Part shown: one piece after another, positions 1 through 62,068 of the stretch
How positions within the stretch are numbered: position 1 is the stretch's first letter
How the letters are laid out: each line of letters starts with the position of its first letter
DNA from: a virus
Taxonomy: Duplodnaviria > Caudoviricetes
IMG/VR virus record: IMGVR_UViG_3300037222_000092
Coordinates: 1-62,068 of that record
Reading direction: 5' to 3' (one strand)
Length of the DNA stretch: 62,068 bases
Translations under genes and position numbers: made by a program
The notes under the pieces: generated by a model
What the model saw: only the letters and a program-made list of their open reading frames with translations
Database searches by the model: none
Told to the model about the DNA's origin: nothing

Positions 1-126
1 CTGCTGACCTTCAAGCAGTGGAAAGATATTGGCAAGCGGATGAAAGGCTATTTCTTGGCTAGACATCGTTTTCCTCCATTGAACGAAAAAAAATAATTAC
101 GGAATCAGCGGATATGCGTGCGCGAT
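1..126. repeat. Terminal direct overlap, copy 1 (circular assembly)
   Basis: Identical to 61942-62067; the next base differs (c at 127, a at 62068). Confidence 0.95.
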
Positions 127-190
127 CCCCAACCGGTCGCGGGCCCCAAAGGTATAGAGTTTCAGACCCCCCACCCCCCTATCCATCCTT
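120..190 (-). other. Putative cos (packaging) region
   Basis: Just downstream of the HNH gene. Minus strand reads GGGGGTGGGGGGTCTGAAACTCT...GACCGGTTGGGGATCGCGCA, the G-rich layout typical of HK97-like cos regions. Confidence 0.55.
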
Positions 191-219
191 TCGATCATCG
201 CCGACCATCAACACACCCA

Positions 220-534
220 TCAACCATACGACCTTGCTCCCTTCTCTGGATGCCTGCGGCCGTGGCAGTCAGCACATAGCGTGCGCAGATTGGATAGGTC
301 GTCCGCGCCTTTGGCTGTACGCTCGATGATGTGATCAGCGATGAGGCTGGTGCCTGCGCCTCGCATGGGTGTCGTGCAGTCAGGCGACGAGCACATGAAG
401 CCATCACGAAGTAGCACTTGATCACGGATCCGGCGCCACGCCTGCGTGCCATAGAAAGGATCGTGACTCTCCGCTCGCTTGCTTGCTGCAGGCTTCCATC
501 CATTAGGTCGGAACGGTGGCGGACGGATAGGCAT
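220..534 (-). CDS. HNH endonuclease, HK97 gp74-like terminase cofactor
   Basis: FYGTQAWRRIRDQVLLRDGFMC...ADHIIE...NLRTLCADCHGRRH motif; position next to cos. Confidence 0.9.
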   Translation of the reverse strand: MPIRPPPFRPNGWKPAASKRAESHDPFYGTQAWRRIRDQVLLRDGFMCSSPDCTTPMRGAGTSLIADHIIERTAKGADDLSNLRTLCADCHGRRHPEKGARSYG

Positions 535-535
535 G

Positions 536-1060
536 TCATGCCACCACTGCTATCTCAGACTCATGCACCTCAACCGGAACCTTGCGACAGAACATGTCTA
601 GCATCACACTCACACGTCCCTTGCCATTCAATCGTTCGATAGGTCCAAGGAAGCCTGAATATGGTCCGTCGATCACCCTCACATCCTGACCCTTGCGATA
701 GGTACTGCGCTGCTTAGGAGGCAGCGCTAACTCATCAACCTTCGCATCGATCACGTTGATTGCCGCCTGTGGGATGCTGGCAGGCCTACCGTTCACTCTC
801 AGAAACTCGCGCACGCCTGAAACGTCGCGCACGAGATCCCATCGTTCGTTGCCGAAGTTAAAGCCGACAAAGATATAGCCAGGGAATAACGGACGCTTGA
901 CCAATCGACGCTTGCTGCGACCAGCCCATATTGATTTCGTGAACGTCGGCAGATTGCAGAGAAAGCCATAGCGCAGGATGCCGACCTTGGCCTTGGTCTC
1001 GCAACTCGGCTCGGTGAGAGCGATGTACCAGCCCACGTTGATGGTCGTGCGGTCAAGCAT
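536..1060 (-). CDS. NusG/RfaH-family transcription antiterminator (late regulator)
   Basis: NGN motifs WYIALT and PLFPGYIFV; KOW motif GQDVRVIDGPYSGFLG; last gene of the early operon. Confidence 0.9.
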   Translation of the reverse strand: MLDRTTINVGWYIALTEPSCETKAKVGILRYGFLCNLPTFTKSIWAGRSKRRLVKRPLFPGYIFVGFNFGNERWDLVRDVSGVREFLRVNGRPASIPQAAINVIDAKVDELALPPKQRSTYRKGQDVRVIDGPYSGFLGPIERLNGKGRVSVMLDMFCRKVPVEVHESEIAVVA

Positions 1061-1096
1061 GAATTCACCTTGTTTTTGCGAATTGATAAAACTATC

Positions 1097-1558
1097 TCAC
1101 CCGGCGCGACGTAGACCTTCTGGTGGTAATCCGAAGGCACGGCGCACCTCTGCTACCTGCGCATTAGCGCGCTCCTGTTCCTCTGGCGTCCGCGGCCTTT
1201 CGATCGGAGGCGGCAATCGATTAGTGACCTGTTCTCGCTCTCGCGCACGATCATCTAGTTCCGAAAATACTTGCGCCATCATATGCAATGTCGGCCGATC
1301 GGACCGTTTAGGAATTTCAAACGCCGCCTTTTGCATGATCTCTGGCGCATGCTCAGAAAACATAGCAATAGTCGCCGCCAAAAACGCTTCAGGATCACCC
1401 ACGTCCTGCGGAGGTAATAAACCGAACAACCGATCCACTGCCATCGCCGCCTGTTTCTGCTGCGCCGTCATCAAGACCGGCTTTGAGCTTGGCGCGTGCT
1501 CGTCTGAAACCGTCTCGAGATTGTTTCCAATCTTCAGCAACGGGAGTTTTTGCAGCAT
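1097..1558 (-). CDS. Hypothetical protein in the replication module (possible helicase-loader-like)
   Basis: ORF with GGAG RBS directly after the initiator gene. Confidence 0.55.
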   Translation of the reverse strand: MLQKLPLLKIGNNLETVSDEHAPSSKPVLMTAQQKQAAMAVDRLFGLLPPQDVGDPEAFLAATIAMFSEHAPEIMQKAAFEIPKRSDRPTLHMMAQVFSELDDRAREREQVTNRLPPPIERPRTPEEQERANAQVAEVRRAFGLPPEGLRRAG

Positions 1559-2309
1559 TGAGAGGCTCCATATTTTGTGATGCGATCACTGGCGGAATCG
1601 GAAGATGCGGCTCGGCTGCGAGTTCATGCTCGCGCTGAATAGGCTGTGCTAAATACTTGAAGGAGTAAGGAACCTTAAAATTCCTGCGCGCGCGCACTTT
1701 GGCGGCGGCGATACGAACCAGTTCTGGGCGCCATCCAGAGTTTAAACCAGCCTGCAGCCACATCGGTGCGCCGAACCAACCTGGCGGGATGAAAGCTATT
1801 TCGATACCGAAGGTCAGCATAATTTCGTCGGCTAGTTTGAAAGCTTTCTCGGAAATATAATTTTCCTCGCGCGCGCGCGCGCCCGACTCAGCACCAACAA
1901 CTGATTCTGAATCTGTAGTTAGATTCTTTCCTATTTGAGTCGGAGGTGACCCAGTTGCTGACTCGGTTTGCTCTGCCACGCTCTGGAATTTGTCGTAATT
2001 ACAAATGGTTACTCGGGTAACGCCTGACTCGGTTACTGACTCGATCATCGACTCGGTTACTAGGCGCGAAAGAAAACGCTGGACCCTCGCGAGGGACCAT
2101 TGCCAGCGTTTGGCAAGAAAACGATGCGAATAGGCGAACTGACCTCGTGATAATTCCACAGCAAAATTTCCGACGCGCCGGTTCCGCGATCTTTTAACCG
2201 CAGTCCCAATCATCCACATCCACGCTTCGCGCGCGGTAAATGGCTCGTCCGGAAACACTGGATGTTCGAACACACCTTTATCGATGATGAAGGTTCCGAA
2301 GTCGCTCAT
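1395..2309 (-). CDS. Phage replication initiator (replisome organiser-like)
   Basis: N-terminal EAWMWMI...RGQF..S.RFLAKRWQWS...VTICNYDKFQ wHTH; ARARE linker; internal iteron-like repeats. Confidence 0.8.
   Translation of the reverse strand: MSDFGTFIIDKGVFEHPVFPDEPFTAREAWMWMIGTAVKRSRNRRVGNFAVELSRGQFAYSHRFLAKRWQWSLARVQRFLSRLVTESMIESVTESGVTRVTICNYDKFQSVAEQTESATGSPPTQIGKNLTTDSESVVGAESGARAREENYISEKAFKLADEIMLTFGIEIAFIPPGWFGAPMWLQAGLNSGWRPELVRIAAAKVRARRNFKVPYSFKYLAQPIQREHELAAEPHLPIPPVIASQNMEPLNAAKTPVAEDWKQSRDGFRRARAKLKAGLDDGAAETGGDGSGSVVRFITSAGRG
1885..2061. repeat. Iteron-like GACTCGG repeats / GANTC cluster, putative replication origin
   Basis: GACTCGGTTACT at 2026 and 2050, GACTCGATCATC at 2038, GACTCGGTTTG at 1960; nine GANTC sites in 1885-2054, all inside the initiator gene. 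Confidence 0.55.
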
Positions 2310-2857
2310 GGGGCGATTTCCTCTTCGGCACCAGGCTCGTAAATTTTACCGGTCTTAGATGGTGGCCACAGCCACGGTAATTGGGCGCCGTAAAGATCAC
2401 CGCGCGTCTCGGTGATCTGCCGCCTTGACACGCTCGGCAATGATTCCTCGAAAAACTCAGACCATGCTGTAAGTTGTCTCCGATCGCTGATGAAAGGCCA
2501 TTCCTTGCGTGGCGGCAATTCCGCAAACGCACGCACTGCGGTAGTCTCCGCTTCAGGCGGAAGATAAATTTGTCCGCTGCCGTAATGCTGCGGACGAACG
2601 GCCCCGGCTATTTCACGCAAGTTGCAATAGGCGATGGCGCGCGAATCATTGGATGCTATTAATCCGCCAACAGTTTTTACAGGCGCCGCGGGCGACTGCT
2701 CGTCTCCGACATCGCGCACTTCGCGGACAAGAGATTTTACAATCTCGCGGACAAGCGTTTTGCGGGCTCTCTCTTGTGTCTGCAGGTTGAAAAACTTCGG
2801 ATGCTCGGCAATTACCGAGGCAACAGCGCAGTCAATGACATCCCCGAGAGCGCTCAT
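2306..2857 (-). CDS. Hypothetical protein
   Basis: ATGA-coupled to both neighbours; start reassigned to ATG 2857. Confidence 0.65.
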   Translation of the reverse strand: MSALGDVIDCAVASVIAEHPKFFNLQTQERARKTLVREIVKSLVREVRDVGDEQSPAAPVKTVGGLIASNDSRAIAYCNLREIAGAVRPQHYGSGQIYLPPEAETTAVRAFAELPPRKEWPFISDRRQLTAWSEFFEESLPSVSRRQITETRGDLYGAQLPWLWPPSKTGKIYEPGAEEEIAP

Positions 2858-3072
2858 GCTGCAATGCACTCCGGCGTCCGATCGCAGATCACCCGTTCGC
2901 CATCGCGGAAGAATTCCAACCAAGGATATTCGCTCGGCTCATGGCGGGTGACTTTTGTGATTCCGCAAATCGAGCAGGTTGTTTCGGTCTTGTATTGGAA
3001 TCGAGTGGGATCACCCCACTTGTGACGGCCGGGTTTTCCGATTGGATTGATGATGGTGGCGGTGTCGGTCAT
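2854..3072 (-). CDS. Small hypothetical protein with CxxC
   Basis: ATGA overlaps at both ends. Confidence 0.65.
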   Translation of the reverse strand: MTDTATIINPIGKPGRHKWGDPTRFQYKTETTCSICGITKVTRHEPSEYPWLEFFRDGERVICDRTPECIAA

Positions 3073-4451
3073 GCAAACAATGGCCCATGGTCGACCGGTT
3101 TATCTTTATGTCTTGCTTTGATGCTTTCGCGTCCGCGTTCATCTGGGCCAGAGAGGCACAACGCCATGCGGCGGCGAATGTCGGATTGATATTCTTCCTC
3201 GCGCTCGATCAGCACAGCGTTAAAGCCTTCGCGCCATGCGGCTTCGCCCGTGGTGCCCGTGCCAGCAAAACAATCGAGAACGATTCCCTTCGGAGGTGTC
3301 ACCAGCCGCACAAGGTATTGCATTAGGTCGAGGGGTTTTACGGTCGGGTGCTTTGAACCCAATCTGTCGTCCGCGTCAGCCTTGCTCGTGTAAAAGAATC
3401 GAGCGGCGGAACCGGAATCACCAAATCCGCAGGGAACGCCGCGTCGGCTTTCGTCAGCCCCGACAAACTGAACGGTTGGGTTGCCCGTACTTGTAGAATT
3501 TCCGCCTGCGCTCTTCCCAGTTTCGGCAGGAAACGCCCCTACCACTTCCTCACTTCCATCATGGATGACGTTGGCGGGCCAGCGGCCGAGTCCAGGAATT
3601 GGTTTTGCGAACGTGCCGTTAAGTCCATCCCCATATATAAATGCGCCTGCGCCTGCGCCTGCGCCTGCGCATCCGCCATCCACGCCGACGCGGCACCCAT
3701 CTATATTCAGCGCACCCGTTCCCCATTTAAGGACGTTGGCTGCTACTGTTGATTCAGACAGAGGCTTACGGGCGAGGACGATAGGTTCACATGCTGGTTT
3801 TAGAGCGGTGCCCCAGCCTTGCCATTGGCGGGCTGCATCGGTTGCGGGAGCGGTTTCGCTTGCTTGTAATTCAACCTTTTCCCTGTCGTGTTTCCACGGC
3901 CGATCCCATCCTTCGTGTTCGCCCTGAAAATTATTCGGACGCCGGTTGATCATTGGTTTTCCATCTGGTGATCGCTTCGGCCCTATAACCTCCCGCTCTG
4001 CTCCCGCAGATCTATCAATCCCCTTGCTCACATCATGAGATTTCGGAAATCCAGATCCATAGAGCCATTGGATTTGATCGCGGATTTCAAATCCCGCATC
4101 TTCGATTGCACACGCCATACGGTGATACGTGCGAGTGCCGCCAAACGCGATTAGATGAGCGCCTGGCTTGAGAACACGATAGACCGCAGCCCAAGTCTCA
4201 GGACGGAATGCTATGTCGCCACCATCCCATTGTTTGCCCATGAAGCCGGATGATGCGCGGGCATAGGCACCCGTCTTGCCAACTTTGCAGGGCGCAGCGT
4301 TGTCAGCACCAAATCGTTTAACGATGCTGGTTAGGTGATAGGGCGGATCACAGACGCCGGAGTCGACCGAGTTTTCCTCAAGGCAAGGCAATACGTCCAT
4401 GCAATCACCTGCATGGAGCATCACCCTTCCGTTGAGAAAGGATTCGGACAT
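3069..4451 (-). CDS. Site-specific DNA methyltransferase (N6A/N4C family)
   Basis: DPPY motif IV, HPTVKP, and motif I VLDCFAGTGTT. Confidence 0.93.
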   Translation of the reverse strand: MSESFLNGRVMLHAGDCMDVLPCLEENSVDSGVCDPPYHLTSIVKRFGADNAAPCKVGKTGAYARASSGFMGKQWDGGDIAFRPETWAAVYRVLKPGAHLIAFGGTRTYHRMACAIEDAGFEIRDQIQWLYGSGFPKSHDVSKGIDRSAGAEREVIGPKRSPDGKPMINRRPNNFQGEHEGWDRPWKHDREKVELQASETAPATDAARQWQGWGTALKPACEPIVLARKPLSESTVAANVLKWGTGALNIDGCRVGVDGGCAGAGAGAGAFIYGDGLNGTFAKPIPGLGRWPANVIHDGSEEVVGAFPAETGKSAGGNSTSTGNPTVQFVGADESRRGVPCGFGDSGSAARFFYTSKADADDRLGSKHPTVKPLDLMQYLVRLVTPPKGIVLDCFAGTGTTGEAAWREGFNAVLIEREEEYQSDIRRRMALCLSGPDERGRESIKARHKDKPVDHGPLFA

Positions 4452-4834
4452 TACGAGGTTGCCCTCGCAATTGCCGCATCGCCCAACGGAGTGCCGACCA
4501 GCATCCCGAGCGCCGCCATATAAGTTTCAACGATGGCTTCTTGCTCTGCCCGCTCATCCGCATCTTGCCTGCGCAGGCGAATGATGGTGCGGATGGCTTT
4601 AACGTCGTAACCGTTGCCTTTTATCTCGGCGTAAAGTTCCTTTATGTCTGTCGATGTGACTTGCTTATCGTCTTCCAATCTCTCGATGCGCTCGACATAG
4701 GCTTTGAGTTGATCCTTAGCGAAGCGGGTTGACGCGCCAGCGCGCGAGTTGTGACCTATCGTATCGGCGGCGCGCTGCAGGTCTTCGGTCGTCGTTTTGA
4801 CCGTTTGACCGCCGCCCGAAACTGTCATGTCCAT
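4451..4834 (-). CDS. gapR: GapR-like nucleoid-associated protein (DUF2312)
   Basis: QLKAYVERIERLEDDK...DIKELYAEIKGNGYDVKAIRTIIRLR...YMAALGM; start ATG 4834 overlaps the upstream stop. Confidence 0.9.
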   Translation of the reverse strand: MDMTVSGGGQTVKTTTEDLQRAADTIGHNSRAGASTRFAKDQLKAYVERIERLEDDKQVTSTDIKELYAEIKGNGYDVKAIRTIIRLRRQDADERAEQEAIVETYMAALGMLVGTPLGDAAIARATS

Positions 4835-5139
4835 TAGATTAACCCCTTGTTTTTGGCCAACCATTCCGGAATGTTTATGGTGACAACCGGCAACACCACG
4901 CGCTGACCGTCTTTCTTGACTGACGGGACTTTCTTGCCGCTCGCATTCATTTGGATCTGCGATTTCCGCAGCCACACCGCGCGGGCTTCCTCTCCGGTAT
5001 CGGAAACCTGCACGGCTTTTCCGGTGTCGTAATGCAGCACCATTTCCAATTCGACTTTGTCGTGTTGCGCGGGCAGTTCGCCGTTGCGTGACGTGTCCGC
5101 ATCGTCACCGCCCATAAGATCGAAGAGATCGCGGCTCAT
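4834..5139 (-). CDS. Hypothetical phage protein
   Basis: Coupled ORF; T.KAV.VS...VWL.KSQI...IPEWLA..KGLI is a motif common in small phage proteins. Confidence 0.7.
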   Translation of the reverse strand: MSRDLFDLMGGDDADTSRNGELPAQHDKVELEMVLHYDTGKAVQVSDTGEEARAVWLRKSQIQMNASGKKVPSVKKDGQRVVLPVVTINIPEWLAKNKGLI

Positions 5140-5351
5140 GCGACCTTCTCCTTTATGAGTGCCGCAAGTTCCTTCGCGTGAAATCCCTGGCGAGGCCGCA
5201 TGATGTTAGGCAACTCACCCTCATCCTTCGCCGCAGTCCAGATGGCCTGAATGTGCCGCGGGCGCATGCGCAGAACCAACGCAAGATCGGCCGTCGTTTG
5301 CGGCCAGAAGAATGCGGCGATGATGGTGGAGTTTGAGACCTGTTTTGTCAT
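5136..5351 (-). CDS. Small hypothetical protein (HTH-like)
   Basis: Coupled ORF; start reassigned to ATG 5351. Confidence 0.5.
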   Translation of the reverse strand: MTKQVSNSTIIAAFFWPQTTADLALVLRMRPRHIQAIWTAAKDEGELPNIMRPRQGFHAKELAALIKEKVA

Positions 5352-5566
5352 CACATCCCCAGCGGTTCTTTGTCGCGATAGTTGGTGAACCGATCCGGAT
5401 ATCTCGCTGGCGTATTTATCCAAGCGCCATCGCCGATGACCTCGGGATGTTCGCTGATCGGGCCAAGCGTGAGAACGTAGCGTTTTTGCCGCGCATGGTG
5501 CGAATAGGAGACGACGGCGATCACCAGCGCGATCACAAAAACGACGATGGCAAATCTTAAAATCAT
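5351..5566 (-). CDS. Small membrane protein
   Basis: N-terminal hydrophobic helix; coupled ORF. Confidence 0.6.
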   Translation of the reverse strand: MILRFAIVVFVIALVIAVVSYSHHARQKRYVLTLGPISEHPEVIGDGAWINTPARYPDRFTNYRDKEPLGM

Positions 5567-6204
5567 TCCGCCGCCTCCATTTTCGACTTATCGAAGCAAG
5601 GCAGATACCGACGGCAGCGATCAAGAAACATCGCCTTTGCTTGCGTCCAATGTTGCGGAACAATGACATCCGGTAACGGGTGGGTATTGCGATACTGATC
5701 CCAATTCGGATGCGGCGTGTTGCGCATCAAATCGCGCCATTCTGTCACGAACATGATTTCGTCGTAGGCTTTGACCGCCGTGCGGATTGAAGACGGGGCC
5801 GGCCACGCGAGCCCTGCCGCTTCATGAATTGCCGCATCAAAGCGATCAGTGAGCAGCGCGAAGGTGCCGAGAATTTCTTCTGCCAATACGCCGAATTCAG
5901 CCTGTGCGATTTCCGCGATGGCTTTTTTCTTCGGAGTGGTGTCATCCTTCAGTGCAAATTCAGGGCAGTCATGCATCAGAAAATAACCAGCAAGCTCACG
6001 GCTTCCGGTGTCGGTAAATGCCGCATCAGATCCAACGACAGAATGCTGGCCGACCGAATAAGCAAAGCCTCGCGTGGCACCATTATATCTGTTCTCCTTC
6101 GCCAGATGCTCGGCCACCACATCGAAGTCGATATCCTCTGCTCTTGGCGCGGTGAGATCGATGCCCTTGCCATTGGAAAGAGTTAGGATGGTTGCGGCGG
6201 TCAT
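5563..6204 (-). CDS. HD-domain phosphohydrolase (YfbR-like 5'-deoxynucleotidase family)
   Basis: HLAKENRYNG...YSVGQHSV...LMHDCPE...VKAYDE. Confidence 0.8.
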   Translation of the reverse strand: MTAATILTLSNGKGIDLTAPRAEDIDFDVVAEHLAKENRYNGATRGFAYSVGQHSVVGSDAAFTDTGSRELAGYFLMHDCPEFALKDDTTPKKKAIAEIAQAEFGVLAEEILGTFALLTDRFDAAIHEAAGLAWPAPSSIRTAVKAYDEIMFVTEWRDLMRNTPHPNWDQYRNTHPLPDVIVPQHWTQAKAMFLDRCRRYLPCFDKSKMEAAE

Positions 6205-6704
6205 TCTGCGGCCTGCATATATTTCGGCCGCGAAACCAATGGGATATATGCCATGGCACAATGTCGAGGGCAGTAGACCTCAAAATATGAATCCGCTGTT
6301 TGTTCTCCGCAAAACTTCAGAGCATCAAGATCTCGCGGATCACCCAGCGGCCAGTGGCAAATCTTGTCGCTGAGTTGCTTATGTGAAACCGCGACGGCGG
6401 ATTGATCGGGTGGTAGATCGACGATCTCCACAGCGGCAAACTGTTCGCGTATGTCGGCGGCTGCAGCCTCGCGTTTTAGGCGACCAGCGTTTGATCTGTC
6501 CATCCGCGCGGCGCGCGATTTGATTCGCTGGGCTCTGCCTTTTCCCCATTGCTCATTGTGTGGGGTACACAATCCAAGGCGGAATAGTTTGCCCGATACG
6601 GCCCCTTTCGTCATGCCGGTAGCTTCCACGATTTTCGGAACGACCTCGCCGTCGCCGTGCATCTTTTTGAGTGTCGCAACACGCTCGTCTGTCCATCCGC
6701 TCAT
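6201..6704 (-). CDS. gcrA: GcrA-family cell cycle regulator
   Basis: WTDERVATLKK...AVSGKLFRLGL N-terminus; CHWPLGDP...FCG...YC..H..MAY C-terminus. Confidence 0.92.
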   Translation of the reverse strand: MSGWTDERVATLKKMHGDGEVVPKIVEATGMTKGAVSGKLFRLGLCTPHNEQWGKGRAQRIKSRAARMDRSNAGRLKREAAAADIREQFAAVEIVDLPPDQSAVAVSHKQLSDKICHWPLGDPRDLDALKFCGEQTADSYFEVYCPRHCAMAYIPLVSRPKYMQAAE

Positions 6705-6706
6705 GA

Positions 6707-7000
6707 TTACAACCTGGTCTTATGGGGTTTAGATTTTGCTGGTGGTCGTGCATTGGCAGGCCGCTTCGGCGCCTTCGGCTTGCGCGCGGCGCTGCCATGG
6801 ACATCAATATCGGCACGTAATGGGGGCTTTGCACCAATGTAGAAAGGCGGATGCTTTAAAGGATCAAACGCCGGGGTTGGCCATTTTTCCCCTTCGTCGG
6901 CACGGTTGAGACTATCCCAGACCGGCCTAGGTGCAGGCGTCTCGCGATCGAGACAGGAATCATTGCTCGCACCGATTAACCATCGCCATAATTTGCGCAT
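6707..7000 (-). CDS. Hypothetical protein
   Basis: ORF in operon context. Confidence 0.45.
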   Translation of the reverse strand: MRKLWRWLIGASNDSCLDRETPAPRPVWDSLNRADEGEKWPTPAFDPLKHPPFYIGAKPPLRADIDVHGSAARKPKAPKRPANARPPAKSKPHKTRL

Positions 7001-7113
7001 GCGGTTTCACCTGTGACGGCAGCGAAGTCGGGCATCGGCCCCACTGCCGTCTTGGAGGATCAGAGTTTTGGTGAACGCAACGCTTACAAAGCTACAAACA
7101 AAAACCGAAACGA

Positions 7114-7692
7114 TTACTCAGCAGAAGCCACCCGACTACCGTTCGGATTGACGATGACGTATCCGGAGATCGAGCGAACGTGTTCTCTGGTTAACCCGCG
7201 ACCGGAATTCCCGTCATGCACCAGCCAATTTGATCCGCCGATATAGCTGAGCAAGATCATGACGTGGTGATTGCGCGCTGCTGCCATTCTTGGCGCCGGC
7301 GCCGTCCGCGGAAACTTCCTGATCCAGTTGTAGGCAAGATTGAGATCGGGAATTATGCGTCCGAATATGAAGAGCGAGGCAGAACAACCACAATAAGCAT
7401 GCGGACATCCAGATGGCCGCCCGCCGATTACCGAGCCGCCATCGCCCTCGAACCGCGCGTAATGGCCGCGCACGCGTGAGCGAGGCATAATGTGGCGGCG
7501 AATGTGATGATGAGAGTAATAATGATGATGGCGATATCCGCGCGCTTCCGCTGGCGCTGCAGCGTAAATCATACCGAGCCAAATAAAGACTGTCGCCAGT
7601 GCGGCAATCGCAATCTGCTTAAACCATTGCCGTCGCAGATAGCGAGTGGTTGCGGCGGACTGAAATAGTCTCGATGTAGGCGTCATAGTCAT
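7114..7692 (-). CDS. Exported His-rich protein with CHAP/NlpC-P60-like C-terminal domain
   Basis: Hydrophobic signal ending AEA; His-rich linker; YCGC...AYNW...HHV...DGNSG Cys-His pattern; RBS upstream of 7692. Confidence 0.6.
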   Translation of the reverse strand: MTMTPTSRLFQSAATTRYLRRQWFKQIAIAALATVFIWLGMIYAAAPAEARGYRHHHYYSHHHIRRHIMPRSRVRGHYARFEGDGGSVIGGRPSGCPHAYCGCSASLFIFGRIIPDLNLAYNWIRKFPRTAPAPRMAAARNHHVMILLSYIGGSNWLVHDGNSGRGLTREHVRSISGYVIVNPNGSRVASAE

Positions 7693-7739
7693 CGGAGATG
7701 TTCCTTTCGTCTCAGGTGAAGGTGGCGTCGAAAGCACAG

Positions 7740-7979
7740 TTACAAATCGAGACTGCTGTAGAATTCTTCGGCCGACTTATGCTCGATCGCTGCAAGGCCC
7801 CATACGATCAGAGCCTCAGCCATGCCCTCGACTGAGGATTCAGCCCTTGCTGCTGCAGCGCAAAGCCTGTTCATGATCGCGCGCTGGAGGTGGATTTCCA
7901 TTGTGACCGGAACGTCGCTAACCGGCTTCGGCGCGTTCATCGCGCGGATCAACGGAAGGGTGATGATCTGGGCGGTCAT
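7740..7979 (-). CDS. Hypothetical protein (RHH-like)
   Basis: Coupled ORF. Confidence 0.55.
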   Translation of the reverse strand: MTAQIITLPLIRAMNAPKPVSDVPVTMEIHLQRAIMNRLCAAAARAESSVEGMAEALIVWGLAAIEHKSAEEFYSSLDL

Positions 7980-8233
7980 GCCGCCCTCTGAATAGGTGGC
8001 GGGGTGGACTCGCTTCGGTCCTGCACCCCGCCGGCGTCTGTTGAACAGCCGACGCCTAAGCCAATGCCATTGCGGTCGCGGGCGTATGCTAAATAGGCGG
8101 CAGATTTTGCTACCGCTTCCGGGCGCGACGTTGAGGCATCGGATTTGAATTGATGTGACGGATCCCGCTCAAACGGGCAGCCGTAATAAGCGCAGTAGTC
8201 TTGATGCAGACAGGGAGGGGTGCAGAGGGTCAT
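7976..8233 (-). CDS. Hypothetical Cys-rich small protein
   Basis: ATGA-coupled ORF. Confidence 0.5.
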   Translation of the reverse strand: MTLCTPPCLHQDYCAYYGCPFERDPSHQFKSDASTSRPEAVAKSAAYLAYARDRNGIGLGVGCSTDAGGVQDRSESTPPPIQRAA

Positions 8234-8595
8234 TTCGAACCCTCCGTTGGCTTCTTTTCGGCATCAATTGCCCCGATTTCCGAACGCTCGAAACGGAGAA
8301 GCTTGCCGTTGTCATAAATTCCAGCGATTGGTCCCCATCCCTTCCGCGGGCCATCATCAATCGTTCCGCAAAAACCATTCAAAACGCCCAACATCCCGAT
8401 ACGGAAGGTGTTCGGCGCAATGAAAGTGTAACCAGAGCGCTCGCCACCGGCCGCAACTTGAACACTCGGATGATCAGCAAGCGTTTTATTGCAGGGCACG
8501 CGGATGCAAAGCAATTCTGCCAAGGCGTAGGGATCAATTTCGACGAGTGAATTGAGGAAGGTAATCAGATCGTCAGTATCCTCGCGGATGCTCAT
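8230..8595 (-). CDS. Hypothetical phage protein
   Basis: ATGA-coupled ORF. Confidence 0.7.
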   Translation of the reverse strand: MSIREDTDDLITFLNSLVEIDPYALAELLCIRVPCNKTLADHPSVQVAAGGERSGYTFIAPNTFRIGMLGVLNGFCGTIDDGPRKGWGPIAGIYDNGKLLRFERSEIGAIDAEKKPTEGSK

Positions 8596-8813
8596 GCCGC
8601 GCTCCTATGAGTTGCGGGTATAGAGAAACATCGACAGATTTCGTGAATTTGAAATTGCCGATATGCGACGAATTCAGCATCCGATGCCGTCATCGCGAAT
8701 GGATAAAACTGCGCCCCTCCTTCACCGACGAAAAGATCACTCCCAATGGCGGTAGGCAATGCAGCAACTAATGGCGTCGCAGTGAGTCCCTTGATAAACT
8801 TTCGCCGGTTCAT
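8592..8813 (-). CDS. Small protein: twin-arginine-like N-terminus fused to an HK97 portal-like segment
   Basis: MNRRKFIKGL; EGGAQFYPFAMTASDAEFVAYRQFQIHEICRCFSIP resembles the portal's EGAWKL...EDAQLLQTRGFHVEQMCRWFMVP. Confidence 0.65.
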   Translation of the reverse strand: MNRRKFIKGLTATPLVAALPTAIGSDLFVGEGGAQFYPFAMTASDAEFVAYRQFQIHEICRCFSIPATHRSAA

Positions 8814-8989
8814 GCCGCGCTCCTATGAGCTGCGGCGTGTGGATTCCGACGAAGTTTTCTGACCTTTGATGGTCGCACAAAATGACTGGGCTGCGGACCA
8901 ATCGGGATACGGTGACCCAAATCGAACGCCACTTGTTTCCGAAATCGGCGCATCCTCTGAGATTCTATAAATTTGCGAAATGGACTCAC
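8810..8989 (-). CDS. 59-aa basic hypothetical protein (not in the ORF track)
   Basis: GTG 8989 with AGGAG RBS; translates MSPFRKFIESQRMRRFRKQ...AAAHRSAA. Confidence 0.55.
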   Translation of the reverse strand: MSPFRKFIESQRMRRFRKQVAFDLGHRIPIGPQPSHFVRPSKVRKLRRNPHAAAHRSAA

Positions 8990-9016
8990 GCCGCGCTCCT
9001 ATGAGCTGCGGCGGAA

Positions 9017-9247
9017 TCAAGTGAGCATTTCGGCAACGATGACTGCGATGCAAAGCGCAGATGGTTTTCGTTCACCATCAATATAAAACTGCGCCGCGCG
9101 CTCGCTGCAGTGGATCCGTTGCGCCAGATTGAGCGCTGGTTTGTCTTTCCAGAGCGCCCGAACAATTGTTCCGAATTGGTTTTTTTGGAACGGACGTTCT
9201 GTGATGACTGTGGACAAACGCGCTCGCGCCGTTGATGATTCGCCCAT
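9017..9247 (-). CDS. CII-like small HTH regulator
   Basis: Position after cro; HTH-like LAQRIHCSERAAQFYIDGERKPS; GGAG RBS. Confidence 0.55.
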   Translation of the reverse strand: MGESSTARARLSTVITERPFQKNQFGTIVRALWKDKPALNLAQRIHCSERAAQFYIDGERKPSALCIAVIVAEMLT

Positions 9248-9402
9248 GAACGCACTCCTACAAACTCACAATTCGAAGATCGCGGTAACGCTTTGTTATC
9301 CGCGTTTTTCGACCAGCAATTTAGCGATGGAATTTTGCTCCCGTATCGCGTGTAAGTACCCCCAAGGGCGATGTTCAAACCGCCAACATAAGGGGGCAAC
9401 CC

Positions 9403-9699
9403 GTGACGCACTGGCTGATACCGCCGGCCGGATTGATCGAGCCGGTGCCGGCCCCGGAATTCTATACCGACGGCTGCGGCGCCATCGAGATGTTCGGATC
9501 CTGTGTGCGCCTTCACCTCTATTCCGAGCAGATGCCACTCGAGTGTATTGGAGGATTGCCGCAGAAGGTGGTGGTGGTGAAGATTGTGCGACCTATCAAG
9601 ACTTTGCCGCAGACATTGATTCAGATCACGCGATGCCTGTGGCCGGACGATCCGCCGTGCATGCGGCCGCGAGGTGGAAGGCCGACGCTGGTGCGGTAG
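9403..9699 (+). CDS. Hypothetical protein, antisense within the early operon
   Basis: AAGGGGG RBS before GTG; fills the gap between cro and the CII-like gene. Confidence 0.55.
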   Translation: MTHWLIPPAGLIEPVPAPEFYTDGCGAIEMFGSCVRLHLYSEQMPLECIGGLPQKVVVVKIVRPIKTLPQTLIQITRCLWPDDPPCMRPRGGRPTLVR

Positions 9700-9704
9700 C
9701 GGCA

Positions 9705-9917
9705 TCATTCGGCGGCCTCGGATTGCATGAAGTCGTTCGCGGTAACTTCGCCAGCCGTCACCGCAATAATTCGATCCAGGAGTCGCCGCCGCGGAAGCCG
9801 TCCATTGCGAGCTCGCAAGATAGTTGTGCGGTCGCAGCCGAGGTCGTCCTGGCGCAACCGCGCAGCCATCCCTTCATCGTCAAGACCCTCGCGGGTCATC
9901 CAATCGGCTAGTCTCAT
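9705..9917 (-). CDS. cro: Cro-like HTH regulator
   Basis: MRLADWM...TTILRARNGRLP...TAGEVTANDF; divergent from the repressor. Confidence 0.8.
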   Translation of the reverse strand: MRLADWMTREGLDDEGMAARLRQDDLGCDRTTILRARNGRLPRRRLLDRIIAVTAGEVTANDFMQSEAAE

Positions 9918-9926
9918 GATTCCATC

Positions 9927-9953
9927 TGTGCGCTAGACGCACAATTAAGTCAA
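9927..9953 (-). promoter_or_regulatory. Operator TGTGCG-CTAGA-CGCACA next to a -35 TTGACT (PR-like)
   Basis: Palindrome at 9927-9943; TTGACT on the minus strand at 9948-9953. Confidence 0.8.
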
Positions 9954-10011
9954 TAGGGTCTGTGCGTAGGGAGCTATGGAAGCGGCAATAGGCTTGTTTC
10001 ATGCTGTGCGT

Positions 10012-10257
10012 ATGGCGCAACGGCCCCGCACCTGGCGAAAAAGCTTCCTCAGAGAGTATCGGGAGGCCGCCGAGCTGTCGCTCGAATCGGTCGCCGAGCA
10101 GATGGGCCTTACCCATAGCCAGCTATCCAAGATAGAACGTGGAATTCACCCGTATAATCAACAGGTTCTTGAGGTAGCCGCCCTGGAATATGGCTGCACT
10201 GTGGCGGATTTGTTGAATAAACCGCCCCTAAAGAAGGCGATTGGCGGAAAACGCTGA
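10012..10257 (+). CDS. cI: CI-like XRE repressor (HTH only, no S24 peptidase domain)
   Basis: LREYREAAELSLESVAEQMGLTHSQLSKIERG HTH_3 pattern. Confidence 0.8.
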   Translation: MAQRPRTWRKSFLREYREAAELSLESVAEQMGLTHSQLSKIERGIHPYNQQVLEVAALEYGCTVADLLNKPPLKKAIGGKR

Positions 10258-10259
10258 AA

Positions 10260-10520
10260 ATGCCGTCCGAATCAGGTCAAACTGCCATGATTTGGGGTAT
10301 TTTACTCTGGCTTGTCCTTTGCTTCATCGTGGCAGTGGCCGCAAACACCCGCAACAGGGGCGCGGGGGCGTGGTTCCTGCTTTCCTTGATCATTTCACCC
10401 CTGATAGCCGTATTGCTCCTCCTTGCCCTTCCAAGGCGAGAACCAGGGGGCATTTCGCTTTGGCGCAGAGATAAACACCCCGATGGGCCGATCCGGCTCA
10501 CGCGCGCCGACCAAAAATAA
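10260..10520 (+). CDS. Small two-TM membrane protein (possible superinfection exclusion)
   Basis: Two hydrophobic helices, R.AGAWFLLSLIISPL; follows cI directly. Confidence 0.6.
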   Translation: MPSESGQTAMIWGILLWLVLCFIVAVAANTRNRGAGAWFLLSLIISPLIAVLLLLALPRREPGGISLWRRDKHPDGPIRLTRADQK

Positions 10521-10540
10521 CCTCATAAGAATAAGGCAAT

Positions 10541-10591
10541 AGTGCGCTAGACGCACTTTCCTGTTGACAATGGTTGTGCGTTAGGCGCACA
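10541..10591 (+). promoter_or_regulatory. PL-like promoter: TTGACA flanked by two GTGCG-N5-CGCAC operators
   Basis: AGTGCGCTAGACGCACT 10541-10557, TTGACA 10564-10569, TGTGCGTTAGGCGCACA 10575-10591. Confidence 0.85.
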
Positions 10592-10631
10592 TTCCCCACG
10601 CTGATTTGTTTCACGTGAAACGGGGGAAACC

Positions 10632-10838
10632 ATGAAAAAAATTCAGGTTCATTACCACGCGGCGGATGGCGCCCGTGGCGTCGTCAACTATTTGAGTGGA
10701 GACAACGCAGCGCTCAGTAGCACATCCAATGAGAAGGGTACGGCTCTCCGCGCTGTTTTGATGGAGAAGGCAAAGACGTTTGCCGGTGAGTGGTCGAAGG
10801 TTTTTCCCGGCGATCAATTTTTTGCAGCCGAAATATAA
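10632..10838 (+). CDS. Hypothetical protein
   Basis: GGGGG RBS; first gene after the promoter. Confidence 0.6.
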   Translation: MKKIQVHYHAADGARGVVNYLSGDNAALSSTSNEKGTALRAVLMEKAKTFAGEWSKVFPGDQFFAAEI

Positions 10839-10849
10839 GGCCGCACAAA

Positions 10850-11005
10850 ATGTTCACACTCACAACAGCCGCATGGCTTTTCGCGATCTCGATCGCCGCC
10901 TGCTTTGGTTTTCTCTTGGGAGCAATGTTTAGAATCGGTGCCAAGGCCGATGCTGATGAGATACGAGCAAAGCCCCGTAAGCGGCGCCGAACAATCATAA
11001 GTTAG
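10850..11005 (+). CDS. Small membrane protein
   Basis: One TM helix and a basic tail. Confidence 0.5.
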   Translation: MFTLTTAAWLFAISIAACFGFLLGAMFRIGAKADADEIRAKPRKRRRTIIS

Positions 11006-11070
11006 CGCGGCCGGCGAAGTGAGCCGCATCTTGTTCTGATCAGCCCGACAGAATTACGCGCGGTGAAATC

Positions 11071-11151
11071 ATGAATGCGTTTATCACTGTCGCCGCGGTG
11101 ATCGCTCTGTGGGCGATACTGGCGGTTTATCTTATTCGAACGCCCGAATGA
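11071..11151 (+). CDS. 26-aa hydrophobic peptide
   Basis: MNAFITVAAVIALWAILAVYLIRTPE, GGTGA upstream. Confidence 0.35.
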   Translation: MNAFITVAAVIALWAILAVYLIRTPE

Positions 11152-11291
11152 ATTCCCTCCGCGCACATCACCCCCCAACCCAGCCCATGCGCGGCGGGAT
11201 AGCGCCGTGGCCTTTGCCGATATCTTGTGGCCGGCGAAGCGCCACGGCGCAGTTCTATGTCTGTGTAACCCTAGTGTGTGGAGTGTTTGTC

Positions 11292-11843
11292 ATGAGTTAT
11301 GCGTTGAAGGAATTCAGAACTGATTGGGCGGCACATCAATTGCCGCAATCGGCGCCGCTGGTGCCAGCGATCGAATATGAGCCGCCCGGCGAAGCCGAGA
11401 TCGAGCCGCTATCGACGCAGCAAAAACTTGCGTTGCTGCAAATGAGTCGGCGCATATCGCATCAGGCAATATGGCGCGCGATGAAAGAGAAATACGAAGC
11501 CGCGCCATTTACAATCTCGACCTTCCGGCAATTGCGTGAGCTCGGCTTGGCCGAACTACTCGATGGCCAGAAATATCATTCCCTCACCACCAGTGGCGCA
11601 CAGCTCTGCGATCTGATCGGCCGGCAATTGGTGCGCGATCACAAGATTCACACAGCATGGATCGGCGGTCATGTCGCCGCGTCGACGACTCTATTTTGCA
11701 CCTGCGGCTGGTCGTGCGGACTTCGGCGCGGCGACAACATGCAATTGAAAGCGGCGCGCGCGATGTCAACGCATCTGCGCACGGTTGAGGCGATGGATGG
11801 GTTGAAGACGGCGCTGGCGCCGCGAAGAACTGACGGGGCTTAA
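11292..11843 (+). CDS. Hypothetical protein (wHTH-like with C-terminal CxC/His)
   Basis: GGAG RBS before ATG 11292; coupled to the MTase gene. Confidence 0.6.
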   Translation: MSYALKEFRTDWAAHQLPQSAPLVPAIEYEPPGEAEIEPLSTQQKLALLQMSRRISHQAIWRAMKEKYEAAPFTISTFRQLRELGLAELLDGQKYHSLTTSGAQLCDLIGRQLVRDHKIHTAWIGGHVAASTTLFCTCGWSCGLRRGDNMQLKAARAMSTHLRTVEAMDGLKTALAPRRTDGA

Positions 11844-12874
11844 TGACCGTTCGGATTCTGAAAGGGAACAGCTTGGACATTCTCCGTAGCTTACCGAATG
11901 GCTCGGTACATTGCTCTGTCAGCAGTCCGCCTTATTGGCGGCAGCGTGATTATGGGATGGCCGGTCAGATTGGCCTAGAAACGACACCCGAAGAATATAT
12001 CACAAAGCTTGTAGCTATCTATCGGGAGATCAACAGAGTCCTTCGCGATGACGGCACTGCATGGATAAACATTGGCGACAAGTGGGCTTCTGGCGGCAAT
12101 GGCGGCGGCGGATCATTCATGGCCGAGCGCGGCGATGCATGGGCTCACGCAAAGCAGTCGAAGGGCTGGCGATCTCCACCCACAGGCTACAAAGATAAGG
12201 ATCTAGTCGGACTGCCTTTCATGCTCGCGTTTGCCATGCGCGCCGATGGCTGGTTCTGGAGACAATGCAACATTTGGGCGAAGCCGAATGGGATGCCGGA
12301 ATCGGTTAGCGACCGCAGCACGATCAGCCACGAATACGTCCTGCATTTTTCAAAACAGAATGACTATTGGTACGACAGCGACGCAGCTCGTACGCCCGCC
12401 GCACCGTCATTCGAAACACGGCTTGCCCAGGACGTAGATTCACAGGCCGGCAGTGACCGCGCCAACGGCGGCGCCAAAACCAACGGCACGATGAAAGCAG
12501 TCAGCCGCAAGTCTGATAAGCGGCGCGGGCACACGCGCCGTCACGCAGGTTTCAATGACCGATGGGATGCCATGGAGCGCGACGGTCAGATTGCAAATGG
12601 CGCAAACCTTCGTTCCGTTTGGTGGATATCACCGGCTCAATATCGCGGTGGCCACTACGCGGTCATGCCCGACACGCTGGCCGAGATTTGCATAACCGCT
12701 GGCTGCCCCAAGGGGGGGGTAGTCCTCGATCCTTTTGGCGGCGCCGGGACAACGGGACTTGTCGCGGATCGGCTCGGCCGCGATGCCATCCTGATCGAAC
12801 TCAATCCAGAATACGCCGAAATGGCCGAACGTCGGATCAAGGACGATGCCGGTATGTTTGCGAGTGTTGAGTAA
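11843..12874 (+). CDS. Site-specific DNA methyltransferase (N4C/N6A family)
   Basis: SPPY motif, HYAVMP, VLDPFGGAGTTG, IELNPEY. Confidence 0.93.
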   Translation: MTVRILKGNSLDILRSLPNGSVHCSVSSPPYWRQRDYGMAGQIGLETTPEEYITKLVAIYREINRVLRDDGTAWINIGDKWASGGNGGGGSFMAERGDAWAHAKQSKGWRSPPTGYKDKDLVGLPFMLAFAMRADGWFWRQCNIWAKPNGMPESVSDRSTISHEYVLHFSKQNDYWYDSDAARTPAAPSFETRLAQDVDSQAGSDRANGGAKTNGTMKAVSRKSDKRRGHTRRHAGFNDRWDAMERDGQIANGANLRSVWWISPAQYRGGHYAVMPDTLAEICITAGCPKGGVVLDPFGGAGTTGLVADRLGRDAILIELNPEYAEMAERRIKDDAGMFASVE

Positions 12875-12881
12875 AAAAAGC

Positions 12882-13214
12882 ATGAGCCTTTCCTCCGTCA
12901 AACGCGCGCTGATCGAGATGGTGCAATTCGGCGCACTGTCACGCCAGGACGGCGGATGGTTTAGCTGCAATCAAACTAGGTTTTACGATTGCACTGTGAT
13001 GGCGCTGTTATCGAAACAACTGGCCATTTATTCGATCAATGAGAAATTACCGGGACGGCAGTTCGTCAGATTGAACGAAGCCGGCATCGCTCTTGCGCGC
13101 GCTATCGTCGCGGAATTGAACGGGAGAAAACAGGCGAACGAAGCCGCTGAACGGTTGCAGGCAGAGATCATGCGGCTCACGCCGACCAGTTGGGTCGTGG
13201 AGAAGGTGACGTGA
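12882..13214 (+). CDS. Hypothetical protein
   Basis: ORF in operon context. Confidence 0.5.
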   Translation: MSLSSVKRALIEMVQFGALSRQDGGWFSCNQTRFYDCTVMALLSKQLAIYSINEKLPGRQFVRLNEAGIALARAIVAELNGRKQANEAAERLQAEIMRLTPTSWVVEKVT

Positions 13215-13375
13215 TAAAAATCCTACTCGACCCAAAAATTTTCAATTACCTCATTCTTTCTCTTTACGCGATCAACGCAGGTCGCTGGGCATTGTTCGGT
13301 AGCTGGGCCGATGTTTCATATTGGGCGTCCGCATTCGCCATAACAGCGACCGTCACATGGGGATATAACCATTGA
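13211..13375 (+). CDS. Small membrane protein
   Basis: GTGA-coupled; two hydrophobic segments. Confidence 0.5.
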   Translation: MIKILLDPKIFNYLILSLYAINAGRWALFGSWADVSYWASAFAITATVTWGYNH

Positions 13376-13779
13376 CCAGTCGCCGCGCAGAATTCCCCGC
13401 CAACGTTAAGCGCGAGGCTTTAGAGCGCAGCGGCGGCATTTGCGAATGCTACCTGATCCCGCATGTGTTCAAGACATTCTGCGGCGCATCGCTCGGGCCT
13501 GGAAATACGTTTTTCGAGCATGTTAACGTCGATAATTTTTCGAAGGATAACTCGCTTCGTAATTGCGCCTGCCTATCGAAAACCTGTTTCAAATACAAAA
13601 CTGCTAATTACGATCTCCCGATTATTGCCAAAGCCAAGCGCAACTTCGATGCTCACAACGGCATCGTGCGGCCCAGGCGAACGCTCCCCGGTGGCCGCGG
13701 AGACCCGTTCTACTTCACCCCCGGAAGCACACATCCGATTGATCGCAAGACCGGGTTGCCTTGGCGGGGGTCGCAATGA
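13372..13779 (+). CDS. HNH-like endonuclease (degenerate)
   Basis: RSGGICEC...FEHV...DNSLRNCACLSKTC..KT..D...IAKAKR. Confidence 0.7.
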   Translation: MTSRRAEFPANVKREALERSGGICECYLIPHVFKTFCGASLGPGNTFFEHVNVDNFSKDNSLRNCACLSKTCFKYKTANYDLPIIAKAKRNFDAHNGIVRPRRTLPGGRGDPFYFTPGSTHPIDRKTGLPWRGSQ

Positions 13780-14210
13780 GCACCGCCGAAAACCTTAACG
13801 ATGTTGGCCTTGATATCCCGCTTCGGCTCGACGATGCTGCATCTCTATGTTTTCCGAAAGGCGGTATGACGGCCCGCGGATTAAGGCGGGAATATCAGCG
13901 TGGGAACCTTGTTATCTATCGCGTGGCGGGCAAGGATTACACCACCCGCCGCGAAATCGATCGGATGTGTGAGTTATGCCGCCTCGAGGTCAAGGCCCGC
14001 GACTCTGGCTGCGCGAAGCAAGGCGAGACCGGCGAAGCGTCGTCACTCATCCCGCCGTCTGGATCATCATCGATGGTCGATATCAGCAAAGCACGCACTG
14101 CGGCGTCGATGATCGCGGGCGAGCTGAGCAGCACCTCGCGCAATACATCGCTCGCAAGCACGTCGATAAAGCGACGCAAGGGCAACGTCATTCATCTGAA
14201 ATCCCGGTAG
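13776..14210 (+). CDS. xis: Excisionase-like protein
   Basis: PLRLDDAASLCFP.GGMTARGLRRE..RGNL...RVAGKDYTT; overlaps the integrase 5' end. Confidence 0.75.
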   Translation: MSTAENLNDVGLDIPLRLDDAASLCFPKGGMTARGLRREYQRGNLVIYRVAGKDYTTRREIDRMCELCRLEVKARDSGCAKQGETGEASSLIPPSGSSSMVDISKARTAASMIAGELSSTSRNTSLASTSIKRRKGNVIHLKSR

Positions 14211-15139
14211 CCGATGTTCTTTCGGTCTATGGCCGGCACAAGGCCAAGGATCATGCGCGCCCTCATGAAAGCGGACAGCGCATGCGAGTCCTGCTGGAAT
14301 TCTTCGGCGATAAATTGCTGGCGCAGGTCAACGGTGATCTCTGCCGGCGCTATGCTGCGCAGCGATCAACCGACGCTGCAGCACGGCGCGAGCTCGAGGA
14401 TCTGCGCGCGGCCGTCAATCACTATCAGCACGAAGGACTGATGCGCGAGAAGATCGGCATTTGGCTGCCCAAACGCCGGCCGGCGCGCGAGCGCTGGTTG
14501 ATGCGCGCGGAAGCGGCGAGGCTAGTGCTCTCGGCCTGGCGCTATCGTGAACGGCAGAACGGCGAAGCGACTGATCGCCAACCACGGCGGCATGTCGCGC
14601 GCTTCATTCTGGTTGCACTCTACGCTGGCCGACGTGCGGGCGCGATCACGGAAGCGGCCTTCGCGCCAGAGCCCGGCCGCGGATGGATCGACGTCGGGCG
14701 CGGTGTCTTTTATCCCCGCTCCGGCATGGTGCAAGGCAAGAAACGCCAGCCGCCGATCATGCTGCCACGGCGCCTGGTGGCGCACCTACGGCGCTGGAAA
14801 CGCAACGGACAGCGCTATGTGATCGAATGGCAGGGCAAGCCGATCGGCCGCATGGCCAAGGCATTCCGGCATGCCGCGCGTGCAGCCGGATTCGGGAGCG
14901 ACGTCACACCCCACGTCCTGCGACACACCTCGGCCACCTGGTTGATGCAGCGCGGCGCCGATCGATGGGCGGCGGCCGGCTATCTCGGCATGTCGATGGA
15001 GACGCTGGACAGGATCTATGGCCACCACCACCCGGATTACCAGAAGACGGCATGGAGCGTGTTCGATCGGCCGGGTGGTGTACCAAAACCCAAGACCAAG
15101 ACTAAATTAAAAACGCAAAAGAGAAGGATTGTCCGATGA
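13976..15139 (+). CDS. int: Tyrosine integrase
   Basis: LYAGRR, HVLRHT, GYLGM and RIYGHH catalytic motifs; next to attP. Confidence 0.95.
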   Translation: MPPRGQGPRLWLREARRDRRSVVTHPAVWIIIDGRYQQSTHCGVDDRGRAEQHLAQYIARKHVDKATQGQRHSSEIPVADVLSVYGRHKAKDHARPHESGQRMRVLLEFFGDKLLAQVNGDLCRRYAAQRSTDAAARRELEDLRAAVNHYQHEGLMREKIGIWLPKRRPARERWLMRAEAARLVLSAWRYRERQNGEATDRQPRRHVARFILVALYAGRRAGAITEAAFAPEPGRGWIDVGRGVFYPRSGMVQGKKRQPPIMLPRRLVAHLRRWKRNGQRYVIEWQGKPIGRMAKAFRHAARAAGFGSDVTPHVLRHTSATWLMQRGADRWAAAGYLGMSMETLDRIYGHHHPDYQKTAWSVFDRPGGVPKPKTKTKLKTQKRRIVR

Positions 15140-15624
15140 ACAAAAAACATCGCGGAGCTAGAAACGAAATGCTTGCGTGCGCGTATTTGCTAGGAGAAGG
15201 ATTCGAAGTATATCGTAATGTTTCAGCGCATGGAGCAATTGATCTAGTAGCTATAAAAGATAATCAAACTTATTACTTTGATGCAAAAAGTATTGCACCA
15301 AACGAAAGCGGGAATATTAACCGTCAATTTTGTTTAACAGAAGAACAACTTCGCCGTAATGTAATTCCCCTGTTTATATTTCCTGACGGATCTTGTGAAA
15401 TCTATTGGGCCGCCACAAAACTTGAAAATAATCCAAAAACATTCAGATGTGAGCGCTGCGGAAAACAGACGCCACGGACAACCGCATGGCAAAAATATTG
15501 CTCGCAAAATTGTAAGGTCAGAGCACATCATTTCAGGCACGGGTATGTCCCCAAGCGGCCACGGCAACCAGATGCAAATGCCCCAGAATTGACCGCTGAT
15601 GCGGTGAATCTAACCTATAGGTAG
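15136..15624 (+). CDS. PD-(D/E)xK nuclease-like protein with C-terminal zinc ribbon
   Basis: G..NE...DLVAIK...FDAKS; CERC...QKYCSQNC; AT-rich relative to its flanks. Confidence 0.7.
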   Translation: MNKKHRGARNEMLACAYLLGEGFEVYRNVSAHGAIDLVAIKDNQTYYFDAKSIAPNESGNINRQFCLTEEQLRRNVIPLFIFPDGSCEIYWAATKLENNPKTFRCERCGKQTPRTTAWQKYCSQNCKVRAHHFRHGYVPKRPRQPDANAPELTADAVNLTYR

Positions 15625-15652
15625 GGTGGTAGCCGCCAGATTAAAACAGCCT

Positions 15653-15852
15653 ATGTATTGGCGGATGTATTGGCGGGAATGGGGTCTAAATCACTTTAAG
15701 TTGGTCGGAGTGGCAGGATTTGAACCTGCGACCCCCTCGTCCCGAACGAGGATCCAACGGTTGCAAACGAGCATAAACGAGCGAATCCGCTCCGCGCTAG
15801 GTCGGTTTGTTCGCCTTTTCAACCCGCGTTCTATTGGCGGACCGATTGGCGG
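15653..15852. other. attP with arm-type repeats
   Basis: ATGTATTGGCGG x2 (15653-15676) and ATTGGCGG x2 (15833, 15845) flank the tRNA-derived core. Confidence 0.8.
15702..15751 (-). pseudogene. 3' half of tRNA-Pro(CGG), the attP core
   Basis: Minus strand CCTCG-TTCGGGA-CGAGG anticodon arm, GGTTCAAATCC T-arm, ends CCGACCA; no D-arm or 5' strand. Confidence 0.9.
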
Positions 15853-15862
15853 AAACGACTAT

Positions 15863-16057
15863 CTAGTTTGACATATCAATACTGATAAGACGATCGCAAA
15901 GCCGCGACAGCGGATACTTACGGCGCAACTTTTGCAACATCCAATCTAAAACGTGCCACGAATAGGATGGCTCATTCTTTCGCCAGCACGCTTCCGCAAC
16001 CGCTATAAACAGCCGGTGGTCAACTTCCCATTCGTTCACGCCAAAGTCTCCATTCAT
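15863..16057 (-). CDS. Hypothetical protein
   Basis: ATGA-coupled ORF. Confidence 0.45.
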   Translation of the reverse strand: MNGDFGVNEWEVDHRLFIAVAEACWRKNEPSYSWHVLDWMLQKLRRKYPLSRLCDRLISIDMSN

Positions 16058-16584
16058 GTTTCAGTGGCCTTGAGAATCCCGCGCATTTCTCTGAAAGTAG
16101 GCAAATCTTCGGTGCCCTTTTCGACAATCATAAAGCCTGCACGCGAGATTCTAGTGATAATAATATCTGCAGCCATATCTTTAGAAAGAGCAGTACTGGC
16201 AATTTCATCTGCGAGGTCTTCAATGACTTTTCTCAAATCCATCCTTGCGGATTTCATATTTTTAGAATTTTCAGAGGCTATGGCGTCCCACCCCTCTGGA
16301 ACTTCGGCTATCGTCTTACTAATGCCGCTAACGTTTTTCATTTTCAGTTTCTCCTGTTTCGGGTCGGTTGATGTGGGGACCTGAACCCAATCTTTGTGAG
16401 AACCAATTAGCTTTCCATCTTCGTAATTTTGAAATGCGCGCTCTTGTTCCAGCTCGCCATCATGCCAACGGAGATTTCCCGTGAATATCACCAGCGAATG
16501 TGTTCCGATCGCAAGCGTCTCGTCCATGTGAAATGCTCCATTCATTTTCCGGGTTCTTTTGGAACCCGCGTTTTTCCGAACCAA
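16054..16584 (-). CDS. Hypothetical protein
   Basis: ORF; start uncertain. Confidence 0.5.
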   Translation of the reverse strand: MVRKNAGSKRTRKMNGAFHMDETLAIGTHSLVIFTGNLRWHDGELEQERAFQNYEDGKLIGSHKDWVQVPTSTDPKQEKLKMKNVSGISKTIAEVPEGWDAIASENSKNMKSARMDLRKVIEDLADEIASTALSKDMAADIIITRISRAGFMIVEKGTEDLPTFREMRGILKATET

Positions 16585-17069
16585 TTATAAAGGGTCGATT
16601 GCGGGATGCCGCTCAGGGCTTCCTTTTCCCTGATACTCAGCTTGCCGTTAAACCAAATCTTCTCGGCCCTGCGCTTCTTTGCCGATCTATCGCCTGTACG
16701 GGATAGGACGCTTGCAGCCTGTGCCGCCTGCAAGTCCTCTTTCGGCCTGGGCGGGTATTGGGCATCATTGAACATCCTAGCACCGTGTCGGTCGCTGCGT
16801 AGGCCCGTGGACAGGTCTAGGATCGCCGCGCCCCGGTCGCTGATAGCTTTCTCGGCCTTGAGCCAGTCCGAGCGGTTGGGTCCGAACGTCAGCAAACCGC
16901 GTGGAACTCCTAGCAACTCACCATCGCGCATCTTGATCTTGTCGATAGTCTCGCCCTTATCCCCGCGAAAAATGGCGACGGTAACGCCATACTGCTTGCG
17001 GAGCGTGGCCTCGTCCGCCTTGTGGGCGGCATAGGCTTTGGCGATTCTAATTGCTGGTTCTTTGGTCAC
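16542..17069 (-). CDS. Degenerate resolvase-like protein with C-terminal Hin-type HTH
   Basis: MRDGELLGV..LLTFG...I..RGAAILDL resembles the resolvase fold; SGIPQSTLYNWF HTH; no YxRVS motif. Confidence 0.55.
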   Translation of the reverse strand: MTKEPAIRIAKAYAAHKADEATLRKQYGVTVAIFRGDKGETIDKIKMRDGELLGVPRGLLTFGPNRSDWLKAEKAISDRGAAILDLSTGLRSDRHGARMFNDAQYPPRPKEDLQAAQAASVLSRTGDRSAKKRRAEKIWFNGKLSIREKEALSGIPQSTLYNWFGKTRVPKEPGK

Positions 17070-17081
17070 GTTGTAACTGTT

Positions 17082-17130
17082 ATATGGCTATTGACACGCT
17101 GCCTTGAGCTATGTCAAGCCTATGCCATAT
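17082..17130. promoter_or_regulatory. Divergent promoter region with inverted TTGACA boxes
   Basis: ATATGGC..TTGACA (17091)...TGTCAA (17112)..GCCATAT between divergent genes. Confidence 0.55.
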
Positions 17131-17150
17131 AGGGGTCACAGGAGAACGCC

Positions 17151-17369
17151 ATGAGCACCATCCAGCAGATTGAAGCCGCAGTACGAAGCCCCAATTTCGC
17201 CTACGGGCGGGCTGGCGATAGGCTCTTTCGGGGCATGACCATGATCTACCACCGGCACCCGGAAAGCCCATCAGGCGTCCTCCTGGAGTGCGCCGGGGAA
17301 GCGGCAATCGTTGACCCCCTGATACGCAAACACCAGCTCACGTCTGCACTCAGTCCAACCGAACGATAA
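17151..17369 (+). CDS. Hypothetical protein
   Basis: AGGAG RBS. Confidence 0.65.
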   Translation: MSTIQQIEAAVRSPNFAYGRAGDRLFRGMTMIYHRHPESPSGVLLECAGEAAIVDPLIRKHQLTSALSPTER

Positions 17370-17377
17370 AGGCCACC

Positions 17378-17755
17378 ATGAAATTCGCCACGGATGCAGT
17401 GCTTGGAGCCTCGACGGGTCGCCTCCTGGGCGACATTGGCGGCATTTACAAGGTGACATCATTCCTGATCGGTCGCGATGCCTATACGCACGATCTGGCG
17501 TTCTACGGTCGCCAAGTGAGCGCCGCGCTCAAGGCAGCATTGCCCGACCTACCGGTGGAGAAAGATGCCGAACATATAACCGGCGAGAACTACCGCGAGT
17601 CCTTGGCAACCTGGGTCAAACAATTCGGTCCTAAGATTGACCTGCCTGACAGCCTTCGGGACTGCTTGGCCGACGACAAGAACTCGCTCGAAACCCTCAG
17701 CGAAATGGTGCCGCCAGAAAAGATCGTCGTGATCGGCACCGGAAAGTCAAAATAG
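17378..17755 (+). CDS. Hypothetical phage protein
   Basis: Tandem ORF array. Confidence 0.7.
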   Translation: MKFATDAVLGASTGRLLGDIGGIYKVTSFLIGRDAYTHDLAFYGRQVSAALKAALPDLPVEKDAEHITGENYRESLATWVKQFGPKIDLPDSLRDCLADDKNSLETLSEMVPPEKIVVIGTGKSK

Positions 17756-17761
17756 GCCGCC

Positions 17762-18073
17762 ATGACCGACAACGTAACAGAGTTACCACGGCGCGATCTG
17801 ATCGATGAAATGAGCGGGCCAGACCGGCTTGGTTGCGATGTGACTTTAGAAGGTCGCGTCGTTCCAAAATTAGTTATGTTTGACCGCCGCCCCGGTCGCG
17901 ACGAGATTGAATTTTGTTTGGATGGCCGAGTGATGTTCGGATTTCCGGCGGCCCAAGCGTGGGATGCCGCCGCTTTTGCGTTCGCTGCAATGGCCGTTGG
18001 CGCTGGCTGTGATCCACTCAATTTTGAGCCATCACCGTTCGCTAAAAAAGTTGTCAACCTAGGAACAGAATAG
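17762..18073 (+). CDS. Hypothetical protein
   Basis: Tandem ORF array. Confidence 0.65.
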   Translation: MTDNVTELPRRDLIDEMSGPDRLGCDVTLEGRVVPKLVMFDRRPGRDEIEFCLDGRVMFGFPAAQAWDAAAFAFAAMAVGAGCDPLNFEPSPFAKKVVNLGTE

Positions 18074-18083
18074 GCCCGGAACG

Positions 18084-18335
18084 ATGGGACGCGGCAATCG
18101 ACCTCTGACATACTCGGAAAAGAAGGCTATCTCCGATGCCGTCAATGAGATTTACGCGATCATCCGCGCCCTTCCATCCCCGCGCGATGCCGCCAAGGCC
18201 CTGGCTGGGGCACACGTCAGGCTGATGGAGGCAGACGGCGCGACCACAGACACCGTGCGCGAGAAGATGCGAGACGTTCACAATGCGGTACTTGAAAGCT
18301 GGTCGGCTCGTGCAGGCGAGCCGGTGCCGCAATAG
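18084..18335 (+). CDS. Hypothetical protein
   Basis: Tandem ORF array. Confidence 0.6.
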   Translation: MGRGNRPLTYSEKKAISDAVNEIYAIIRALPSPRDAAKALAGAHVRLMEADGATTDTVREKMRDVHNAVLESWSARAGEPVPQ

Positions 18336-18351
18336 TCAGGAAAGGCCCCAA

Positions 18352-18681
18352 ATGAAACTAGATCGCAATAATAATCCTGGCGGCATGGGCAAGTACGCTC
18401 TCATAAAGCTTCGAAACTACCCGCCTTCAATTCGCGCAATTGAGCGTGCCCGCGTGGATACGGCACTTGCGATCTTGCGGGATTTCAAAATGCTCGATTA
18501 CGGCAATGTAGGAACCGAAAGCGAGTTTATGGTGATCCGCCTTAAGGATAGATACGCTCAAGAGGCCCTTTGGGCTTACGCGAACGAGGCAGACAAAGAC
18601 GATCACGAATATGCGGGCGAGATTATCGAGATGGCAAATCGCTCTGGCCCCGACTCGCCGTTCTGCAAAAGACCTGACTAG
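18352..18681 (+). CDS. Hypothetical phage protein
   Basis: MKLDRN...GKYALIKLR...EFMVIRLKDRYAQEAL; RBS present. Confidence 0.7.
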   Translation: MKLDRNNNPGGMGKYALIKLRNYPPSIRAIERARVDTALAILRDFKMLDYGNVGTESEFMVIRLKDRYAQEALWAYANEADKDDHEYAGEIIEMANRSGPDSPFCKRPD

Positions 18682-18697
18682 AATAGGGGGGGCATTT

Positions 18698-18853
18698 ATG
18701 ACGAAGGCAGAATTTGTAGAACGCATTCAGCCAATCATCGAGCGCGTTCAAGAATCGACGCAAGGCATTGCTGATTGGCTTGGCGAAGCTACGCCAGAAG
18801 ATGCCGCCAAAGAAATCGCGGACATTGTTCCACAATTTGCCTTTGAAGATTGA
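18698..18853 (+). CDS. Hypothetical protein
   Basis: G-rich RBS before ATG 18698. Confidence 0.5.
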   Translation: MTKAEFVERIQPIIERVQESTQGIADWLGEATPEDAAKEIADIVPQFAFED

Positions 18854-18865
18854 AGAGCCGACTCA

Positions 18866-19072
18866 ATGCCAGACGTAAACGACATTGCTGATAACGAGCT
18901 GGTGAGCCGCGCTGTTCGCGACTGTCGGCGTGGACGCGGGCGTGCAAAGCTTCCCTTATGGTCTGTCGTCTCCGAACGGTTTGTACTCGGGTCCACTTAC
19001 GCAAGTCAGTTATGCCGGCGCTTCGGTCTTGATCCCGATGAAATGGTCAAGGCGAATGTGCGGGTTCGTTGA
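18866..19072 (+). CDS. Hypothetical phage protein
   Basis: WSVVSERFVLGSTYASQLCRRFGLDPDE is a motif seen in small phage proteins. Confidence 0.65.
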   Translation: MPDVNDIADNELVSRAVRDCRRGRGRAKLPLWSVVSERFVLGSTYASQLCRRFGLDPDEMVKANVRVR

Positions 19073-19091
19073 ATGAGCAGGAATGCCCGCC

Positions 19092-19256
19092 ATGACAATC
19101 CTCAAAGATTTCAGCCAGGAAATAGATCAGGAAACCCGATTGGAGTTACACCGGGAGATAGATCGGCTGCGGGCGCTCCTGCAGGAAGTAGCTGCCAATA
19201 CTTTTGATGGCCCAATGCGGGCCAAGATCAACGCCGAACTAAACCGAACAAATTGA
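19092..19256 (+). CDS. 54-aa coiled-coil hypothetical protein
   Basis: Open frame MTILKDFSQE...EIDRLRALL, with AGGA upstream. Confidence 0.45.
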   Translation: MTILKDFSQEIDQETRLELHREIDRLRALLQEVAANTFDGPMRAKINAELNRTN

Positions 19257-19435
19257 GGCCCGATCCAATGCTGCTACTGACAGACAATAATGTTGCTGTG
19301 GTTGTATCTGAGGCAGTCATTCGCGAGCGCGAGGGGTGTGCCAAGCTTGCGGACAAGATAGCATCTGACCACTTAGAGAGTGATGGTGAGTATTTCATTG
19401 CGCGTAAGATTGCAGACGCTATCCGAAAACAATAG
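19253..19435 (+). CDS. Hypothetical phage protein
   Basis: EREGCAKLAD...IADAIR motif common in phage small proteins. Confidence 0.55.
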   Translation: MRPDPMLLLTDNNVAVVVSEAVIREREGCAKLADKIASDHLESDGEYFIARKIADAIRKQ

Positions 19436-19448
19436 ACGCCCGCACCAT

Positions 19449-19664
19449 TCATCTATCATTATGAATATATTTCGATCCGTTATGACTCTCACAAGACCAT
19501 TGATAATTCCCGGTGTAAACGCAGGCGTCCTCACGCGGTTTCTGCGCCGGCACGCGCAGGGCATAGGCTATCGAACCCCCTAGCAGCGCTACGCAAACGA
19601 AAGAGAGAACGACGGCAATCCGCCGTAACCGCTTCGCCTTTTCCGACTTAGATCGGCGCCTCAT
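19449..19664 (-). CDS. Small membrane protein
   Basis: GGAGG RBS; basic N-terminus plus one TM helix. Confidence 0.5.
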   Translation of the reverse strand: MRRRSKSEKAKRLRRIAVVLSFVCVALLGGSIAYALRVPAQKPREDACVYTGNYQWSCESHNGSKYIHNDR

Positions 19665-19700
19665 GTCGCCCTCCAGTAGTAGATGCTAGATATCCGGCTG

Positions 19701-19730
19701 AAAAAAAGGGCGCCACATGGGCGCCCTTCT
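19701..19730 (-). terminator. Intrinsic terminator at the end of the late operon
   Basis: Minus strand AAGGGCGCC-CATGT-GGCGCCCTT followed by a T-run. Confidence 0.8.
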
Positions 19731-19754
19731 CATTTTCATCTTGCACGGAGTTGG

Positions 19755-20174
19755 CTATGCGGCCGGCGTCGCCGCAGCAGCGGCAGCAGCAGCCGCCGCA
19801 GCCGGAGGCGTCGGCGTATTTGCAGTGACTGCCGGAATCAGGTTCTGGACCAGAGTTGTGTTGCCCTGGATACCAGCGTCTATATTGTCGAGAGCAGCCT
19901 GGACGGCCGTGGGGTCGTTGGCGGCGACAGCGGCCTTGAGGGCGGCAACTTGAGCCGTGAGATCGGTGTTCGATGCATTGAGCGCCTGCACGCCGACGAC
20001 GACACCCTGCAGGACGGTAGTCTGCGCGGCGATGTCAGCTTGTGCTTTCGTAAAGTCAACCATGATTGTCTCCTTGATCGAGATGATTAGCTCACGTAGC
20101 TCAATCGCCCAGGGCGGAGCCGTATCCCAGGGAGAGTCGTTGTGATTAAAGTCGAAGCCGAATAGTTTTTGCAT
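19755..20174 (-). CDS. Ala-rich coiled-coil protein
   Basis: Heptad Ala/Leu pattern and poly-Ala tail. Confidence 0.7.
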   Translation of the reverse strand: MQKLFGFDFNHNDSPWDTAPPWAIELRELIISIKETIMVDFTKAQADIAAQTTVLQGVVVGVQALNASNTDLTAQVAALKAAVAANDPTAVQAALDNIDAGIQGNTTLVQNLIPAVTANTPTPPAAAAAAAAAAATPAA

Positions 20175-20246
20175 GTCAGTGTGCTCCCTGCGGGACAATG
20201 TTTGCCGGCGGGACAGCCTCCGGGCTTGGCCTACGCGGTTACAAAA

Positions 20247-20753
20247 TTATCGCGGCGCGACCATAAACTTCACGCACGCCGTGTGAACCTTGATCGGCCA
20301 AAACTTATGCAGCGGATTGCAGTAGAAAGTTGTGTCAGTCGATGAGCATGTCTCGCCAGAAGCAATCGCCATCGGTAGAATATAAGGGATCGGAGTTGCA
20401 ATCCGATATTTTCCAGGCGGCAGATCGTTGAACTGCGTCGGAGTTGGCGGAAACACCCAAGGAAATCCTGCGGCATCAGTCATCGTTCGCTGAAAGATTC
20501 CGCTACAACCAGACCTGTAAACGATCACGTCCGACTGCAATCGGATTGCCTCGCCATGAATTGCCGGATTTGGAGAGACAATGCCATTCTCTAATATATA
20601 CGGAGGTTCGCGATCAGATGCCCATACGCCAAGAACGGCAGCAGCGATGCCGAAAAATAAAAAGATGATCGCGCTACGTATCATGCAAGATATCCCGGCC
20701 ATAGTCCGAAGAAGACAATCTTTTTTGGTGCAGAATATACAATTGTGAAACAT
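20247..20753 (-). CDS. Membrane-anchored protein with Cys-containing periplasmic domain
   Basis: TM helix followed by DREPP...YCNPLHKFWPI. Confidence 0.65.
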   Translation of the reverse strand: MFHNCIFCTKKDCLLRTMAGISCMIRSAIIFLFFGIAAAVLGVWASDREPPYILENGIVSPNPAIHGEAIRLQSDVIVYRSGCSGIFQRTMTDAAGFPWVFPPTPTQFNDLPPGKYRIATPIPYILPMAIASGETCSSTDTTFYCNPLHKFWPIKVHTACVKFMVAPR

Positions 20754-21058
20754 TATCGTCCCGCGTGACTGATCAAACCCCACAGTTTCTGCAGGGCCTC
20801 ACCGAAGGCAGCGGCACCCACGAAGATCGTGACGATCATAAACATCAACCACTTGACAAACTTACCGCCAGCCTTGGTTGCGTGGAAGAACCTTACGGCG
20901 TCGTTTAGTTCCTTGATGTCCTCTTTGCGCAAGTCCTCAAGCCACTTCCGCGTCGGCTCAGGCAATTGTCCAAACCGTTCGACTGGATCATGATAGAGAT
21001 GGGCGTAGTCATCGTCGCCATGGTCCCTATGATCTCTATGATCATTTTCGGAGACCAC
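20753..21058 (-). CDS. Membrane protein of the lysis region
   Basis: C-terminal TM helix. Confidence 0.6.
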   Translation of the reverse strand: MVSENDHRDHRDHGDDDYAHLYHDPVERFGQLPEPTRKWLEDLRKEDIKELNDAVRFFHATKAGGKFVKWLMFMIVTIFVGAAAFGEALQKLWGLISHAGR

Positions 21059-21059
21059 G

Positions 21060-21473
21060 TTATGATTTCGCCGGCGTTGGTGCGTTTGCGGCAGGTGCGG
21101 CGGTCGGCGCAACCCGCGCCGATGAAACCGTAATATCTCGCAATTGCTGGGCGATGCTCTTGAGGGAGTCGGTCACGTTCGAGGAAAACTTGTCATCGTC
21201 CTTCGTGTGGTCATCAAACCGCGTGCCGACCATCGTCAGTTTGTTCACCGTGTCACCCTGCACGGTGTTCATTTTTCCGATCTGGTCCCACATCACTTTT
21301 GCATTAGCTTCGCGCGCTTTCACTTCGTCGACGTGGTTACTTTCCAAGATGCCAATCTCGTGCTGGACAAACCAGACAATGGCGATCATCAAAAACGGCA
21401 CAACCATTATCGCAACGCGCGATGTAAAGCGGCTGAAGGTACTCTCAGCGATCTTGTCGAAGGTTCCCGTCAC
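21060..21473 (-). CDS. Single-TM coiled-coil protein
   Basis: N-terminal TM helix followed by a helical domain. Confidence 0.65.
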   Translation of the reverse strand: MTGTFDKIAESTFSRFTSRVAIMVVPFLMIAIVWFVQHEIGILESNHVDEVKAREANAKVMWDQIGKMNTVQGDTVNKLTMVGTRFDDHTKDDDKFSSNVTDSLKSIAQQLRDITVSSARVAPTAAPAANAPTPAKS

Positions 21474-21474
21474 G

Positions 21475-22140
21475 TCACATCTCCCCGTCTGGAAGTTTGT
21501 TCATGGCGGCGTTATAGAGCGCAAAATTGTGCCAGCGGAACAAGATATCAATGTCGATAGATATCGGCGGCTCGTTGACGAATAGATGCGGCGCTCCGGC
21601 GCAATACCATTCAAGAGGCATTGTGAATGGAACATCAGTAACGCGATCGTAGTCGTCTTTTCCGCCATTAACAAAATTGTAATTCGGCACATTTGTCAGA
21701 ATATGGGCCAGATCTGAGAATCCCGGACGCGGCTCGCCCCATGTGATGCGCGCGAGCGGTGGCTTACCGCCGGCGATTGCATAGGCCGTGGCGATGGCAG
21801 CGCGGGCGGCGCCTAAACTATGCCCGCAGATGACGAACGGATCATCACCGATATAGTTCATCGCATCGGCAAGAATATCCCGCATACCGTCGTGGAAACC
21901 GGGATGCACATGGCTCGCAAGTTCCGGCACCCATATCGCCAGGGCCTCAAAATCGTGTAGCCAATCGTCGCGCGTGACCGAGCCGCGCAATATCAGATAC
22001 CAAAAGCCATCGATTTTAACGACTGCCCAACAGATCACGCCGTTTTCGCGATAGGCCCAGGAAACATCAACTGCCCCCGGCCTGCCGTATAGGCTAAACA
22101 CAAGCGCGGATGCCGATTTGATAATAGTGGTAGAGATCAC
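21475..22140 (-). CDS. Class 3 lipase family alpha/beta hydrolase
   Basis: LRGS...DWLHD, VHPGF, GHSLG nucleophile elbow, GEPR, DRVTDVP and C-terminal His. Confidence 0.9.
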   Translation of the reverse strand: MISTTIIKSASALVFSLYGRPGAVDVSWAYRENGVICWAVVKIDGFWYLILRGSVTRDDWLHDFEALAIWVPELASHVHPGFHDGMRDILADAMNYIGDDPFVICGHSLGAARAAIATAYAIAGGKPPLARITWGEPRPGFSDLAHILTNVPNYNFVNGGKDDYDRVTDVPFTMPLEWYCAGAPHLFVNEPPISIDIDILFRWHNFALYNAAMNKLPDGEM

Positions 22141-22328
22141 GGGTTAGCCTCTTGCTTCATCAGTTCCGCGATCACGCTCTCACGTCCGGAATTCAGCTTG
22201 TAGATGCCGGCCACAAAATCCTCGACCGTGCCAGGTTGAAGATTGGCGGACCACAAGATGAAACGCTCCGAGACCGCCCGGTCAAAGGCGATCTCGACGG
22301 CGGCAACTGCGCGAGCCTGAAAGGTCAT
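22137..22328 (-). CDS. Hypothetical protein
   Basis: Coupled ORF. Confidence 0.5.
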   Translation of the reverse strand: MTFQARAVAAVEIAFDRAVSERFILWSANLQPGTVEDFVAGIYKLNSGRESVIAELMKQEANP

Positions 22329-22894
22329 TACGGAATAAGGCCGCCGGTCGCTCCAAATGCGGCCACGCCGGTCACGATTCCGTTGATGAGCGCCAGCACG
22401 TTGGTCTTGAACATGGTCGCCGCACCGGCGCACGACGTATAGAGCGCGCCTTGGGGCGAGAGATTGTCCACCAATTCAGCCACGCTTTCGATGTCGCTGA
22501 TGGCGTGGGGATCGGGTTTTACCAAAGGGGTTTTTCCGTCGGCCCCGACCAATGAGAGTCCGGAGGCCTGCGCGTTCACGGCGATAATCGCGTTGAGGCA
22601 CTGCAGGCGAGTCTTGGATGCAGGCGTAGCCGCCGCCGTTGCCATCGCCGCGGCATAGGTAAGATCCGCTGCATTGGCTGACAGAATCGCTGCCCATATT
22701 TTCGGGCCGTCCTTGGTTATGTCGCTGGTCAGCGTCACACCGGCGATCGATGGCTTGGCTACGGTGCCCCCATGCAAATCGGTATTGATATCCTTGACGA
22801 CGTTTCCCGTAACCGCGGGGCGTCTCACTTGTGCATTGGCTGGCAACGCGAGCAACGCGAGACCGATAGCTGCAGCAAAGATCGTTCTAAACAT
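22328..22894 (-). CDS. Sec-exported helical protein
   Basis: Signal MFRTIFAAAIGLALLALPANA; two Cys; hydrophobic C-terminus; AGGAG RBS. Confidence 0.7.
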   Translation of the reverse strand: MFRTIFAAAIGLALLALPANAQVRRPAVTGNVVKDINTDLHGGTVAKPSIAGVTLTSDITKDGPKIWAAILSANAADLTYAAAMATAAATPASKTRLQCLNAIIAVNAQASGLSLVGADGKTPLVKPDPHAISDIESVAELVDNLSPQGALYTSCAGAATMFKTNVLALINGIVTGVAAFGATGGLIP

Positions 22895-23084
22895 TGGAAT
22901 CTCCTTGGGGTGTTGCATCTCTTACCTTGTCCACCGCCGCGACGACCGCCGCGACGGCTTGATCGATATAGGCAGCCGGGACCATGCGCTGCTCCCAGGC
23001 CTGGATTAGCGTCGCCACCATGGCCTTCAGCGCGGTAGTGCCGGCCGCGATTTCGGCGGCGGTTAATTGCGGGGATGTTGTCAT
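22887..23084 (-). CDS. Small Ala-rich protein
   Basis: Coupled ORF. Confidence 0.55.
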   Translation of the reverse strand: MTTSPQLTAAEIAAGTTALKAMVATLIQAWEQRMVPAAYIDQAVAAVVAAVDKVRDATPQGDSNV

Positions 23085-23356
23085 TTTGTGATCCCTTTTG
23101 ATGGCGCAACCGGCGCGGGCACGGTTGGCCCGAGCGGAAACTGAGCCAATGCTTGTGGCGAACTGCCCGACGGGATCATGTGCAGCACGGCATTGAGCGT
23201 GCTGATTGCCCCGCCGAAAAACACACAGATTGCGACGATCTCATTTGCGACCGAAGTGCTGAAAATGGTGGTGAGCTCGGCACCGGCGCCGGCCGTGAAC
23301 ATCAGCAGCGCCGCAACAATGCTGATCCACATTCCCACGCGAGGATTGATCGTCAT
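23081..23356 (-). CDS. Putative holin (2 TM)
   Basis: Two TM helices directly after the endolysin. Confidence 0.6.
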   Translation of the reverse strand: MTINPRVGMWISIVAALLMFTAGAGAELTTIFSTSVANEIVAICVFFGGAISTLNAVLHMIPSGSSPQALAQFPLGPTVPAPVAPSKGITK

Positions 23357-23393
23357 TCGATTTCCTTTCGTTATTAACGGAAGAGATTCAAGA

Positions 23394-24218
23394 TTAAGGA
23401 ATCATCGCAGACTTGATTGCAGCGCGCGTGACCGGCCCGGCGATCCCATCGGAAACAAGATCGTGTTTTGCCTGGAATGAAGTCACGGCAGCTTTCGTTG
23501 CCGCACCCGCATCTCCATCGACCGCGAGATGATCTCCGAGTTTGTTCAGCGATGTTTGCAGCCAGGTGACGGAAGTGAGTTCTTCCTCTGTCATGCCGGA
23601 GCTTGCAACCTCGTTCACCGCGGCGGGAATCTCGACATGATCACCAGGATGTGCTGCCTGCATATAGGTGGCTACGTCGGCGACCAGCTCAGCCTTCACC
23701 ATATTTCTACCGGGGCAGGTCTTATGGGTAGTCACGGGATCTTCCTTATGGAAGTGAATCCCGCGGACGCCAAATTTATAGTCCACCGGATTCAAGCCAA
23801 TGCGGGCGTGCAGGATGGCGAGCATGGCAATCAGATTTGTGCGGCTGCCGTTGCCAAACGGCTCGGACTCAAATTCGCCGACCGTCTCGATGCCCCAGGT
23901 TATTGAATTCCAGGCCGGCGAATGCGTGCCGTGCTGGGTGAATGGTGTGAATAATAAAATTCCATCTGGGCAGACGAAGGCGTGTGGGCCACCTGACCAA
24001 CCCATGCCAGCGTAATAGCTCTGCAGGTTGCGGCCCCATTGTTCGGGCGTCCAATTGCCGTGCTTTTCCGGATGCGCGCGCCATTCGGCGTAATTTGAGA
24101 GGCTCGGCGCCGAGGCGTTGTGAACCACAACGAATTGAGGCTTCCAGCCGGTGAATTGCAGCGCGGCGACATGCGCGGCAAAGCCGGGCACGTCGACAAA
24201 TTTGTCGACGATAATCAT
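23394..24218 (-). CDS. Endolysin: N-acetylmuramoyl-L-alanine amidase plus PG-binding domain
   Basis: VVVHN, GPHAF, GIETVG, HKE...HKTCPG; C-terminal VDG..G..T..AV..FQ..H.L..DGIAGP.T. Confidence 0.92.
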   Translation of the reverse strand: MIIVDKFVDVPGFAAHVAALQFTGWKPQFVVVHNASAPSLSNYAEWRAHPEKHGNWTPEQWGRNLQSYYAGMGWSGGPHAFVCPDGILLFTPFTQHGTHSPAWNSITWGIETVGEFESEPFGNGSRTNLIAMLAILHARIGLNPVDYKFGVRGIHFHKEDPVTTHKTCPGRNMVKAELVADVATYMQAAHPGDHVEIPAAVNEVASSGMTEEELTSVTWLQTSLNKLGDHLAVDGDAGAATKAAVTSFQAKHDLVSDGIAGPVTRAAIKSAMIP

Positions 24219-24239
24219 GGGGCACCTTTCGCGAGATGA

Positions 24240-24809
24240 TTATTGAGAGACGGCAGGCGGAATGATGATCGCCAATGCGCGCGCATTCGCCTTATTGCAT
24301 CGGTTCATCCATCCGTGGCCATAACCGGTCTTGGTAACCGGGCTCGGCACCCAATTCGGGCTTTCGTGTTTCTTGGAAATCCAGACCGCGCCGAGTGCCA
24401 GCACCAGCGCTTTCGCATCAGCCTGCTTTGCGAGCGCAACCGTCGCGTCGTCCATTGCCCCGGTGAGCGGCCACATGCCGAGCGCGAGCTGCAGGGCGAT
24501 GATTCCGCCATGAAGACCGAGGTTCACTGCAATATCGAGTAGGCGATAATCGGGACCGCTCGGCAATTCATCAAACCGAAGCGGCGCGGCAAACATATCG
24601 GTATAGATTTGCGCCGCCGTCTCGCTCGTTATAGCTCCCACATCATCAACGGTTGCCGGAGGCAAGCCTTTTGTCTTGCGCCAGTCACTCAGGAACGTCA
24701 CCGATACGCCGTGTCGGCTTGCACCTCCTGGCTCAGATGCGCCCACATTTAGTTCCGAGCCTTCGTCCTCGTCGATGTAGGCAAGTGACGAGGGAAGATT
24801 TGCTATCAC
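24240..24809 (-). CDS. Glycoside hydrolase family 108-like lysozyme (divergent)
   Basis: EG...EPGGASRHGVS...FDELPSG.D..LLDIAVNLG...GWMNR. Confidence 0.8.
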   Translation of the reverse strand: MIANLPSSLAYIDEDEGSELNVGASEPGGASRHGVSVTFLSDWRKTKGLPPATVDDVGAITSETAAQIYTDMFAAPLRFDELPSGPDYRLLDIAVNLGLHGGIIALQLALGMWPLTGAMDDATVALAKQADAKALVLALGAVWISKKHESPNWVPSPVTKTGYGHGWMNRCNKANARALAIIIPPAVSQ

Positions 24810-25216
24810 GATGGGATCAAGGTTGCAGTGAGTATTGGGCCAACATAGGTGCCGACGCTGACAATCACCCAGCGGAACTGATCTCCGAAGATGCCGTCAA
24901 CGGAGGTGCTGGCCGTTAGCGCAAGGCTGCCTGGCGTCTTGTCTGTGACCTGTGGCGTCAGCTTCGACAAATTCCTGTTCTTGACGGCATTGGCTGTGGT
25001 CCAATGGAAGTTGGCCACGTCCTGCCAGGTGACACCAGAATCGAGCGAGGTCTGCAGATAGAGATCGATGGTCGTTCCGCCTGAGGCATAACCGGTCACG
25101 GATGCCTGGACGGTCAAGGCGAGCATTCCATCGAAGCGTGTCATAGGCAGACCTGTGACTGTGCCAGCGACCGTGATTGGGTTAGGCCCGAAAGTTCTGA
25201 TCTGTGGTTGCAGCAT
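24806..25216 (-). CDS. Beta-sandwich virion-associated protein
   Basis: GGTTIDLYLQTSLDSGVTWQDVANF; follows the tail tip gene. Confidence 0.65.
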   Translation of the reverse strand: MLQPQIRTFGPNPITVAGTVTGLPMTRFDGMLALTVQASVTGYASGGTTIDLYLQTSLDSGVTWQDVANFHWTTANAVKNRNLSKLTPQVTDKTPGSLALTASTSVDGIFGDQFRWVIVSVGTYVGPILTATLIPS

Positions 25217-25234
25217 AGAAGCGCTCCTTGTGCG

Positions 25235-28200
25235 TTATTGCCAGACCCCGGCGACCGCGACGATGGGCTGAGTGGCGTCGCTTTCAGTAATCCAAAAGTG
25301 TTTTGATTCTGAAACTGTTACCGCCATGTCGTAGGCGCTGTAACAAAGATTAGGTGTGGTGCTGGTCGCGGCGTCAGCGCGCTCGGTCGGCGTGCCCGTA
25401 CCGGTCCATGTTCCGGTAAAAGTCGCGCTACCATCCGTGCCATATCCGGCGGCGATCAGCACTTGTCCAGCGAGCGCTCCGATAGGCCCCACATTTGCGA
25501 TAGTTGTGCTCGCATCGTAGGTGTATCCGTTGCCCGAGTAGCTTGGTACATGCGAAGACGCCACAACCTTCCAAACGCTGATCTGGATTGCCTTCGGTGA
25601 ACCGGCGATGCTGACGATGATGTCCGCAGTTGTGCCGCTCGGATAGGGTACTTCAAATAGAGCCAAGCGATAGCCGCGTCCGAACCAATCGGTCTGGTAT
25701 TGGAGGCGATTGGCTGCCACACCACCGACTGTCAATGTCGGAGTATTATTAGAATTTACCCAGCCAACTGCGACCACCACCACGCGATAGGGATCGGCCG
25801 AACCAATGGCGGTGGCAGTGAACGTTCCGGATGTGTCGCCCACCAATGACGTTTGATAGGCTACAGATGTCGTAATCGTTGCGCTGGCGTCCACCACAAT
25901 TGGATCGGCCATTTCCTGCAATAAAAGTTGCGGTGCCACGGTTGTCATGGTGGCAGTCGCAGAAGTATTATTATTATACATCAAGACCGTAATGACCGTC
26001 GATCCACCCGGACAATTGTTGACTATCTGCTTAAATGAATTTGCAAGAGTCATTCCTGTATTAGTAAAATTTGGATTATGAGGAAAACTCTTAATCAGAG
26101 TGCTATTCACGTATAACGCAATAAAGCCACCAACGGTTGTCGGAGTAGAGGAGCTTTTCAGAACGGTATTGAAATCAATCAGCAGAGAACTACCAACTCC
26201 CACCACAATCGTCGCTGAGATAATAGTGCCACCTGCACCACCATTATTCCATCCCGTTAGCGTTCTGACAACATCTGAGCTGTTAACTGTGGTGATAGTG
26301 CCGAGAAGGCCATTATCCATAGTGCGTGTGGTGATGGCACCGTCCGGTATTGCATCCGGTCGCAACGCAATCTGCGGAACTCCGTTGACTTGTTCCACCA
26401 GAAACGGCGCGAATGGATCTCCACCATCAACATCAGGAATTCTAAATTCTGTACTGTCAGCGGAAAATTGCAAGCGTGAATAGGGCACGCCGAACGAATC
26501 AATATAGGCCGCAATTTGAATTCCAGCAGAGGCAAATGAACCACCAATCGAAGCATTTACCTGCATATCAATCAGGGCCAAAGCTGATCCGGTTGGATCA
26601 ACACTCGCGATAATCTGAAATTGGCCGTTGGCGCTTAGGTTGCCGTAATTAGCGGAGACATCATATTGCAAACTAGCTAGTGTATCATTGATTGAGGCAA
26701 GAGTAGCGAGATCAAGGCTGATATTAGAAATAGCACTCGCTAATGATGCACCGACGCTGGTGGTTAGGTCAGCCACTCCCTGTAAGGCATTTGCCGCCGC
26801 ACTTGCCGCGGTCGTCACGTTCGCGTCTGTGGTGGCGAAATGAGCCGTCGCCAACATAGAAACGCTGCTTAGATCATTGCCCAACGCGAACAACTGAGCG
26901 GCGGCATCCTGAGACGCTGCGATGGTGTCGTTCAACTCCAAGGTCAATGTGGCATCAAGCGCCGCCAGGCCGACGGTGCCAGCGGGTGGAGTTGATCCTG
27001 AGACAACCTGATTGCCGACCGCCGCGCCTGTGTTGACCCATGAAGTATAGGTGGTTGTCCGTGGAGGCTTCGTTTCGACAGTGGCGCGCGCTTCATAGAT
27101 CGCGCCTGACTGAATACCTGAAATTATCAGCCCCAACCCGGTGGTTGGGTCGTCAAACCTTGCGTTCAGGACATTGCTGTCGCCCTGGATACGGTACTGG
27201 ACGAGAACCGCTGTAATTGTGGTGTCGGTGATCGCCGTCCAACTGCAGGTTAGAGCCGGCGTCGTGATGCTGCCGGGTGCGTTGATCTGGAGAGCAGCGA
27301 TCGAGAAAGAAGAGACCGTTGTCGTTAATGCGTTGAACGCTGCCAGATTAGTCGGAGACGTTCCGGAAAGCTCGTCGGCACTGGCAGTCCAATCGAATGC
27401 GGTTGATGCGATCTCGCGCAAGGTCAAGGTGATGGTCTGATCGAGATTGAGCGTCGTTATGCTGATCAGAAATGTCTTGGTAAAATTAAATCGCGCCGAG
27501 GTCCAGGTCACCCAATCGCCCGGCTCCAGAACCGAGAACTTGAACGGCAGGGTGATCGTTGCCGTCGCCTGCAAGCGCGCCAGTTTGCGGGTGATTTCCT
27601 CGACCCGCTGCGCTTGCGTTCCCGAATAGATCATCGGGAAGTCGATCGATACGGCCAATTCCTCGCCGTCCGTCGTGGCGTCCGTCGATGACACGCGCGG
27701 CGGCGAAGAGATCGAGGCCCAATTCTGCGCTGGCTCCGAATAGGTGCCGAACACCGCATTTATCAGATCGGCGCGCGATCGATGCGAAGAGTAAACTTGG
27801 CTCTGGCCGGCAACCAGATCGCTATCGGTAAAACTCAATGCGACGGTTTGCGCTACACCAGCCTGCGGCGCAAATACCCCGGCGTCTTCCAGAAGCGTTC
27901 CCGCCATTGAGCTCAGGAACGCCGTTATGGCATCGCGGTGCTGCACATTGGCGGCGACCTGCATACCGACGCGGTAGCGATTCTCGGTAGTGGTCCAGGT
28001 CAGGTTGAAGGATGCATTAATTCCTGAACCAGAAGTTGATCCTTGTACAACAGGATTACCGGCCGCAACTGTGAATTGACCGGATTGAATAATTGTTGCG
28101 TGTGTTATCTTGTTGCTGTGAGCCGTATCAATCGTATCAACGCGAACTTGGATCGGCGTTGTAAAGGTGCCGCCGGTTAGAGTTAGGACATCACCGACCG

Positions 28201-29131
28201 CATGGCCAGTTCCTGCATTGCTGATGGAAGAGATCGATGCGGCGCCGAGTCTTAATGTGATCGCGTCGTCGCACGAATTCGCCGCTGCGACATAGGCATT
28301 CTGCACCATGTCGGCGGTGCTAAGTCCCATGCCCAGCACCAGATTGCCATTGACCCAGACTCCGCGCTGATAATTGTAGAGACCAATCGCCGGGTTGGCT
28401 GTCCATTCATAGGTCGATTGGGTGCCCCATCGGTGGGCGCCAGAACCGCCAACCGTGGAATCCTTTCTTACATCGTAGCAACGTAGCCCTTTGACCACGA
28501 AAAGGAACTGCGGAATGGCGCCGGAGGAATAGACGTTGGTGTCATAGGCCAGCGTGATCGAGACGTAGCAGATTCCGGTCAGGGTATTGTTTGAACTCCA
28601 TCGCCCCGGCGGATTGGCATGCGAGACGAGGTCTGAATCGGCCGCTTGACTGTCGCTTCCATTGAAAAACCGCACCAGCATCTTCGGCGTGCCGCCGATG
28701 ACGCCGCCCGTGCGATACTCTGTGACAGGATATCCGGAGCCCCAACTAAGGCTTACCGGCGTCGATTCAATAGTAACCGGCAATCCGGCGATGTACATTC
28801 CGGCGAGGCTGTCATGCAGACCGTCGCCGACGGCATAGACCATCTGCAGATTATCGTTATTGGTTCCGTCCGCATTCCAGTAAAGCAGCGCTCCCGCTGT
28901 GGCCTGCATGCCGAACAAGGCGCTGCGCGGCAGATTTGCCCCGAACTGGACTGTGGTCTGCACGCCGCCGAGAGATGACGGAGTGCTCGGCTTCGGCGTC
29001 AATATTTTTGCGAGATAACTAAGGCCAAATGATAAAGCAACGGTGCCGGCGAGTTCAATAAGCCCGACAACAACGGGCCCAAGCTCTTCAACAAGTGCAG
29101 CACCTAAAATGAGAGGGACAATAAATGGCAT
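25235..29131 (-). CDS. Tail tip / host specificity protein (lambda J-like)
   Basis: KGLRCYDVRKDST..GSG.HR...TYEWTANPA; LEPGDWV; FN3-like segment, coiled coil and C-terminal beta domains. Confidence 0.88.
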   Translation of the reverse strand: MPFIVPLILGAALVEELGPVVVGLIELAGTVALSFGLSYLAKILTPKPSTPSSLGGVQTTVQFGANLPRSALFGMQATAGALLYWNADGTNNDNLQMVYAVGDGLHDSLAGMYIAGLPVTIESTPVSLSWGSGYPVTEYRTGGVIGGTPKMLVRFFNGSDSQAADSDLVSHANPPGRWSSNNTLTGICYVSITLAYDTNVYSSGAIPQFLFVVKGLRCYDVRKDSTVGGSGAHRWGTQSTYEWTANPAIGLYNYQRGVWVNGNLVLGMGLSTADMVQNAYVAAANSCDDAITLRLGAASISSISNAGTGHAVGDVLTLTGGTFTTPIQVRVDTIDTAHSNKITHATIIQSGQFTVAAGNPVVQGSTSGSGINASFNLTWTTTENRYRVGMQVAANVQHRDAITAFLSSMAGTLLEDAGVFAPQAGVAQTVALSFTDSDLVAGQSQVYSSHRSRADLINAVFGTYSEPAQNWASISSPPRVSSTDATTDGEELAVSIDFPMIYSGTQAQRVEEITRKLARLQATATITLPFKFSVLEPGDWVTWTSARFNFTKTFLISITTLNLDQTITLTLREIASTAFDWTASADELSGTSPTNLAAFNALTTTVSSFSIAALQINAPGSITTPALTCSWTAITDTTITAVLVQYRIQGDSNVLNARFDDPTTGLGLIISGIQSGAIYEARATVETKPPRTTTYTSWVNTGAAVGNQVVSGSTPPAGTVGLAALDATLTLELNDTIAASQDAAAQLFALGNDLSSVSMLATAHFATTDANVTTAASAAANALQGVADLTTSVGASLASAISNISLDLATLASINDTLASLQYDVSANYGNLSANGQFQIIASVDPTGSALALIDMQVNASIGGSFASAGIQIAAYIDSFGVPYSRLQFSADSTEFRIPDVDGGDPFAPFLVEQVNGVPQIALRPDAIPDGAITTRTMDNGLLGTITTVNSSDVVRTLTGWNNGGAGGTIISATIVVGVGSSLLIDFNTVLKSSSTPTTVGGFIALYVNSTLIKSFPHNPNFTNTGMTLANSFKQIVNNCPGGSTVITVLMYNNNTSATATMTTVAPQLLLQEMADPIVVDASATITTSVAYQTSLVGDTSGTFTATAIGSADPYRVVVVAVGWVNSNNTPTLTVGGVAANRLQYQTDWFGRGYRLALFEVPYPSGTTADIIVSIAGSPKAIQISVWKVVASSHVPSYSGNGYTYDASTTIANVGPIGALAGQVLIAAGYGTDGSATFTGTWTGTGTPTERADAATSTTPNLCYSAYDMAVTVSESKHFWITESDATQPIVAVAGVWQ

Positions 29132-29134
29132 TGC

Positions 29135-29539
29135 CTAGATCCGGAATGCCCTAACGGCGGATGAACGAGATGTGAAGGTCAACCCGGACGTAGCCTTGCC
29201 GAGAATCTTCGAACCGATGCAGATCGCCGCGGCAATTTGCTCGCCCTGCTTGACCGCGACAAGATCACCGCGACTGGCAAAAGACGGGGCTATCTCATCG
29301 GGAAAATACTTCGCCAAAAAATCCCCGACGTCGCGCAGTTTTAATCCGGCAAGAATTCGCGCGATGTCCATTTCGGTACGATACGATCCGCAAAACTCAA
29401 TGCAGGGATTTTCTCCGGTTATTGCCTCGACCGCATCCATGGTCAATTCGAAGCAATCGGATACGCCCAATTCGAAGGGCAATGCGCGATGCCTATCGAT
29501 CGCGGTGGCAAGCCGCGTTTCCCAATCCGGTAATCTCAT
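29135..29539 (-). CDS. NlpC/P60-like tail-associated protein (DUF6950-like)
   Basis: RLPDWETRL...PFELGVSDC...AITG...RGD. Confidence 0.8.
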   Translation of the reverse strand: MRLPDWETRLATAIDRHRALPFELGVSDCFELTMDAVEAITGENPCIEFCGSYRTEMDIARILAGLKLRDVGDFLAKYFPDEIAPSFASRGDLVAVKQGEQIAAAICIGSKILGKATSGLTFTSRSSAVRAFRI

Positions 29540-30171
29540 TAATTAACATGCACCCATTGAACACCAGATCCGTGCCCGGTCGATCCGGCATTCTGGTTGA
29601 TGCGGCCCCAGAAAATGTCCTGCACGCCAGCGGTTGCCGCCATCATAAGGCCGCCGTCGGTCGCATTGATCAATCGCTGGTCGGCATCCGAGCGCGTGCG
29701 GTATCCAGTTTTAAGATGATCGCGCGATTTCGATTCCGAATAGGCTTTAAGGACCGCTCCGCCGCCGATCTGGTCCTCGTGATCGATCTTGTCGATGTAC
29801 CCCGAATAGAATCGCTCGACCGACAACAGCGTGCGGGTATCGGGGTCGATGTAGGCACGTGATATTTTAACTGGCGCCTGGTGCCAGGTTTCGGCCTCTA
29901 TGGTTGCCAAAACGTCGGGCGACAAATCGGAATTCGGCACCGATGTCAGAGTCACCAGCAACGGCACCGATGATAGATCGGACACCCCGTCGATCTGCTG
30001 AATGTCGATCAGGCTGCCGGCACCGGTATAATCGTTACCGCTATAGGTCAGAATGCCCTGCCCTGTCCAAAACCGGTAGGTTCCGGATGGAAACGTAAAC
30101 TCCATAAGTGCCCGGCTGACCGCGCGGCCGGTCGCCAGCATGGTGATGGTGCCGGAATCGAAGGATTTCAT
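29539..30171 (-). CDS. Minor tail / baseplate hub protein
   Basis: RFWTGQG...YTGAG...RSDADQ...D; position between Dit and NlpC. Confidence 0.75.
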   Translation of the reverse strand: MKSFDSGTITMLATGRAVSRALMEFTFPSGTYRFWTGQGILTYSGNDYTGAGSLIDIQQIDGVSDLSSVPLLVTLTSVPNSDLSPDVLATIEAETWHQAPVKISRAYIDPDTRTLLSVERFYSGYIDKIDHEDQIGGGAVLKAYSESKSRDHLKTGYRTRSDADQRLINATDGGLMMAATAGVQDIFWGRINQNAGSTGHGSGVQWVHVN

Positions 30172-30172
30172 G

Positions 30173-30838
30173 TCAGACCAATTTCTGCACGGCTTCGAAC
30201 GTCACGGGCTGCGCTGACCCAGCTTGCGCCTGCGCCGAGAATGTCCCAGGCTTGATAATCATGACGCAGGTCGGCGATACCAACTGCACGCCAAGCGCTG
30301 TCGTCGCAGCGCCACTACGAACGCTTGGTTCAACGGTTACCGTCGCGGTTCCGGAGCCGTCCGCCGTCACCGCCTCGAGGATCTGATAAAGCGAGCGCTG
30401 CCCGACCGTCATCGGGATCGATATGTAATCACCGACCGAGAACTGATAGCCGGAGGGCAATGCCGAGACTGAAATTGTCGATGTCGTAGTGCTTACGACC
30501 GTCGCCGTGCCGTTGAAGGCCCCGCCGCCGTAGCGCGTCAGGTTGAGAACCGAGGCTCCGTAATAAAATGGATAGCGTTTCTCGGGATCATAACCGTAGA
30601 AGGCGTTGAGAACACCCTTGAGACTTTGGAACCACGCCTGCCAGACCGCACGATCTTTGCCGTCGATCCCCAAGAGGATCGTCTGATATTTGCAGGTCCA
30701 GAACGCGTCGGCCAATTCCATGCCGGTGAATTGCCCGCCATAGGTCGTGTTGGCAACCTGCTGCCGCGCCAGATTGAAATCGCAAGTTCCCCAGGCATCG
30801 AGGCCGGTCGGAAATGACCGCGGAAACGTGATGGTCAT
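30173..30838 (-). CDS. Distal tail protein-like
   Basis: Follows the tape measure; AWFQSLKG..NAFYGYDP...VGDYI...VEPS.R. Confidence 0.7.
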   Translation of the reverse strand: MTITFPRSFPTGLDAWGTCDFNLARQQVANTTYGGQFTGMELADAFWTCKYQTILLGIDGKDRAVWQAWFQSLKGVLNAFYGYDPEKRYPFYYGASVLNLTRYGGGAFNGTATVVSTTTSTISVSALPSGYQFSVGDYISIPMTVGQRSLYQILEAVTADGSGTATVTVEPSVRSGAATTALGVQLVSPTCVMIIKPGTFSAQAQAGSAQPVTFEAVQKLV

Positions 30839-30854
30839 TTCGATTTACCTGGGA

Positions 30855-33230
30855 TTATGCGTGCAGCCGCAGGCCGCGATTGGTGGCGTTAACGATCGAA
30901 TTGACGGCGAGACTAGGAACCTGTTTTAGCGCCGCAGACACGCCGCGCGATGCGGCCGCCTCCGCGATATCATTTACGGCCTGGTCGCCGTTGGCGCCTG
31001 AGACATCGACGGAAACGGAAATTGCAATATGCGACGACCCGGCGCCCCCGTTATATGCCGCCGTCTGCTGACGGTTGAGAATCCGTTCGCCAGGGTGCGC
31101 GATGATCGGCACCCCACCATCAGTGATCATGCCGCCGCTCGCAAAACGAGGTGCGTTCTCGAAATAGGCCAAATGCACGTAGGTCGGCGTTCCGTCAATG
31201 CCGACCATGCCGCCTGATTTGAAAGCATATGCGACATCGCCTGCACTTGCTCCAGTTGCCGCCGCATTCGAAGAGGCAAGATTAGCGGATGCTCCACCCA
31301 GGCCAAACATACCGAGGAGACCACCAAGTCCGGTGGCCCCAGCACCTCCGAAGGCCTTCGACCAAAGGTTATCGATCGCCATCTGCATTAGCTTGTCGGA
31401 AATCTTGTTCAGTGCACTTGCACCGGCCGTTTCGAACGCCTTCCATGCAGATGCTCCGGATACCAGTTGATTCTTGAAATCAACGGCAAAGCCAGAGAGC
31501 GAGTTTTGCCCCAAGGTGCTGAGATCGGAGAACGTCTTATTCAGCCGCAGCGCGTTGGCTTCGGCACTCCCAAGGGCCGTTGCAACGTCGGGATAAATAG
31601 TCTTTAGCTGATTTGCTATCTGGACATCTTCAGGTGTTAAGAAAGCCGTTTGCTGACCACGGCTAATCTCCTGTGCAATTTTCAACTTCTCATAGGATTG
31701 CGTGCTGACATCAATTGCCGCCGGCAACCGCAAGAAGGCGGCTGTTTGTTTATCTGTTAGTTCGATTCCAGACGCATCCAAGGCTTGCTTGCTGGTCATA
31801 TGCCCGCGCAAATCAGTATAGGCTGCAATTTGCTTATCCCAAGCCGCATTTTGCGCAACGGTAGCATCTTTGTCGGCAGTTTTTGCCGCATCGAGCAATT
31901 GGAATTCGGCTTTCATTCCAGCCACAACACCAGCGTTTTGCCCCATCGAAAGTGAATCGGCGGCTAATGCCCCGATGTGTTTTTCTATCGATGCTGTAGC
32001 TTTATCAAAGAGATCGCGTCCGCCGTCATTGCTATCTTCCCCAGGCAATTTGCTTGCTGGCCGCGTTGGCGGCATCGGAACATTGACAATGCGGGCGCCG
32101 GCAGCAGCCGCATTTTCCATGCCAGCAGCGATGTCGTCCCACATTTTTGCGGCGCCGGTGCCAGCAATACTGTTATCGACTAGCGCTTTGGTGCTGGCAT
32201 CAAGTGTTCCCGTCAAGGCTTGACCTGCCTTCAAGACGGCATCCATGATCACTTCTAAATCATCATTAGCTTTAATCAGCGACAAGATTGCTGTGGCTTC
32301 AGATTCCCTCGAAGTCTGGCCGGAATCCGCTGGGCTGCGGTTAATGGCACCGCTAACGGCACTAGATACGGCGGACGATAGACCTTGGGCTTTTGCGATC
32401 AGATCGTCGATGGTCGGAATCAGGCTGGCGAGTTGAGCCTTCATCCAGGTCGAGAATACCAGACTTGATTTTGTCCATTCATCCTCGAATGTTTTGGCGC
32501 GGGCTATCACCTCATCATTGATTACCAGACCAAGCTTTTCCGCTTCGCTGCGCGTGGCCGTGAAAGCCGCCGCGCCCTCGCTTAACAACGGCACCAGTTC
32601 CTTGCCGGCGCCGATCATGTCGGCCATCTTGATCTTCTGTTGCTCGCTGGCGGCGCGCGAGATCAGGTCGCGCGATATATCCCACAAGCCGTTCATATCG
32701 ATGATGAGTTTGTTTCCATCCTTAAACTTTATATTATTGGCGTCAAGCAGCTTTGAGAGATCATTCTCCTTGCGGCTTGCCTCATCGAGATTTTTTGCCA
32801 TCTCGGCAGATGATTTTGCGAAGGTGTCGCTCGACACCCCGCTCGCGCCGGCGGCGAATTGCAAGGTCTGGAAATCATGCAGATTGAGATTGGCCTGTTG
32901 TGCAGCCGCACCCATGTCGGAAAGTGCTTTATTTGTTTTCTGCACCCAATCCAAAAATACCCCGAGACCGGCCGCGCTGGCAGCGGCGCCTATGCCTACC
33001 GAAGCAAGAAACGACAACCCGCCGCCACCAGCGGCCCCCGCACCTGCAGCGCCGATCGATTTCTGTATGCCATCAAACGCCCCGGAGATCTCCCCCGCAC
33101 TACTCTTGGCCGCCGTCGAGGCCGCGTCGAAGGCATCCTTGAGGCCCTTGGTCGCCGCCGTGGTCGCATCAACACCATCCGCCACGCCGCGGATTGTGAT
33201 GGTGTTGACGATATCGCCGAGTGAAGGCAT
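30855..33230 (-). CDS. Tail tape measure protein
   Basis: Ala-rich helical 791 aa; C-terminal FASGG...PIIAHPGERILN. Confidence 0.88.
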   Translation of the reverse strand: MPSLGDIVNTITIRGVADGVDATTAATKGLKDAFDAASTAAKSSAGEISGAFDGIQKSIGAAGAGAAGGGGLSFLASVGIGAAASAAGLGVFLDWVQKTNKALSDMGAAAQQANLNLHDFQTLQFAAGASGVSSDTFAKSSAEMAKNLDEASRKENDLSKLLDANNIKFKDGNKLIIDMNGLWDISRDLISRAASEQQKIKMADMIGAGKELVPLLSEGAAAFTATRSEAEKLGLVINDEVIARAKTFEDEWTKSSLVFSTWMKAQLASLIPTIDDLIAKAQGLSSAVSSAVSGAINRSPADSGQTSRESEATAILSLIKANDDLEVIMDAVLKAGQALTGTLDASTKALVDNSIAGTGAAKMWDDIAAGMENAAAAGARIVNVPMPPTRPASKLPGEDSNDGGRDLFDKATASIEKHIGALAADSLSMGQNAGVVAGMKAEFQLLDAAKTADKDATVAQNAAWDKQIAAYTDLRGHMTSKQALDASGIELTDKQTAAFLRLPAAIDVSTQSYEKLKIAQEISRGQQTAFLTPEDVQIANQLKTIYPDVATALGSAEANALRLNKTFSDLSTLGQNSLSGFAVDFKNQLVSGASAWKAFETAGASALNKISDKLMQMAIDNLWSKAFGGAGATGLGGLLGMFGLGGASANLASSNAAATGASAGDVAYAFKSGGMVGIDGTPTYVHLAYFENAPRFASGGMITDGGVPIIAHPGERILNRQQTAAYNGGAGSSHIAISVSVDVSGANGDQAVNDIAEAAASRGVSAALKQVPSLAVNSIVNATNRGLRLHA

Positions 33231-33236
33231 CGCTGA

Positions 33237-33575
33237 TTATTTATCTTTGTTAGGTTTTGGAATGAGATCGAGAAACATCCGGTCGATCAAACGCACGTCT
33301 GAAACGAATTCCTCAAATTCATCAATACCGGTAATCCTATAGCGACTGGCATAAGCATCGATCGCGGTAAAGCGTATAGGCCCAAGACCGAAGCCACTTT
33401 CACGATCGCTGTTTAATTCGCAAAACGCACTATAGGAAAAACCAAACACAACAGGCAGACCAGGCGCAATGGCGTCATCTGGAATTGATTCCCCGGAATC
33501 GCGTGCCGCTTGCGCCAGCCATTCCGCATGCGGGCCGTAAGTGATGTCCCACTCGACCCGCGTTCTCAGTTTTTT
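33237..33575 (-). CDS. Tail assembly chaperone, frameshifted (gpGT) portion
   Basis: The -1 frame after A AAA AAC reads KLRTRVEWDITYG...VFGFSYSAFCEL to the stop at 33237. Confidence 0.75.
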   Translation of the reverse strand, partial: KKLRTRVEWDITYGPHAEWLAQAARDSGESIPDDAIAPGLPVVFGFSYSAFCELNSDRESGFGLGPIRFTAIDAYASRYRITGIDEFEEFVSDVRLIDRMFLDLIPKPNKDK

Positions 33576-33991
33576 ATTACGGCGTCCGGCTTTTTCTTGC
33601 GCCGCATGGTAATGCTGCGCGCAGCGCTCTCGATCATGCCGCGCAGCAGGCGAGCATCCGGATTGGCGAGAATTTCCTTGGCCTTGTCAGCGGAGAACTG
33701 AATAGTGGTTGCCTCATCGTCTTCGGTTAATCCATCCCATCCAGTTAGGATAGTATCACACAAGCAAGTTAGATCGACTTCCTCATAACGCTCTGGTGGA
33801 ATGTTTGCATGTGTTCCAAATTCCGAATTAAGCTCCGTCGACATCCGCGATTGCATGCGGCGATAATCGGCATTGCCGTAGCCGCGCACGCAAACGCGAA
33901 AGGCCGGCTTGCCTTTGGCAGCCGGCGTGATCTCAACCCAATCTCCATTCTCTATCTTCTCGGAATCAACCAGCAGATCAGAAAGTTTCAC
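33566..33991 (-). CDS. Tail assembly chaperone (gpG-like)
   Basis: Between tail tube and TMP; ILTGWDGL; ends at the slippery site. Confidence 0.8.
   Translation of the reverse strand: MKLSDLLVDSEKIENGDWVEITPAAKGKPAFRVCVRGYGNADYRRMQSRMSTELNSEFGTHANIPPERYEEVDLTCLCDTILTGWDGLTEDDEATTIQFSADKAKEILANPDARLLRGMIESAARSITMRRKKKPDAVIKN
33569..33575 (-). other. -1 ribosomal frameshift slippery heptamer A AAA AAC
   Basis: ATA AAA AAC TGA at the end of gpG; the -1 frame is open. Confidence 0.8.
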
Positions 33992-34096
33992 GATTATTCT
34001 CCCTAGTCCATTCGGGATTGCGGCGCCCGGTTTTCTTCTCCCGCACCGGGCCGCGGGTTGGACAGTACGGCTTGCGCCGCACCAAGAAGATCAAAC

Positions 34097-35560
34097 TTAA
34101 TTGGCAACCGGCAAATATGGGAAGCGGCAACAAGAAACTGTGTAGCCGAGTGTCGAATGCCGGAACGCCTGATAGCTGCCGCTGAAATACCGGTCCTGAT
34201 CCTTCCCCGGCACCGGCGCCGAGCCAGTGATCTTCAGAGCCGGAATATCGAAAACGTAGCCCTCGCGATTAAGATCAGTACGGTTGGTCTTCATCATGAT
34301 CGAGGTCTGGGTATTGGCGATTGCCGCCGCCAGCAACGCTGTGTCACCGAAATAAGCATTGATCTTGCCCGATAACGAGAGCGAGCCATTTCTGATGCCG
34401 ACCGAGCCAAGCGTCCCGATGGCCTTCTGGCCTGCTAGATTGTTGGCAAGATCGAGGCCGATATCCTGGAAGAACGACGGCCCAGCAACAAGGGTGCCAC
34501 CGACCGCCATACGCCCTACATTCGATGAGGTATTGAGAACACTGAAGGTTGGTGCCGCGATATCGGTAGCACCAGCCAGGCGCGTCGTGAGAACAGATCC
34601 CGTTGTGCCGATGAAGGCGAAGGAGCCAGCGAGAATTGACGCCGCCTTAAAATCGAGCGACCATTTGTCGAGTTGCGAGCCGGGGAAATATTCGAAAGAC
34701 GGAACGGTGATGTCCTGCTGCTGGCGTTCCAGCGTGAAGGAGCGAACCGTCGTGCCGTTCTTCAGAAAATCCCCGGTGAATATCTGCAGGGTCTTGCCGG
34801 TGCCGGCATCCGTCGTCCAACCGGAAGGCAGGTTGTCGAGAGTGACCGCGTGCGCGGCGACCGCCGTTACGCGCGCCCATGAATTCAACGCCGCCGTCGC
34901 GAACGCCAATCCTGCACTATCACCGCCGATCTTAATCCACTCGCCAACGCTAAGCCCAAGCGTGGTGAAATCGAGCGAGGTCGAGGCCAACCCGGTTGCC
35001 GTCGCCGTGATATCGGCCGATGCACCCTGGAAGCCGCATACCTGCAATTTTGCTCCGGCCAGCGGCGAAGCGTCGACCGTGAAGGTCGACGCGCCAAATA
35101 CCACGGCGGTTGCGCTCGAGCTGACGACTACTGCCAGTAACCCGTTATTTGCAGCATTTGCAAATCCTCCGGTGTTGACCAGCATACCGGCCTTAAACGG
35201 TGTGCCTAGCGGAGTTACAACGGTCGCGGTCGTGGTCGACAATGCAGAGATTTCAACGCCGGTCGTCAGCACGGTTATCAACGGATCAGATGACCATGTT
35301 CCCTGCAATGCAGCCTGGATCATGTCGTCGAAGGCCCGGAACGAAAGCTCTATCGCGGTATCGCCTGCCGATTCCGCATCGATCAGGATGAGATCGGTCG
35401 TTTGCCGATCAGCGCGGAGTTCATTGCTCGTCGTCGTCTTCGGCGTGAATGACGGCGTATTCGAGGTCACCCGCAGCGCGGTGAAGGGCGGTGTTGCCGG
35501 CGTCACACCGGGCGTGGATTCGAGCGTGTATGCGAGTGTAGTTCTGTTGGTTGAACCCAC
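34097..35560 (-). CDS. Major tail tube protein
   Basis: ESTPGVTPATP...SNELRADRQ..D...ELSF..FDD; GTG start 35560 with AGGAG RBS. Confidence 0.85.
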   Translation of the reverse strand: MGSTNRTTLAYTLESTPGVTPATPPFTALRVTSNTPSFTPKTTTSNELRADRQTTDLILIDAESAGDTAIELSFRAFDDMIQAALQGTWSSDPLITVLTTGVEISALSTTTATVVTPLGTPFKAGMLVNTGGFANAANNGLLAVVVSSSATAVVFGASTFTVDASPLAGAKLQVCGFQGASADITATATGLASTSLDFTTLGLSVGEWIKIGGDSAGLAFATAALNSWARVTAVAAHAVTLDNLPSGWTTDAGTGKTLQIFTGDFLKNGTTVRSFTLERQQQDITVPSFEYFPGSQLDKWSLDFKAASILAGSFAFIGTTGSVLTTRLAGATDIAAPTFSVLNTSSNVGRMAVGGTLVAGPSFFQDIGLDLANNLAGQKAIGTLGSVGIRNGSLSLSGKINAYFGDTALLAAAIANTQTSIMMKTNRTDLNREGYVFDIPALKITGSAPVPGKDQDRYFSGSYQAFRHSTLGYTVSCCRFPYLPVAN

Positions 35561-35632
35561 GATGGCTCTCCTTGTGATGAAAGAACCGCCCAAATGGACG
35601 GATCATAGATGTCTGTGTTTTTGTGATGAGTC

Positions 35633-36073
35633 TTAAGCGAAGAGATAGAAGTAATATGGGACAACAATCGACAGCACGAAATAATTTCCAGTGTCGTTGC
35701 TATTGTCGATAAACGCAGGATTCGGTGCGAGGCACGAAACGCCTGAGAACTGCTTTGCGCGAAACAATACCCTTAATTGATCGGCCCAATCGAGACCCTG
35801 CGCGATTCCCTGTCCGCGCGGAATGGAGAGGATCAGCCGGAACGCTCCCGATTCTCGAAACGTGCGATTGCCAACGGCGGCCATTCCGACGTGAATTTCA
35901 TTGGCAACCGGATACTGCACCTCGATGAAGGACGATCCATCAGCCGGCGGTGTGCCAAGCGTATTCACACCGATGACGGGAATATCCGTCGACGTCGCAT
36001 CGATGGTGGAGACAACCGTCCACGTCGCTCCAAGACGGGACTCCACAGCATCGACAACGGCCTTGCTCGCCAT
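35633..36073 (-). CDS. Tail terminator-like protein
   Basis: Position; RESG...IPRGQG...ADQLR.LFR. Confidence 0.7.
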   Translation of the reverse strand: MASKAVVDAVESRLGATWTVVSTIDATSTDIPVIGVNTLGTPPADGSSFIEVQYPVANEIHVGMAAVGNRTFRESGAFRLILSIPRGQGIAQGLDWADQLRVLFRAKQFSGVSCLAPNPAFIDNSNDTGNYFVLSIVVPYYFYLFA

Positions 36074-36116
36074 GAATTATCTCGGGGTCACAATGATGGA
36101 AAGATCAGTTGGCCAA

Positions 36117-36755
36117 TCATTTTGCCGGTGCCAGAATAATGATTGCCGGCGTCAAATTAAATGCGCGACTCCCAAAATGCCGCAGCACTACTTCCTCGAA
36201 CGGCGGTGTGCGATATTCAAAATGTACGGTTGCCCAGAGCGGATCTACCAGATTAGCCGCAAGAGCGGCCACAACTTGAAACACACCATCGGGATCCTGC
36301 GGAGATCTTCCCCGTTCAATCTTCCCGGCATAGGGTTGAGTGTTCATTATAATATATTCTTCGGCCTGTTCCGGAATTTTATCATTGAGATCAAATTCAC
36401 TGCCATCCGCATAGGCAATGAAGGAGCGCTCGTATTGTCCTGGCACCGCCTTAGTTGCGTCTTTCTCAACTGGCGAATGAATGATCAATTGCTGATCGAT
36501 CCAACGAATTAAATCTCCGATCCATTGAAATCTCCAGACGACGACACTGGTGTCCTTTATCATCGATTCTGTAGTATTTTTAATGCCATCCACGGTCAAA
36601 GTAACCTTGGCGCCTTGCCGCTCGGCCTCGATCCGCGCGCGCTGTTCTATAACCCCCCGCAAGATGTAGGCGCGCCGCGCTTCATGCGACAAAGATTGTT
36701 CCAGCATCCGGTCTATATCTGAACTATTTCCACTTATTGAAGCATCGAGCGGCAT
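36117..36755 (-). CDS. Neck / tail completion protein (HK97 gp10-like)
   Basis: SPV...YERS...NTQPYAGKIERGRS.Q.PDGVF. Confidence 0.7.
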   Translation of the reverse strand: MPLDASISGNSSDIDRMLEQSLSHEARRAYILRGVIEQRARIEAERQGAKVTLTVDGIKNTTESMIKDTSVVVWRFQWIGDLIRWIDQQLIIHSPVEKDATKAVPGQYERSFIAYADGSEFDLNDKIPEQAEEYIIMNTQPYAGKIERGRSPQDPDGVFQVVAALAANLVDPLWATVHFEYRTPPFEEVVLRHFGSRAFNLTPAIIILAPAK

Positions 36756-36764
36756 TTTCGTCTC

Positions 36765-37148
36765 TTATCCCGTGACCCGCATATTGATCCGAACCAATGT
36801 ATTTTCTACGGATTGCAAAGCCACAAAGATCACAGTGCGCAGACGATTCTCGACGATCACCTTGTCTGATCCTATCAGCGGAATTCTTGGATCCACATCG
36901 AATGGCGCCGCAAGTGGAGTAGGCAGCGCACCGGTCCACTGCGCATTATTGAGCGGCGTCGGCGAGATGATTACATGCAAATCGGTCTGATTGATTCCGG
37001 CAGCAATCTCTTGAACGGATATTGCATCGACCCTAGCCGGGCACGTCACATCGACATGACTCGCGCCAGCCTTACGCCGTAAAATTACTGTTTCAGCGGC
37101 CTGCATAAGTGCATCATCGAGCGCGGCAATACAGGCATCCGGGCTCAT
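36765..37148 (-). CDS. Head-tail adaptor / closure protein
   Basis: Position and size; ETVILRR...IISPT. Confidence 0.65.
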   Translation of the reverse strand: MSPDACIAALDDALMQAAETVILRRKAGASHVDVTCPARVDAISVQEIAAGINQTDLHVIISPTPLNNAQWTGALPTPLAAPFDVDPRIPLIGSDKVIVENRLRTVIFVALQSVENTLVRINMRVTG

Positions 37149-37150
37149 CC

Positions 37151-37726
37151 CTATTTCGCCTTGATCTTGATCTTGACGGTCTGATCCATCGTGCGTCCTC
37201 CAGACGTGACGATGCGGTTAGTCAGAGAATATCTCTGGCCAATCGTGCCACCAGATAGCCAGATGGCGCTGACAAGATCAGCCTTCGTGTCGCTGTTTTT
37301 TGTTATTCCGGTTGGAATAATCCACGTCGACGATGATATAGTATCGCCCTCTTCATCTAATGCGTTAGACCAATCGACATAATAATCAAGAATGTCATCT
37401 GGATCCTTGAACGGCCATGAGAGAGATCTTCCGAGATTAACGATAACGACACGAGAAGCTGGCATGAGCGCCACCGGAGCTGGAGACTCTGTCGTTCCTG
37501 TAGCTGCCTGGCCAAATGCCGGCACCGTCTCATCTTCTGAAGCGGCGATGATAGCCGCAGCAGCAGCAGTTTGACCAAATTGCGGGACCGTCTCGTTTTC
37601 TAGCGCAGAGATGATAACCGCAGTAGTCGCGGCCTGCGCGAAGTCTGGAATATTTTGTGACGCAGAGGCATTGATGCTGCCACCGCCGCCACCACTGGGT
37701 TGGTTAAATAGTAAAAGCAACGACAT
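37151..37726 (-). CDS. Fibre adaptor-like protein with N-terminal MSLLLLF tag
   Basis: C-terminal KDPDDILDYYVDW...IWLSGGT.G..Y..TNRIVTSGGRT domain; internal ETVPxFGQ repeats. Confidence 0.7.
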   Translation of the reverse strand: MSLLLLFNQPSGGGGGSINASASQNIPDFAQAATTAVIISALENETVPQFGQTAAAAAIIAASEDETVPAFGQAATGTTESPAPVALMPASRVVIVNLGRSLSWPFKDPDDILDYYVDWSNALDEEGDTISSSTWIIPTGITKNSDTKADLVSAIWLSGGTIGQRYSLTNRIVTSGGRTMDQTVKIKIKAK

Positions 37727-37836
37727 TTAATGTCCTTTGGTCGACGCTGGCGCCCGCGAGATGTTGGAATTTAGGGTACTAGCCAAGGTCGGCTGATTGC
37801 CTTAAGTTCAGGTGCTTCAATCAGGAGTTGCCAAAA

Positions 37837-38010
37837 ATGGAAAAAGACACCGATTGGAATTATTACGAGAGCTCTTTCACCACAAAACTTCTAATCGACG
37901 GATCAAGGTCATCTGGTCCTCTCATGCGACGGCAGATTAACCACGAGTGGAAATATCGCCGTATGACAAAAGAGGAAGAAACTGAATATATGTCCGGGAC
38001 AATTTGGTAA
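37837..38010 (+). CDS. Small inverted moron-like gene
   Basis: AGGAG RBS; opposite strand inside the late operon. Confidence 0.55.
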   Translation: MEKDTDWNYYESSFTTKLLIDGSRSSGPLMRRQINHEWKYRRMTKEEETEYMSGTIW

Positions 38011-38053
38011 CACCAGGACCGGTCCGACGCCAGTTGATGTTGTCAGTACCGAA

Positions 38054-38992
38054 TCACCCACCCATCATTGGGATGCCTGAAGATTTCACGGCTACGGTAG
38101 CTCCTGGTCCACCACTGCTACTAAGACCAGCATATCCCAAGCCAGGACCCGTCAGACCCCAGCCAATTATCGTCATATACAACCAATCAATTGGCTTAAG
38201 AGGAACGCTGCTTGATGTTGAGGGTGCAAAGCCCGTACTACCGAAGGCGTTGAAGGCGCTAGCATATGGAGTAGAACCCAAATTGTCGCCAGTATCTCCG
38301 TTAGTGTTGTTGTTCATGCTAACGATGCTGGTCGCGCCGCCATCCGAAGATAGATAGCGAGTGCCAGAGGCCGCGTTATTGCGCGTTCCACTTGCGCTAT
38401 AAGTAAAAATGTCTGCGATGTAAAAGGTGGTATTTGCGCCGGTGTTCATTTCACGGCCAAGAACTTCCGTGAACTCGTGCATCATTACACCATAGAGAGA
38501 ATATCCTCCCGTACATGTTGATCCGTCTACGCTGGTTATATCAAAACTAGCAGAGCTGCTAAATCCGCAATAACCGTCGGTAGCACTGCCAGTCCAAAAG
38601 CCAAGTGCTTTAGTAAGTGCCGAGGCAATCAAAATAGTCTCTGACCAACCAAACGGGTCTGTGGCTGGTAAATTTGTGGATGGATTAAATGCTGAAGTCT
38701 GTAGAGTATTTAACCCTGTAAATCCAGACAACGTAGTTCTGATATTAGCGTATGTTTCCGTATCGACGAAGTACATGCTCTGGCCAATATCGCCAGAGCC
38801 CATCGTTTGATTATCGACTTCGCCGTATCCACAATATATGTTGATCGTTACATCGGTTCCGTCCGAACGAAGCGTGGAAAGAGCGGTCTGAAGATCCGAA
38901 ACAACTCTTGTCCTAATAATATTCCAGGCCGCCATATTAGCATTAGTTGACCAAGATGTATCATCGTGGACTACAAGTGTCAGTGCTCCCAT
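38054..38992 (-). CDS. Zincin-like metalloprotease-domain protein (HExxE variant)
   Basis: KALG...DGYCGFSS...HEFTEVLGR...D.FTYSASGTR...YLSSDGG...GDTGD. Confidence 0.65.
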   Translation of the reverse strand: MGALTLVVHDDTSWSTNANMAAWNIIRTRVVSDLQTALSTLRSDGTDVTINIYCGYGEVDNQTMGSGDIGQSMYFVDTETYANIRTTLSGFTGLNTLQTSAFNPSTNLPATDPFGWSETILIASALTKALGFWTGSATDGYCGFSSSASFDITSVDGSTCTGGYSLYGVMMHEFTEVLGREMNTGANTTFYIADIFTYSASGTRNNAASGTRYLSSDGGATSIVSMNNNTNGDTGDNLGSTPYASAFNAFGSTGFAPSTSSSVPLKPIDWLYMTIIGWGLTGPGLGYAGLSSSGGPGATVAVKSSGIPMMGG

Positions 38993-39186
38993 TATGATAC
39001 ACCATACAGTTGCACGTCACCTGCTAAACCGACGACTTTCTCACCATCTGAAACATCGACTTGGGCCAGTTCTTTCGTGGCATATCGGATCGCGCCAGAG
39101 GGATTATCAGCATATAGGCGAGGAGGACCGATGGAAGACAGAAGCTTCCCGGTCTGCATATTTCGGACGAGAAAAATCATGCCCAT
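38992..39186 (-). CDS. Small hypothetical protein
   Basis: Coupled at both ends. Confidence 0.55.
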   Translation of the reverse strand: MGMIFLVRNMQTGKLLSSIGPPRLYADNPSGAIRYATKELAQVDVSDGEKVVGLAGDVQLYGVS

Positions 39187-39797
39187 CAGTTAAACGCCGC
39201 GTTGCAATCAAGAACAGGAGATGGAGCTGATGCTCCGGTAGCGGTTGTCGTGGCTGCGGCGCTGATGCCCGTGCCACCGATTGCAACTCCACCAACAGAT
39301 AAGGTAAACCCCCCGCTTCCACCCGGTTCAATGGGAAACGAATATACCGGCGTATCGGTTCCTACCGTCACGCTGCCAAAAGGTTTGCTGAAAACTTGCA
39401 CATAGACTTGCGATGCGCCGGAGTTGCCACACACCAGCATTCCAAGATTTCCAGCCGACGATTTTATGGCCTGTGCGCTATTTGTCAGCGCACTAAGTCT
39501 CGCAGGGCTTAACGCTGTGCTGCTGACTATCCAAGGCGACGTTCCCTGGTTTACGGCAGGGGCCGAAGGAAAGGTCACAAAGAAGGGGTTGCCGGTGACA
39601 CCGAACGCCGCGCCTGAAGCGTCCGCTGGCACCTGAAGCGGGCAAATGCCGGTGCAATTGAACGACTTCGCCGTTTGCGTCGTACCAGCAGCATCCTTGA
39701 ATGTGAAAGTGGTCTGAGCATTAGCAGTACCGATGAGGCCAACGATAAACGTCAGACTTAATAGAAGTTTTTTCATTTGCTGCTTCACGATTAACAT
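39186..39797 (-). CDS. Sec-signal beta-sandwich protein (paralog of 47247)
   Basis: MKKLLLSLTFIVGLIGTANA; AIKSSAGNL...N....YVQVF...GIS.A.T. Confidence 0.75.
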   Translation of the reverse strand: MLIVKQQMKKLLLSLTFIVGLIGTANAQTTFTFKDAAGTTQTAKSFNCTGICPLQVPADASGAAFGVTGNPFFVTFPSAPAVNQGTSPWIVSSTALSPARLSALTNSAQAIKSSAGNLGMLVCGNSGASQVYVQVFSKPFGSVTVGTDTPVYSFPIEPGGSGGFTLSVGGVAIGGTGISAAATTTATGASAPSPVLDCNAAFN

Positions 39798-42700
39798 TTA
39801 AATGCCCCACTTTGCTGTGAAATAAGCATCCAGAGCAGCGATGTCGGTCGGGCTGAGAACATCATTGACGACGACGAGCTCGGCTATCTTGCCTGGCATA
39901 GCATTTGCCCACGCCGAAGTCTTCGTCGCCACAATGCATCCTGGACTACCAAGAGTTCCGCTACCGGGAGCTACTGGAGTTCCACCGACGCCGTTGACGT
40001 AAGCCGTAAAACCAGTCGTCGGATTTGTCCCATCGTAGATAGACCCGACCCGTATCCATCCACCGGCCGTATAGCTCTGTGTTGCGACTGCGTTGTTGTG
40101 ATAAGCCGAGATCGTAGTAGAATTCTGGAATTGAATGCCAATCATCGAAGTCGGCGTGTAGTAATCGCTCGCATTGACGTAATCTATATCCGCCATCCAA
40201 CTCGCAATACGTGAGCTACTAGGAGAGCCATTCGCCAAAACGACAGCAAACATCGACATCTTGTTCGGGTTGAATATCAACCGGAACGAGTTGGAAACCA
40301 ACCCTTCCACATCAGAGTTAGTGCTAACCTGTACGACTTGTATTCCGTTCAACGAGTCCGTGACAGGCCTGGATTCGTTCTCGCCGCCGTTATAGAGCGT
40401 GTGTCCGTATAAGCTATTATCCGACCATGCCGTCACGTACCAAACACCATGCGTAGGATCGTTTACGGTAAAAAGTCCATTGTCGCCCTTGTACCAGCCG
40501 ATCAGATTTTGCAGTTTCTTCGGCGTCCAGGCTGACGCCGTTGAAGGAACGATCGCCGTGTTGCCGTCCCATGCGTGCAGATACATCATGGTCAGCGTGA
40601 AGGGCATTTCGTAGCCCCAAACGTAGCTCTCGTTTGACTGGATCGCGAACTTGTCTTGCAGCTGCAGTTCCCAGAACGACTGCGCGTAGCACCACGGCAC
40701 CATCTGCTTCGCGTAGCCGTTCGCGCCGTAGTTCGTCGTGCTCACGTTCTGCGCGATGGGAGACAAAGGCCCGTTGAGGTTGCCGACCGGGAATCCAGAG
40801 CTGCTGCAAAAGGCCCAGTACCCTGGGCTACACCAGCCGGCCGGCGTCGGAATTCCAGAATTGTAGGAGTCGTCGTGCGTACAGGCCTCGATGTGGCGCA
40901 GCCCGTGCATGGCGCTGTGTGAACGTCCAACCATGTTCGCACCTTGGCACCATTGAACGACGCTCTGCATCGCCTTTAGGTAATCGGTTCCTGTTGGAGG
41001 ATTTCCGCTCGGTACAGGATTGAGCTTCATCACGTGGACTTTGATAAGCGCGTCCCATCCGTTGAATTGCCAGGGACTTGACGCTCCTCCCCAGCCGCCC
41101 CGGAAGCAATTATCATCCGCCAGAAACTGCGAGGTGTTGACGTTGACGGTCGCGCGGTTATACCAGTACACCGACATATTAATTCCGGTGGTGGTTCCGA
41201 ACAGCGTTTGCATCCTCGCAAGAAGACCTGTCGTATAGGCCCAATTCAACTGATCCACGGTATTGATGTTTGTATTAATTAAGTTCGAAGACATGCCGCC
41301 GTCCGTCAACCACGTCTCGTAAAATGATCCCGCCGCCGACGCCGCGCCGACAAGCTTCACGTAGGAGCAGCAAGCGGAGGTGATCGCAGGCGCGCAGTGA
41401 TTATCAAGCGTGGTCATGTTCGTGGCAAACGTCGGGTCGGTCCAGACCATGTAGGTCTTCATGCCGATCTCACCGTCATAATAGGCGGTTTGGTTGGTCA
41501 GGTTTTGATAGAGGTTATAAGCCCAATTAAAGGCAGCAAGCCCGGAGTTGTAATAAGCCGTATAGGCGGCTGATGACCCGAGCCCGTACTGCGTCAGGAT
41601 ATCGCATAGATTCCACGCTGCCGAAGCGTAAAGCATCGTCGTCCAGTGGTCAGCCGCGTAGAGGAACGATGCTATGGGTCCATGCACGGATGAAGCAAAG
41701 GTCGGGTCGGTACCACAGTAAGTATCCATGGATACTGGCGCGAACGCGGTCTGCTGGGCGAAGTGACCTATGCCGTAGCCACCCGGAACTCGCCCGTCAC
41801 CGATCTGCGCTTGCGGGACGCGGTACGCCTCTAGCGCATAGATGGCCTCGTGTACAATGGCAGGCAAGATGTCAGTTGAACTGTCCCACACGGACGGGTC
41901 ACACATGGCCGAACTGAGCTGCGTCGGAGTCTGGAACGGCGTGACGCGGCCGTTCTTAGGAATATATTTAATCATACCAACGAAAGCGTTAATATTTCCC
42001 ATGTGATCAGATGCGAGGTCGTCGTTGTCGCCCGCATCTTGATGCGCCGGATGGCTACCGACCGCGCGCAGCGCGGGTGAGACAAGTCTCCCAGTCCAGT
42101 TGTAGGATCCACCGAAGTTATAAGGAATAGTAAGCGACTGGTTGTACGCTCCCGTCCCAGACAAATAGTGCGTGGGGTGGTCGCCCATGTTGTCCAGGAC
42201 CACGCCGCTCCCCTCAGATGATGCCATCGAGATAAGTGTTGACCAGTAATTCTCGTAGCCGCCGACGCCGTCGAGCTGGCACGGTCCGCGCTGGTAGGAA
42301 CCGTAGTCGAGAGCCATCCCGAGCCGGTGCTGATAAAGCCCGCGATGATAATGCGCGCATGTCAGCGCGTGCGCGGCCTCATCGATGAGGATCTCATCGC
42401 TTACGCCGTATCCTGGGATGTAGAGTTTATAGCGCCCCGGCGTCGTGAAGGACGAGTAGTCCATGCCGTAGACGTTCGTTCCGGCGCGGTTCGTCGCCTC
42501 CAGGCACTTGAAGGCCATGTTCTCGTAGCCGCCGTGTGGGCCGGGGCCGACGCCCGACGCGGCATGATCCCATGTCCCCGTCGTTAGGGCCGTGGTGTTG
42601 TTAACGGCAACCGATACCTGTGTGGCGTTGATATAGGTGACCGGGAGCGCGATGTTCGTCGCAGGATTCGAACAGCTGTTCACTGGGTCGCTGGTGTTTT

Positions 42701-43757
42701 CGAGATTACCAGCCCCGCTCATGCCGAAGCATCGCATGTGGTCGCCATTGCTGAATCCGTGCCCGCCAGCAAAGGTCAGCGTCGTCGGATTGCCTGTCGT
42801 TGAGACAGAGGTGATCTTCCAGACCTGACTCAAATCAGTCAGATCAAAACCGTGTAAATAGGCACCTCCGCCTGAGTCCACTGTGTCGATCTGATTGTAC
42901 GCCCTTCGAATTGTGATGCCGCCGACGCCACTGATACGCGCGAAGGTGGCGACCGTAGCCAGCGTCACAGCGTCGATGAGATAGAATGTCGCACCATCGC
43001 CCATGCCATAAGCCGCGAAATCGACGACGCCGTTCCCGCGCCCCGGAACGCGGCTGCATAGGTACGCGAGCTTCACCTCATCGTTCGGGCGGTGGCCTCC
43101 GTGCGAGACCTTGATGCCCCCCGCGCGGGTCACCTTGTCGTTGAACGTTAACGTCCTGTCCGGGAACGCCGCCGCGCTATGGCTGATCTTGTATGCCGTG
43201 TTTGCTACCGGAGGCGACGCCAGCTGAATGTAGGCCGTCAGCATACCGCGCTGGATGCTGAAGTTTCCGTCATAGCCGGCGCCGCAGAATTCCGTGCGCG
43301 CGGTGACCGCGCTCACCGTCAAGCCCGCACCACCCACGATCGAGTAGTTGGACGCCTGAGCGAATGCCACCCGATCTATGTAGCGCGGCGGATAGAGGTC
43401 CACAAACCTGACCGCGCTCTCATCTGGCCTTACGACCTGACAGCTTTGGCTGCTAGGGTAAGGAGTATTACCATCACGTGGGTTATTTTTGGTATGGTAT
43501 GCTCCATAAGTGTCGGTGTATGGCGTGGCAGGCGTGAAGATGTTGCCTGACTTGATCGGGTCGTCGCGCTCCATAACGCCAATAACGTCCGGTGTCTCCA
43601 TCCAGACATCATTCTGCAGCGCAGGCGAATAAATTGGCTGGAACGTAGTAGGCGCAGCTCCAGACGGTTTACCATGCCGAAACCAGGCCTCAGCTTCTCT
43701 TGGTGCAAAGGCTAACGCCGTGGCCCCTATTAACAAGTTTCTGCGGGATACGCTCAT
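39798..43757 (-). CDS. Tat-signal GH9 (cellulase-like) glycoside hydrolase with C-terminal LamG-like domain
   Basis: SRRNLL signal; DYSSFTTPGRYKLYIPGYGVS (Ig-like N-domain); RGLYQHRLG; HQDAGD; SNE near the end of the catalytic domain; IAELVV...YFTAKWGI. Confidence 0.75.
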   Translation of the reverse strand: MSVSRRNLLIGATALAFAPREAEAWFRHGKPSGAAPTTFQPIYSPALQNDVWMETPDVIGVMERDDPIKSGNIFTPATPYTDTYGAYHTKNNPRDGNTPYPSSQSCQVVRPDESAVRFVDLYPPRYIDRVAFAQASNYSIVGGAGLTVSAVTARTEFCGAGYDGNFSIQRGMLTAYIQLASPPVANTAYKISHSAAAFPDRTLTFNDKVTRAGGIKVSHGGHRPNDEVKLAYLCSRVPGRGNGVVDFAAYGMGDGATFYLIDAVTLATVATFARISGVGGITIRRAYNQIDTVDSGGGAYLHGFDLTDLSQVWKITSVSTTGNPTTLTFAGGHGFSNGDHMRCFGMSGAGNLENTSDPVNSCSNPATNIALPVTYINATQVSVAVNNTTALTTGTWDHAASGVGPGPHGGYENMAFKCLEATNRAGTNVYGMDYSSFTTPGRYKLYIPGYGVSDEILIDEAAHALTCAHYHRGLYQHRLGMALDYGSYQRGPCQLDGVGGYENYWSTLISMASSEGSGVVLDNMGDHPTHYLSGTGAYNQSLTIPYNFGGSYNWTGRLVSPALRAVGSHPAHQDAGDNDDLASDHMGNINAFVGMIKYIPKNGRVTPFQTPTQLSSAMCDPSVWDSSTDILPAIVHEAIYALEAYRVPQAQIGDGRVPGGYGIGHFAQQTAFAPVSMDTYCGTDPTFASSVHGPIASFLYAADHWTTMLYASAAWNLCDILTQYGLGSSAAYTAYYNSGLAAFNWAYNLYQNLTNQTAYYDGEIGMKTYMVWTDPTFATNMTTLDNHCAPAITSACCSYVKLVGAASAAGSFYETWLTDGGMSSNLINTNINTVDQLNWAYTTGLLARMQTLFGTTTGINMSVYWYNRATVNVNTSQFLADDNCFRGGWGGASSPWQFNGWDALIKVHVMKLNPVPSGNPPTGTDYLKAMQSVVQWCQGANMVGRSHSAMHGLRHIEACTHDDSYNSGIPTPAGWCSPGYWAFCSSSGFPVGNLNGPLSPIAQNVSTTNYGANGYAKQMVPWCYAQSFWELQLQDKFAIQSNESYVWGYEMPFTLTMMYLHAWDGNTAIVPSTASAWTPKKLQNLIGWYKGDNGLFTVNDPTHGVWYVTAWSDNSLYGHTLYNGGENESRPVTDSLNGIQVVQVSTNSDVEGLVSNSFRLIFNPNKMSMFAVVLANGSPSSSRIASWMADIDYVNASDYYTPTSMIGIQFQNSTTISAYHNNAVATQSYTAGGWIRVGSIYDGTNPTTGFTAYVNGVGGTPVAPGSGTLGSPGCIVATKTSAWANAMPGKIAELVVVNDVLSPTDIAALDAYFTAKWGI

Positions 43758-44770
43758 GGCAATCCCAACGCTAGGAAGCTGGTATTGCTGTTTACAGAGA
43801 AGTCGAGTGAGCCTTGAGCACCACCGCCAGCAAAAGTTGTTATCGACCGCCAACCCATCTTCATGAGCGCCGTGTATTTGCGCTCGGACAACGGATACAC
43901 AACAGTCTCTCCGGTGTTCGTCGCCGTAGTTCCATCTGAGCCAAAACTATTATCAAGACCACCGCGATGTGAGTTGGCTTTGAAGTGGATGTAGTTGTTG
44001 TGCGGATAAGCGGAATGCAAAATCTTCGGGCCTCCGTCGGCGGCAACTAAAGCGGCCGTTGCCGGATACGCGCCGACCATTGAGACTCCATTCGTAGGGT
44101 ACCCATGAACTCCCACATTCCCGTCTGTAGGATCGACGTAAGCACAATTATCCAGATAATTAAGACTATCAAGATGGGCAGTTATCGCCCCGATGCCTTC
44201 GTCATTGACGATATTAGAGCGATCCGGCGGAGGGCCGACCACCAGGAGCGGTGCCATCGCGGCGGTCGTGTACATCGATCTGATCTCCGCCCAAAGAGAG
44301 ATCATGTGGGCGGTGTATGGAGTCTGGTTACCTTCTAAGCCAGTTTCGTTGTAACCGTGGTTCCAGTCGAAGAACCAAATTCTATTGCCCGCATTTTGTG
44401 CCAGAGCTGCAGCGAGCTTCGCCTCCCAAGGATCAAGACCTACTCTGCTGCTATCGACAGCCCATCCGGCGTTGAAGGCCATCCCAGCTCGGGCGCCGTC
44501 CACTATCAGGATGTTGTACCCGGATGGGATCTTGCCGCGCTGCGATAGCAATCGACACAGCGCCAATGTTGAACCAACGCAATTTGGATTCATGCCATTG
44601 GTTAGGTTGTTGTTTAATGGCTCAGTGGCCAGCTGTATGGTGCCGTTGTCCAGGAAGTCGGCAACCTTGTTGTCGCTAACGTCTATGGACGCGTCGTAGA
44701 AGTCGCCACATCCGGCGTTGCTGTCTCCGGCTAGCCCGACGATGAGGTACGGCGGTGCGGGGACCGTCAT
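43754..44770 (-). CDS. SGNH-family (sialate/carbohydrate O-acetyl) esterase
   Basis: GLAGDSNAG block I, WNHGYNE block III, YIHF block V. Confidence 0.75.
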   Translation of the reverse strand: MTVPAPPYLIVGLAGDSNAGCGDFYDASIDVSDNKVADFLDNGTIQLATEPLNNNLTNGMNPNCVGSTLALCRLLSQRGKIPSGYNILIVDGARAGMAFNAGWAVDSSRVGLDPWEAKLAAALAQNAGNRIWFFDWNHGYNETGLEGNQTPYTAHMISLWAEIRSMYTTAAMAPLLVVGPPPDRSNIVNDEGIGAITAHLDSLNYLDNCAYVDPTDGNVGVHGYPTNGVSMVGAYPATAALVAADGGPKILHSAYPHNNYIHFKANSHRGGLDNSFGSDGTTATNTGETVVYPLSERKYTALMKMGWRSITTFAGGGAQGSLDFSVNSNTSFLALGLP

Positions 44771-46290
44771 ATCGTCAGCCCTATCTTGGTTCCCATGTAC
44801 GTTTCGAGATGAGCGAGGTTCGTCGGGCTGATCGATCCTGAGAGCTTGATCACCAGCTCAGCGATGTCGGCCGCAAAGAATAACGAGTTCGAGACAAGGG
44901 AAGCGTTCCCTAAAGCAAAGTTCGCGCTGGTTAGCGTACCGGGAGCACTGTAGGTGTACGTCCCGACTTGAACCCCGTTTACCCGAGCAGTCAGTTTGGT
45001 TCCGTCGTCGATAAAGGTCAGCACCTTCCAAGTGTTGTCGAAGACTCCGGTAGCTAATGTTTGGTTGTTCACAAAAATTCCGCCAGCATCGTTCCTCATG
45101 TTCGCCAGCCACGTGGACGCAGTCGTTACACCAGAGCCGATGGGGTCGAATATCTCCGATCCAGAGGTGACAAACTCCTGAAGCAAAACGCGGCTGGCGG
45201 CCGGGTTTGGCTTGACCGCCATGCAGATTGTTGATCCTGCATGAGATGTCATAGCCGCAGCTAAACCAAGCGGAGTGGCCTTCCCAAGGACATCATTGAT
45301 GCCATCGAAACTGACGCAACGCGGAGAAGTTTTGAACACTGGAACGGGGAAGTTCTGGGTTGATCGCGGAATGATGTCAGAGATCGCAGCGAGATTAAAC
45401 GCGGAACCACTCTTATCGCTCCAGTTAGCTACGTGGTCTAGATTGAAAACAACCTGGCTGGTTCCCGCCAAATACTGCCACATTGTGAATCGATCATCGG
45501 CGGCCAGCCAAAGATTAGGCGCGATGGTGGTAAGGACGTCAAATCCGGTGCTGGGCGATTGCGTCCAACCGCCCGAAGACGCAACGGCAGAGTTGTTCCC
45601 TGCCACGTCCTGATGCACGAAGTAGGCGTGGCGAGTGCCCGATGTGGTCAGTCCGAACGCAGTGGCAGCAAGGCTCGTGCTTGAAACCGGCGTCAATCCA
45701 TTTGCCAAGGCCGCGGTCCCGCCGTCGTTCTGACCGGCAACGACCTGGGCTATGGTTGGTGGCGTTGCGCTTGCGGTCACCACCCAAAATAGAGAGCCGG
45801 GACTGTCGTTCGTCGTCACCGACAAGGCGGCGTTAGTATCGTTGGTACCATTCTGTGCACCAGCGGCACTCGAAAGAGTTGGGGCTATCGTATCGATCAC
45901 TACTGTCAGTGGCGTACCGGCGATACCACCATTAACCGTCGCAGTGAATATGTGAGTGCCGTCGGCGAGCGCCGAAAGTCCCCAACTAAATGCGCCGGCG
46001 TTAGCCTCTCCGGAGGTGATAGTGTGGGTTGAAATTGTTGTGCTGCCGTCGATGAGTGCGACGACATCACCAGATTTTAGAATCTGATCGGTGTTAAGCG
46101 CGATGTTCGGAACATTATTATTGGTAATGTTGTCTGAAGGAGACGATCCGGTGTCTGAGGTTAGCGTCAACAGAGGAAATGATGAAGAAGGAGGCGGCGG
46201 GCTTCCGTGCGGCCACCATGCTTCGGCGTCCTGCGATATTGCTATCGTAGCCGCACCAGCCAATAGAAAGTTTCGTCGAGAGAACTTCAC
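44767..46290 (-). CDS. Tat-signal protein with Ig-like and LamG-like domains
   Basis: SRRNFLL signal; SDTGSS.SDNITN...LADGTH.FTAT...IDT.AP Big-type repeat; WLAADD..WSDKSG..FDG.ND..IAELV. Confidence 0.8.
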   Translation of the reverse strand: MKFSRRNFLLAGAATIAISQDAEAWWPHGSPPPPSSSFPLLTLTSDTGSSPSDNITNNNVPNIALNTDQILKSGDVVALIDGSTTISTHTITSGEANAGAFSWGLSALADGTHIFTATVNGGIAGTPLTVVIDTIAPTLSSAAGAQNGTNDTNAALSVTTNDSPGSLFWVVTASATPPTIAQVVAGQNDGGTAALANGLTPVSSTSLAATAFGLTTSGTRHAYFVHQDVAGNNSAVASSGGWTQSPSTGFDVLTTIAPNLWLAADDRFTMWQYLAGTSQVVFNLDHVANWSDKSGSAFNLAAISDIIPRSTQNFPVPVFKTSPRCVSFDGINDVLGKATPLGLAAAMTSHAGSTICMAVKPNPAASRVLLQEFVTSGSEIFDPIGSGVTTASTWLANMRNDAGGIFVNNQTLATGVFDNTWKVLTFIDDGTKLTARVNGVQVGTYTYSAPGTLTSANFALGNASLVSNSLFFAADIAELVIKLSGSISPTNLAHLETYMGTKIGLTI

Positions 46291-46293
46291 GTT

Positions 46294-47232
46294 TTAGCAA
46301 CCGATGCAATGGCTTCCGCCTCCGGCTCCGCCGGTTGGCGCGTTAATGGTGATGCCAGTGTTGCTCCCCATGTCGAAGGAGTTGTTCGCGGTCACGGCGG
46401 TCGTGGTGAACGTGGTATGAAAAATTGATGCCCAGCTTATTGTCGCCGCTGTAGTGATTGCCAGATTTACGGCTTGCGCAGCACTGTCGTCAAACTGGAT
46501 CAGTCCGGTCGACGTTCCGATAGCATTTAACGTCCCGATAGTTTGCGTTGCGTTCCCTGTAATAATATATCTGGCTGGCCCGTTTAGATTTAGTGTGGCG
46601 ATGGTGCCGCCAGTATTACCAAAAGACTTAGGCGTACCGGTCGACGAGTTCATCGTAACTATGTTGTAGGTTTTACCGCCGCCGTTCCAGATACTCGATC
46701 CGTTAACACCGTTCCCGCCCCACACGATCGTCGAACTGTTTGCATTAAACGTCAGATTGGTTACGACGCTGAAGTCCCAATTAACGCCGGTCGCCACAGA
46801 TCCGCTCAGGGTCCATGTTCCGTTCCCTAGATTTAGGGTTCTGGTTCCAGTCCCCGTGCCGCTAAACTCATTGGTTAAAGTAATATTCGGGTTGCTCGTC
46901 GCAAAATCCAGCGTTCCTGTGAACGCACCCATGGTGATTGATTGGAACGTGGAATTATTTAGGGTGGAATCTGCCGTGACGGTGCCGCCGCCCGAACTGG
47001 CGTCGAAGGTGGCCTTATCGGTTGTCGCCGACGGTAAGCAAGTACAGGTCGTTCCACCACTGGTGAACGACCAATGTGTAGTGGACGAGTTGTCCCACGT
47101 TCCGGTGCCACCAATCCAATAGCAATTATTAGCCGGCGTTCCGCCTGAGCATGTAGTCGCGTTCGCAGCAGACGGCAGCGAGACGAACGCCAGCGCCAGC
47201 GCAGTGAGAGCGTAGCGAAGGAAAGATTTCAT
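46294..47232 (-). CDS. Sec-signal beta-helix-like protein
   Basis: Signal ending AANA; YWIGGTGTWD...FDASSGGGTVT; Thr/Gly/Asn-rich; C-terminal GGAGGGSHCIGC. Confidence 0.75.
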   Translation of the reverse strand: MKSFLRYALTALALAFVSLPSAANATTCSGGTPANNCYWIGGTGTWDNSSTTHWSFTSGGTTCTCLPSATTDKATFDASSGGGTVTADSTLNNSTFQSITMGAFTGTLDFATSNPNITLTNEFSGTGTGTRTLNLGNGTWTLSGSVATGVNWDFSVVTNLTFNANSSTIVWGGNGVNGSSIWNGGGKTYNIVTMNSSTGTPKSFGNTGGTIATLNLNGPARYIITGNATQTIGTLNAIGTSTGLIQFDDSAAQAVNLAITTAATISWASIFHTTFTTTAVTANNSFDMGSNTGITINAPTGGAGGGSHCIGC

Positions 47233-47246
47233 GGCGCGGTCCTCAC

Positions 47247-47852
47247 TCAGTTTAAGTCAATGTTGACACTCATGGCGCCGGCAGTCGCCGCCGTGGTGTC
47301 GGTGAGTGCGTAGCCAGAAGTCACACAAATTGAGATGCCAGCGGAGAACGCTATACCAACCGTGTAATGAACCGAGATACCGCCAACCGAAGTCGAAGCC
47401 GGGATGGCGTATTGTTTGATGGCGTTCGTTGCGCTGTTGCATCCGTTAAATCCGGTCCCCGCGTTATAGAAACGGATGTAATTGACCGTGGCAGAATTGT
47501 TGGTGACGGTGAACCCGTAGAGGGTGCCAGCACCGTTCTTCACGACTTGATGGTTGTCGCTAGCGGTAGGCTGAAACACCGGGTATGCCGTCGCACCACC
47601 TGACGGTCCCGCCGTCGGCGTTTCAAAGAGCGGATTGGCCGCCGTACCCTTTTCAGCTCCGGTATTGTCAATCAGCACCGTGGCCGAGCAAATATCCGTC
47701 GTTTGACAGACAAATGACCAGATCGGTGCTGCTGTGCCTGGCTGCGGCAGGTTGAACGTCGTTCCTGCCCCGCCGAACACGTACATCGACGGAAAGATCA
47801 GGACCGCGAGAGCGAAAAGCCCGAAGCCCCAATGCTTGAGAAACTGTTTCAT
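47247..47852 (-). CDS. Signal-bearing beta-sandwich protein (paralog of 39186)
   Basis: Hydrophobic N-terminus; VVKNGAGTLYG...N....YIRFYN...GIAFSAGIS; RBS AAAGGAAA. Confidence 0.75.
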   Translation of the reverse strand: MKQFLKHWGFGLFALAVLIFPSMYVFGGAGTTFNLPQPGTAAPIWSFVCQTTDICSATVLIDNTGAEKGTAANPLFETPTAGPSGGATAYPVFQPTASDNHQVVKNGAGTLYGFTVTNNSATVNYIRFYNAGTGFNGCNSATNAIKQYAIPASTSVGGISVHYTVGIAFSAGISICVTSGYALTDTTAATAGAMSVNIDLN

Positions 47853-47868
47853 GGTGTGTTTTCCTTTG

Positions 47869-48084
47869 TCAGAACTGCATGGGAGACGGGATGAACGCGA
47901 CTGTGTCCGAGCAAGCCTGCGGTATTCCCGGCATAATCGCGCAGTTGCCTTGGGTGACTGGAGGAGTAACTCCACCACTGATGCTGATGTTGTAGTTGGA
48001 GTCGCGCGACTGCCAATACGTCCATGCACCCGTCGCAACGAACCATAAGCAAGTTGCGAGCAGCGCAGTGCTCAGGCTTCTCAT
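47869..48084 (-). CDS. Small exported peptide
   Basis: Signal-like N-terminus then YWQSRDSNYN, a GG/PP linker and a Cys pair; ATGA-coupled. Confidence 0.6.
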   Translation of the reverse strand: MRSLSTALLATCLWFVATGAWTYWQSRDSNYNISISGGVTPPVTQGNCAIMPGIPQACSDTVAFIPSPMQF

Positions 48085-48803
48085 AGTTCATACCCGAACG
48101 AATTTACATCTACCGCCGAGGCGGTTCCGTCAGCCGTAGTCGTGATGGTGATCGGAGTGTTCACCGCGATGGCCGGGATACAGGGGTTGAAACTTCGCGA
48201 GAACGTGGATCCTGCTGCGGTTGATGAGAACTGATAAGTTGCCGAGCTTGTAATCAAACCTGCAACTACTATCGGTCCCACCGTTGCCGTTCCTCCGAGA
48301 GCCGACACGTCGAAACCGCAGATGTAGGTCGTCTTGGCACTCGTTCCGGCGAGCGTGCCAACGACCGCGCCGGTTGTACCTGTGCTGTTGCCCGTGATCG
48401 GCGTAGCACCACCAGGGTATTGCCCGGTTAGGTAGCCTATGGGATTGGTCCCTGCAGGAATGGCCGCAGCGCTGTTTGTAACAAGCGTCGCCAAAGAAGA
48501 ATTTGCTGTTGTTTGATTGGCAGAAGTTGCCGCACCCGTCGGCAGTGAAATAGTACCGCTGACGTTCGTTACATTCCATGTCCCTGACTGTGCCACCAGG
48601 AACGGCGTCATGGCTGATATGCCCTGCACTGTCAGAACATTTGACTTCGCCGTTCCCGCCGTCCCAATAAGGTTGTCCAACGTCGAGACAGTGCCAGATC
48701 CTGCCGTTGGCACGCCGCTGGTGATTGTGACCGTGCTGACATTCTGCGCACAAGCCAGACTCGGAGCCAGCGCGATAAGTAGGGCTAGGATTATCTTGCG
48801 CAT
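48081..48803 (-). CDS. Sec-signal protein (paralog of 48927)
   Basis: MRKIILALLIALAPSLACA; QYP.GA.PIT...KTTYICG...PCIPA...GYEL. Confidence 0.8.
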   Translation of the reverse strand: MRKIILALLIALAPSLACAQNVSTVTITSGVPTAGSGTVSTLDNLIGTAGTAKSNVLTVQGISAMTPFLVAQSGTWNVTNVSGTISLPTGAATSANQTTANSSLATLVTNSAAAIPAGTNPIGYLTGQYPGGATPITGNSTGTTGAVVGTLAGTSAKTTYICGFDVSALGGTATVGPIVVAGLITSSATYQFSSTAAGSTFSRSFNPCIPAIAVNTPITITTTADGTASAVDVNSFGYEL

Positions 48804-48804
48804 G

Positions 48805-48930
48805 TTAAAATCCTAAAAAGTAGTAGGTCGGATGACCTGATGGGGGCGGACTGCCTCCGGTGCCGTGCCAGAACGCAAGTGCTGGAGCGGTTAGAGCAAG
48901 CGCAGCTATGAGTACGAGGACAAGTTTCAC
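48805..48930 (-). CDS. 41-aa exported peptide (mature FWHGTGGSPPPSGHPTYYFLGF)
   Basis: GTG overlaps the upstream TGA; 19-aa signal ending ALA. Confidence 0.65.
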   Translation of the reverse strand: MKLVLVLIAALALTAPALAFWHGTGGSPPPSGHPTYYFLGF

Positions 48931-49829
48931 AGTTGATATCCCCAGCCCTTCGACGATACATTGCCACCGGCACCTGGCGTTCCAGAGACAATGGCAATGC
49001 CAGTGTTGGTCGCACTTGCCGGGATGCACGGCGAGAATATTTGTTCGTCAACCCCGATGCCTGAAGCAAGAGGGGCAACCCACATGATCGAACTCATCGT
49101 TGCTGTGATGACGCCAGTGATCGTGTTGGTGACGGTCGCGGCTGCGGTCGCGTTAGCGCGGATCGAGTAGCCACAGATGTACGTGGTCTTTCCAACGGTG
49201 CCAGCGAGCGTTGCGGTTGTTGCCCCCGTGGTTCCGGTAGCTGACGCGGTAATCGGAACGGCCCCAGCCGGGTACTGACTAGTAGAGGTTGAATTTGTAA
49301 CCCACGGAGACGTGCCCTGATTGACTGTGCCGATAACCTTGGTCGTCTCAGCATTCAGTATTGCCGGTTGTGGTTGCCCCCCGCTAACGCCCTGCACCGT
49401 CACAATGGCGCCGGTCGGAGTTCCCGCCGTTGCCGTACCTGGGTTAAGCCCAACAACAAGTGTTGTGTCAGTCGCCGCAGGCAAGGTTGATGCCGCCTTG
49501 ACAGTCGCGACGTTGGCGCCGGCGCTGTCGACTATACCGACGCCGCCGATCGAGACCGTCGGGGCTTGGGTAGGAATTGCGCCAGTGATGCCAGCCAAGA
49601 TGGCGGCAGAATTTGCCTCGGTGACTGTGTTCGTTACAAACGCATTAACCCCAGGCACCTTCACCGCGCCGGGTGATGTGCCGTAGTTTGCCATCGCTCC
49701 TAAGATTGGGCTGGCTCCAGCGCCCCACTGTTTCACATTGACATTGCCAGTCTGTGCCCATGCAACGCTAGGCGCGAACAGCAGCGCAAGGACAACAAAC
49801 CTGATGGTATTTTTCATCATGATCACCAC
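48927..49829 (-). CDS. Sec-signal protein (paralog of 48081)
   Basis: Signal ending AWA; QYPAGAVPIT...KTTYICG...PCIPA...GYQL. Confidence 0.8.
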   Translation of the reverse strand: MVIMMKNTIRFVVLALLFAPSVAWAQTGNVNVKQWGAGASPILGAMANYGTSPGAVKVPGVNAFVTNTVTEANSAAILAGITGAIPTQAPTVSIGGVGIVDSAGANVATVKAASTLPAATDTTLVVGLNPGTATAGTPTGAIVTVQGVSGGQPQPAILNAETTKVIGTVNQGTSPWVTNSTSTSQYPAGAVPITASATGTTGATTATLAGTVGKTTYICGYSIRANATAAATVTNTITGVITATMSSIMWVAPLASGIGVDEQIFSPCIPASATNTGIAIVSGTPGAGGNVSSKGWGYQL

Positions 49830-50242
49830 TTGATCGCTGTGAATTTGTGCCCGGTCGTGGCGCCGACTATGCTGACGGAATGGAATGGAAGCATGCCGTG
49901 TGGCGTCGTATAGCTACCCCCGCCAGCAGCGACGTTGATACTCGCTTGTCCATTCGCCAGCGCAGTAGTTGATAATGAAATCCATAAATCTTCGGTCGCG
50001 TCTGGATTGTGAACCGTGAATCCGTTTGTCGGTGTTGCGGATGCAAATAAATCCTGCGCGGTTCCGCCAGTAGTAATCGTTCCTGATCCATCCGATCCAG
50101 AGGCAGTCGAAATTATTTCGGCACCCGCGCTGGTATTTGGCACAAAGCGCTGAAGTTGCTTTGTTACCGCATCCTCAGTAATCGAATTGGTTGCTATATC
50201 AGCGCCGGAGCCCGGAGTGACCGGTACATTAGAAGTTGTCAT
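49823..50242 (-). CDS. Beta-sandwich virion-associated protein
   Basis: NVPVTPGSGA; SGTITTGGTAQ...GATTGHKFTA; no signal peptide. Confidence 0.7.
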   Translation of the reverse strand: MTTSNVPVTPGSGADIATNSITEDAVTKQLQRFVPNTSAGAEIISTASGSDGSGTITTGGTAQDLFASATPTNGFTVHNPDATEDLWISLSTTALANGQASINVAAGGGSYTTPHGMLPFHSVSIVGATTGHKFTAIKW

Positions 50243-50246
50243 CGGA

Positions 50247-50654
50247 TTAGGCCCCCGGCGCTGTCTTGGTGAATCCGTTGACGTTGATGGTCTGGCCGAT
50301 TGCAATCGATGGATTATCGACCGTCAGATCGCCACCACTTCCTGTGATAGTAACTGCCCCCTGTTCGTGACAAGTTGCCCCAGTCGAATCATAAATTCGG
50401 TAATGTCCGATCGTGCCTGCGGCGAGACCTGTCGTCACCAGGGATAAATTATTAAATACCTTTGCTCCCGCTGACGCAGCAGCTGCCCAATCTGATGCCA
50501 TAGCATCCTCAGCGAGTAACGTGCCCGCTTCGGCTGCGGCACAATTTGCAGGCTGTGCCCCTGTGTAAAATCGCAATTTCGCAGAAGGGCCGATCGCGGT
50601 TTCCCACGCATCGAGCATCCCGTTGCGAACGGTCGTGGAATTTTGAACGGTCAT
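50247..50654 (-). CDS. Virion structural protein (fibre/neck-associated)
   Basis: RNGMLDA...LRFYTGAQPA...GT..HYRIYDS.G..CH.QG.V...GGDL. Confidence 0.7.
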   Translation of the reverse strand: MTVQNSTTVRNGMLDAWETAIGPSAKLRFYTGAQPANCAAAEAGTLLAEDAMASDWAAAASAGAKVFNNLSLVTTGLAAGTIGHYRIYDSTGATCHEQGAVTITGSGGDLTVDNPSIAIGQTINVNGFTKTAPGA

Positions 50655-50729
50655 GGGAATGCCTCATGTTAGATTGGCGAAGCGGAATTGATCATTGCGG
50701 AATAGCGGACACCGCGACCGTGACACGCG

Positions 50730-51461
50730 TTACATCCAAACGCGATAACTCGTAAGAAGTGCTTGCACGGCCCCATTGATCGCGGCTTCCGCGCCACCGC
50801 CCATAGTCCAGCCGCGGTCTAGAATTCCCGGTACGGATTCCCGGCTAAGAAATAGATTTTGCTGTGTAAGAGATCGGAGGTGGCTGACCTGCAGCGCTAT
50901 TGCTGTTCGAATTGTTTCCGGAACATCCGTTCCATCGTCTCCGTAACCCGCAATAAACTGAACTATGACAGAGCCAGGAGTCAGCGCCGTAGACGGCCAA
51001 CTCGCACCCGTAACCAAAGACAAATCGGACGGCGCGTCCGCATTAACGATGTAGGTAGCCGGATCAAATGTCTGCGGGTTTCCATCAACGTCGAGATAAG
51101 TGACGCTCACGACCTCCTGCAGAGGCGGCAATGGAATTGCAATGCCGTGGCGTTTTTTCGACGTGTAGGGATACATCCCCCACAATTCCTGTGGGTGCGG
51201 ATACCAGACTTCCTGCGGATAAAAGCCCTTTTCCTGGTAATAATAATTTGACGTTGGAAAGCGATCGAGCACCAAGTTCCAGGTTTGCGTATTCAATGCC
51301 CGGCCGAGCCAACCATCTGGCCCATCAATCATCTGCCGTGACGCGCTGACGAGTGCATCGACCACGGTATCTGTTAGCTCAGTACCAATGTTAAGCCGCG
51401 CCCTCACTTCCGCAGTGGTCAATGGCTCGACATCCGGCGGTTCGACGAGAACGAGCGACAT
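50730..51461 (-). CDS. Head-tail connector protein (gp6-like)
   Basis: PP.VEPLT.AEVRARL...GRAL.TQTW...PPLQ.V.SVTY.D..G...AGYG...VPE.IR.AI. Confidence 0.9.
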   Translation of the reverse strand: MSLVLVEPPDVEPLTTAEVRARLNIGTELTDTVVDALVSASRQMIDGPDGWLGRALNTQTWNLVLDRFPTSNYYYQEKGFYPQEVWYPHPQELWGMYPYTSKKRHGIAIPLPPLQEVVSVTYLDVDGNPQTFDPATYIVNADAPSDLSLVTGASWPSTALTPGSVIVQFIAGYGDDGTDVPETIRTAIALQVSHLRSLTQQNLFLSRESVPGILDRGWTMGGGAEAAINGAVQALLTSYRVWM

Positions 51462-51464
51462 GGA

Positions 51465-52172
51465 TCACCGCCTCCGGAATGCGAATGAACCGATGTCCTC
51501 GCGACCGATCTTGGTCTCGATGTCGCTGTGCTCTATGCAATCAAAGCCCAGTGAATTCATCACCGTAATCAAACCTGGTGCGGTAAAATACCAAACGTGT
51601 TCGTCTTTACGAAAATGCTTCGAGCCAAGCACATGATCGCAGTCATTAAAGATCGGCAGCGAGACAAAAACCCACTCTCTCACATTATCCAATAGGTGAC
51701 GGAAATCATGGATATGCTCGAGCACGTCCCATAGACTAATCGCATCAACCGGCACGAGATTCGGATCAATCAGCAGATTCTTGTCCGCCAGCCACTTCAT
51801 CGCCTTCGGACAAACGTCCCAACCGTAAGTCTTGCGACGCCCCTGGTTGCGCAATTCAACGAAGGCGCCGGATCCGATTCCGACATCGACCAGCGTTCCA
51901 CTGAAATGGCGTGCGACAAAATCAACACGCGCCCGCATCAGAGTGCGGCCGATCTCCGAATTGGCCTGGTCGGCAAAGCGGTCGAAATAGGCGGTGTTGT
52001 AGGGTGCGATTCCGGCCTCGACCGGATAGTAACCGATCCCGATATCCGGCCACCATGTCAGCCGGCGCGCTGCGATGATGTGGCGTAAAGACCGGCTCGG
52101 TTCACGAAGCCCATCCACTGTTCCGACAAATTCGTTATTTGCTTGTCGCAAAGGTGCTGCATATCCGTGCAT
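51465..52172 (-). CDS. Class I SAM-dependent methyltransferase
   Basis: LVDVGIGSGAF motif I; WDVLEHI; start uncertain. Confidence 0.85.
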   Translation of the reverse strand: MHGYAAPLRQANNEFVGTVDGLREPSRSLRHIIAARRLTWWPDIGIGYYPVEAGIAPYNTAYFDRFADQANSEIGRTLMRARVDFVARHFSGTLVDVGIGSGAFVELRNQGRRKTYGWDVCPKAMKWLADKNLLIDPNLVPVDAISLWDVLEHIHDFRHLLDNVREWVFVSLPIFNDCDHVLGSKHFRKDEHVWYFTAPGLITVMNSLGFDCIEHSDIETKIGREDIGSFAFRRR

Positions 52173-52951
52173 CGACAGAACCTTTCGGGCATTGCAAATC
52201 CGATGCGCGATAAATTCATGCGCGGATCGGTTATTTTCTCTGGTGCGTTATGGCCGCCATGACCGCCGAGCACGATGAACGCCTTGGTCTTGAGTGCGAT
52301 CGCGGCCGGCACGATCCAACCGACGCCGCCGACGACCACGTCCGCATCGCGAATGAGCGCGAGCAACTGGCGGACGTCGAATTCTCCGTTGACGAAAGCG
52401 GCATTGTGCGGCGGCAACTCGCCAGCGAGCCATTCCTCGCCAACCTTTAAATGAGCTACCACCACGACAGCAAAGCCACGGCTTTTCAGATCGGATGCAA
52501 TGCTCGCAATATATTCCGGTCGGGGACTTCTTGCGTCGTTCTGCCATTCCGTTCGCACAGTGACGGGGCGAATAACCGCGAGTTTTGCCTTACCAGAATC
52601 AACCGGGCTCTTGCCTAATGGCGGCAAATCCCATTTCGGCTTCGTTCCATTATATGGCAGCGATTGCTCGATCGCAGTGATAACAGAACCGTTGGCGAGT
52701 TGCATGCCTTTGTAACCGACATGCACGGTACTGATACCATACGGAGTAGGCGACCATCGGCCCGCTGGCTGCAGCAAGACATTTTGCGTTTGCGTGCGCA
52801 GTCGGCGGTCACCCTGCACAAAACGTAACGGCAAATCCTCGTAGAGTTCCGGCCACGGCGTATCTAGCCAAACGTCATGATATTGGCAGAGTGCACTAAT
52901 GAACGGCCGCGAATATATATTATCGCCAAGACCCCAGCATCCGTGGATCAA
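52058..52951 (-). CDS. Glycosyltransferase-like protein (GT-B, GT9-like)
   Basis: GLGDNI N-terminal motif; ALIRDADVVVG...AAIALKTKAFIVLGG. Confidence 0.7.
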   Translation of the reverse strand: MIHGCWGLGDNIYSRPFISALCQYHDVWLDTPWPELYEDLPLRFVQGDRRLRTQTQNVLLQPAGRWSPTPYGISTVHVGYKGMQLANGSVITAIEQSLPYNGTKPKWDLPPLGKSPVDSGKAKLAVIRPVTVRTEWQNDARSPRPEYIASIASDLKSRGFAVVVVAHLKVGEEWLAGELPPHNAAFVNGEFDVRQLLALIRDADVVVGGVGWIVPAAIALKTKAFIVLGGHGGHNAPEKITDPRMNLSRIGFAMPERFCRCTDMQHLCDKQITNLSEQWMGFVNRAGLYATSSQRAG

Positions 52952-53205
52952 AAGAGCGGGTTTTGGTCCAACGTCTTTTTTTTGACCTCGCGCGCCGATA
53001 AAGGGCGCTTAGGCTCCTGCGGAGCGTCTGCCTTAACTTCGACGGTCTCACCGGAATGACGGGGCAGCCGCACTGCGAGCTGAGCGCGCTCCAAATCTCG
53101 CGCCCGATCCTCAGTCGCCAGAAACTCTCGGCCAAGGTTGACATGTCCCTCAAATTGATCATTGCGCCATGAGCGCATCGCCTTCATTTTCACCAATTCC
53201 GGCAT
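52948..53205 (-). CDS. Small head-associated hypothetical protein
   Basis: GGAGAG RBS; G.EF....RA.DL...LA pattern after the capsid gene. Confidence 0.6.
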   Translation of the reverse strand: MPELVKMKAMRSWRNDQFEGHVNLGREFLATEDRARDLERAQLAVRLPRHSGETVEVKADAPQEPKRPLSAREVKKKTLDQNPLF

Positions 53206-53217
53206 AAAACTGCTCTC

Positions 53218-54171
53218 CTAGAGAAGATGAAGGCGATGATCGCGCTTGGCGTTGTTGTCTTCGGCCCACCATGGCCGAATATTTGGCAATCCCCATGCAA
53301 ATTTGAAATCAGGATGGGAGGGTCCGTCAAAATTCCACATAGCGAGTGGCAGAATGTGTTCAACCTCCCAGTCGCCGTAGTTTTCGAACGTCATCCCTTC
53401 TAAAAATTGGCGCTCTAAGTGGAGCATCAATTCCTTCAGGGAATAGCCGACTAAATTCTCCCAATGGGCGCCGGCCTTGGATCCCCTCAGGCTGCGCGCG
53501 ATCGCGCTGCCAATCCTTGAATTAAGTCGCAGCTGCGGGCTGCTGGCCATCCGTCGCGATTGGTTCTTGCGCGCCTGCTCCGTCCGTTCTTCAACAACAC
53601 ATATTGTACAGAATTTCTGTAAAGCACCCTTCCGAACAATATCCCTATTGCATTTCTTACAACTAATAATGTCTCCCAAATTTGCCGTCGGTCGACCCTG
53701 CCGCTTACGGTAAATGTCGCGGTCAATTTTCAATTGGGATTGGCGGCGGCATTCAGGACAATATTTTTGTAGGCCACCGTTGCGCACGATCTGAGCCGGA
53801 CAGGTTTCACATTTTATAAAACTGCCAAGCGGGACAACCACGCCATGTGCCGCCCGTTGATGTGCCTGTTTATAGGCTTTCTTTTCGATCGCGCGGCAAT
53901 CAGAACATAATTTTTGAGCGCCCGAGCCGCGGATTACGTCAGCACCACATTTACACTGAAAGACATCGCCGCGCGTTGTGCCGCCGCGTTCGATAGTTTT
54001 ACGCTTATGCCAAGCGTTGCTAATCCGGTTGGATTGCTCTCTCTTGCACTTCGCGCAAATTTTCTGGGAATTGCTTGTCCGAACGACTGTCTTTTCACAG
54101 TCCCGGCAAACGAACCGGCGTATGGCTTGCGAAGTCGCGGCGGATTCGGCATCTTTTCGTTCAGGCATCAT
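53218..54171 (-). CDS. HNH/EndoVII-like homing endonuclease with four tandem zinc-ribbon repeats
   Basis: 4x C(x)xC-x5-R-x4-QKxCxxC; GYS..EL..HLERQF..GMT.ENYG.W..EHI.P...NI.P.WA.DN..K. Confidence 0.8.
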   Translation of the reverse strand: MMPERKDAESAATSQAIRRFVCRDCEKTVVRTSNSQKICAKCKREQSNRISNAWHKRKTIERGGTTRGDVFQCKCGADVIRGSGAQKLCSDCRAIEKKAYKQAHQRAAHGVVVPLGSFIKCETCPAQIVRNGGLQKYCPECRRQSQLKIDRDIYRKRQGRPTANLGDIISCKKCNRDIVRKGALQKFCTICVVEERTEQARKNQSRRMASSPQLRLNSRIGSAIARSLRGSKAGAHWENLVGYSLKELMLHLERQFLEGMTFENYGDWEVEHILPLAMWNFDGPSHPDFKFAWGLPNIRPWWAEDNNAKRDHRLHLL

Positions 54172-54198
54172 TGATTCTCAACCAATCGGTGATGTTTA

Positions 54199-54233
54199 GA
54201 AATCCGCCGAGATCACAAGTCTCGGCGGATTTC
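54199..54233. terminator. 14-bp stem hairpin between capsid and endonuclease genes
   Basis: GAAATCCGCCGAGA-TCACAAG-TCTCGGCGGATTTC. Confidence 0.6.
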
Positions 54234-54306
54234 GCTTTTTATAGCCCATTCACTTTGGATCATCAAGCAGCAAGTATATTCCAAGTATTAATTGGCGATA
54301 TACTTA

Positions 54307-55563
54307 CTAAAGTGCCCCATAGATGAAGGCAGAAGGACGATAAACGGCTAGAGCAAGTCTTTCCTCTCCGCGAATACTGATCAAATTCTGAGAAAAGTTA
54401 TTTCCGTCCTCAGTACTGATCAATACCTCTATCGCTAAACGGTCGAATATTTGGGCTCCGAGCCTGAATGCTCCGGTCAGGAAGTGAGCTACGGTCATCG
54501 CGATAGTCTCGACGACTGGGAGATTCCAAAGCATCGGCTGAATGCGACCTTGCGGATCACCGACGATATATCGACCAAGCGTGTCCTTGAGCGTTTCGAT
54601 CTTCGCCCAATCCGTCGGGTGCAAGACCGTTCCCGTCGCCGGGAATAACGAGACCGCAGCCGCCTGCAGCATCGCAGCGCGAATCTTATCGATCTGCTGG
54701 GTGCTCGAAAGTGCATCGGAGAATGCGGTAGCCTGGGGAATAATTCCTAGGAGATGATTACCAGTACCGTCGCCGGTTAGGATTTCCACCTCTTCGATAT
54801 ATTCCAGGCCGTAACGTAGGCGACCGTCGATGTAGCTTTGGAGTTGCGGCGCATCGTCCAATATTTGCCGAGACGCCTTCATGATCCAGGCCAAAGTTCT
54901 GACCGGCGAACTTTTCAGATCGTATGTCAAATCGCCGGTTGGCTTCGTCGCTCCTTCCGAGACGGCCGCAGCAGTGATCGTCGGGGGGACCGTTCCGGTT
55001 TCCACCGGGTATTCGATGTTGCTTGAGATCGTCGTTCCGGGCGTCAGAAGATCCCGGATCGTCATCTTCCGCAAAGGCAGACCGACCATCGGTTCGCGCT
55101 GCGGCACGACAAGGGACGTCGCCGGCGACACACCGGAGCCAACCGTCCCGGCGGCGCTGGTGATGTTCTTGCGCTCCATGGTGACCTGCACCATGCCACG
55201 CTTGGCTTCCATCAGTTTCTTGACGGCATCGTTTTCGACGGTCATCTCGCCGATCGATTTTATGGGTTCAAAGCCGGAAGCGTTTCCGCCGCGGCGGGCC
55301 ATCTTCTGCTCGATGTCGGCGATGCGCGCGCCGGTCTTCTTTTCGAACTCGTCGTAGAGTCCAGTGACCTTCGTGTTCATCTCGGCCAGCGCCTTGTCGG
55401 CGCCGTCCTTGGTTTCCTTGGTCATCTTGCCAAGGCTTTCCATTTCGGATTTCGCCGTCTTGGACCAGTCCTTGACTTCGGCCGTGGCCTTCGTCAGCCC
55501 AGCCATGAGAGTCTTGAGTTCGACTTCGGTGTCGATCTCGTTTCCGTCTTTATCCTTAGCCAT
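54307..55563 (-). CDS. Major capsid protein, HK97 family
   Basis: Coiled-coil delta domain; V.EGA.KP...SRQILDDAPQL.SYI..RL...GDGTG...EERLALAVYRP.AF. Confidence 0.96.
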   Translation of the reverse strand: MAKDKDGNEIDTEVELKTLMAGLTKATAEVKDWSKTAKSEMESLGKMTKETKDGADKALAEMNTKVTGLYDEFEKKTGARIADIEQKMARRGGNASGFEPIKSIGEMTVENDAVKKLMEAKRGMVQVTMERKNITSAAGTVGSGVSPATSLVVPQREPMVGLPLRKMTIRDLLTPGTTISSNIEYPVETGTVPPTITAAAVSEGATKPTGDLTYDLKSSPVRTLAWIMKASRQILDDAPQLQSYIDGRLRYGLEYIEEVEILTGDGTGNHLLGIIPQATAFSDALSSTQQIDKIRAAMLQAAAVSLFPATGTVLHPTDWAKIETLKDTLGRYIVGDPQGRIQPMLWNLPVVETIAMTVAHFLTGAFRLGAQIFDRLAIEVLISTEDGNNFSQNLISIRGEERLALAVYRPSAFIYGAL

Positions 55564-55599
55564 GATCGTTAACCTCGTTTGTCTGCACGCCTTGGCGTG

Positions 55600-56574
55600 T
55601 CAGAATTTGGGGAGGGAAAAATCAGCCAAGTTTAAGCTGAGCTCGTCCAGAGCCGCTTTCTTGCTGACATGCGTCGCCTGGTTGCTTCCCTCATCCCGAG
55701 GTAGCGATCCGAACAAGCGAACGGCGACTTCGCTGGCTCGAGCGCGAGAAAGATCGAACTCATCCCTGAGTTTCTTTTCGATCTCGCGAATTGTCATTCC
55801 TGATTTTGAATAGCCGGTCATGCCGGCCGGGACGCGATCACCGGTCAATGCCTGGTGGGCGTCCTGCATGTGACTCATCAACACGGCGTCGTGTTTGGAT
55901 GAGTTGTAAGAGCTCATCGTGCCCATGCCATTGGCCATCGATTTGTCGTGCATGTCCATCGCAGCGCAGAGTGCGGTGATCGCGGCCTCGACGTCAGCCT
56001 CGAACGGGTCTTCGTTCGGATCATTTCCATCGCCGTCGGGGGCGTCCTTGAGATGCATGCGGAAGGCCGACTTGATCTCCTGAATGCGCGCCGCGCTGTT
56101 GCTCGGATCCCGCACGATATCGACCGAGTGCAGCTTGAGCTCAGTGAGCGTGCGCCGCGGTTCGCCCTGCTTCTTGCCCATGCGGGCGCCGCCGGCGGGG
56201 ACCGCATAAGCAATCGACAAGCCGCTGAGCGCGCCATCCTTCATCAGCCCCGCAATGCGGCGGCCGTGGTCGGTGTCGAGCGCGGAAATTTTGCCTTTGA
56301 CACGCAGGCCGCGGTCATCGGATTTTACCTCGGTCCAAACGCCAACCGGGAGTGGATCTCCGCCGGTGTAGGCCGAATGTTCAACATACATGCCGGGCAT
56401 AGTACCCTTGACCGCATGCTCGGCGAGCGTCGTGTCATAGGCGCCCTTGACGATTACATCCTTGTGCGAATCGAGAATGTCGTAGACCGAGCCGTAGCCC
56501 TCAAATACGCCGGGCTGACTTTCACCAACAAACTTGAATTCTGTCGGCGCGACGAAAATCTCAAGATTGCGCAT
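55600..56574 (-). CDS. HK97-family prohead protease
   Basis: FEGYGSVY..D...D.I..GA, H..., GLSI.Y, SVDIV..P.N; start ATG 56574. Confidence 0.92.
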   Translation of the reverse strand: MRNLEIFVAPTEFKFVGESQPGVFEGYGSVYDILDSHKDVIVKGAYDTTLAEHAVKGTMPGMYVEHSAYTGGDPLPVGVWTEVKSDDRGLRVKGKISALDTDHGRRIAGLMKDGALSGLSIAYAVPAGGARMGKKQGEPRRTLTELKLHSVDIVRDPSNSAARIQEIKSAFRMHLKDAPDGDGNDPNEDPFEADVEAAITALCAAMDMHDKSMANGMGTMSSYNSSKHDAVLMSHMQDAHQALTGDRVPAGMTGYSKSGMTIREIEKKLRDEFDLSRARASEVAVRLFGSLPRDEGSNQATHVSKKAALDELSLNLADFSLPKF

Positions 56575-57979
56575 TGGTTGCTCCGGTGTCTGTCGTATCG
56601 TCGAAGGTTGCCGCTGCCTCGTCGGCGAGATCGGCGGCAGTCGGCGCAGCAGGCGATGCATTTGGATCGAGCGGCTTCGGCGCGCGTCCGCGGACGAATT
56701 CTCCCAGCAATTTGATCGGAAGCATGTTCGACATAATCATCAAATCGTTGCCTTCTGGATCAGGCGGATCGTTTTCCAGCGCACGAATTTCGTTCGGGGT
56801 CTTCAGACCGAATGCAATTTGCGTCTTGTAGAGCGCGGCGCGGATTGAACTGTCGGCGCGCAGAATGCCGTCGACATTGAATTCCGGGTAATAGGCAATG
56901 GCTTCCTGCGGCAGCATCAGGGATTTCATGATGGCCTGTTCGATGCGTTCCAAATGAGGGCGCAGCGAATACATCAGGAACCACAAATTCATCTGCTCAA
57001 GACCGGTTCCCCATGCGGTCGATTTTTCGGTGTGGCCGATCATCGGCGGCGGCACCATGAACCAGCGGCACATCTGCTCGACGTGGAATCCGCGGGTCTG
57101 TAGGAGCTGCGCGTCTTCGGGCGGAAGAGAAACTGCTGTATTAAGTTTCCACGCTCCTTCCAGCAGAGGAACGCCGCCGGTTTGCATGGCACCGGAAAAG
57201 CGCTCGATCATCGCATTGGCTTGAGTGCGCTGTGTGTCGGTTAGATAAGTCGGCGCTTCCATGATTGCGCTTGGGCGCATGCCATTACGGAAGAATGAAC
57301 CGGCCGCTTTCTCGGCCGCCATTGCACTTGCTAGACCCTGACGTGCTTGTGATATCGGCGCGATGCCGACCAGGCCGTCGAGCGAAAACCCCTTGATATG
57401 CAGAACCTGAAATTCTTGTAGAGTGGCAATAAATCCCTGGAACGAATAATGATAGGTCAATGAACCGTCTGTATGTCGGCGCACCGTGACGCGGTCCGGC
57501 CGCATCGGCGTGATTGCGACAATTGGATTGTCCGGCCCAGGCTGACTGGCAACATCACCCTCATCGTTGCGGCGGATGATGGCCCCGTATGAATTACCCC
57601 ACAGCAGAATGGCCGCGACTGTACAGGTCCAGAATTCCACCGCCGTCATATCGGCATTCGGCCGATCGTGTAGCAGCCTATAAAGAGGATGCGTGTCGTC
57701 GACTACGCCTTGGCCGTCTTTGTTCCGCTTGTAGATGAAAAGTGGCAGCGTGGCGATCGTTTCCGCTATCAACCGAACGCATGCCCAAACAACATCGAGC
57801 TGCAGTGAGGAATCGACGGTGACGACTTCGCCAGCGTGTGTCGGCCCGCTCGAAAAGAAATGGTAGAGCCGCGGATCGGTAAGGCCAAGACCGCGCGCGA
57901 GAATAGAAACATTCTTGAGCGCAACATTTGTCAGGGTTGGCCCTAACAGGGCCACAGTCGCCTTCGAGATCATACCCAT
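56561..57979 (-). CDS. Portal protein, HK97 family
   Basis: VWACVRLIAETIATLP, HPLY.LL..RPN, WGN.Y, GLKTPNEIRALEN. Confidence 0.96.
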   Translation of the reverse strand: MGMISKATVALLGPTLTNVALKNVSILARGLGLTDPRLYHFFSSGPTHAGEVVTVDSSLQLDVVWACVRLIAETIATLPLFIYKRNKDGQGVVDDTHPLYRLLHDRPNADMTAVEFWTCTVAAILLWGNSYGAIIRRNDEGDVASQPGPDNPIVAITPMRPDRVTVRRHTDGSLTYHYSFQGFIATLQEFQVLHIKGFSLDGLVGIAPISQARQGLASAMAAEKAAGSFFRNGMRPSAIMEAPTYLTDTQRTQANAMIERFSGAMQTGGVPLLEGAWKLNTAVSLPPEDAQLLQTRGFHVEQMCRWFMVPPPMIGHTEKSTAWGTGLEQMNLWFLMYSLRPHLERIEQAIMKSLMLPQEAIAYYPEFNVDGILRADSSIRAALYKTQIAFGLKTPNEIRALENDPPDPEGNDLMIMSNMLPIKLLGEFVRGRAPKPLDPNASPAAPTAADLADEAAATFDDTTDTGATNAQS

Positions 57980-58006
57980 AAGGCGAAAACCTTTATCGCG
58001 GCGGAA

Positions 58007-59662
58007 TTATTTGGCGTTTACGGCGGCCAACCCAGAGATGACAGGAGCTTTAAGAAAACTATCGAGCCCGCCATTGGGCTTGGTCGCGTTCATCAAGCCG
58101 ACGGCCATGACACCAGCCACCACGCCGTCGATCTTTTCAGCGGCGCGCTCCTTGTCTGGTTTGATGTTGCCGGCCGGATCCTTGCGATAGGTGGCGTTGC
58201 CGAACATCCATTCCAGAACAGGGTGATTGCCGTGCTCGAGCTTGCCGGAAGTAAATAGTTTTTCCATTTCCGCCGACGCCTCGGCCATCGAGCCGTAACC
58301 CTGGCGGAATTCCTTGCAGGGCAAACCCTCTTCCTGCAGATGAATGGCGACTTGCATCGCGCGCCAAGGATCGTAACCGATCATCGTGCAGCCGAACGCA
58401 GTCGCATCCTCGCAGATTTGATGCTCGATGAAATCGTAATCGGTAACATTTCCCGGCGTGGTCTTTAGCGCGCCTTCCGCAACCCATCGCTTATATGGAG
58501 TGCGCGGTGAATCGCGCTCGGCAACCGTGCTTTCCGGAAGCCAGAATCGCGGGATCAACGTCACACGACCTTTCTCATCTTCCGGCGGGAACGCCCAGAC
58601 CGCGGCAGTGATGTCCGACGTAGAACCCAGATCGAGACCGAGATAGGCTTTGCGTCCACCGCCCATGAAACGCTGCGGCAGTGCCTTCCAATAAATCTTA
58701 TCGGTTGGTGCCGCCGTATTCTCCGACCAACGGTGCATCGGAAACCAACGCTTCGCCTGCTCCACCCAGATATTGAGATGATACCGCTTGAAGTCGTTTT
58801 CCATGCGCGGGCTTTGGATTGCCCGCTTGCACTCGGACTCGAGAAATTCACGCTTCAGCGAGATTCCGAGATTTGGGTTTGCCTTTGCCCACACATCGGG
58901 CGAGGTCCAATCGCAATCCTTGTCTGCCTCATAGATGAAAACGTAGGTTTCTGGGTCAAGCGAAGGGTCTTCCAGAATCCGCTTTGACGTTTCGTAAAGA
59001 TCGAAGCCGTAAGTCTTTATTTCGCCCGCGGTCGAGATGGTCAGATCAAGCGGTTGGCGCCGAGCACCCATTCCCTGAATTAAAAAGGTGTGGAGTTTGC
59101 CGTCGCGCCAGGCGTGTGCTTCGTCGCCGATATTGGCGTGCGGCGAAAGACCGTGCTTGCCGTAAGCCTCACCAGAGAGGGGGCGAAACCCCGCCATAAG
59201 TGCGGGGCAAAATAAACCGGTCTTAGTTACCTCGTAGAGATTTGAAAGCGGCTCAGACAACGCAACCATGCGCGCGGCGATATCGAACACGACGGAGGCT
59301 TGTGCCTTGTCGAGTGCATGCGAGTAAACCTGTGCGCCAGCCTCGCCGTCCCCAACCGTCAGCAAGTGTCCGACGCCAGCGGCCCAAGTCGACTTCGAAT
59401 TTTTGCGAGGCATCCAACCACGCACAAAACGATAACGGCGCGATCCGTCCTTGCGCCGGCGCCAACCGAATATCTGCCGGGTGTGAAAAGCCTCCCACGG
59501 ACTCAGGTGGAAAGTCTTTCCGGCCCATTCAGCATCGACGAAAGAGAGAAACCGTGGAAAAAAACCGACCGCCGCGTCCGCCTTGGCTTTGTCGAAGTAG
59601 TAGGGGCTGCGGGGGGCTTTGACTTTTTTCGGTTCTACCAGAACGGAACTGATCGACATCAC
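58007..59662 (-). CDS. terL: Terminase large subunit
   Basis: Walker A PRKNSKST, DEAH, ISTAG, WAKANPNLG, GLDLG...D, KIDGVVA. Confidence 0.96.
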   Translation of the reverse strand: MMSISSVLVEPKKVKAPRSPYYFDKAKADAAVGFFPRFLSFVDAEWAGKTFHLSPWEAFHTRQIFGWRRRKDGSRRYRFVRGWMPRKNSKSTWAAGVGHLLTVGDGEAGAQVYSHALDKAQASVVFDIAARMVALSEPLSNLYEVTKTGLFCPALMAGFRPLSGEAYGKHGLSPHANIGDEAHAWRDGKLHTFLIQGMGARRQPLDLTISTAGEIKTYGFDLYETSKRILEDPSLDPETYVFIYEADKDCDWTSPDVWAKANPNLGISLKREFLESECKRAIQSPRMENDFKRYHLNIWVEQAKRWFPMHRWSENTAAPTDKIYWKALPQRFMGGGRKAYLGLDLGSTSDITAAVWAFPPEDEKGRVTLIPRFWLPESTVAERDSPRTPYKRWVAEGALKTTPGNVTDYDFIEHQICEDATAFGCTMIGYDPWRAMQVAIHLQEEGLPCKEFRQGYGSMAEASAEMEKLFTSGKLEHGNHPVLEWMFGNATYRKDPAGNIKPDKERAAEKIDGVVAGVMAVGLMNATKPNGGLDSFLKAPVISGLAAVNAK

Positions 59663-59668
59663 ATTCGA

Positions 59669-60271
59669 TCAATTTAATTTGCCGGCGTTCTGCAGATAGC
59701 CGAGTGGCGATAGTGGTGGGGCCTCCGGTGCTACACCATCCGGCATTTCCGACGCAGGCTTATCGTCCGGGTGAGGTGGCTCTTCCCCAAAGAATCCACC
59801 CATCGCCGCCGGCATCGCCGCTAGGCCGCGGAGAATATTTTGCCTTGCCGCAGGATTGAGCCCGAGCCGATCTTCAAGTGACTGCAGAACGCGCTCGAGA
59901 TCGAGCATGTCCTTGAACATCGGATGCCGCGCCAGGCGCTCGCCATGGTTCGACGCGATCTTGTACCAGGTCGCTTTGCCGTCGAGCTGTTCCTTGCAAC
60001 CAACCCATCGGTGAACGTAGGAAGCCCAGCGACCATAAGCGGTTATATCGACCGGGCGCGCGATGCGACGCTGCAGATAGTCTTCGATGATCTTTGTGAA
60101 GATCGCCTTCTCGCGATCGTGCGTCAGAAATTCCGGCGGCAATACCACGGCGAGCGCAGGACGCGCGCGCGAATCTTCCTTACCGGCATCGTTCAACGCC
60201 AGTTTTCGTTTGCCTGGATTTCCTTTAAGCGCCTTCACCGCATCCGGTTGGGCGTGACGACCACGTGACAT
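59669..60271 (-). CDS. terS: Terminase small subunit, P27 family
   Basis: GR...P..VK.LKGNPGKR...P..L...HP...LGL.P..R. Confidence 0.9.
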   Translation of the reverse strand: MSRGRHAQPDAVKALKGNPGKRKLALNDAGKEDSRARPALAVVLPPEFLTHDREKAIFTKIIEDYLQRRIARPVDITAYGRWASYVHRWVGCKEQLDGKATWYKIASNHGERLARHPMFKDMLDLERVLQSLEDRLGLNPAARQNILRGLAAMPAAMGGFFGEEPPHPDDKPASEMPDGVAPEAPPLSPLGYLQNAGKLN

Positions 60272-60409
60272 TTATTCGATTCATGAAAAGGGACCGCTCG
60301 AAAGCATGGTGCGCGACGAGCGGCCCAAGTTTGTGTTCCGGGAGGAACGCTCAATGAGGAGCAGAGCAAGACCCAAGGATCACGGGCCGAGCTCCTACCT
60401 TTAGAAACG

Positions 60410-60441
60410 AAAAAACCGGACGCAATTAAGCGCCCGGTTTT
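60410..60441 (-). terminator. Intrinsic terminator upstream of terS
   Basis: Minus strand AAAACCGGGCGC-TTAATT-GCGTCCGGTTTTTT. Confidence 0.7.
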
Positions 60442-60462
60442 CTGTTCGGTTCTCCAAGCCAC

Positions 60463-60549
60463 CTACCGCGGCTGATTGGGCTCGTTCGGTTTGTTCGGAG
60501 GATTCGGTTCGTTCGGCTTGTTCGGGGGATTCGGATCGCTATGGAGCAT
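60463..60549 (-). CDS. 28-aa Pro/Asn repeat peptide MLHSDPNPPNKPNEPNPPNKPNEPNQPR
   Basis: AAGGAGAG RBS before ATG 60549; the repeat varies at synonymous positions. Confidence 0.55.
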   Translation of the reverse strand: MLHSDPNPPNKPNEPNPPNKPNEPNQPR

Positions 60550-60635
60550 GTCGCACTCTCCTTGTTTGACGGGGCGGATAACAGATCAACAGTAATGTCT
60601 GCTGAATGTTCCAAGCCTCTACTATTAGAACGGCA

Positions 60636-60861
60636 AAGCCCGGCGCGATGGCCGGGCTTGCAGATCGGATATCCGACAAGGAAGTGTGCGTAGCTAGAGC
60701 AAATCTCCGCGGTTGCGAAGATTTTGCCCCATGTAGCGGGATATTCTCTCGGCTCCCCGCCGCTGTATCGTGCTTTGATCTCCATTGAGACCCGCCCGAC
60801 GCAACCTCAGAATGGGATTCTGGACGCCTGATTAAGGCACAGATTCGGTCATGCCCGTCAA
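60636..60861 (-). promoter_or_regulatory. Putative late promoter (-35 TTGACG at 60856-60861) and structured leader
   Basis: Hairpins at ~60733-60765, 60697-60730 and 60636-60659 in an ORF-poor spacer; the -10 box is weak. Confidence 0.4.
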
Positions 60862-60978
60862 GCATATACTATTGCTTGTGGGTATCAGCCGGCCGGATGG
60901 CCAGAAACCCCTATAAAACGGCCTAAAATGCGGCAGGGTGTCTGGTCCAGCAATTTTAACGGCCGACATCAATCACCT

Positions 60979-62007
60979 CTATTTGGTCGCGCTGCGTTTT
61001 TGGGTACGTTTTCGACGAACGTCATCAACTATTTTTGCAAAGGAATTCTCGTTAAGCACGCTGCGAATCTTGGCTGACTGTTCGGCATTTGCAACATGGC
61101 CGGACGCGGCGAGCAATATATCGACGACGATAAGAAGTCTTTCCGATAGTTCCGGCACCTCGCCGATTGTTATATTCCCGATAGAACGGCCGTCGCCGAT
61201 CTTGATGTGATCAAAAATTGCCGATTTAGTCTCAGCTCCAGCGGCGCGCTCAATTCTGCGCTTGTTCAATCTTCTTTCCTTAACCCGTTTCCCCATAACG
61301 CTTACGGAAGCCGCCCCACCGGATTTCAGTATTTTATCCTGCTGTTCTTTAGGCAGAACAGAGAATTCCTTTCCAGCCGATACCGACGCTGTGCCCGATT
61401 GAACCGCAGCTATCAATCCTGGTGAGCCGTTGCGCAAAACATGCTTAGCATCCCGAATTGTCGGTATGCTGACATTCATCAATGTCGCAGCAGTTTCGAT
61501 ATCCATGCCAAAACCATCGCCGATGTGAGCGCGGCGCTTTCCTTTTCCCTGCCCAACGCCAACCTCGGACAATCGATTCTCAGCAGGGTATTTCGCTTGT
61601 TTTGCAGGCCGGTCTGGGTTTTTCAGCGGCAAGAGTAACCTACCGGCTTTGTCGCGAGCACCCGCCTTGCGCGGCCGACCCCTGCCATCGTTGTTTATTC
61701 CGAAATCAGATATTTGAGCGGCGATCAACGCGCGCTGGCTGGCATCCAAATGCCGGCGCCGAAGATTCTTGCTGATGACGAAGGCGAGCGCATCCTTCCC
61801 ATCGTAAGTTTTGAATCTTGTCGCGACCTGGGCGGCATAGCAGGCGTTAAAGCGGTTTCTTCCGTCTAAGATTGCACCGTCATAAAGAATGATTGGCTCG
61901 CGCAGTCCGTGAATGCGGATATCTTCAACGAGTTCACGAAACTGCTGACCTTCAAGCAGTGGAAAGATATTGGCAAGCGGATGAAAGGCTATTTCTTGGC
62001 TAGACAT
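60979..62007 (-). CDS. ParB-N-domain protein
   Basis: HPLANIFP...L.EDI..HGL.EPI......ILDGRNR..AC...VISKNLRRRHL..SQRA; later HTH. Confidence 0.85.
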   Translation of the reverse strand: MSSQEIAFHPLANIFPLLEGQQFRELVEDIRIHGLREPIILYDGAILDGRNRFNACYAAQVATRFKTYDGKDALAFVISKNLRRRHLDASQRALIAAQISDFGINNDGRGRPRKAGARDKAGRLLLPLKNPDRPAKQAKYPAENRLSEVGVGQGKGKRRAHIGDGFGMDIETAATLMNVSIPTIRDAKHVLRNGSPGLIAAVQSGTASVSAGKEFSVLPKEQQDKILKSGGAASVSVMGKRVKERRLNKRRIERAAGAETKSAIFDHIKIGDGRSIGNITIGEVPELSERLLIVVDILLAASGHVANAEQSAKIRSVLNENSFAKIVDDVRRKRTQKRSATK

Positions 62008-62067
62008 CGTTTTCCTCCATTGAACGAAAAAAAATAATTACGGAATCAGCGGATATGCGTGCGCGAT
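61942..62067. repeat. Terminal direct overlap, copy 2
   Basis: Identical to 1-126. Confidence 0.95.
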
Positions 62068-62068
62068 A

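What the first reader, a model, noticed from the sequence alone, without database searches (positions are those of the whole stretch)
37151..50654. Exported, modular 'cellulosome-like' appendage locus inside the head-tail joining genes
Seen: 14 co-oriented, mostly tightly coupled genes lie between the gp6 connector and the head-tail adaptor. Nine start with export signals: Sec-like at 48927, 48805, 48081, 47869, 47247, 46294 and 39186, and Tat (SRRNFL, SRRNLL) at 44767 and 39798. Two paralog pairs of beta-rich proteins (48927/48081 and 47247/39186) alternate with cargo genes: GH9-like, SGNH esterase, zincin-like, beta-helix and Ig+LamG. Signal-less structural-type genes (50247, 49823, 37151) bracket the block. 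Established: tailed-phage virion proteins assemble in the cytoplasm and normally lack cleavable signals. Inference: subunits mature in the periplasm and dock onto the virion at or after lysis as a branched enzyme/lectin appendage, or they form a late-expressed host-surface or matrix-degrading complex.
Basis: partly seen in the sequence, partly recalled or inferred. Interest (0 to 1): 0.92.

Follow-up and report, generated by a model that had tools for sequence, protein, structure and literature searches.

The report
Exported lectin/enzyme cassette inside phage fibre genes
A peat-soil phage carries, in the middle of its neck and fibre genes, a swappable block of genes for proteins that are exported out of the host cytoplasm; they most likely bind and cut sugars at the cell envelope and are probably not parts of the virus particle.

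Summary
The window is a whole 62-kb temperate siphophage genome. Between the head-tail adaptor (50730-51461) and the neck genes (from 37148 down) lie 15 co-oriented, almost gap-free ORFs. Nine have Sec- or Tat-type N-termini, against 5 of 73 ORFs elsewhere in the genome.

The region is composite.
- **Ends:** the signal-less end genes are ordinary virion genes for a "chain-like fibre" of the GP4/A1002 kind. These are a fibre subunit (50247) and a Gp77 adaptor with N-terminal docking repeats (37151).
- **Middle:** the block 38054-49820 is an accessory cassette. It holds two Tat proteins (Big_13+LamG; a 1319-aa GH9-like protein), a signal-less NF038122 metalloprotease, and four Sec proteins that end in two jelly-roll domain types. 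Both types belong to large, unnamed families (at least 878 and 2494 hits) whose members nearly always carry signals; the nearest protein-atlas clusters are viral.

Close relatives carry two small genes, a different fibre set, or a different exported set at the same site, so it is a cargo hot spot.

Best reading (about 0.5): late-expressed, exported glycan-binding and glycan-cutting proteins that act on the envelope or matrix. Docking onto virions after lysis is neither supported nor excluded.

The parts
50730..51461 (-). Head-tail adaptor. Upstream flank and anchor of the variable site.
   Evidence: phrog_442 'head-tail adaptor', E 8.5e-24. 66-79% identical in relatives L030-L034.
50247..50654 (-). 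Signal-less virion protein: subunit of a chain-like fibre (GP4 gp80 / A1002 gp40 kind).
   Evidence: phrog_3758 'virion structural protein', E 3.2e-26. Family profile A2 hits PDB 44nx_B (147 aa), E 2e-9. I equate that chain with A1002 fibre I gp40 by its length and the PDB code given in PMC13730344. Weak hit to 8jou_a, E 0.052. No Pfam Gp80 hit at E <= 0.1. Follows the adaptor in other phages that have no exported block.
49823..50242 (-). Signal-less 139-aa protein of unknown role, possibly a second fibre subunit.
   Evidence: phrog_22789, E 3.8e-10. No solved relative.
48927..49820 (-). Sec-signal protein with a variable N-terminal part and a conserved C-terminal jelly-roll ('type A', residues 181-297).
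   Evidence: Signal heuristic. 878 homologs, 114 of the 120 listed with signal-like N-termini. C-terminal domain about 85-93% identical in many homologs. Model pLDDT 79-97 per 10-residue block for residues 181-297. Jelly-roll matches, best Z 8.2.
48805..48930 (-). Doubtful 41-aa ORF: signal-like N-terminus followed by FWHG.
   Evidence: Not seen in L003. A terminator-like hairpin at 48838-48825 lies inside it.
48081..48803 (-). Sec-signal paralog of 48927 (type A jelly-roll).
   Evidence: BLASTP E 4e-22 against 48927. 76% identical over its first 127 aa to the L003 homolog.
47869..48084 (-). 71-aa Sec-signal ORF. Its N-terminus resembles that of longer exported GH54-like proteins in other contigs.
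   Evidence: 83% identical over 71 aa in L002/L003. phmmer hits to L006_5867 (9e-7) and L005_10424. L006_5867 matches ArabFuran-catal, E 1e-7.
47247..47852 (-). Sec-signal protein ending in a 'type B' jelly-roll (residues about 85-201).
   Evidence: 2494 representatives at E <= 1e-3, with the match at the C-terminal end. Of the 143 listed representatives that start with M, 128 have signal-like N-termini. Model pLDDT 87-95 per 10-residue block for residues 91-201. Jelly-roll matches, best Z 7.8.
46294..47232 (-). Sec-signal, Thr/Gly-rich protein with 6 Cys. The beta-helix reading was not tested.
   Evidence: Homologs sit next to type A/B genes in L003 and L014. 0 Pfam, PHROG or NCBIfam families.
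44767..46290 (-). Tat-signal protein: mature N-terminus WWPHG, then a Big_13 Ig-like domain and a LamG domain.
   Evidence: Pfam Big_13 2.9e-7, Laminin_G_3 1.3e-7, TAT_signal 0.02. Motif.
43754..44770 (-). Signal-less 338-aa protein with a GDSN motif. It overlaps both Tat genes by 4 bp. Its family is unknown.
   Evidence: 0 families.
39798..43757 (-). Tat-signal 1319-aa protein: mature N-terminus WFRHG and a distant GH9-like region.
   Evidence: CelD_N 0.0021, below cut-off. Profile A3 matches CelD 4cj0 at E 0.0015 and CbhA at 0.068. Homolog P0004 has a weak Glyco_hydro_9 hit, 4.4e-4. Only 5 non-self homologs found, and none in GenBank phages. ESM Atlas lead only (0.75).
39186..39797 (-). Sec-signal paralog of 47247 (type B family, divergent).
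   Evidence: BLASTP E 1e-5. Signal heuristic.
38992..39186 (-). 64-aa ORF without a signal. Unknown, and possibly not a gene.
   Evidence: 0 families.
38054..38992 (-). Signal-less NF038122-family metalloprotease. Last gene of the cassette.
   Evidence: NCBIfam NF038122, E 6.4e-24, 85.4 bits against a cut-off of 80. The match begins at profile position 20.
37727..38053 (.). The only sizeable spacer (327 bp). It separates the cassette from the fibre adaptor gene.
   Evidence: No Rfam family. No terminator-like site on the minus strand there.
37151..37726 (-). Fibre-tail adaptor: C-terminal Gp77 domain (residues 107-186) and an N-terminal repeat region predicted to dock dimers of the 50247 protein.
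   Evidence: Pfam PF23148 Gp77, E 6.6e-25. 8jou_D, E 9.2e-5. Complex prediction score 0.80 against best control 0.00, interface at residues 14-40. The domain occurs in many siphophages, some annotated 'minor tail protein'.
36765..37148 (-). Conserved 127-aa neck gene. Downstream flank.
   Evidence: 83% identical in L034, where it also follows a Gp77-like 103-aa ORF.

Best explanation
The 13.5-kb stretch is two things nested in one another.

(1) A STRUCTURAL FIBRE KIT AT THE ENDS. The three signal-less end genes belong to the virion. 50247 encodes the small subunit of a 'chain-like fibre'. 37151 encodes the Gp77-type adaptor that ties such a fibre to the neck or tail, and its N-terminal repeats serve as the docking 'rope'. 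The role of 49823 is unknown.

(2) AN ACCESSORY CASSETTE IN THE MIDDLE (38054-49820). The cassette has been inserted into this fibre module, at a site that is a cargo hot spot in this phage lineage. Its products are not built into the particle in the cytoplasm.
- Inferred: the genes are read through with the late operon.
- Inferred: the products are sent by the host Sec and Tat systems into the periplasm, where the jelly-roll proteins form disulfides.
- Inferred: they act on envelope or extracellular polysaccharide, during late infection and when set free at lysis. The GH9-like enzyme, the LamG/Ig protein and the metalloprotease would be the catalytic or binding cargo. The four jelly-roll proteins would be modular lectin-like binders. 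The benefit would be escape and spread of progeny through a polysaccharide-rich matrix, or removal of receptors from debris.

WHAT IS SHOWN: gene order, the signal-like N-termini, family sizes, folds, variable synteny, and the identity of the fibre kit.
WHAT IS INFERRED: late co-transcription, actual export and cleavage, glycan binding, enzyme activity, and the benefit to the phage.
For: EXPORT SIGNALS. 9 of 15 locus ORFs against 5 of 73 elsewhere (p = 1.2e-5). The signal is a family trait: 114 of 120 type A homologs, 57 of 74 long type A relatives, and 128 of 143 M-start type B representatives.

VIRAL, NOT CELLULAR, AS FAR AS SEEN. The nearest ESM Atlas clusters are labelled 'Viruses 100%', resting on the few members with a record.

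NOT TIED TO ONE VIRION TYPE.
- 15 viral contigs carry type A/B genes, but none matches the window's capsid, portal or fibre genes at E 1e-5.
- In L001 and L009 they follow a phrog_156 portal. In L003 they lie between a phrog_332 connector and a phrog_212 head protein.

CARGO HOT SPOT. Relatives with the same backbone differ at this site.
- L033 (capsid 77%, adaptor 74%) has only two small signal-less ORFs of 133 and 126 aa.
- L034 (tube 83%, terminator 91%) has 373-aa, 703-aa repeat and Gp77-like 103-aa ORFs.
- L030/31 (portal 86%, capsid 82%) has three other signal-bearing ORFs, a DUF5672 protein, a Pfam Gp80 fibre subunit (E 3.3e-20) and an 888-aa repeat protein.

ENZYME CONTENT OF THE MODULE FAMILY. 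GH5 (E 9.6e-24) and GH54-like (E 1e-7) proteins sit behind signals in L001 and L006. The window has weak GH9 signals, Big_13+LamG and NF038122.

FIBRE KIT.. Complex prediction gave 0.80 against a best control of 0.00. That mark was reached by 58 of 80 solved complexes and 2 of 110 mismatched pairs. The runs agree in at least 86% of contacts, and the partner's pLDDT is at least 44. Like complexes are solved (GP4, A1002), so this pass may reflect likeness only.

PRECEDENT. A paper reports signal peptides in 3261 of 64,678 prophage CAZymes (PMC13507307; passages read).

A REAL POPULATION. The locus was laid without differences in the listed pieces, and with depth in all 30 bins, in 4 peat or permafrost runs from 4 studies.
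Against: - There is no promoter or terminator excess in the region: 14 against 13.4 expected, and 15 against 16.0 expected.
- G+C is like the rest of the genome.
- Spacers are -4 to +16 bp. The cassette therefore lacks the marks of an independent moron and is expressed like a structural gene.
- Type A/B proteins share stalk modules with a signal-less 905-aa fibre-like protein that ends in a type B domain (L012/L013).
- Their jelly-roll heads resemble receptor-binding heads, cement proteins and Bdellovibrio fibre tips as much as carbohydrate-binding modules. All Z values are 8.2 or less, which is the range of common folds.
- Two cassette proteins (43754, 38054) have no signal.
- No glycan binding, enzyme activity, export or expression was measured.
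- The host is unknown.
- My signal test is crude. It flagged a capsid homolog in L033, for example.
Confidence: 0.5

Rival explanations
1. VIRION APPENDAGE MATURED OUTSIDE THE CYTOPLASM. The exported jelly-roll proteins and Tat enzymes fold and form disulfides in the periplasm. They meet the finished particles at lysis and dock on them, for instance on the rope repeats of 37151 or on the fibre. This would give the phage a set of swappable receptor-binding or depolymerase tips.
For: - Position inside the neck and fibre genes, and tight coupling to them.
- No signals for expression of their own.
- The layout is signal, then variable stalk, then a jelly-roll head, and stalk modules are shared with a signal-less 905-aa fibre-like protein.
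- Fold matches include phage receptor-binding heads (Tuc2009, PRD1 P5), baseplate proteins and cement proteins.
- In three other backbones the genes sit directly after the portal or connector gene.
- A docking 'rope' is encoded next to the block.
Against: - The families recur in contigs without any match to the window's fibre, adaptor or capsid genes. A common virion docking partner is therefore not evident.
- The part that is conserved (about 90% identity) is the C-terminal head and not an N-terminal anchor. This is the reverse of virion fibres.
- Relatives with the same backbone do without the block.
- From my own knowledge, tailed-phage virion proteins with cleaved signals are not described. 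Two full-text searches gave no case among the 15 listed titles and abstracts each.
Confidence: 0.12
2. PERIPLASMIC OR SURFACE GUARD ARRAY. The exported, hypervariable jelly-roll proteins bind host receptors, or bind incoming phage parts. They would act as superinfection exclusion or receptor masking for the lysogen or the infected cell. The enzymes would remodel the envelope.
For: - The phage is temperate (integrase at 13976-15139).
- Strong diversification of the N-terminal parts against a fixed C-terminal domain, and several paralogs per phage, look like an arms race.
- The modules resemble fibre parts that bind cell surfaces.
- From my own knowledge, periplasmic and lipoprotein exclusion factors of phages are established (P1 Sim, T5 Llp, Cor).
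Against: - No promoter-like excess or separate transcription unit that would allow expression from the prophage.
- Known exclusion proteins are single small genes, not 11-gene blocks with glycoside-hydrolase-like enzymes.
- In a diderm host, periplasmic proteins cannot reach surface receptors without a further secretion step.
Confidence: 0.13
3. AUXILIARY CARBON-DEGRADING GENES. The cassette is a set of host-derived secreted carbohydrate-active enzymes and binding modules. These break down plant or Sphagnum polymers in peat and feed the infected or lysogenic host. They would have no role at the host's own envelope.
For: - All 13 runs that hold the locus are peat or permafrost metagenomes.
- GH5, GH54-like and GH9-like enzymes sit behind signals.
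- Virus-encoded glycoside hydrolases of peat are in print (PMC6786970, search listing and start of abstract only; PMC13507307, passages).
Against: - The jelly-roll families have only viral labels among their nearest protein-atlas clusters, and they were almost absent from 185,579 species genomes. They are therefore not recent host loans.
- The GH9-like protein has only 5 non-self homologs.
- The cassette sits in the late structural operon, so the products appear shortly before the cell dies.
Confidence: 0.15

Closest known systems
Chain-like tail fibres of podophages GP4 (gp80 subunit, rope protein, gp77 adaptor; PDB 8JOU) and A1002 (gp40/gp41 on a nozzle-rope protein; PDB 44NX), as described in PMC13730344 (passages read)
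   Same: The window has three matching features: a Gp77-domain protein; a small fibre-subunit homolog (profile E 2e-9 to 44nx_B); and a repeat region predicted to hold a subunit dimer. The relative L031 has a Pfam Gp80 protein next to an 888-aa repeat protein.
   Different: The window phage is a siphophage with a tail tube, tape measure and terminator, not a podophage with a nozzle. The rope here is the N-terminus of the adaptor itself, with about 2.5 repeats (read by eye). An exported-protein cassette splits the kit.
Signal-bearing accessory genes in phage late operons (lambda lom and bor, recalled from my own knowledge) and prophage-encoded carbohydrate-active enzymes with signal peptides (PMC13507307: 3261 of 64,678; passages read)
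   Same: These are non-structural, exported proteins encoded among late or structural genes. They include glycoside hydrolases. The cargo varies at a fixed site.
   Different: Here 9 exported products lie in one block, two of them Tat-dependent. There is no promoter or terminator signal. Four of the products belong to two very large unnamed jelly-roll families.
Bdellovibrio mosaic adhesive trimer (MAT) fibres, e.g. Bd2133 (PMC10769870; passages read)
   Same: These are signal-peptide-bearing, phage-fibre-like modular proteins of a Gram-negative cell with swappable jelly-roll tips. The Bd2133 tip is among the fold matches: Z 6.0, rmsd 3.7, 109 aligned; Z 7.2-7.4, rmsd 3.2-3.6, 101-104 aligned.
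   Different: MAT fibres have a conserved domain of about 130 aa after the signal and a variable C-terminal tip. Here the C-terminal domain is the conserved part and the N-terminal part varies. MAT fibres are cellular genes, whereas the nearest clusters here are viral. The Z values are in the range of common folds.
PBSX exported protein XepA and SPbeta YomS (prophage lytic-cassette beta-sandwich proteins; PDB 6I56, 6I5O)
   Same: XepA is named as an exported protein in its PDB title. It is among the fold matches: Z 6.5, rmsd 3.5, 97 aligned; Z 7.4, rmsd 3.3, 96 aligned.
   Different: There is no sequence relation. The host is Gram-positive. It is a single gene beside holin and lysin genes. The match is no better than to many unrelated jelly rolls.
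Cellulosome (cohesin-dockerin scaffolds)
   Same: Only the general idea is shared: several exported glycan-active modules encoded together. A short tag, W[W/F/T]xHG, occurs at the predicted mature N-terminus of several enzymes.
   Different: No cohesin, dockerin or scaffoldin family was hit in any of the locus proteins scanned. No interaction between cassette proteins was tested.

Membership tests
Sec-type cleavable signal peptide | Positively charged n-region, uncharged hydrophobic h-region of about 10 or more residues, and small residues at -3 and -1 of a cleavage site | tested here: met
   My own heuristic flags 48927, 48805, 48081, 47869, 47247, 46294 and 39186. SignalP was not available, so cleavage is inferred.
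Tat signal peptide | S/T-R-R-x-F-L-K-like twin-arginine motif before a moderately hydrophobic h-region and an AxA site | tested here: met
   SRRNFLL...AEA (44767) and SRRNLLI...AEA (39798). Pfam TAT_signal E 0.02 for 44767, below the cut-off. Export itself was not tested.
Chain-like fibre kit (GP4/A1002 type) | Small fibre subunit of the gp80/gp40 family | tested here: met
   Profile A2 against 44nx_B, E 2e-9. 8jou_a at E 0.052. However, there was no Pfam Gp80 hit for the window protein, and hhalign against the L031 Gp80 protein gave nothing.
Chain-like fibre kit (GP4/A1002 type) | Gp77 fibre-tail adaptor domain | tested here: met
   PF23148, E 6.6e-25, 87.9 bits against a cut-off of 27.
Chain-like fibre kit (GP4/A1002 type) | Rope segment with repeated docking sites for subunit dimers | tested here: inconclusive
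   About 2.5 repeats of about 20 aa were seen by eye in residues 20-80 of the 37151 protein. Complex prediction gave 0.80 against a control of 0.00, with the interface at residues 14-40. This may reflect likeness to solved complexes.
Chain-like fibre kit (GP4/A1002 type) | Podophage tail (nozzle) as the attachment site | tested here: not met
   The phage has a tail tube, tape measure and tail terminator.
Glycoside hydrolase family 9 | Match to the GH9 catalytic domain above the family threshold | tested here: inconclusive
   No PF00759 hit for the window protein. The evidence is CelD_N 0.0021, a weak PF00759 hit (4.4e-4) in homolog P0004, and profile hits to CelD (0.0015) and CbhA (0.068) in two collinear stretches. 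A DAGD motif was seen by eye; its meaning is recalled.
SGNH/GDSL hydrolase (43754) | Match to an SGNH family model and the conserved blocks I, II, III and V | tested here: inconclusive
   0 Pfam and 0 NCBIfam families at E <= 0.1. Only a GDSN motif near the N-terminus. Not folded.
NF038122 family metalloprotease (38054) | Score above NCBIfam's curated cut-off | tested here: met
   85.4 bits against 80, E 6.4e-24, profile positions 20-273 of 274.
Moron (independently expressed accessory gene) | Own promoter and terminator, and deviant base composition | tested here: not met
   Promoter-like and terminator-like sites are at the shuffle expectation. G+C is 0.50-0.58, like the genome. Spacers are -4 to +16 bp.
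Cellulosome | Cohesin and dockerin modules | tested here: not met
   No such Pfam family in the 14 locus ORFs scanned (the 41-aa ORF at 48805 was not scanned) at E <= 0.1.
Bdellovibrio MAT fibres | Conserved beta-rich domain of about 130 aa directly after the signal, with a variable C-terminal tip | tested here: not met
   In alignment A1 the region after the signal is the variable part and the C-terminal 115 aa are conserved.

The most novel reading that the evidence does not exclude
Peat phages use the host periplasm as an oxidising workshop. Two very large families of signal-bearing, disulfide-containing jelly-roll 'fibre tips', together with W-x-HG-tagged Sec/Tat glycosidases, are exported and folded outside the cytoplasm. 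At lysis they snap onto finished virions, for instance on rope-like docking repeats at the neck. This would give tailed phages an exchangeable set of receptor-binding and depolymerase parts assembled after release. That route of virion assembly is not known for Caudoviricetes.
Probability: 0.12. Interest if true: 0.95.

Novelty: new variant of a known kind. Interest (0 to 1): 0.62.

Why it matters
Three points matter, whichever function proves right.

1. **Two very large unnamed protein families.** They have at least 878 and at least 2494 hits, no Pfam, PHROG or NCBIfam model matched the window's members, and no match appeared in 50,697 GenBank phage records. They are defined here by a conserved C-terminal jelly-roll, a mosaic N-terminal part and an almost universal export signal. 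Tailed phages assemble in the cytoplasm, so it needs explaining why so many soil phages send fibre-like proteins out of it.

2. **A bearing on soil carbon estimates.** The cassette links these families to signal-tagged glycoside hydrolases in peat viruses. Exported viral enzymes act outside the cell before lysis. This affects how far viral 'carbon-degrading' genes count as metabolic genes, as release factors, or as infection tools.

3. **A wider range for a new fibre type.** The chain-like fibre kit has so far been described in podophages. It appears here in a siphophage neck, at a site that swaps cargo.

Tried and rejected
SEARCHES THAT FOUND NOTHING
- Megablast of the locus against GenBank phages: no match.
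- tblastn against the same collection with the 1319-aa protein, 48927 and 47247: no match.
- Viral-contig scans with the 1319-aa protein, 37151 and 36117: nothing.
- Genome-contig scan with 48927: nothing. Absence from cellular genomes is therefore not proven.
- Solved-structure sequence searches for the 1319-aa protein alone, for A1 and for 49823: nothing useful.
- hhalign of the 50247 family against the L031 Gp80 protein: probability 0.4, no support.
- Rfam on 36000-52000: 0 families. Tandem repeats: trivial only. tRNAs: 0.

FOLD AND ATLAS SEARCHES
- Foldseek against the PDB for the type A model: no match at E <= 0.001.
- All VIA Z values are 8.2 or less, so no specific fold family is claimed.
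- ESM Atlas for the 1319-aa protein: 0.75 (GH127 + LamG clusters). This is a lead only.

SEQUENCING RUNS
- No RNA holder was listed, so nothing can be said on expression.
- In the laid contigs, the 'goes back' joints of X10 carry Nextera-like adapter letters and are artefacts.
- One 194-bp skip in X8 rests on a single contig with a 24-letter side.
- I saw no variant lacking the block, but contigs cannot show absence.

IDEAS CONSIDERED AND DROPPED
- T9SS C-terminal sorting domain: no Pfam hit, and Tat cargo would not fit.
- Lipoproteins: no lipobox, and the Cys in the signal of 48081 is not conserved in L003.
- ATCUN or histidine-brace reading of the W-x-HG tag: the His position and the Pro do not fit.
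- Diversity-generating retroelement target: the variable part is N-terminal. I did not search for a reverse transcriptase.

NOT RESOLVED
- Tat 'hitch-hiking' of the signal-less 43754 protein, and docking of the W-x-HG tag into the jelly-rolls, are untested ideas.
- The host was not identified.

PAPERS
- Two full-text searches for cleaved-signal virion proteins of tailed phages, or for Tat signals in phage structural modules, listed nothing relevant among the 15 titles and abstracts shown each. The library lacks most subscription journals.
- Supplements were not opened. Those of PMC13507307 and PMC6786970 may list similar genes.

Full report
CONTEXT. The window is the entire record held for this genome: 62,068 bp in one contig. 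It is a temperate siphophage, and all of the following genes lie on the minus strand:
- terminase, 58007-59662;
- portal, 56561-57979;
- HK97-type capsid, 54307-55563;
- head-tail adaptor, 50730-51461 (phrog_442);
- tail terminator, 35633-36073;
- tube, 34097-35593;
- tape measure, 30855-33230;
- tip protein, 25235-29131;
- GH108 and amidase lysis enzymes.

An integrase lies at 13976-15139 on the plus strand. The capsid is at most 52% identical to any GenBank phage. The locus has no nucleotide match there. All 13 public runs that hold the locus are peat or permafrost metagenomes. Contigs of four runs from four studies cover all 30 bins of 36000-52000, and the listed pieces show no differences. 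The locus is therefore a stable part of a widespread natural phage population.

THE OBSERVATION. From 50654 down to 37151 there are 15 co-oriented ORFs. Successive genes are separated by -4 to +16 bp, except for one 327-bp spacer before the last gene. It flags 5 of 73 ORFs in the rest of the genome, giving Fisher p = 1.2e-5. Three of those five lie beside the lysis enzymes. Two of the nine have twin-arginine motifs (SRRNFLL, SRRNLLI) followed by AEA. Seven of the eight Cys-containing exported proteins have an even number of Cys in the predicted mature part. Both paralog pairs are real. Of the cargo labels:
- Ig+LamG holds.
- 'Zincin-like' holds as an NF038122 metalloprotease.
- 'GH9-like' is weakly supported.
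- 'SGNH' is not confirmed.
- 'Beta-helix' was not tested.

THE ENDS OF THE BLOCK ARE A FIBRE KIT.
- The last gene (37151) has a C-terminal Gp77 domain, the fibre-tail adaptor of podophage GP4 (Pfam E 6.6e-25; PDB 8jou_D E 9.2e-5).
- The first gene (50247) is phrog_3758, 'virion structural protein'.
- A profile of its family matches PDB 44nx_B (147 aa) at E 2e-9. By its length and the PDB code given in PMC13730344, that chain is the fibre I subunit gp40 of phage A1002.
- The same paper (passages read) describes chain-like fibres in which subunit dimers are strung on a 'rope' by beta-sheet augmentation. In GP4 the parts are gp80, a rope protein and gp77.
- The N-terminus of the 37151 protein holds about 2.5 repeats of about 20 residues (by eye).
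- A complex prediction of two 50247 subunits with residues 1-105 of the 37151 protein scored 0.80, against 0.00 for the best of three controls. That mark was reached by 58 of 80 solved complexes and 2 of 110 mismatched pairs. The runs agree in at least 86% of contacts, the partner's pLDDT is at least 44, and the interface is at residues 14-40. Like complexes are solved, so the pass may show likeness only.
- Homologs of 50247 follow an adaptor gene in other phages that have no exported block. They also occur in cultured phages, for example Caulobacter phage Seuss, where the gene is annotated as a virion structural protein.
- The Gp77 domain is common in siphophages, and some copies are annotated as minor tail protein.

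THE SITE IS A CARGO HOT SPOT. Five viral contigs share the window's backbone. The stretch between the adaptor and the neck genes differs among them.
- L032/L033 (capsid 77%, adaptor 74%) have only two small signal-less ORFs of 133 and 126 aa. My first gene call had missed them.
- L034 (adaptor 66%, the 127-aa neck gene 83%, terminator 91%, tube 83%) has a 373-aa ORF, a 703-aa repeat protein and a 103-aa ORF that resembles the Gp77 domain by eye. A small type-B-like signal protein sits just upstream of the adaptor.
- L030/L031 (portal 86%, capsid 82%, adaptor 79%) have three different signal-bearing ORFs (one with RR), a 355-aa and a DUF5672 protein, a Pfam Gp80 fibre subunit (E 3.3e-20) and an 888-aa repeat protein.

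The fibre kit and the exported proteins therefore vary independently, and the exported block is dispensable for this backbone.

THE EXPORTED JELLY-ROLL FAMILIES.
- Type A. The 48927 protein has 878 homologs of similar length (best 120 listed), all unnamed and without Pfam domains. Many are 85-93% identical over only the last 39% of the query. Alignment shows a conserved C-terminal domain of about 115 residues with two invariant Cys, behind a mosaic N-terminal part. Signal-like N-termini occur in 114 of the 120 and in 57 of 74 longer relatives of 521-1166 aa.
- Type B. The C-terminal 120 residues of the 47247 protein hit 2494 representatives at E <= 1e-3, with the match at the C-terminal end. 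Of the 143 listed representatives that start with M, 128 have signal-like N-termini.
- Fold. Both domains model confidently: type A blocks at pLDDT 79-97, type B at 87-95. Both are jelly rolls. The best solved matches, in one undifferentiated list, are small-virus capsids, TNF/C1q-like trimers, phage receptor-binding heads and cement proteins, carbohydrate-binding modules, the Bdellovibrio Bd2133 fibre tip and PBSX XepA. All have Z of 8.2 or less. Predicted viral structures match better, for example a 126-aa Curvibacter phage protein at E 1.6e-10.
- Distribution. The nearest protein-atlas clusters are all viral. GenBank phages hold no match at E 1e-3. Two scans of 185,579 species genomes gave one small MAG contig.

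THE CASSETTE IN OTHER PHAGES. Fifteen viral contigs carry type A/B genes, and none matches the window's capsid, portal, adaptor or fibre genes.
- In L001 and L009 the genes follow a phrog_156 portal.
- In L003 a block of four homologs plus a Tat protein lies between a phrog_332 connector and a phrog_212 head protein.
- In L005 and L014 they follow a tail-fibre-like protein and a transglycosylase-bearing large protein.
- Neighbours include a GH5 enzyme (E 9.6e-24) and a GH54-like protein (E 1e-7), both behind signals.
- Seven proteins in four loci have W[W/F/T]xHG or FWHG at the predicted cleavage site. They sit behind either Sec or Tat signals and in front of unrelated domains. I cannot explain this tag.
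- One signal-less 905-aa fibre-like protein (L012/L013) shares stalk modules and ends in a type B domain.

READING. The evidence favours a nested structure: a structural chain-like fibre kit, split by a mobile cassette for exported proteins. For the cassette I commit to late co-expression, Sec/Tat export, and glycan binding and cleavage at the envelope or matrix, at about 0.5. It fits the enzyme content, the independence from any virion backbone, the dispensability in relatives, and the known existence of signal-bearing phage carbohydrate-active enzymes (PMC13507307, passages).

Against it, and in favour of virion docking:
- the lack of any sign of separate expression;
- the fibre-like build;
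- the shared modules with a signal-less fibre-like protein;
- the constant placement among morphogenesis genes.

None of these is decisive, and nothing here measures export, expression or particle content. The alternatives of a guard array in the lysogen and of environmental carbon-degrading genes remain open.

LIMITS.
- The signal test is home-made.
- Gene calls in the loci are greedy longest-ORF calls and missed some genes.
- The host is unknown.
- Supplements of papers were not read.

Noticed in passing
window 46218, 43685, 48805-48930; L001:11532-13106, L001:13222-14985, L003:13725-16505, L004:1960-5088: A short motif, W[W/F/T]xHG or FWHG, sits at the predicted signal cleavage site of seven exported proteins in four loci. 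It follows both Sec and Tat signals and precedes unrelated domains (GH5, GH9-like, Big_13/LamG and others). Its function is unknown. It could be a docking or sorting tag, or a shared leader cassette.
   Followed up: partly
window 8592-8813 (-): A 73-aa ORF far outside the locus also starts with a Tat-like motif (MNRRKFIKG...).
   Followed up: no
window 37727-38053: This is the only long spacer of the locus. It is relatively A+T-rich to the eye and holds a 60-aa plus-strand ORF (37828-38010), opposite to all its neighbours. It has no Rfam match.
   Followed up: partly
window 51465-52172 and 52058-52951 (-): A methyltransferase (phrog_6564, Pfam Methyltransf_23) and a phrog_6804 protein lie between the capsid and adaptor genes. 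As called, the ORFs overlap by 115 bp, so one start is probably wrong.
   Followed up: no
window 24806-25216 (-) and L033:7747-8148: The 133-aa ORF that fills the 'empty' site in relative L033 looks, by eye, like the window's 136-aa ORF next to the tail tip gene (shared S-x-D-G-G-x-x-W-like stretch). This small beta protein may move between the neck and tail-tip positions.
   Followed up: no
window 21475-22140 (-): A class 3 lipase (Pfam Lipase_3, E 1.3e-11) sits among the lysis-region genes, next to several ORFs with signal or transmembrane N-termini.
   Followed up: no
window 3069-4451 (-) and 11843-12874 (+): There are two N6/N4 DNA methylase genes in the early region.
   Followed up: no
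L031:7312-9311: The cargo of relative L030/L031 includes a 355-aa protein that looks like a glycosyltransferase by eye (no Pfam hit) and a DUF5672 protein, next to its exported ORFs and fibre genes.
   Followed up: partly
L031:10104-12770 and L034:8483-10594: These long proteins are built of many short repeats (about 20-40 aa) and lie beside Gp80-type or Gp77-like genes. They are candidate 'rope' proteins of chain-like fibres in siphophage relatives.
   Followed up: no
run X10 laid on window 36000-52000: All 'goes back' joints of this run carry Nextera-like adapter letters between the two sides. They are assembly artefacts, not rearrangements.
   Followed up: yes

Follow-up and report, generated by a model that had tools for sequence, protein, structure and literature searches.

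The window analysed here, 62,068 nucleotides of viral DNA, holds two very short open reading frames inside a late operon, which an earlier note had read as mini-genes for exported peptides made up of little more than a signal, a tag, a linker and another tag. Such ORFs raise two questions, namely whether they are genes at all and, if they are, what peptides with so little in them could do among the exported proteins encoded around them. The phage is from peat soil and siphovirus-like, and at least most of the stretch is present in 12 peat or permafrost DNA runs, 7 of which are possibly its source.

Two mini-genes in a putatively exported module

The mini-genes, referred to here as p41 and p71, belong to a run of nine genes with Sec or Tat signals inside the late operon, and the genes of this module overlap or abut their neighbours. 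In gene order, the mini-genes, their parts and the genes around them are as follows.

48927..49829, minus strand: p300, a Sec-signal protein, with the p300-type C-terminal beta-sandwich domain at 48930-49286
48805..48930, minus strand: p41 gene, 41 codons and a stop, from the ORF call, conservation and the homologues P0271-P0274
48874-48930, minus strand: p41 signal-like segment, 19 aa ending in ALA, read by eye
48862-48873, minus strand: FWHG of p41, directly after the signal-like segment
48832-48861, minus strand: Gly/Ser/Pro linker of p41, 10 residues
48808-48831, minus strand: C-terminal tag PTYYFLGF of p41, the last residues before the stop
48081..48803, minus strand: p240, a Sec-signal protein, with a GVPT segment at 48669-48743 and a C-terminal 8-strand beta-sandwich with two invariant Cys at 48084-48416
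47869..48084, minus strand: p71 gene, 71 codons and a stop, from the ORF call, conservation and a tag shared with long proteins
48025-48084, minus strand: p71 signal-like segment, about 20 aa
47977-48018, minus strand: N-terminal tag of p71, YWQSRDSNYNISIS, which contains WQSRDSNYN
47947-47976, minus strand: GG/PP linker of p71, between the tag and the Cys loop
47911-47943, minus strand: Cys loop of p71, a single C-x9-C loop
47872-47904, minus strand: p71 tail, 11 residues ending in Phe
47247..47852, minus strand: p201, which comes next after p71 and has 4 Cys and a hydrophobic N-terminus; a relation to the p240 family was not detected
46294..47232, minus strand: p312, a Sec-signal protein with 6 Cys, which has a signal-less, Cys-less homologue in locus L070

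The layout that had been proposed for the two products held on the minus strand, with p41 reading as a 19-aa signal, FWHG, a linker and PTYYFLGF, and p71 as a signal, YWQSRDSNYN, a GG/PP linker and a Cys-containing tail. Signal peptides and cleavage sites, both of the mini-genes and of their neighbours, were judged by eye from the sequence alone. By this reading, p41 has a Sec-type signal with K2, a hydrophobic run to residue 16 and A-L-A before F20, and p71 has one with R2, a hydrophobic run and T-G-A before W21, its tag beginning 2-3 residues past the predicted cleavage site. The start codon of p41 is GTG, part of a GTGA that overlaps the stop of the 300-aa gene, and that of p71 is ATG, part of an ATGA that overlaps the stop of the 240-aa gene; p240 itself starts 1 nt past the stop of p41. 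Ahead of the p41 start, its frame stays open for another 33 codons, and no slippery site for a p300-p41 frameshift fusion was seen by eye.

Both mini-ORFs are real genes under purifying selection. A relative contig, 3300037202_000025 (locus L043), whose DNA is about 78-80% identical to that of the window, keeps both of them. Against this contig, p41 has 16 synonymous and 8 non-synonymous codon differences, with in-frame indels in the linker only, and p71 has 19 synonymous and 11 non-synonymous differences. The dN/dS values (Nei-Gojobori) are 0.16 for p41 and 0.11 for p71, compared to 0.17-0.27 for three flanking genes, with a fourth flanking gene being saturated, and no other protein of the neighbourhood is as conserved as p71 (84% identity versus 47-66%). 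The earlier note had let its proposal stand or fall with the conservation of the ORFs, and conserved they are, with low dN/dS and indels that keep the frame. Contigs of 4 runs from 4 further studies, aligned on 47800-49000, showed no differences and therefore gave no extra variation for selection tests.

The very short length of the ORFs, the GTG start of one of them and the absence of any matching family in Pfam or PHROG might be taken to indicate open frames that arose by chance. Yet synonymous changes outnumber non-synonymous ones, indels are in frame, homologues were called independently in other metagenomes, and the location between the same neighbours is conserved, such that the chance reading is already contradicted and has next to no probability. 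A scan of the late-operon gaps turned up no further tag mini-genes.

In the protein collection, p41 has four diverged homologues (P0271-P0274) of 39-41 aa, with E values of 4e-20 to 1e-8. The p41 form has persisted as five or more diverged versions with 55-69% identity, in which the tags are invariant and variation is confined to linkers, and it is the C-terminal tag that is invariant throughout the family. A locus search with the p41 alignment returned 68 stretches with the pattern, of which 0 were confirmed by tblastn; as it also missed a known homologue, this search is uninformative.

Tags shared with longer proteins

The C-terminal tag, in its longer form (Y)VPTYYFLGF, occurs well beyond p41. 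In 10/10 distinct contexts and in P0271-P0278 it forms the extreme end of the protein and is preceded by a flexible linker, and it closes proteins of 36-230 aa with unrelated bodies, most of which are without any signal peptide. Besides P0271-P0274, four other proteins of 36-66 aa have the tag alone in common with p41, cargo-less C-tag peptides other than the p41 form exist (P0275 and P0278), and degenerate DNA scans located the tag at the extreme C-terminus of TIG-domain, Ig-like-domain and GIPV-repeat proteins. One check that had been proposed was whether the tags co-occur with a scaffold family. For the C-tag they do, as a GVPT segment opens the next gene in 9 of the 10 distinct contexts, the exception being L081 with a different gene, and in the window the mature N-terminus of p240, directly after p41, carries this segment. 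Both partners can be seen in 9 contexts, and in 9/9 of these the C-tag protein and the GVPT protein are either both signal-like or both signal-less, the signal-less pair of locus L070 being a 66-aa C-tag protein and a 217-aa GVPT protein. We also considered the C-tag as a conserved ribosome-binding site of p240 and rejected this: its codons are free to vary between loci (five Leu codons and three Gly codons), so that selection acts on the peptide rather than on such a site, and in several loci a separate GGAG lies past the stop. In representative prokaryote genomes, the C-tag pattern was found at 4 loci, all of them in stop-broken frames, i.e., with 0 real matches.

The N-terminal tag of p71 likewise has long carriers. 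WQSRDSNYN heads exported proteins of 248-414 aa in 13 other viral contigs, where it is invariant and always lies directly at the predicted signal-peptidase site, and the co-occurrence with a scaffold family is seen here too: a p300-type beta-sandwich gene is directly upstream in 11 of the 13 long-form contigs, with one contig differing and one being cut off by the locus end. Seven of the bodies behind the tag are homologous and align end to end. We read these as lectin-like; one member only of that family, in L044, has a Pfam match (ArabFuran-catal), and other N-tag bodies match He_PIG and Gly_rich_2. The tag region has a pLDDT of 29-43 in the model of one long homologue, a model that is weak overall (mean 56), and is predicted to be flexible. 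The N-tag pattern was found at 3 loci in representative prokaryote genomes, 1 in a stop-filled frame and 2 without the motif by regex, again leaving 0 real matches. YYFLGF, QSRDSNY and PTYYFL were not found in the main texts of the literature searched, and among the 15 titles listed nothing bore on signal peptides in phage structural modules.

Measured against these long proteins, p71 is a truncated member of the family. It can be aligned to their N-terminus and first Cys loop, and the body of about 250-400 aa that follows the tag in the family is absent. The gene order here also breaks the rule seen in the relatives, because p71 is preceded by p240, with its p240-type domain, and not by a p300-type gene, which lies two genes further up. 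Short p71 forms were seen in the window and one other lineage only (3300037202_000025, 3300037140_000024 and QGNH01000692.1), and a recent truncation would give the same narrow spread. A search for p71 homologues among longer proteins found 0 among 109 candidates, the long forms having been found later by DNA patterns, and an atlas and language-model search with p71 gave sub-threshold leads only, including SipW-type signal fragments at 0.85, below the tool's bar.

The third element, the FWHG of p41, had been said to echo the mature N-termini of the two Tat proteins of the module.

44767..46290, minus strand: p507, with the Tat-type signal SRRNFLL, then WWPHG and a Pro/Ser linker; Big_13 and Laminin_G_3 domains
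39798..43757, minus strand: protein of about 1319 aa, with the Tat-type signal SRRNLL, then WFRHG and a linker

This echo is present, with WWPHG in p507 (46204-46218) and WFRHG in the protein of about 1319 aa (43671-43685), each directly after a signal ending in AEA. The Tat consensus is S/T-R-R-x-F/L-L before a hydrophobic region, and by eye both proteins have this motif, followed by A-x-A. As a docking element, which is what the earlier note had made of it, the aromatic-HG motif is not supported. It does recur after Sec/Tat signals in 4 phage contigs, but the upstream neighbour differs each time, with no constant neighbour gene, and in one p41 homologue (P0274) the His of FWHG is replaced by Lys.

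The earlier note had further placed each mini-gene directly after one of a set of paralogous scaffold-like genes, and this is true of part of the set. p300 and p240 are paralogous (36% identity over 227 aa, E 4e-22). p201 and p160 were tried as p240 paralogues and rejected with an hhalign probability below 1%, which leaves p300 and p240 as the only genes to fit the description as paralogous scaffolds. The C-terminal domain of p240 is predicted as a complete 8-strand sandwich, with a pLDDT of 82-93 for residues 131-240. Foldseek with this domain gave no match in the PDB at E <= 0.001, the best VIA-wide match was a satellite-virus coat protein at Z 8.1, followed by many jelly rolls at Z 5-7.6, and the best match in BFVD was an uncharacterised 126-aa Curvibacter phage protein (E 3.9e-9); as such, the fold searches point to only a generic jelly roll or knob. 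An atlas search with p240 returned unnamed viral clusters only. The C-terminal beta-sandwich family comprises more than 1000 sequence clusters, without a name and without a cultured representative, and neither blastn of 44700-50700 nor tblastn of p240 found a match in 50,697 deposited phage records. A p240-type gene is present in a prophage of Bradyrhizobium sp. LjRoot220 (locus L065). A complex prediction with three copies each of mature p240 and mature p41 scored 0.00, "no answer", which speaks neither for nor against binding, the partner being shorter than the tool's calibration set. An enrichment of Cys in exported forms was considered and dropped: the p312 family fits it, with 6-7 Cys in signal-bearing and 0 in signal-less members, but 1-4 Cys also occur in GVPT proteins that lack a signal.

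Connectors or caps, and other readings

With the C-tag linked to GVPT genes and the N-tag to p300-type genes, the two long tags are modular end-pieces, each tied to a neighbouring gene, and docking, inferred from that linkage, is the best reading of them. Since the two peptides hold little beyond the end-tags of larger relatives, they would probably be minimal connectors or caps. We propose tentatively, as a reading somewhat short of probable, that both mini-genes are functional and that their products are exported, cargo-less tag peptides acting as connectors or caps via docking tags.

From the sequences, we infer export with signal cleavage, physical docking and a connector or cap role along the following lines. 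p41 and p71 would be translationally coupled late genes, their products being exported by Sec and cut by signal peptidase to mature peptides of about 22 aa (p41) and about 50 aa (p71), and each peptide would be the cargo-less form of a modular family in which a short terminal tag is set off by a flexible linker. The C-tag, borne by a protein encoded directly upstream of a GVPT-opening beta-sandwich or fibre-like protein, would bind the GVPT segment or be needed for its assembly, most likely as an added beta-strand, and p41 would give p240 this tag without cargo. Signal cleavage would uncover (F/Y)WQSRDSNYN-x-S, an N-tag that would dock lectin-like cargo on the p300-type domain encoded directly upstream, and p71 would amount to this tag and the first disulfide loop only. 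p41 and p71 would then occupy the docking sites on p300 and p240 as connectors or caps, working within a nine-protein Sec/Tat-exported module, all members of which would have to share one compartment, as the matching signal status of the C-tag and GVPT partners implies for these.

The earlier note had gone further and seen the peptides as bridges from one scaffold type to the next. Their tag-linker-tag build and the position of p41 between the paralogous p300 and p240 favour this, but p71 is better taken as a stub of a lectin-like protein of about 300 aa, and capping fits the data equally well as bridging. In addition, p41 retains only FW of the N-terminal tag WQSRDSNYN, which puts its contact with p300 in question, and so it may cap rather than bridge. 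The tight gene linkage can also come from co-inheritance as a cassette instead of contact, and the tags could be chaperone, protease or sorting signals.

In a rival explanation the mini-genes are functionless stubs, p71 being what is left of a lectin-like gene of about 300 aa and p41 having joined a signal-FW 5' end to the 3' part of a C-tag gene, both kept open only via coupling to the downstream genes. Under this explanation one would expect what is seen of the N-tag, with long forms as the rule (13 contigs versus one other short-form lineage), as well as the match of p71 to the N-terminus and first Cys loop of proteins whose body it is missing, the start of p41 and its signal-AFW at the exact position where the N-tag genes of relatives begin, and the overlap of both starts with preceding stops. 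Coupling alone, however, preserves a frame and not its residues, yet p71 is more conserved than its neighbours and dN/dS is low for both genes. The p41 form also recurs in diverged versions with invariant tags and variable linkers, and it has counterparts in the other cargo-less C-tag peptides, P0275 and P0278. We regard functionless stubs as unlikely.

A rather unlikely explanation, too, is that the tags are recognition signals for processing, a chaperone or sorting, e.g., with the N-tag and aromatic-HG targeting proteins to the surface or outer membrane and the C-tag being captured by an assembly chaperone, in which case the mini-peptides would be decoys or regulators. The N-tag and aromatic-HG do always lie directly at the predicted signal-peptidase site, aromatic-HG has no constant neighbour gene, and the C-tag, an aromatic-rich end with a terminal Phe, resembles the C-terminal signal of outer-membrane proteins. 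But the C-tag is mostly found on proteins without a signal peptide and therefore cannot be a periplasmic sorting signal, the long tags are each tied to one specific neighbour (9/10 and 11/13), which a general host pathway would not require, and a candidate sorting enzyme was not seen in the module. That the mature peptides are secreted bioactives directed against the host envelope or competitors, such as a beta-signal mimic jamming BamA or something bacteriocin-like, is very improbable. Both are small and predicted to be exported, p41 closing on an aromatic stretch whose last residue is Phe, p71 having a disulfide loop and likewise a terminal Phe, but the same C-tag closes cytoplasmic proteins of 66-230 aa and the N-tag is common to lectin-like proteins of about 300 aa. 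Immunity, maturation and export genes were not found nearby, and the motifs are unlinked to any known peptide family and absent from the literature searched.

Relation to known systems and what docking tags would mean

Taking p41 and p71 as exported connectors or caps, one comparable system is that of the chain fibres of podophages, to which one further gene of the window is related.

37151..37726, minus strand: p191, with 80 aa at its C-terminus that match gp77, the fiber-tail adaptor of podophage GP4

In podophages GP4, VP1 and A1002, a rope protein carries a string of small fibre dimers, which are joined to it by beta-sheet augmentation (PMC13730344). GP4-type chain fibres resemble the module in their small beta-sandwich subunits, a separately encoded extended peptide segment and adjacent genes (PMC13730344), and a gp77-like fiber-tail adaptor domain is present here in p191 (PF23148, E 6.6e-25; PDB chain 8JOU_D, E 9.2e-5). 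Unlike them, the module has Sec/Tat signals and sits in a siphovirus-like phage, and a "rope" here would be only 22-50 residues long. As to a fibre monomer homologous to GP4 gp80, p160 and p201 had no sequence match to solved chains, and the fold matches listed with the p240 domain as query did not include 8JOU.

Cohesin-dockerin systems are similar in having varied exported cargo that binds or degrades glycans, a short and conserved module set off at a terminus by a Pro/Gly/Ser linker, and beta-sandwich partners, but the tags here are 8-14 residues long and the setting is a phage late operon. Dockerins have duplicated calcium-binding loops, which the tags are without, and scans of 10 module proteins and of relatives gave no Pfam match to Dockerin or Cohesin. 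Donor-strand or N-terminal-connector assembly, as in chaperone-usher pili, TasA fibres and Bacillus Ena, is alike in that a strand beside the signal cleavage site joins a neighbouring beta-sandwich and disulfides are implied. Ena subunits are among the p240-domain fold matches (8pdz at Z 7.0 and 7a02 at Z 6.2), with Z in the generic jelly-roll range. In contrast to donor-strand pilins, the p240 C-domain is predicted to be a complete sandwich and not one lacking a strand, and a family search found no chaperone or usher families.

Exported proteins from prophage late operons, e.g., lambda Lom and Bor and PBSX XepA, are also export-signal proteins encoded among structural or lysis genes, and XepA is among the p240-domain fold matches (6i56, Z 7.2). 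Lambda Lom and Bor are exported prophage morons, a moron being an autonomously expressed prophage gene flanked by its own promoter and terminator. Across 36000-52000 no excess of either element was found, with 14 promoter-like sites versus 12.0 expected and 13 terminator-like sites versus 14.8 expected. Lom, Bor and XepA come from single genes with known or separate roles, whereas nine tightly packed exported genes form one module here.

A wider scenario, which we offer as speculation and think improbable, is that phages of peat Alphaproteobacteria send an appendage module of beta-sandwich hubs, lectins and glycosidases by Sec/Tat to the periplasm, where the parts would gain disulfides and be joined by tags of 8-14 residues and by tag-only connectors of 22 and 50 residues, meeting virions or the cell surface only at lysis. 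If true, phage appendages would have an assembly line in the periplasm, running on a previously undescribed peptide-docking code. If the tags dock, they would constitute a portable code of 8-14 residues for phage appendage parts that could be read from gene order in uncultured phages, and the tag-only peptides would be natural minimal test pieces for it. Homologues of these proteins are cytoplasmic in some phages and Sec/Tat-signalled as a whole set in others, which suggests that some tailed phages have glycan-binding appendages that are built or deployed outside the cytoplasm.

Gene order around the mini-genes

The late genes of the window lie on the minus strand, with about 14 kb of densely packed genes separating the head block from the neck/tail block. 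The window is classed as linear and estimated to be 74% complete, has a G+C content of 50-58% and contains no tRNA genes; promoter-like and terminator-like sites are in no excess over shuffled sequence. The main features are the following, with export signals read from sequence.

From 60271 downwards, minus: head genes (small and large terminase, portal, protease, major head protein, methyltransferase)
50730-51461, minus: head-tail adaptor
Head block, minus: virion structural protein of phrog_3758
39186-49829, minus: nine genes with Sec- or Tat-like N-termini within the 14-kb run, between the head-tail adaptor and the neck genes, namely p300 (48927-49829), p41 (48805-48930), p240 (48081-48803), p71 (47869-48084), p201, p312, p507 (Tat), a protein of ~1319 aa (Tat) and p203
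From 36755, minus: neck/tail block (Neck1-like protein, tail terminator, tape measure, distal tail protein, 1298-aa fibre)

The only PHROG or Pfam matches in the 14-kb run are p160 at its start (phrog_22789), p507 (Big_13 and Laminin_G_3) and p191 (phrog_4137/gp77-like fiber-tail adaptor domain), its remaining genes having no PHROG or Pfam family. The C-terminal 80 aa of p191 (37151-37726, minus) match the fiber-tail adaptor gp77 of podophage GP4 (PF23148, E 6.6e-25) and PDB chain 8JOU_D (E 9.2e-5), and this domain is found although the window genome is siphovirus-like. Between the two Tat-signal genes, overlapping each, lies the signal-less p338 (43754-44770, minus; 338 aa), which has a GDS-like motif near its N-terminus by eye and no Pfam match at E <= 0.01; co-export as a Tat "hitchhiker" is possible. 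The stretch from the major head gene region to the head-tail adaptor holds genes for a methyltransferase (phrog_6564) and a phrog_6804 protein (51465-52951, minus).

Phage DNA of the window recurs in peat and permafrost metagenomes. Positions 47800-49000 show zero differences in contigs of four peat/permafrost runs from four further studies, so that a single phage genotype seems widespread in these habitats.

The mini-genes p41 and p71 and their tags

The two mini-ORFs are present in the sequence as the earlier note described them, with their signals, tags and linkers. p41 begins at GTG, within a GTGA that overlaps the stop of p300; its product consists of a signal-like segment of 19 residues followed by FWHG, a Gly/Ser/Pro linker of ten residues and PTYYFLGF (hereafter the C-tag), and its stop lies one base from the p240 start. 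p71 begins at ATG, within an ATGA that overlaps the stop of p240, and its product consists of a signal-like segment followed by YWQSRDSNYNISIS, a short linker, a C-x9-C loop and a short tail.

Judged by sequence comparison, p41 and p71 are both real genes. Among related viral contigs fetched with p240 (39 loci) and p300 (11 loci), one lineage, comprising contigs 3300037202_000025 and 3300037140_000024 at ~78-80% local DNA identity, carries both mini-ORFs in the same places. Codon changes are 16 synonymous to 8 non-synonymous in p41, with two in-frame indels, both in the linker, and 19 to 11 in p71, with one indel of one codon. By the Nei-Gojobori method, p41 has a dN/dS of 0.16 and p71 one of 0.11, beside 0.21 for p300, 0.17 for p240 and 0.27 for p201 (p312 is saturated), and p71, at 84% identity, is better conserved than any other protein in the neighbourhood. 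A p41 profile retrieved from other metagenomes four further homologues of 39-41 aa (E 4e-20 to 1e-8; 19 candidates) and four weaker matches sharing the last ten residues only.

Within the seven-sequence p41 alignment, the C-terminal PTYYFLGF is the invariant block, FW(H/K)G is retained in the five signal-bearing members, and the linker varies in length and sequence. Scanning with a degenerate back-translation of the C-tag followed by a stop returned four viral loci and 17 metagenome loci, 8 of the latter being real C-terminal tags; five others hold an unrelated internal PTYYF(F/L)GFW, in which the pattern's last codon is Trp rather than stop, and four are chance matches in AT-rich non-coding DNA. 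Across the 10 distinct contexts, window included, carriers are 40-230 aa long, mostly without a signal peptide, and among the bodies are a TIG domain, further Ig-like domains (by eye) and "GIPV" repeats; p41, with an export signal, four residues, a linker, the tag and nothing else, would thus be the smallest carrier. The G-(I/L/M)-P-(V/M) repeats, which begin several carriers (related loci L070, 5004-5201, and L074, 151-651; proteins P0276 and P0277) and match no Pfam family, may form an end that anchors these carriers to the particle.

In nine of the 10 contexts the next gene begins 1-12 bases on and opens with a common segment of ~20 residues, x-V-T-(I/L)-T-x-G-V-P-T-x-G-x-G...T-L (the GVPT segment), which is also borne by the mature N-terminus of p240. 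The exception is L081, where another gene, Cys-rich, is inserted between the C-tag gene and the place of its usual GVPT partner. Outside the segment, identity of the downstream proteins to p240 falls to just 22-30%, and in some of them the C-terminal domain is a different one; the link between C-tag and GVPT segment has therefore survived deep divergence. C-tag codons vary freely among loci, which rules out an overlapping ribosome-binding site as the cause of conservation and argues that selection sees the peptide.

WQSRDSNYN, the N-tag of p71, occurs in 13 further viral contigs, in every case directly after a signal-like segment and heading a Cys-rich protein of 248-414 aa. Seven of the long proteins align end to end and have a body that looks lectin-like, with a single Pfam match among them (ArabFuran-catal, in L044), and others have He_PIG or Gly_rich_2; with bodies this different, the tag sits on unrelated cargo. 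The gene directly upstream ends in a p300-type beta-sandwich domain in 11 of the 13; of the remaining two, one has a different upstream gene and in one the locus ends too early to show it. The short form is restricted to the window and the lineage of 3300037202_000025/3300037140_000024, and in alignment with the long proteins p71 covers the signal, the tag and the first disulfide loop and goes no further. Structure prediction for one long homologue is of low confidence (mean pLDDT 56; tag region 29-43) and compatible with the tag region being a flexible extension.

The beta-sandwich neighbours

The earlier note took the neighbouring genes for paralogous scaffolds, which holds for p300 and p240 (36% identity, E 4e-22), whereas p201 and p160 show no detectable relationship to them. 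The C-terminal domain common to p240 and p300 is the hallmark of a large unnamed family (1094 proteins by word-based search; 1034 cluster representatives by exhaustive search with p300), and a signal-like N-terminus and two conserved Cys occur in all 18 fetched members. A confident prediction gives the p240-type domain eight strands in a beta-sandwich, probably a jelly roll or knob, and fold searches give nothing narrower: Foldseek found no PDB match at E <= 0.001, the best VIA-wide Z was 8.1, with phage baseplate parts, cement proteins, Ena appendage subunits, PBSX XepA and TNF/C1q heads at Z 5-7.6, and BFVD returned small uncharacterised phage proteins and the ends of giant-virus collagen-like fibres.

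The family is absent from deposited phage genomes; representative genomes hold it in a Bradyrhizobium prophage, in one alphaproteobacterial MAG (five times) and on one small Solirubrobacteraceae MAG contig. The five similar elements of the alphaproteobacterial MAG (L061-L064 and L066) each have a signal-bearing p240-type gene of 105-172 aa, incomplete in L066, which in four lies just upstream of a conserved gene, by eye a small terminase; they may represent a repeated prophage-like or satellite-like element. Two fetched proteins, P0008 and P0012, carry the conserved C-terminal domain as a tandem pair, and the closest relative has what is by eye a GIY-YIG-type homing endonuclease gene (L043, 4704-5399) between the portal and its p300-like gene.

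Tags as candidate docking pieces

Both tags are terminal, separated by a flexible linker and invariant across changing cargo, and each is tied to one particular neighbour gene across deep divergence. Moreover, in each of the nine contexts that show both, C-tag carrier and GVPT protein either both have a signal or both lack one; in the four contigs checked the remaining module matches that state, with signal-less p338 of the window as the exception, and the homologous module in L069 and L070 has no signals at all. Parts that are encoded side by side and share one compartment usually touch. Read together, the invariant terminal tags, fixed neighbours and shared signal state make docking, on this comparative evidence, the likeliest reading of the tags. 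The partner of the C-tag would be the GVPT segment encoded just downstream, and that of the N-tag the p300-type domain encoded just upstream, so that p41 and p71 would occupy the putative docking sites of p240 and p300 without cargo, and may link both hubs or simply cap them.

That each mini-peptide strictly bridges one scaffold type to the next, as the earlier note proposed, is not the pattern in relatives, since p71 follows p240, not p300. The note's candidate docking motif, aromatic-HG, is real and recurrent, and the echo in both Tat proteins is there, WWPHG and WFRHG directly following A-E-A and each leading into a Pro/Ser/Gly linker. The window has the motif in three proteins, L043 and L041 in two apiece and L059 in one, and most copies come after Tat signals. 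A docking role fits it poorly, the upstream neighbour differing each time and the His being Lys in one p41 homologue; it may instead mark the cleavage region or the mature end.

Functionless stubs maintained for translational coupling would account for the origin of p41 and p71, but leave the residue-level conservation unexplained. It is possible that the tags, above all the post-signal motifs, are sorting or chaperone signals, although the C-tag is found mostly on signal-less proteins. That the mature peptides are bioactive has nothing but their size and terminal Phe in its favour.

Among solved structures, the closest parallel to such docking is the chain-like fibre of podophages GP4, VP1 and A1002, in which beta-sheet augmentation holds small fibre dimers on a rope protein (PMC13730344). 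The gp77-like adaptor domain is common to the GP4 system and the window phage. Neither tag was found in deposited phages, as a real ORF in representative genomes, or in the papers searched. To our knowledge, export of a whole structural-looking module has no precedent in a tailed phage. Short docking strands are already a known principle in phage fibres; the novelty here lies in the two tags, in the forms of them without cargo and in the export of the module as a whole.
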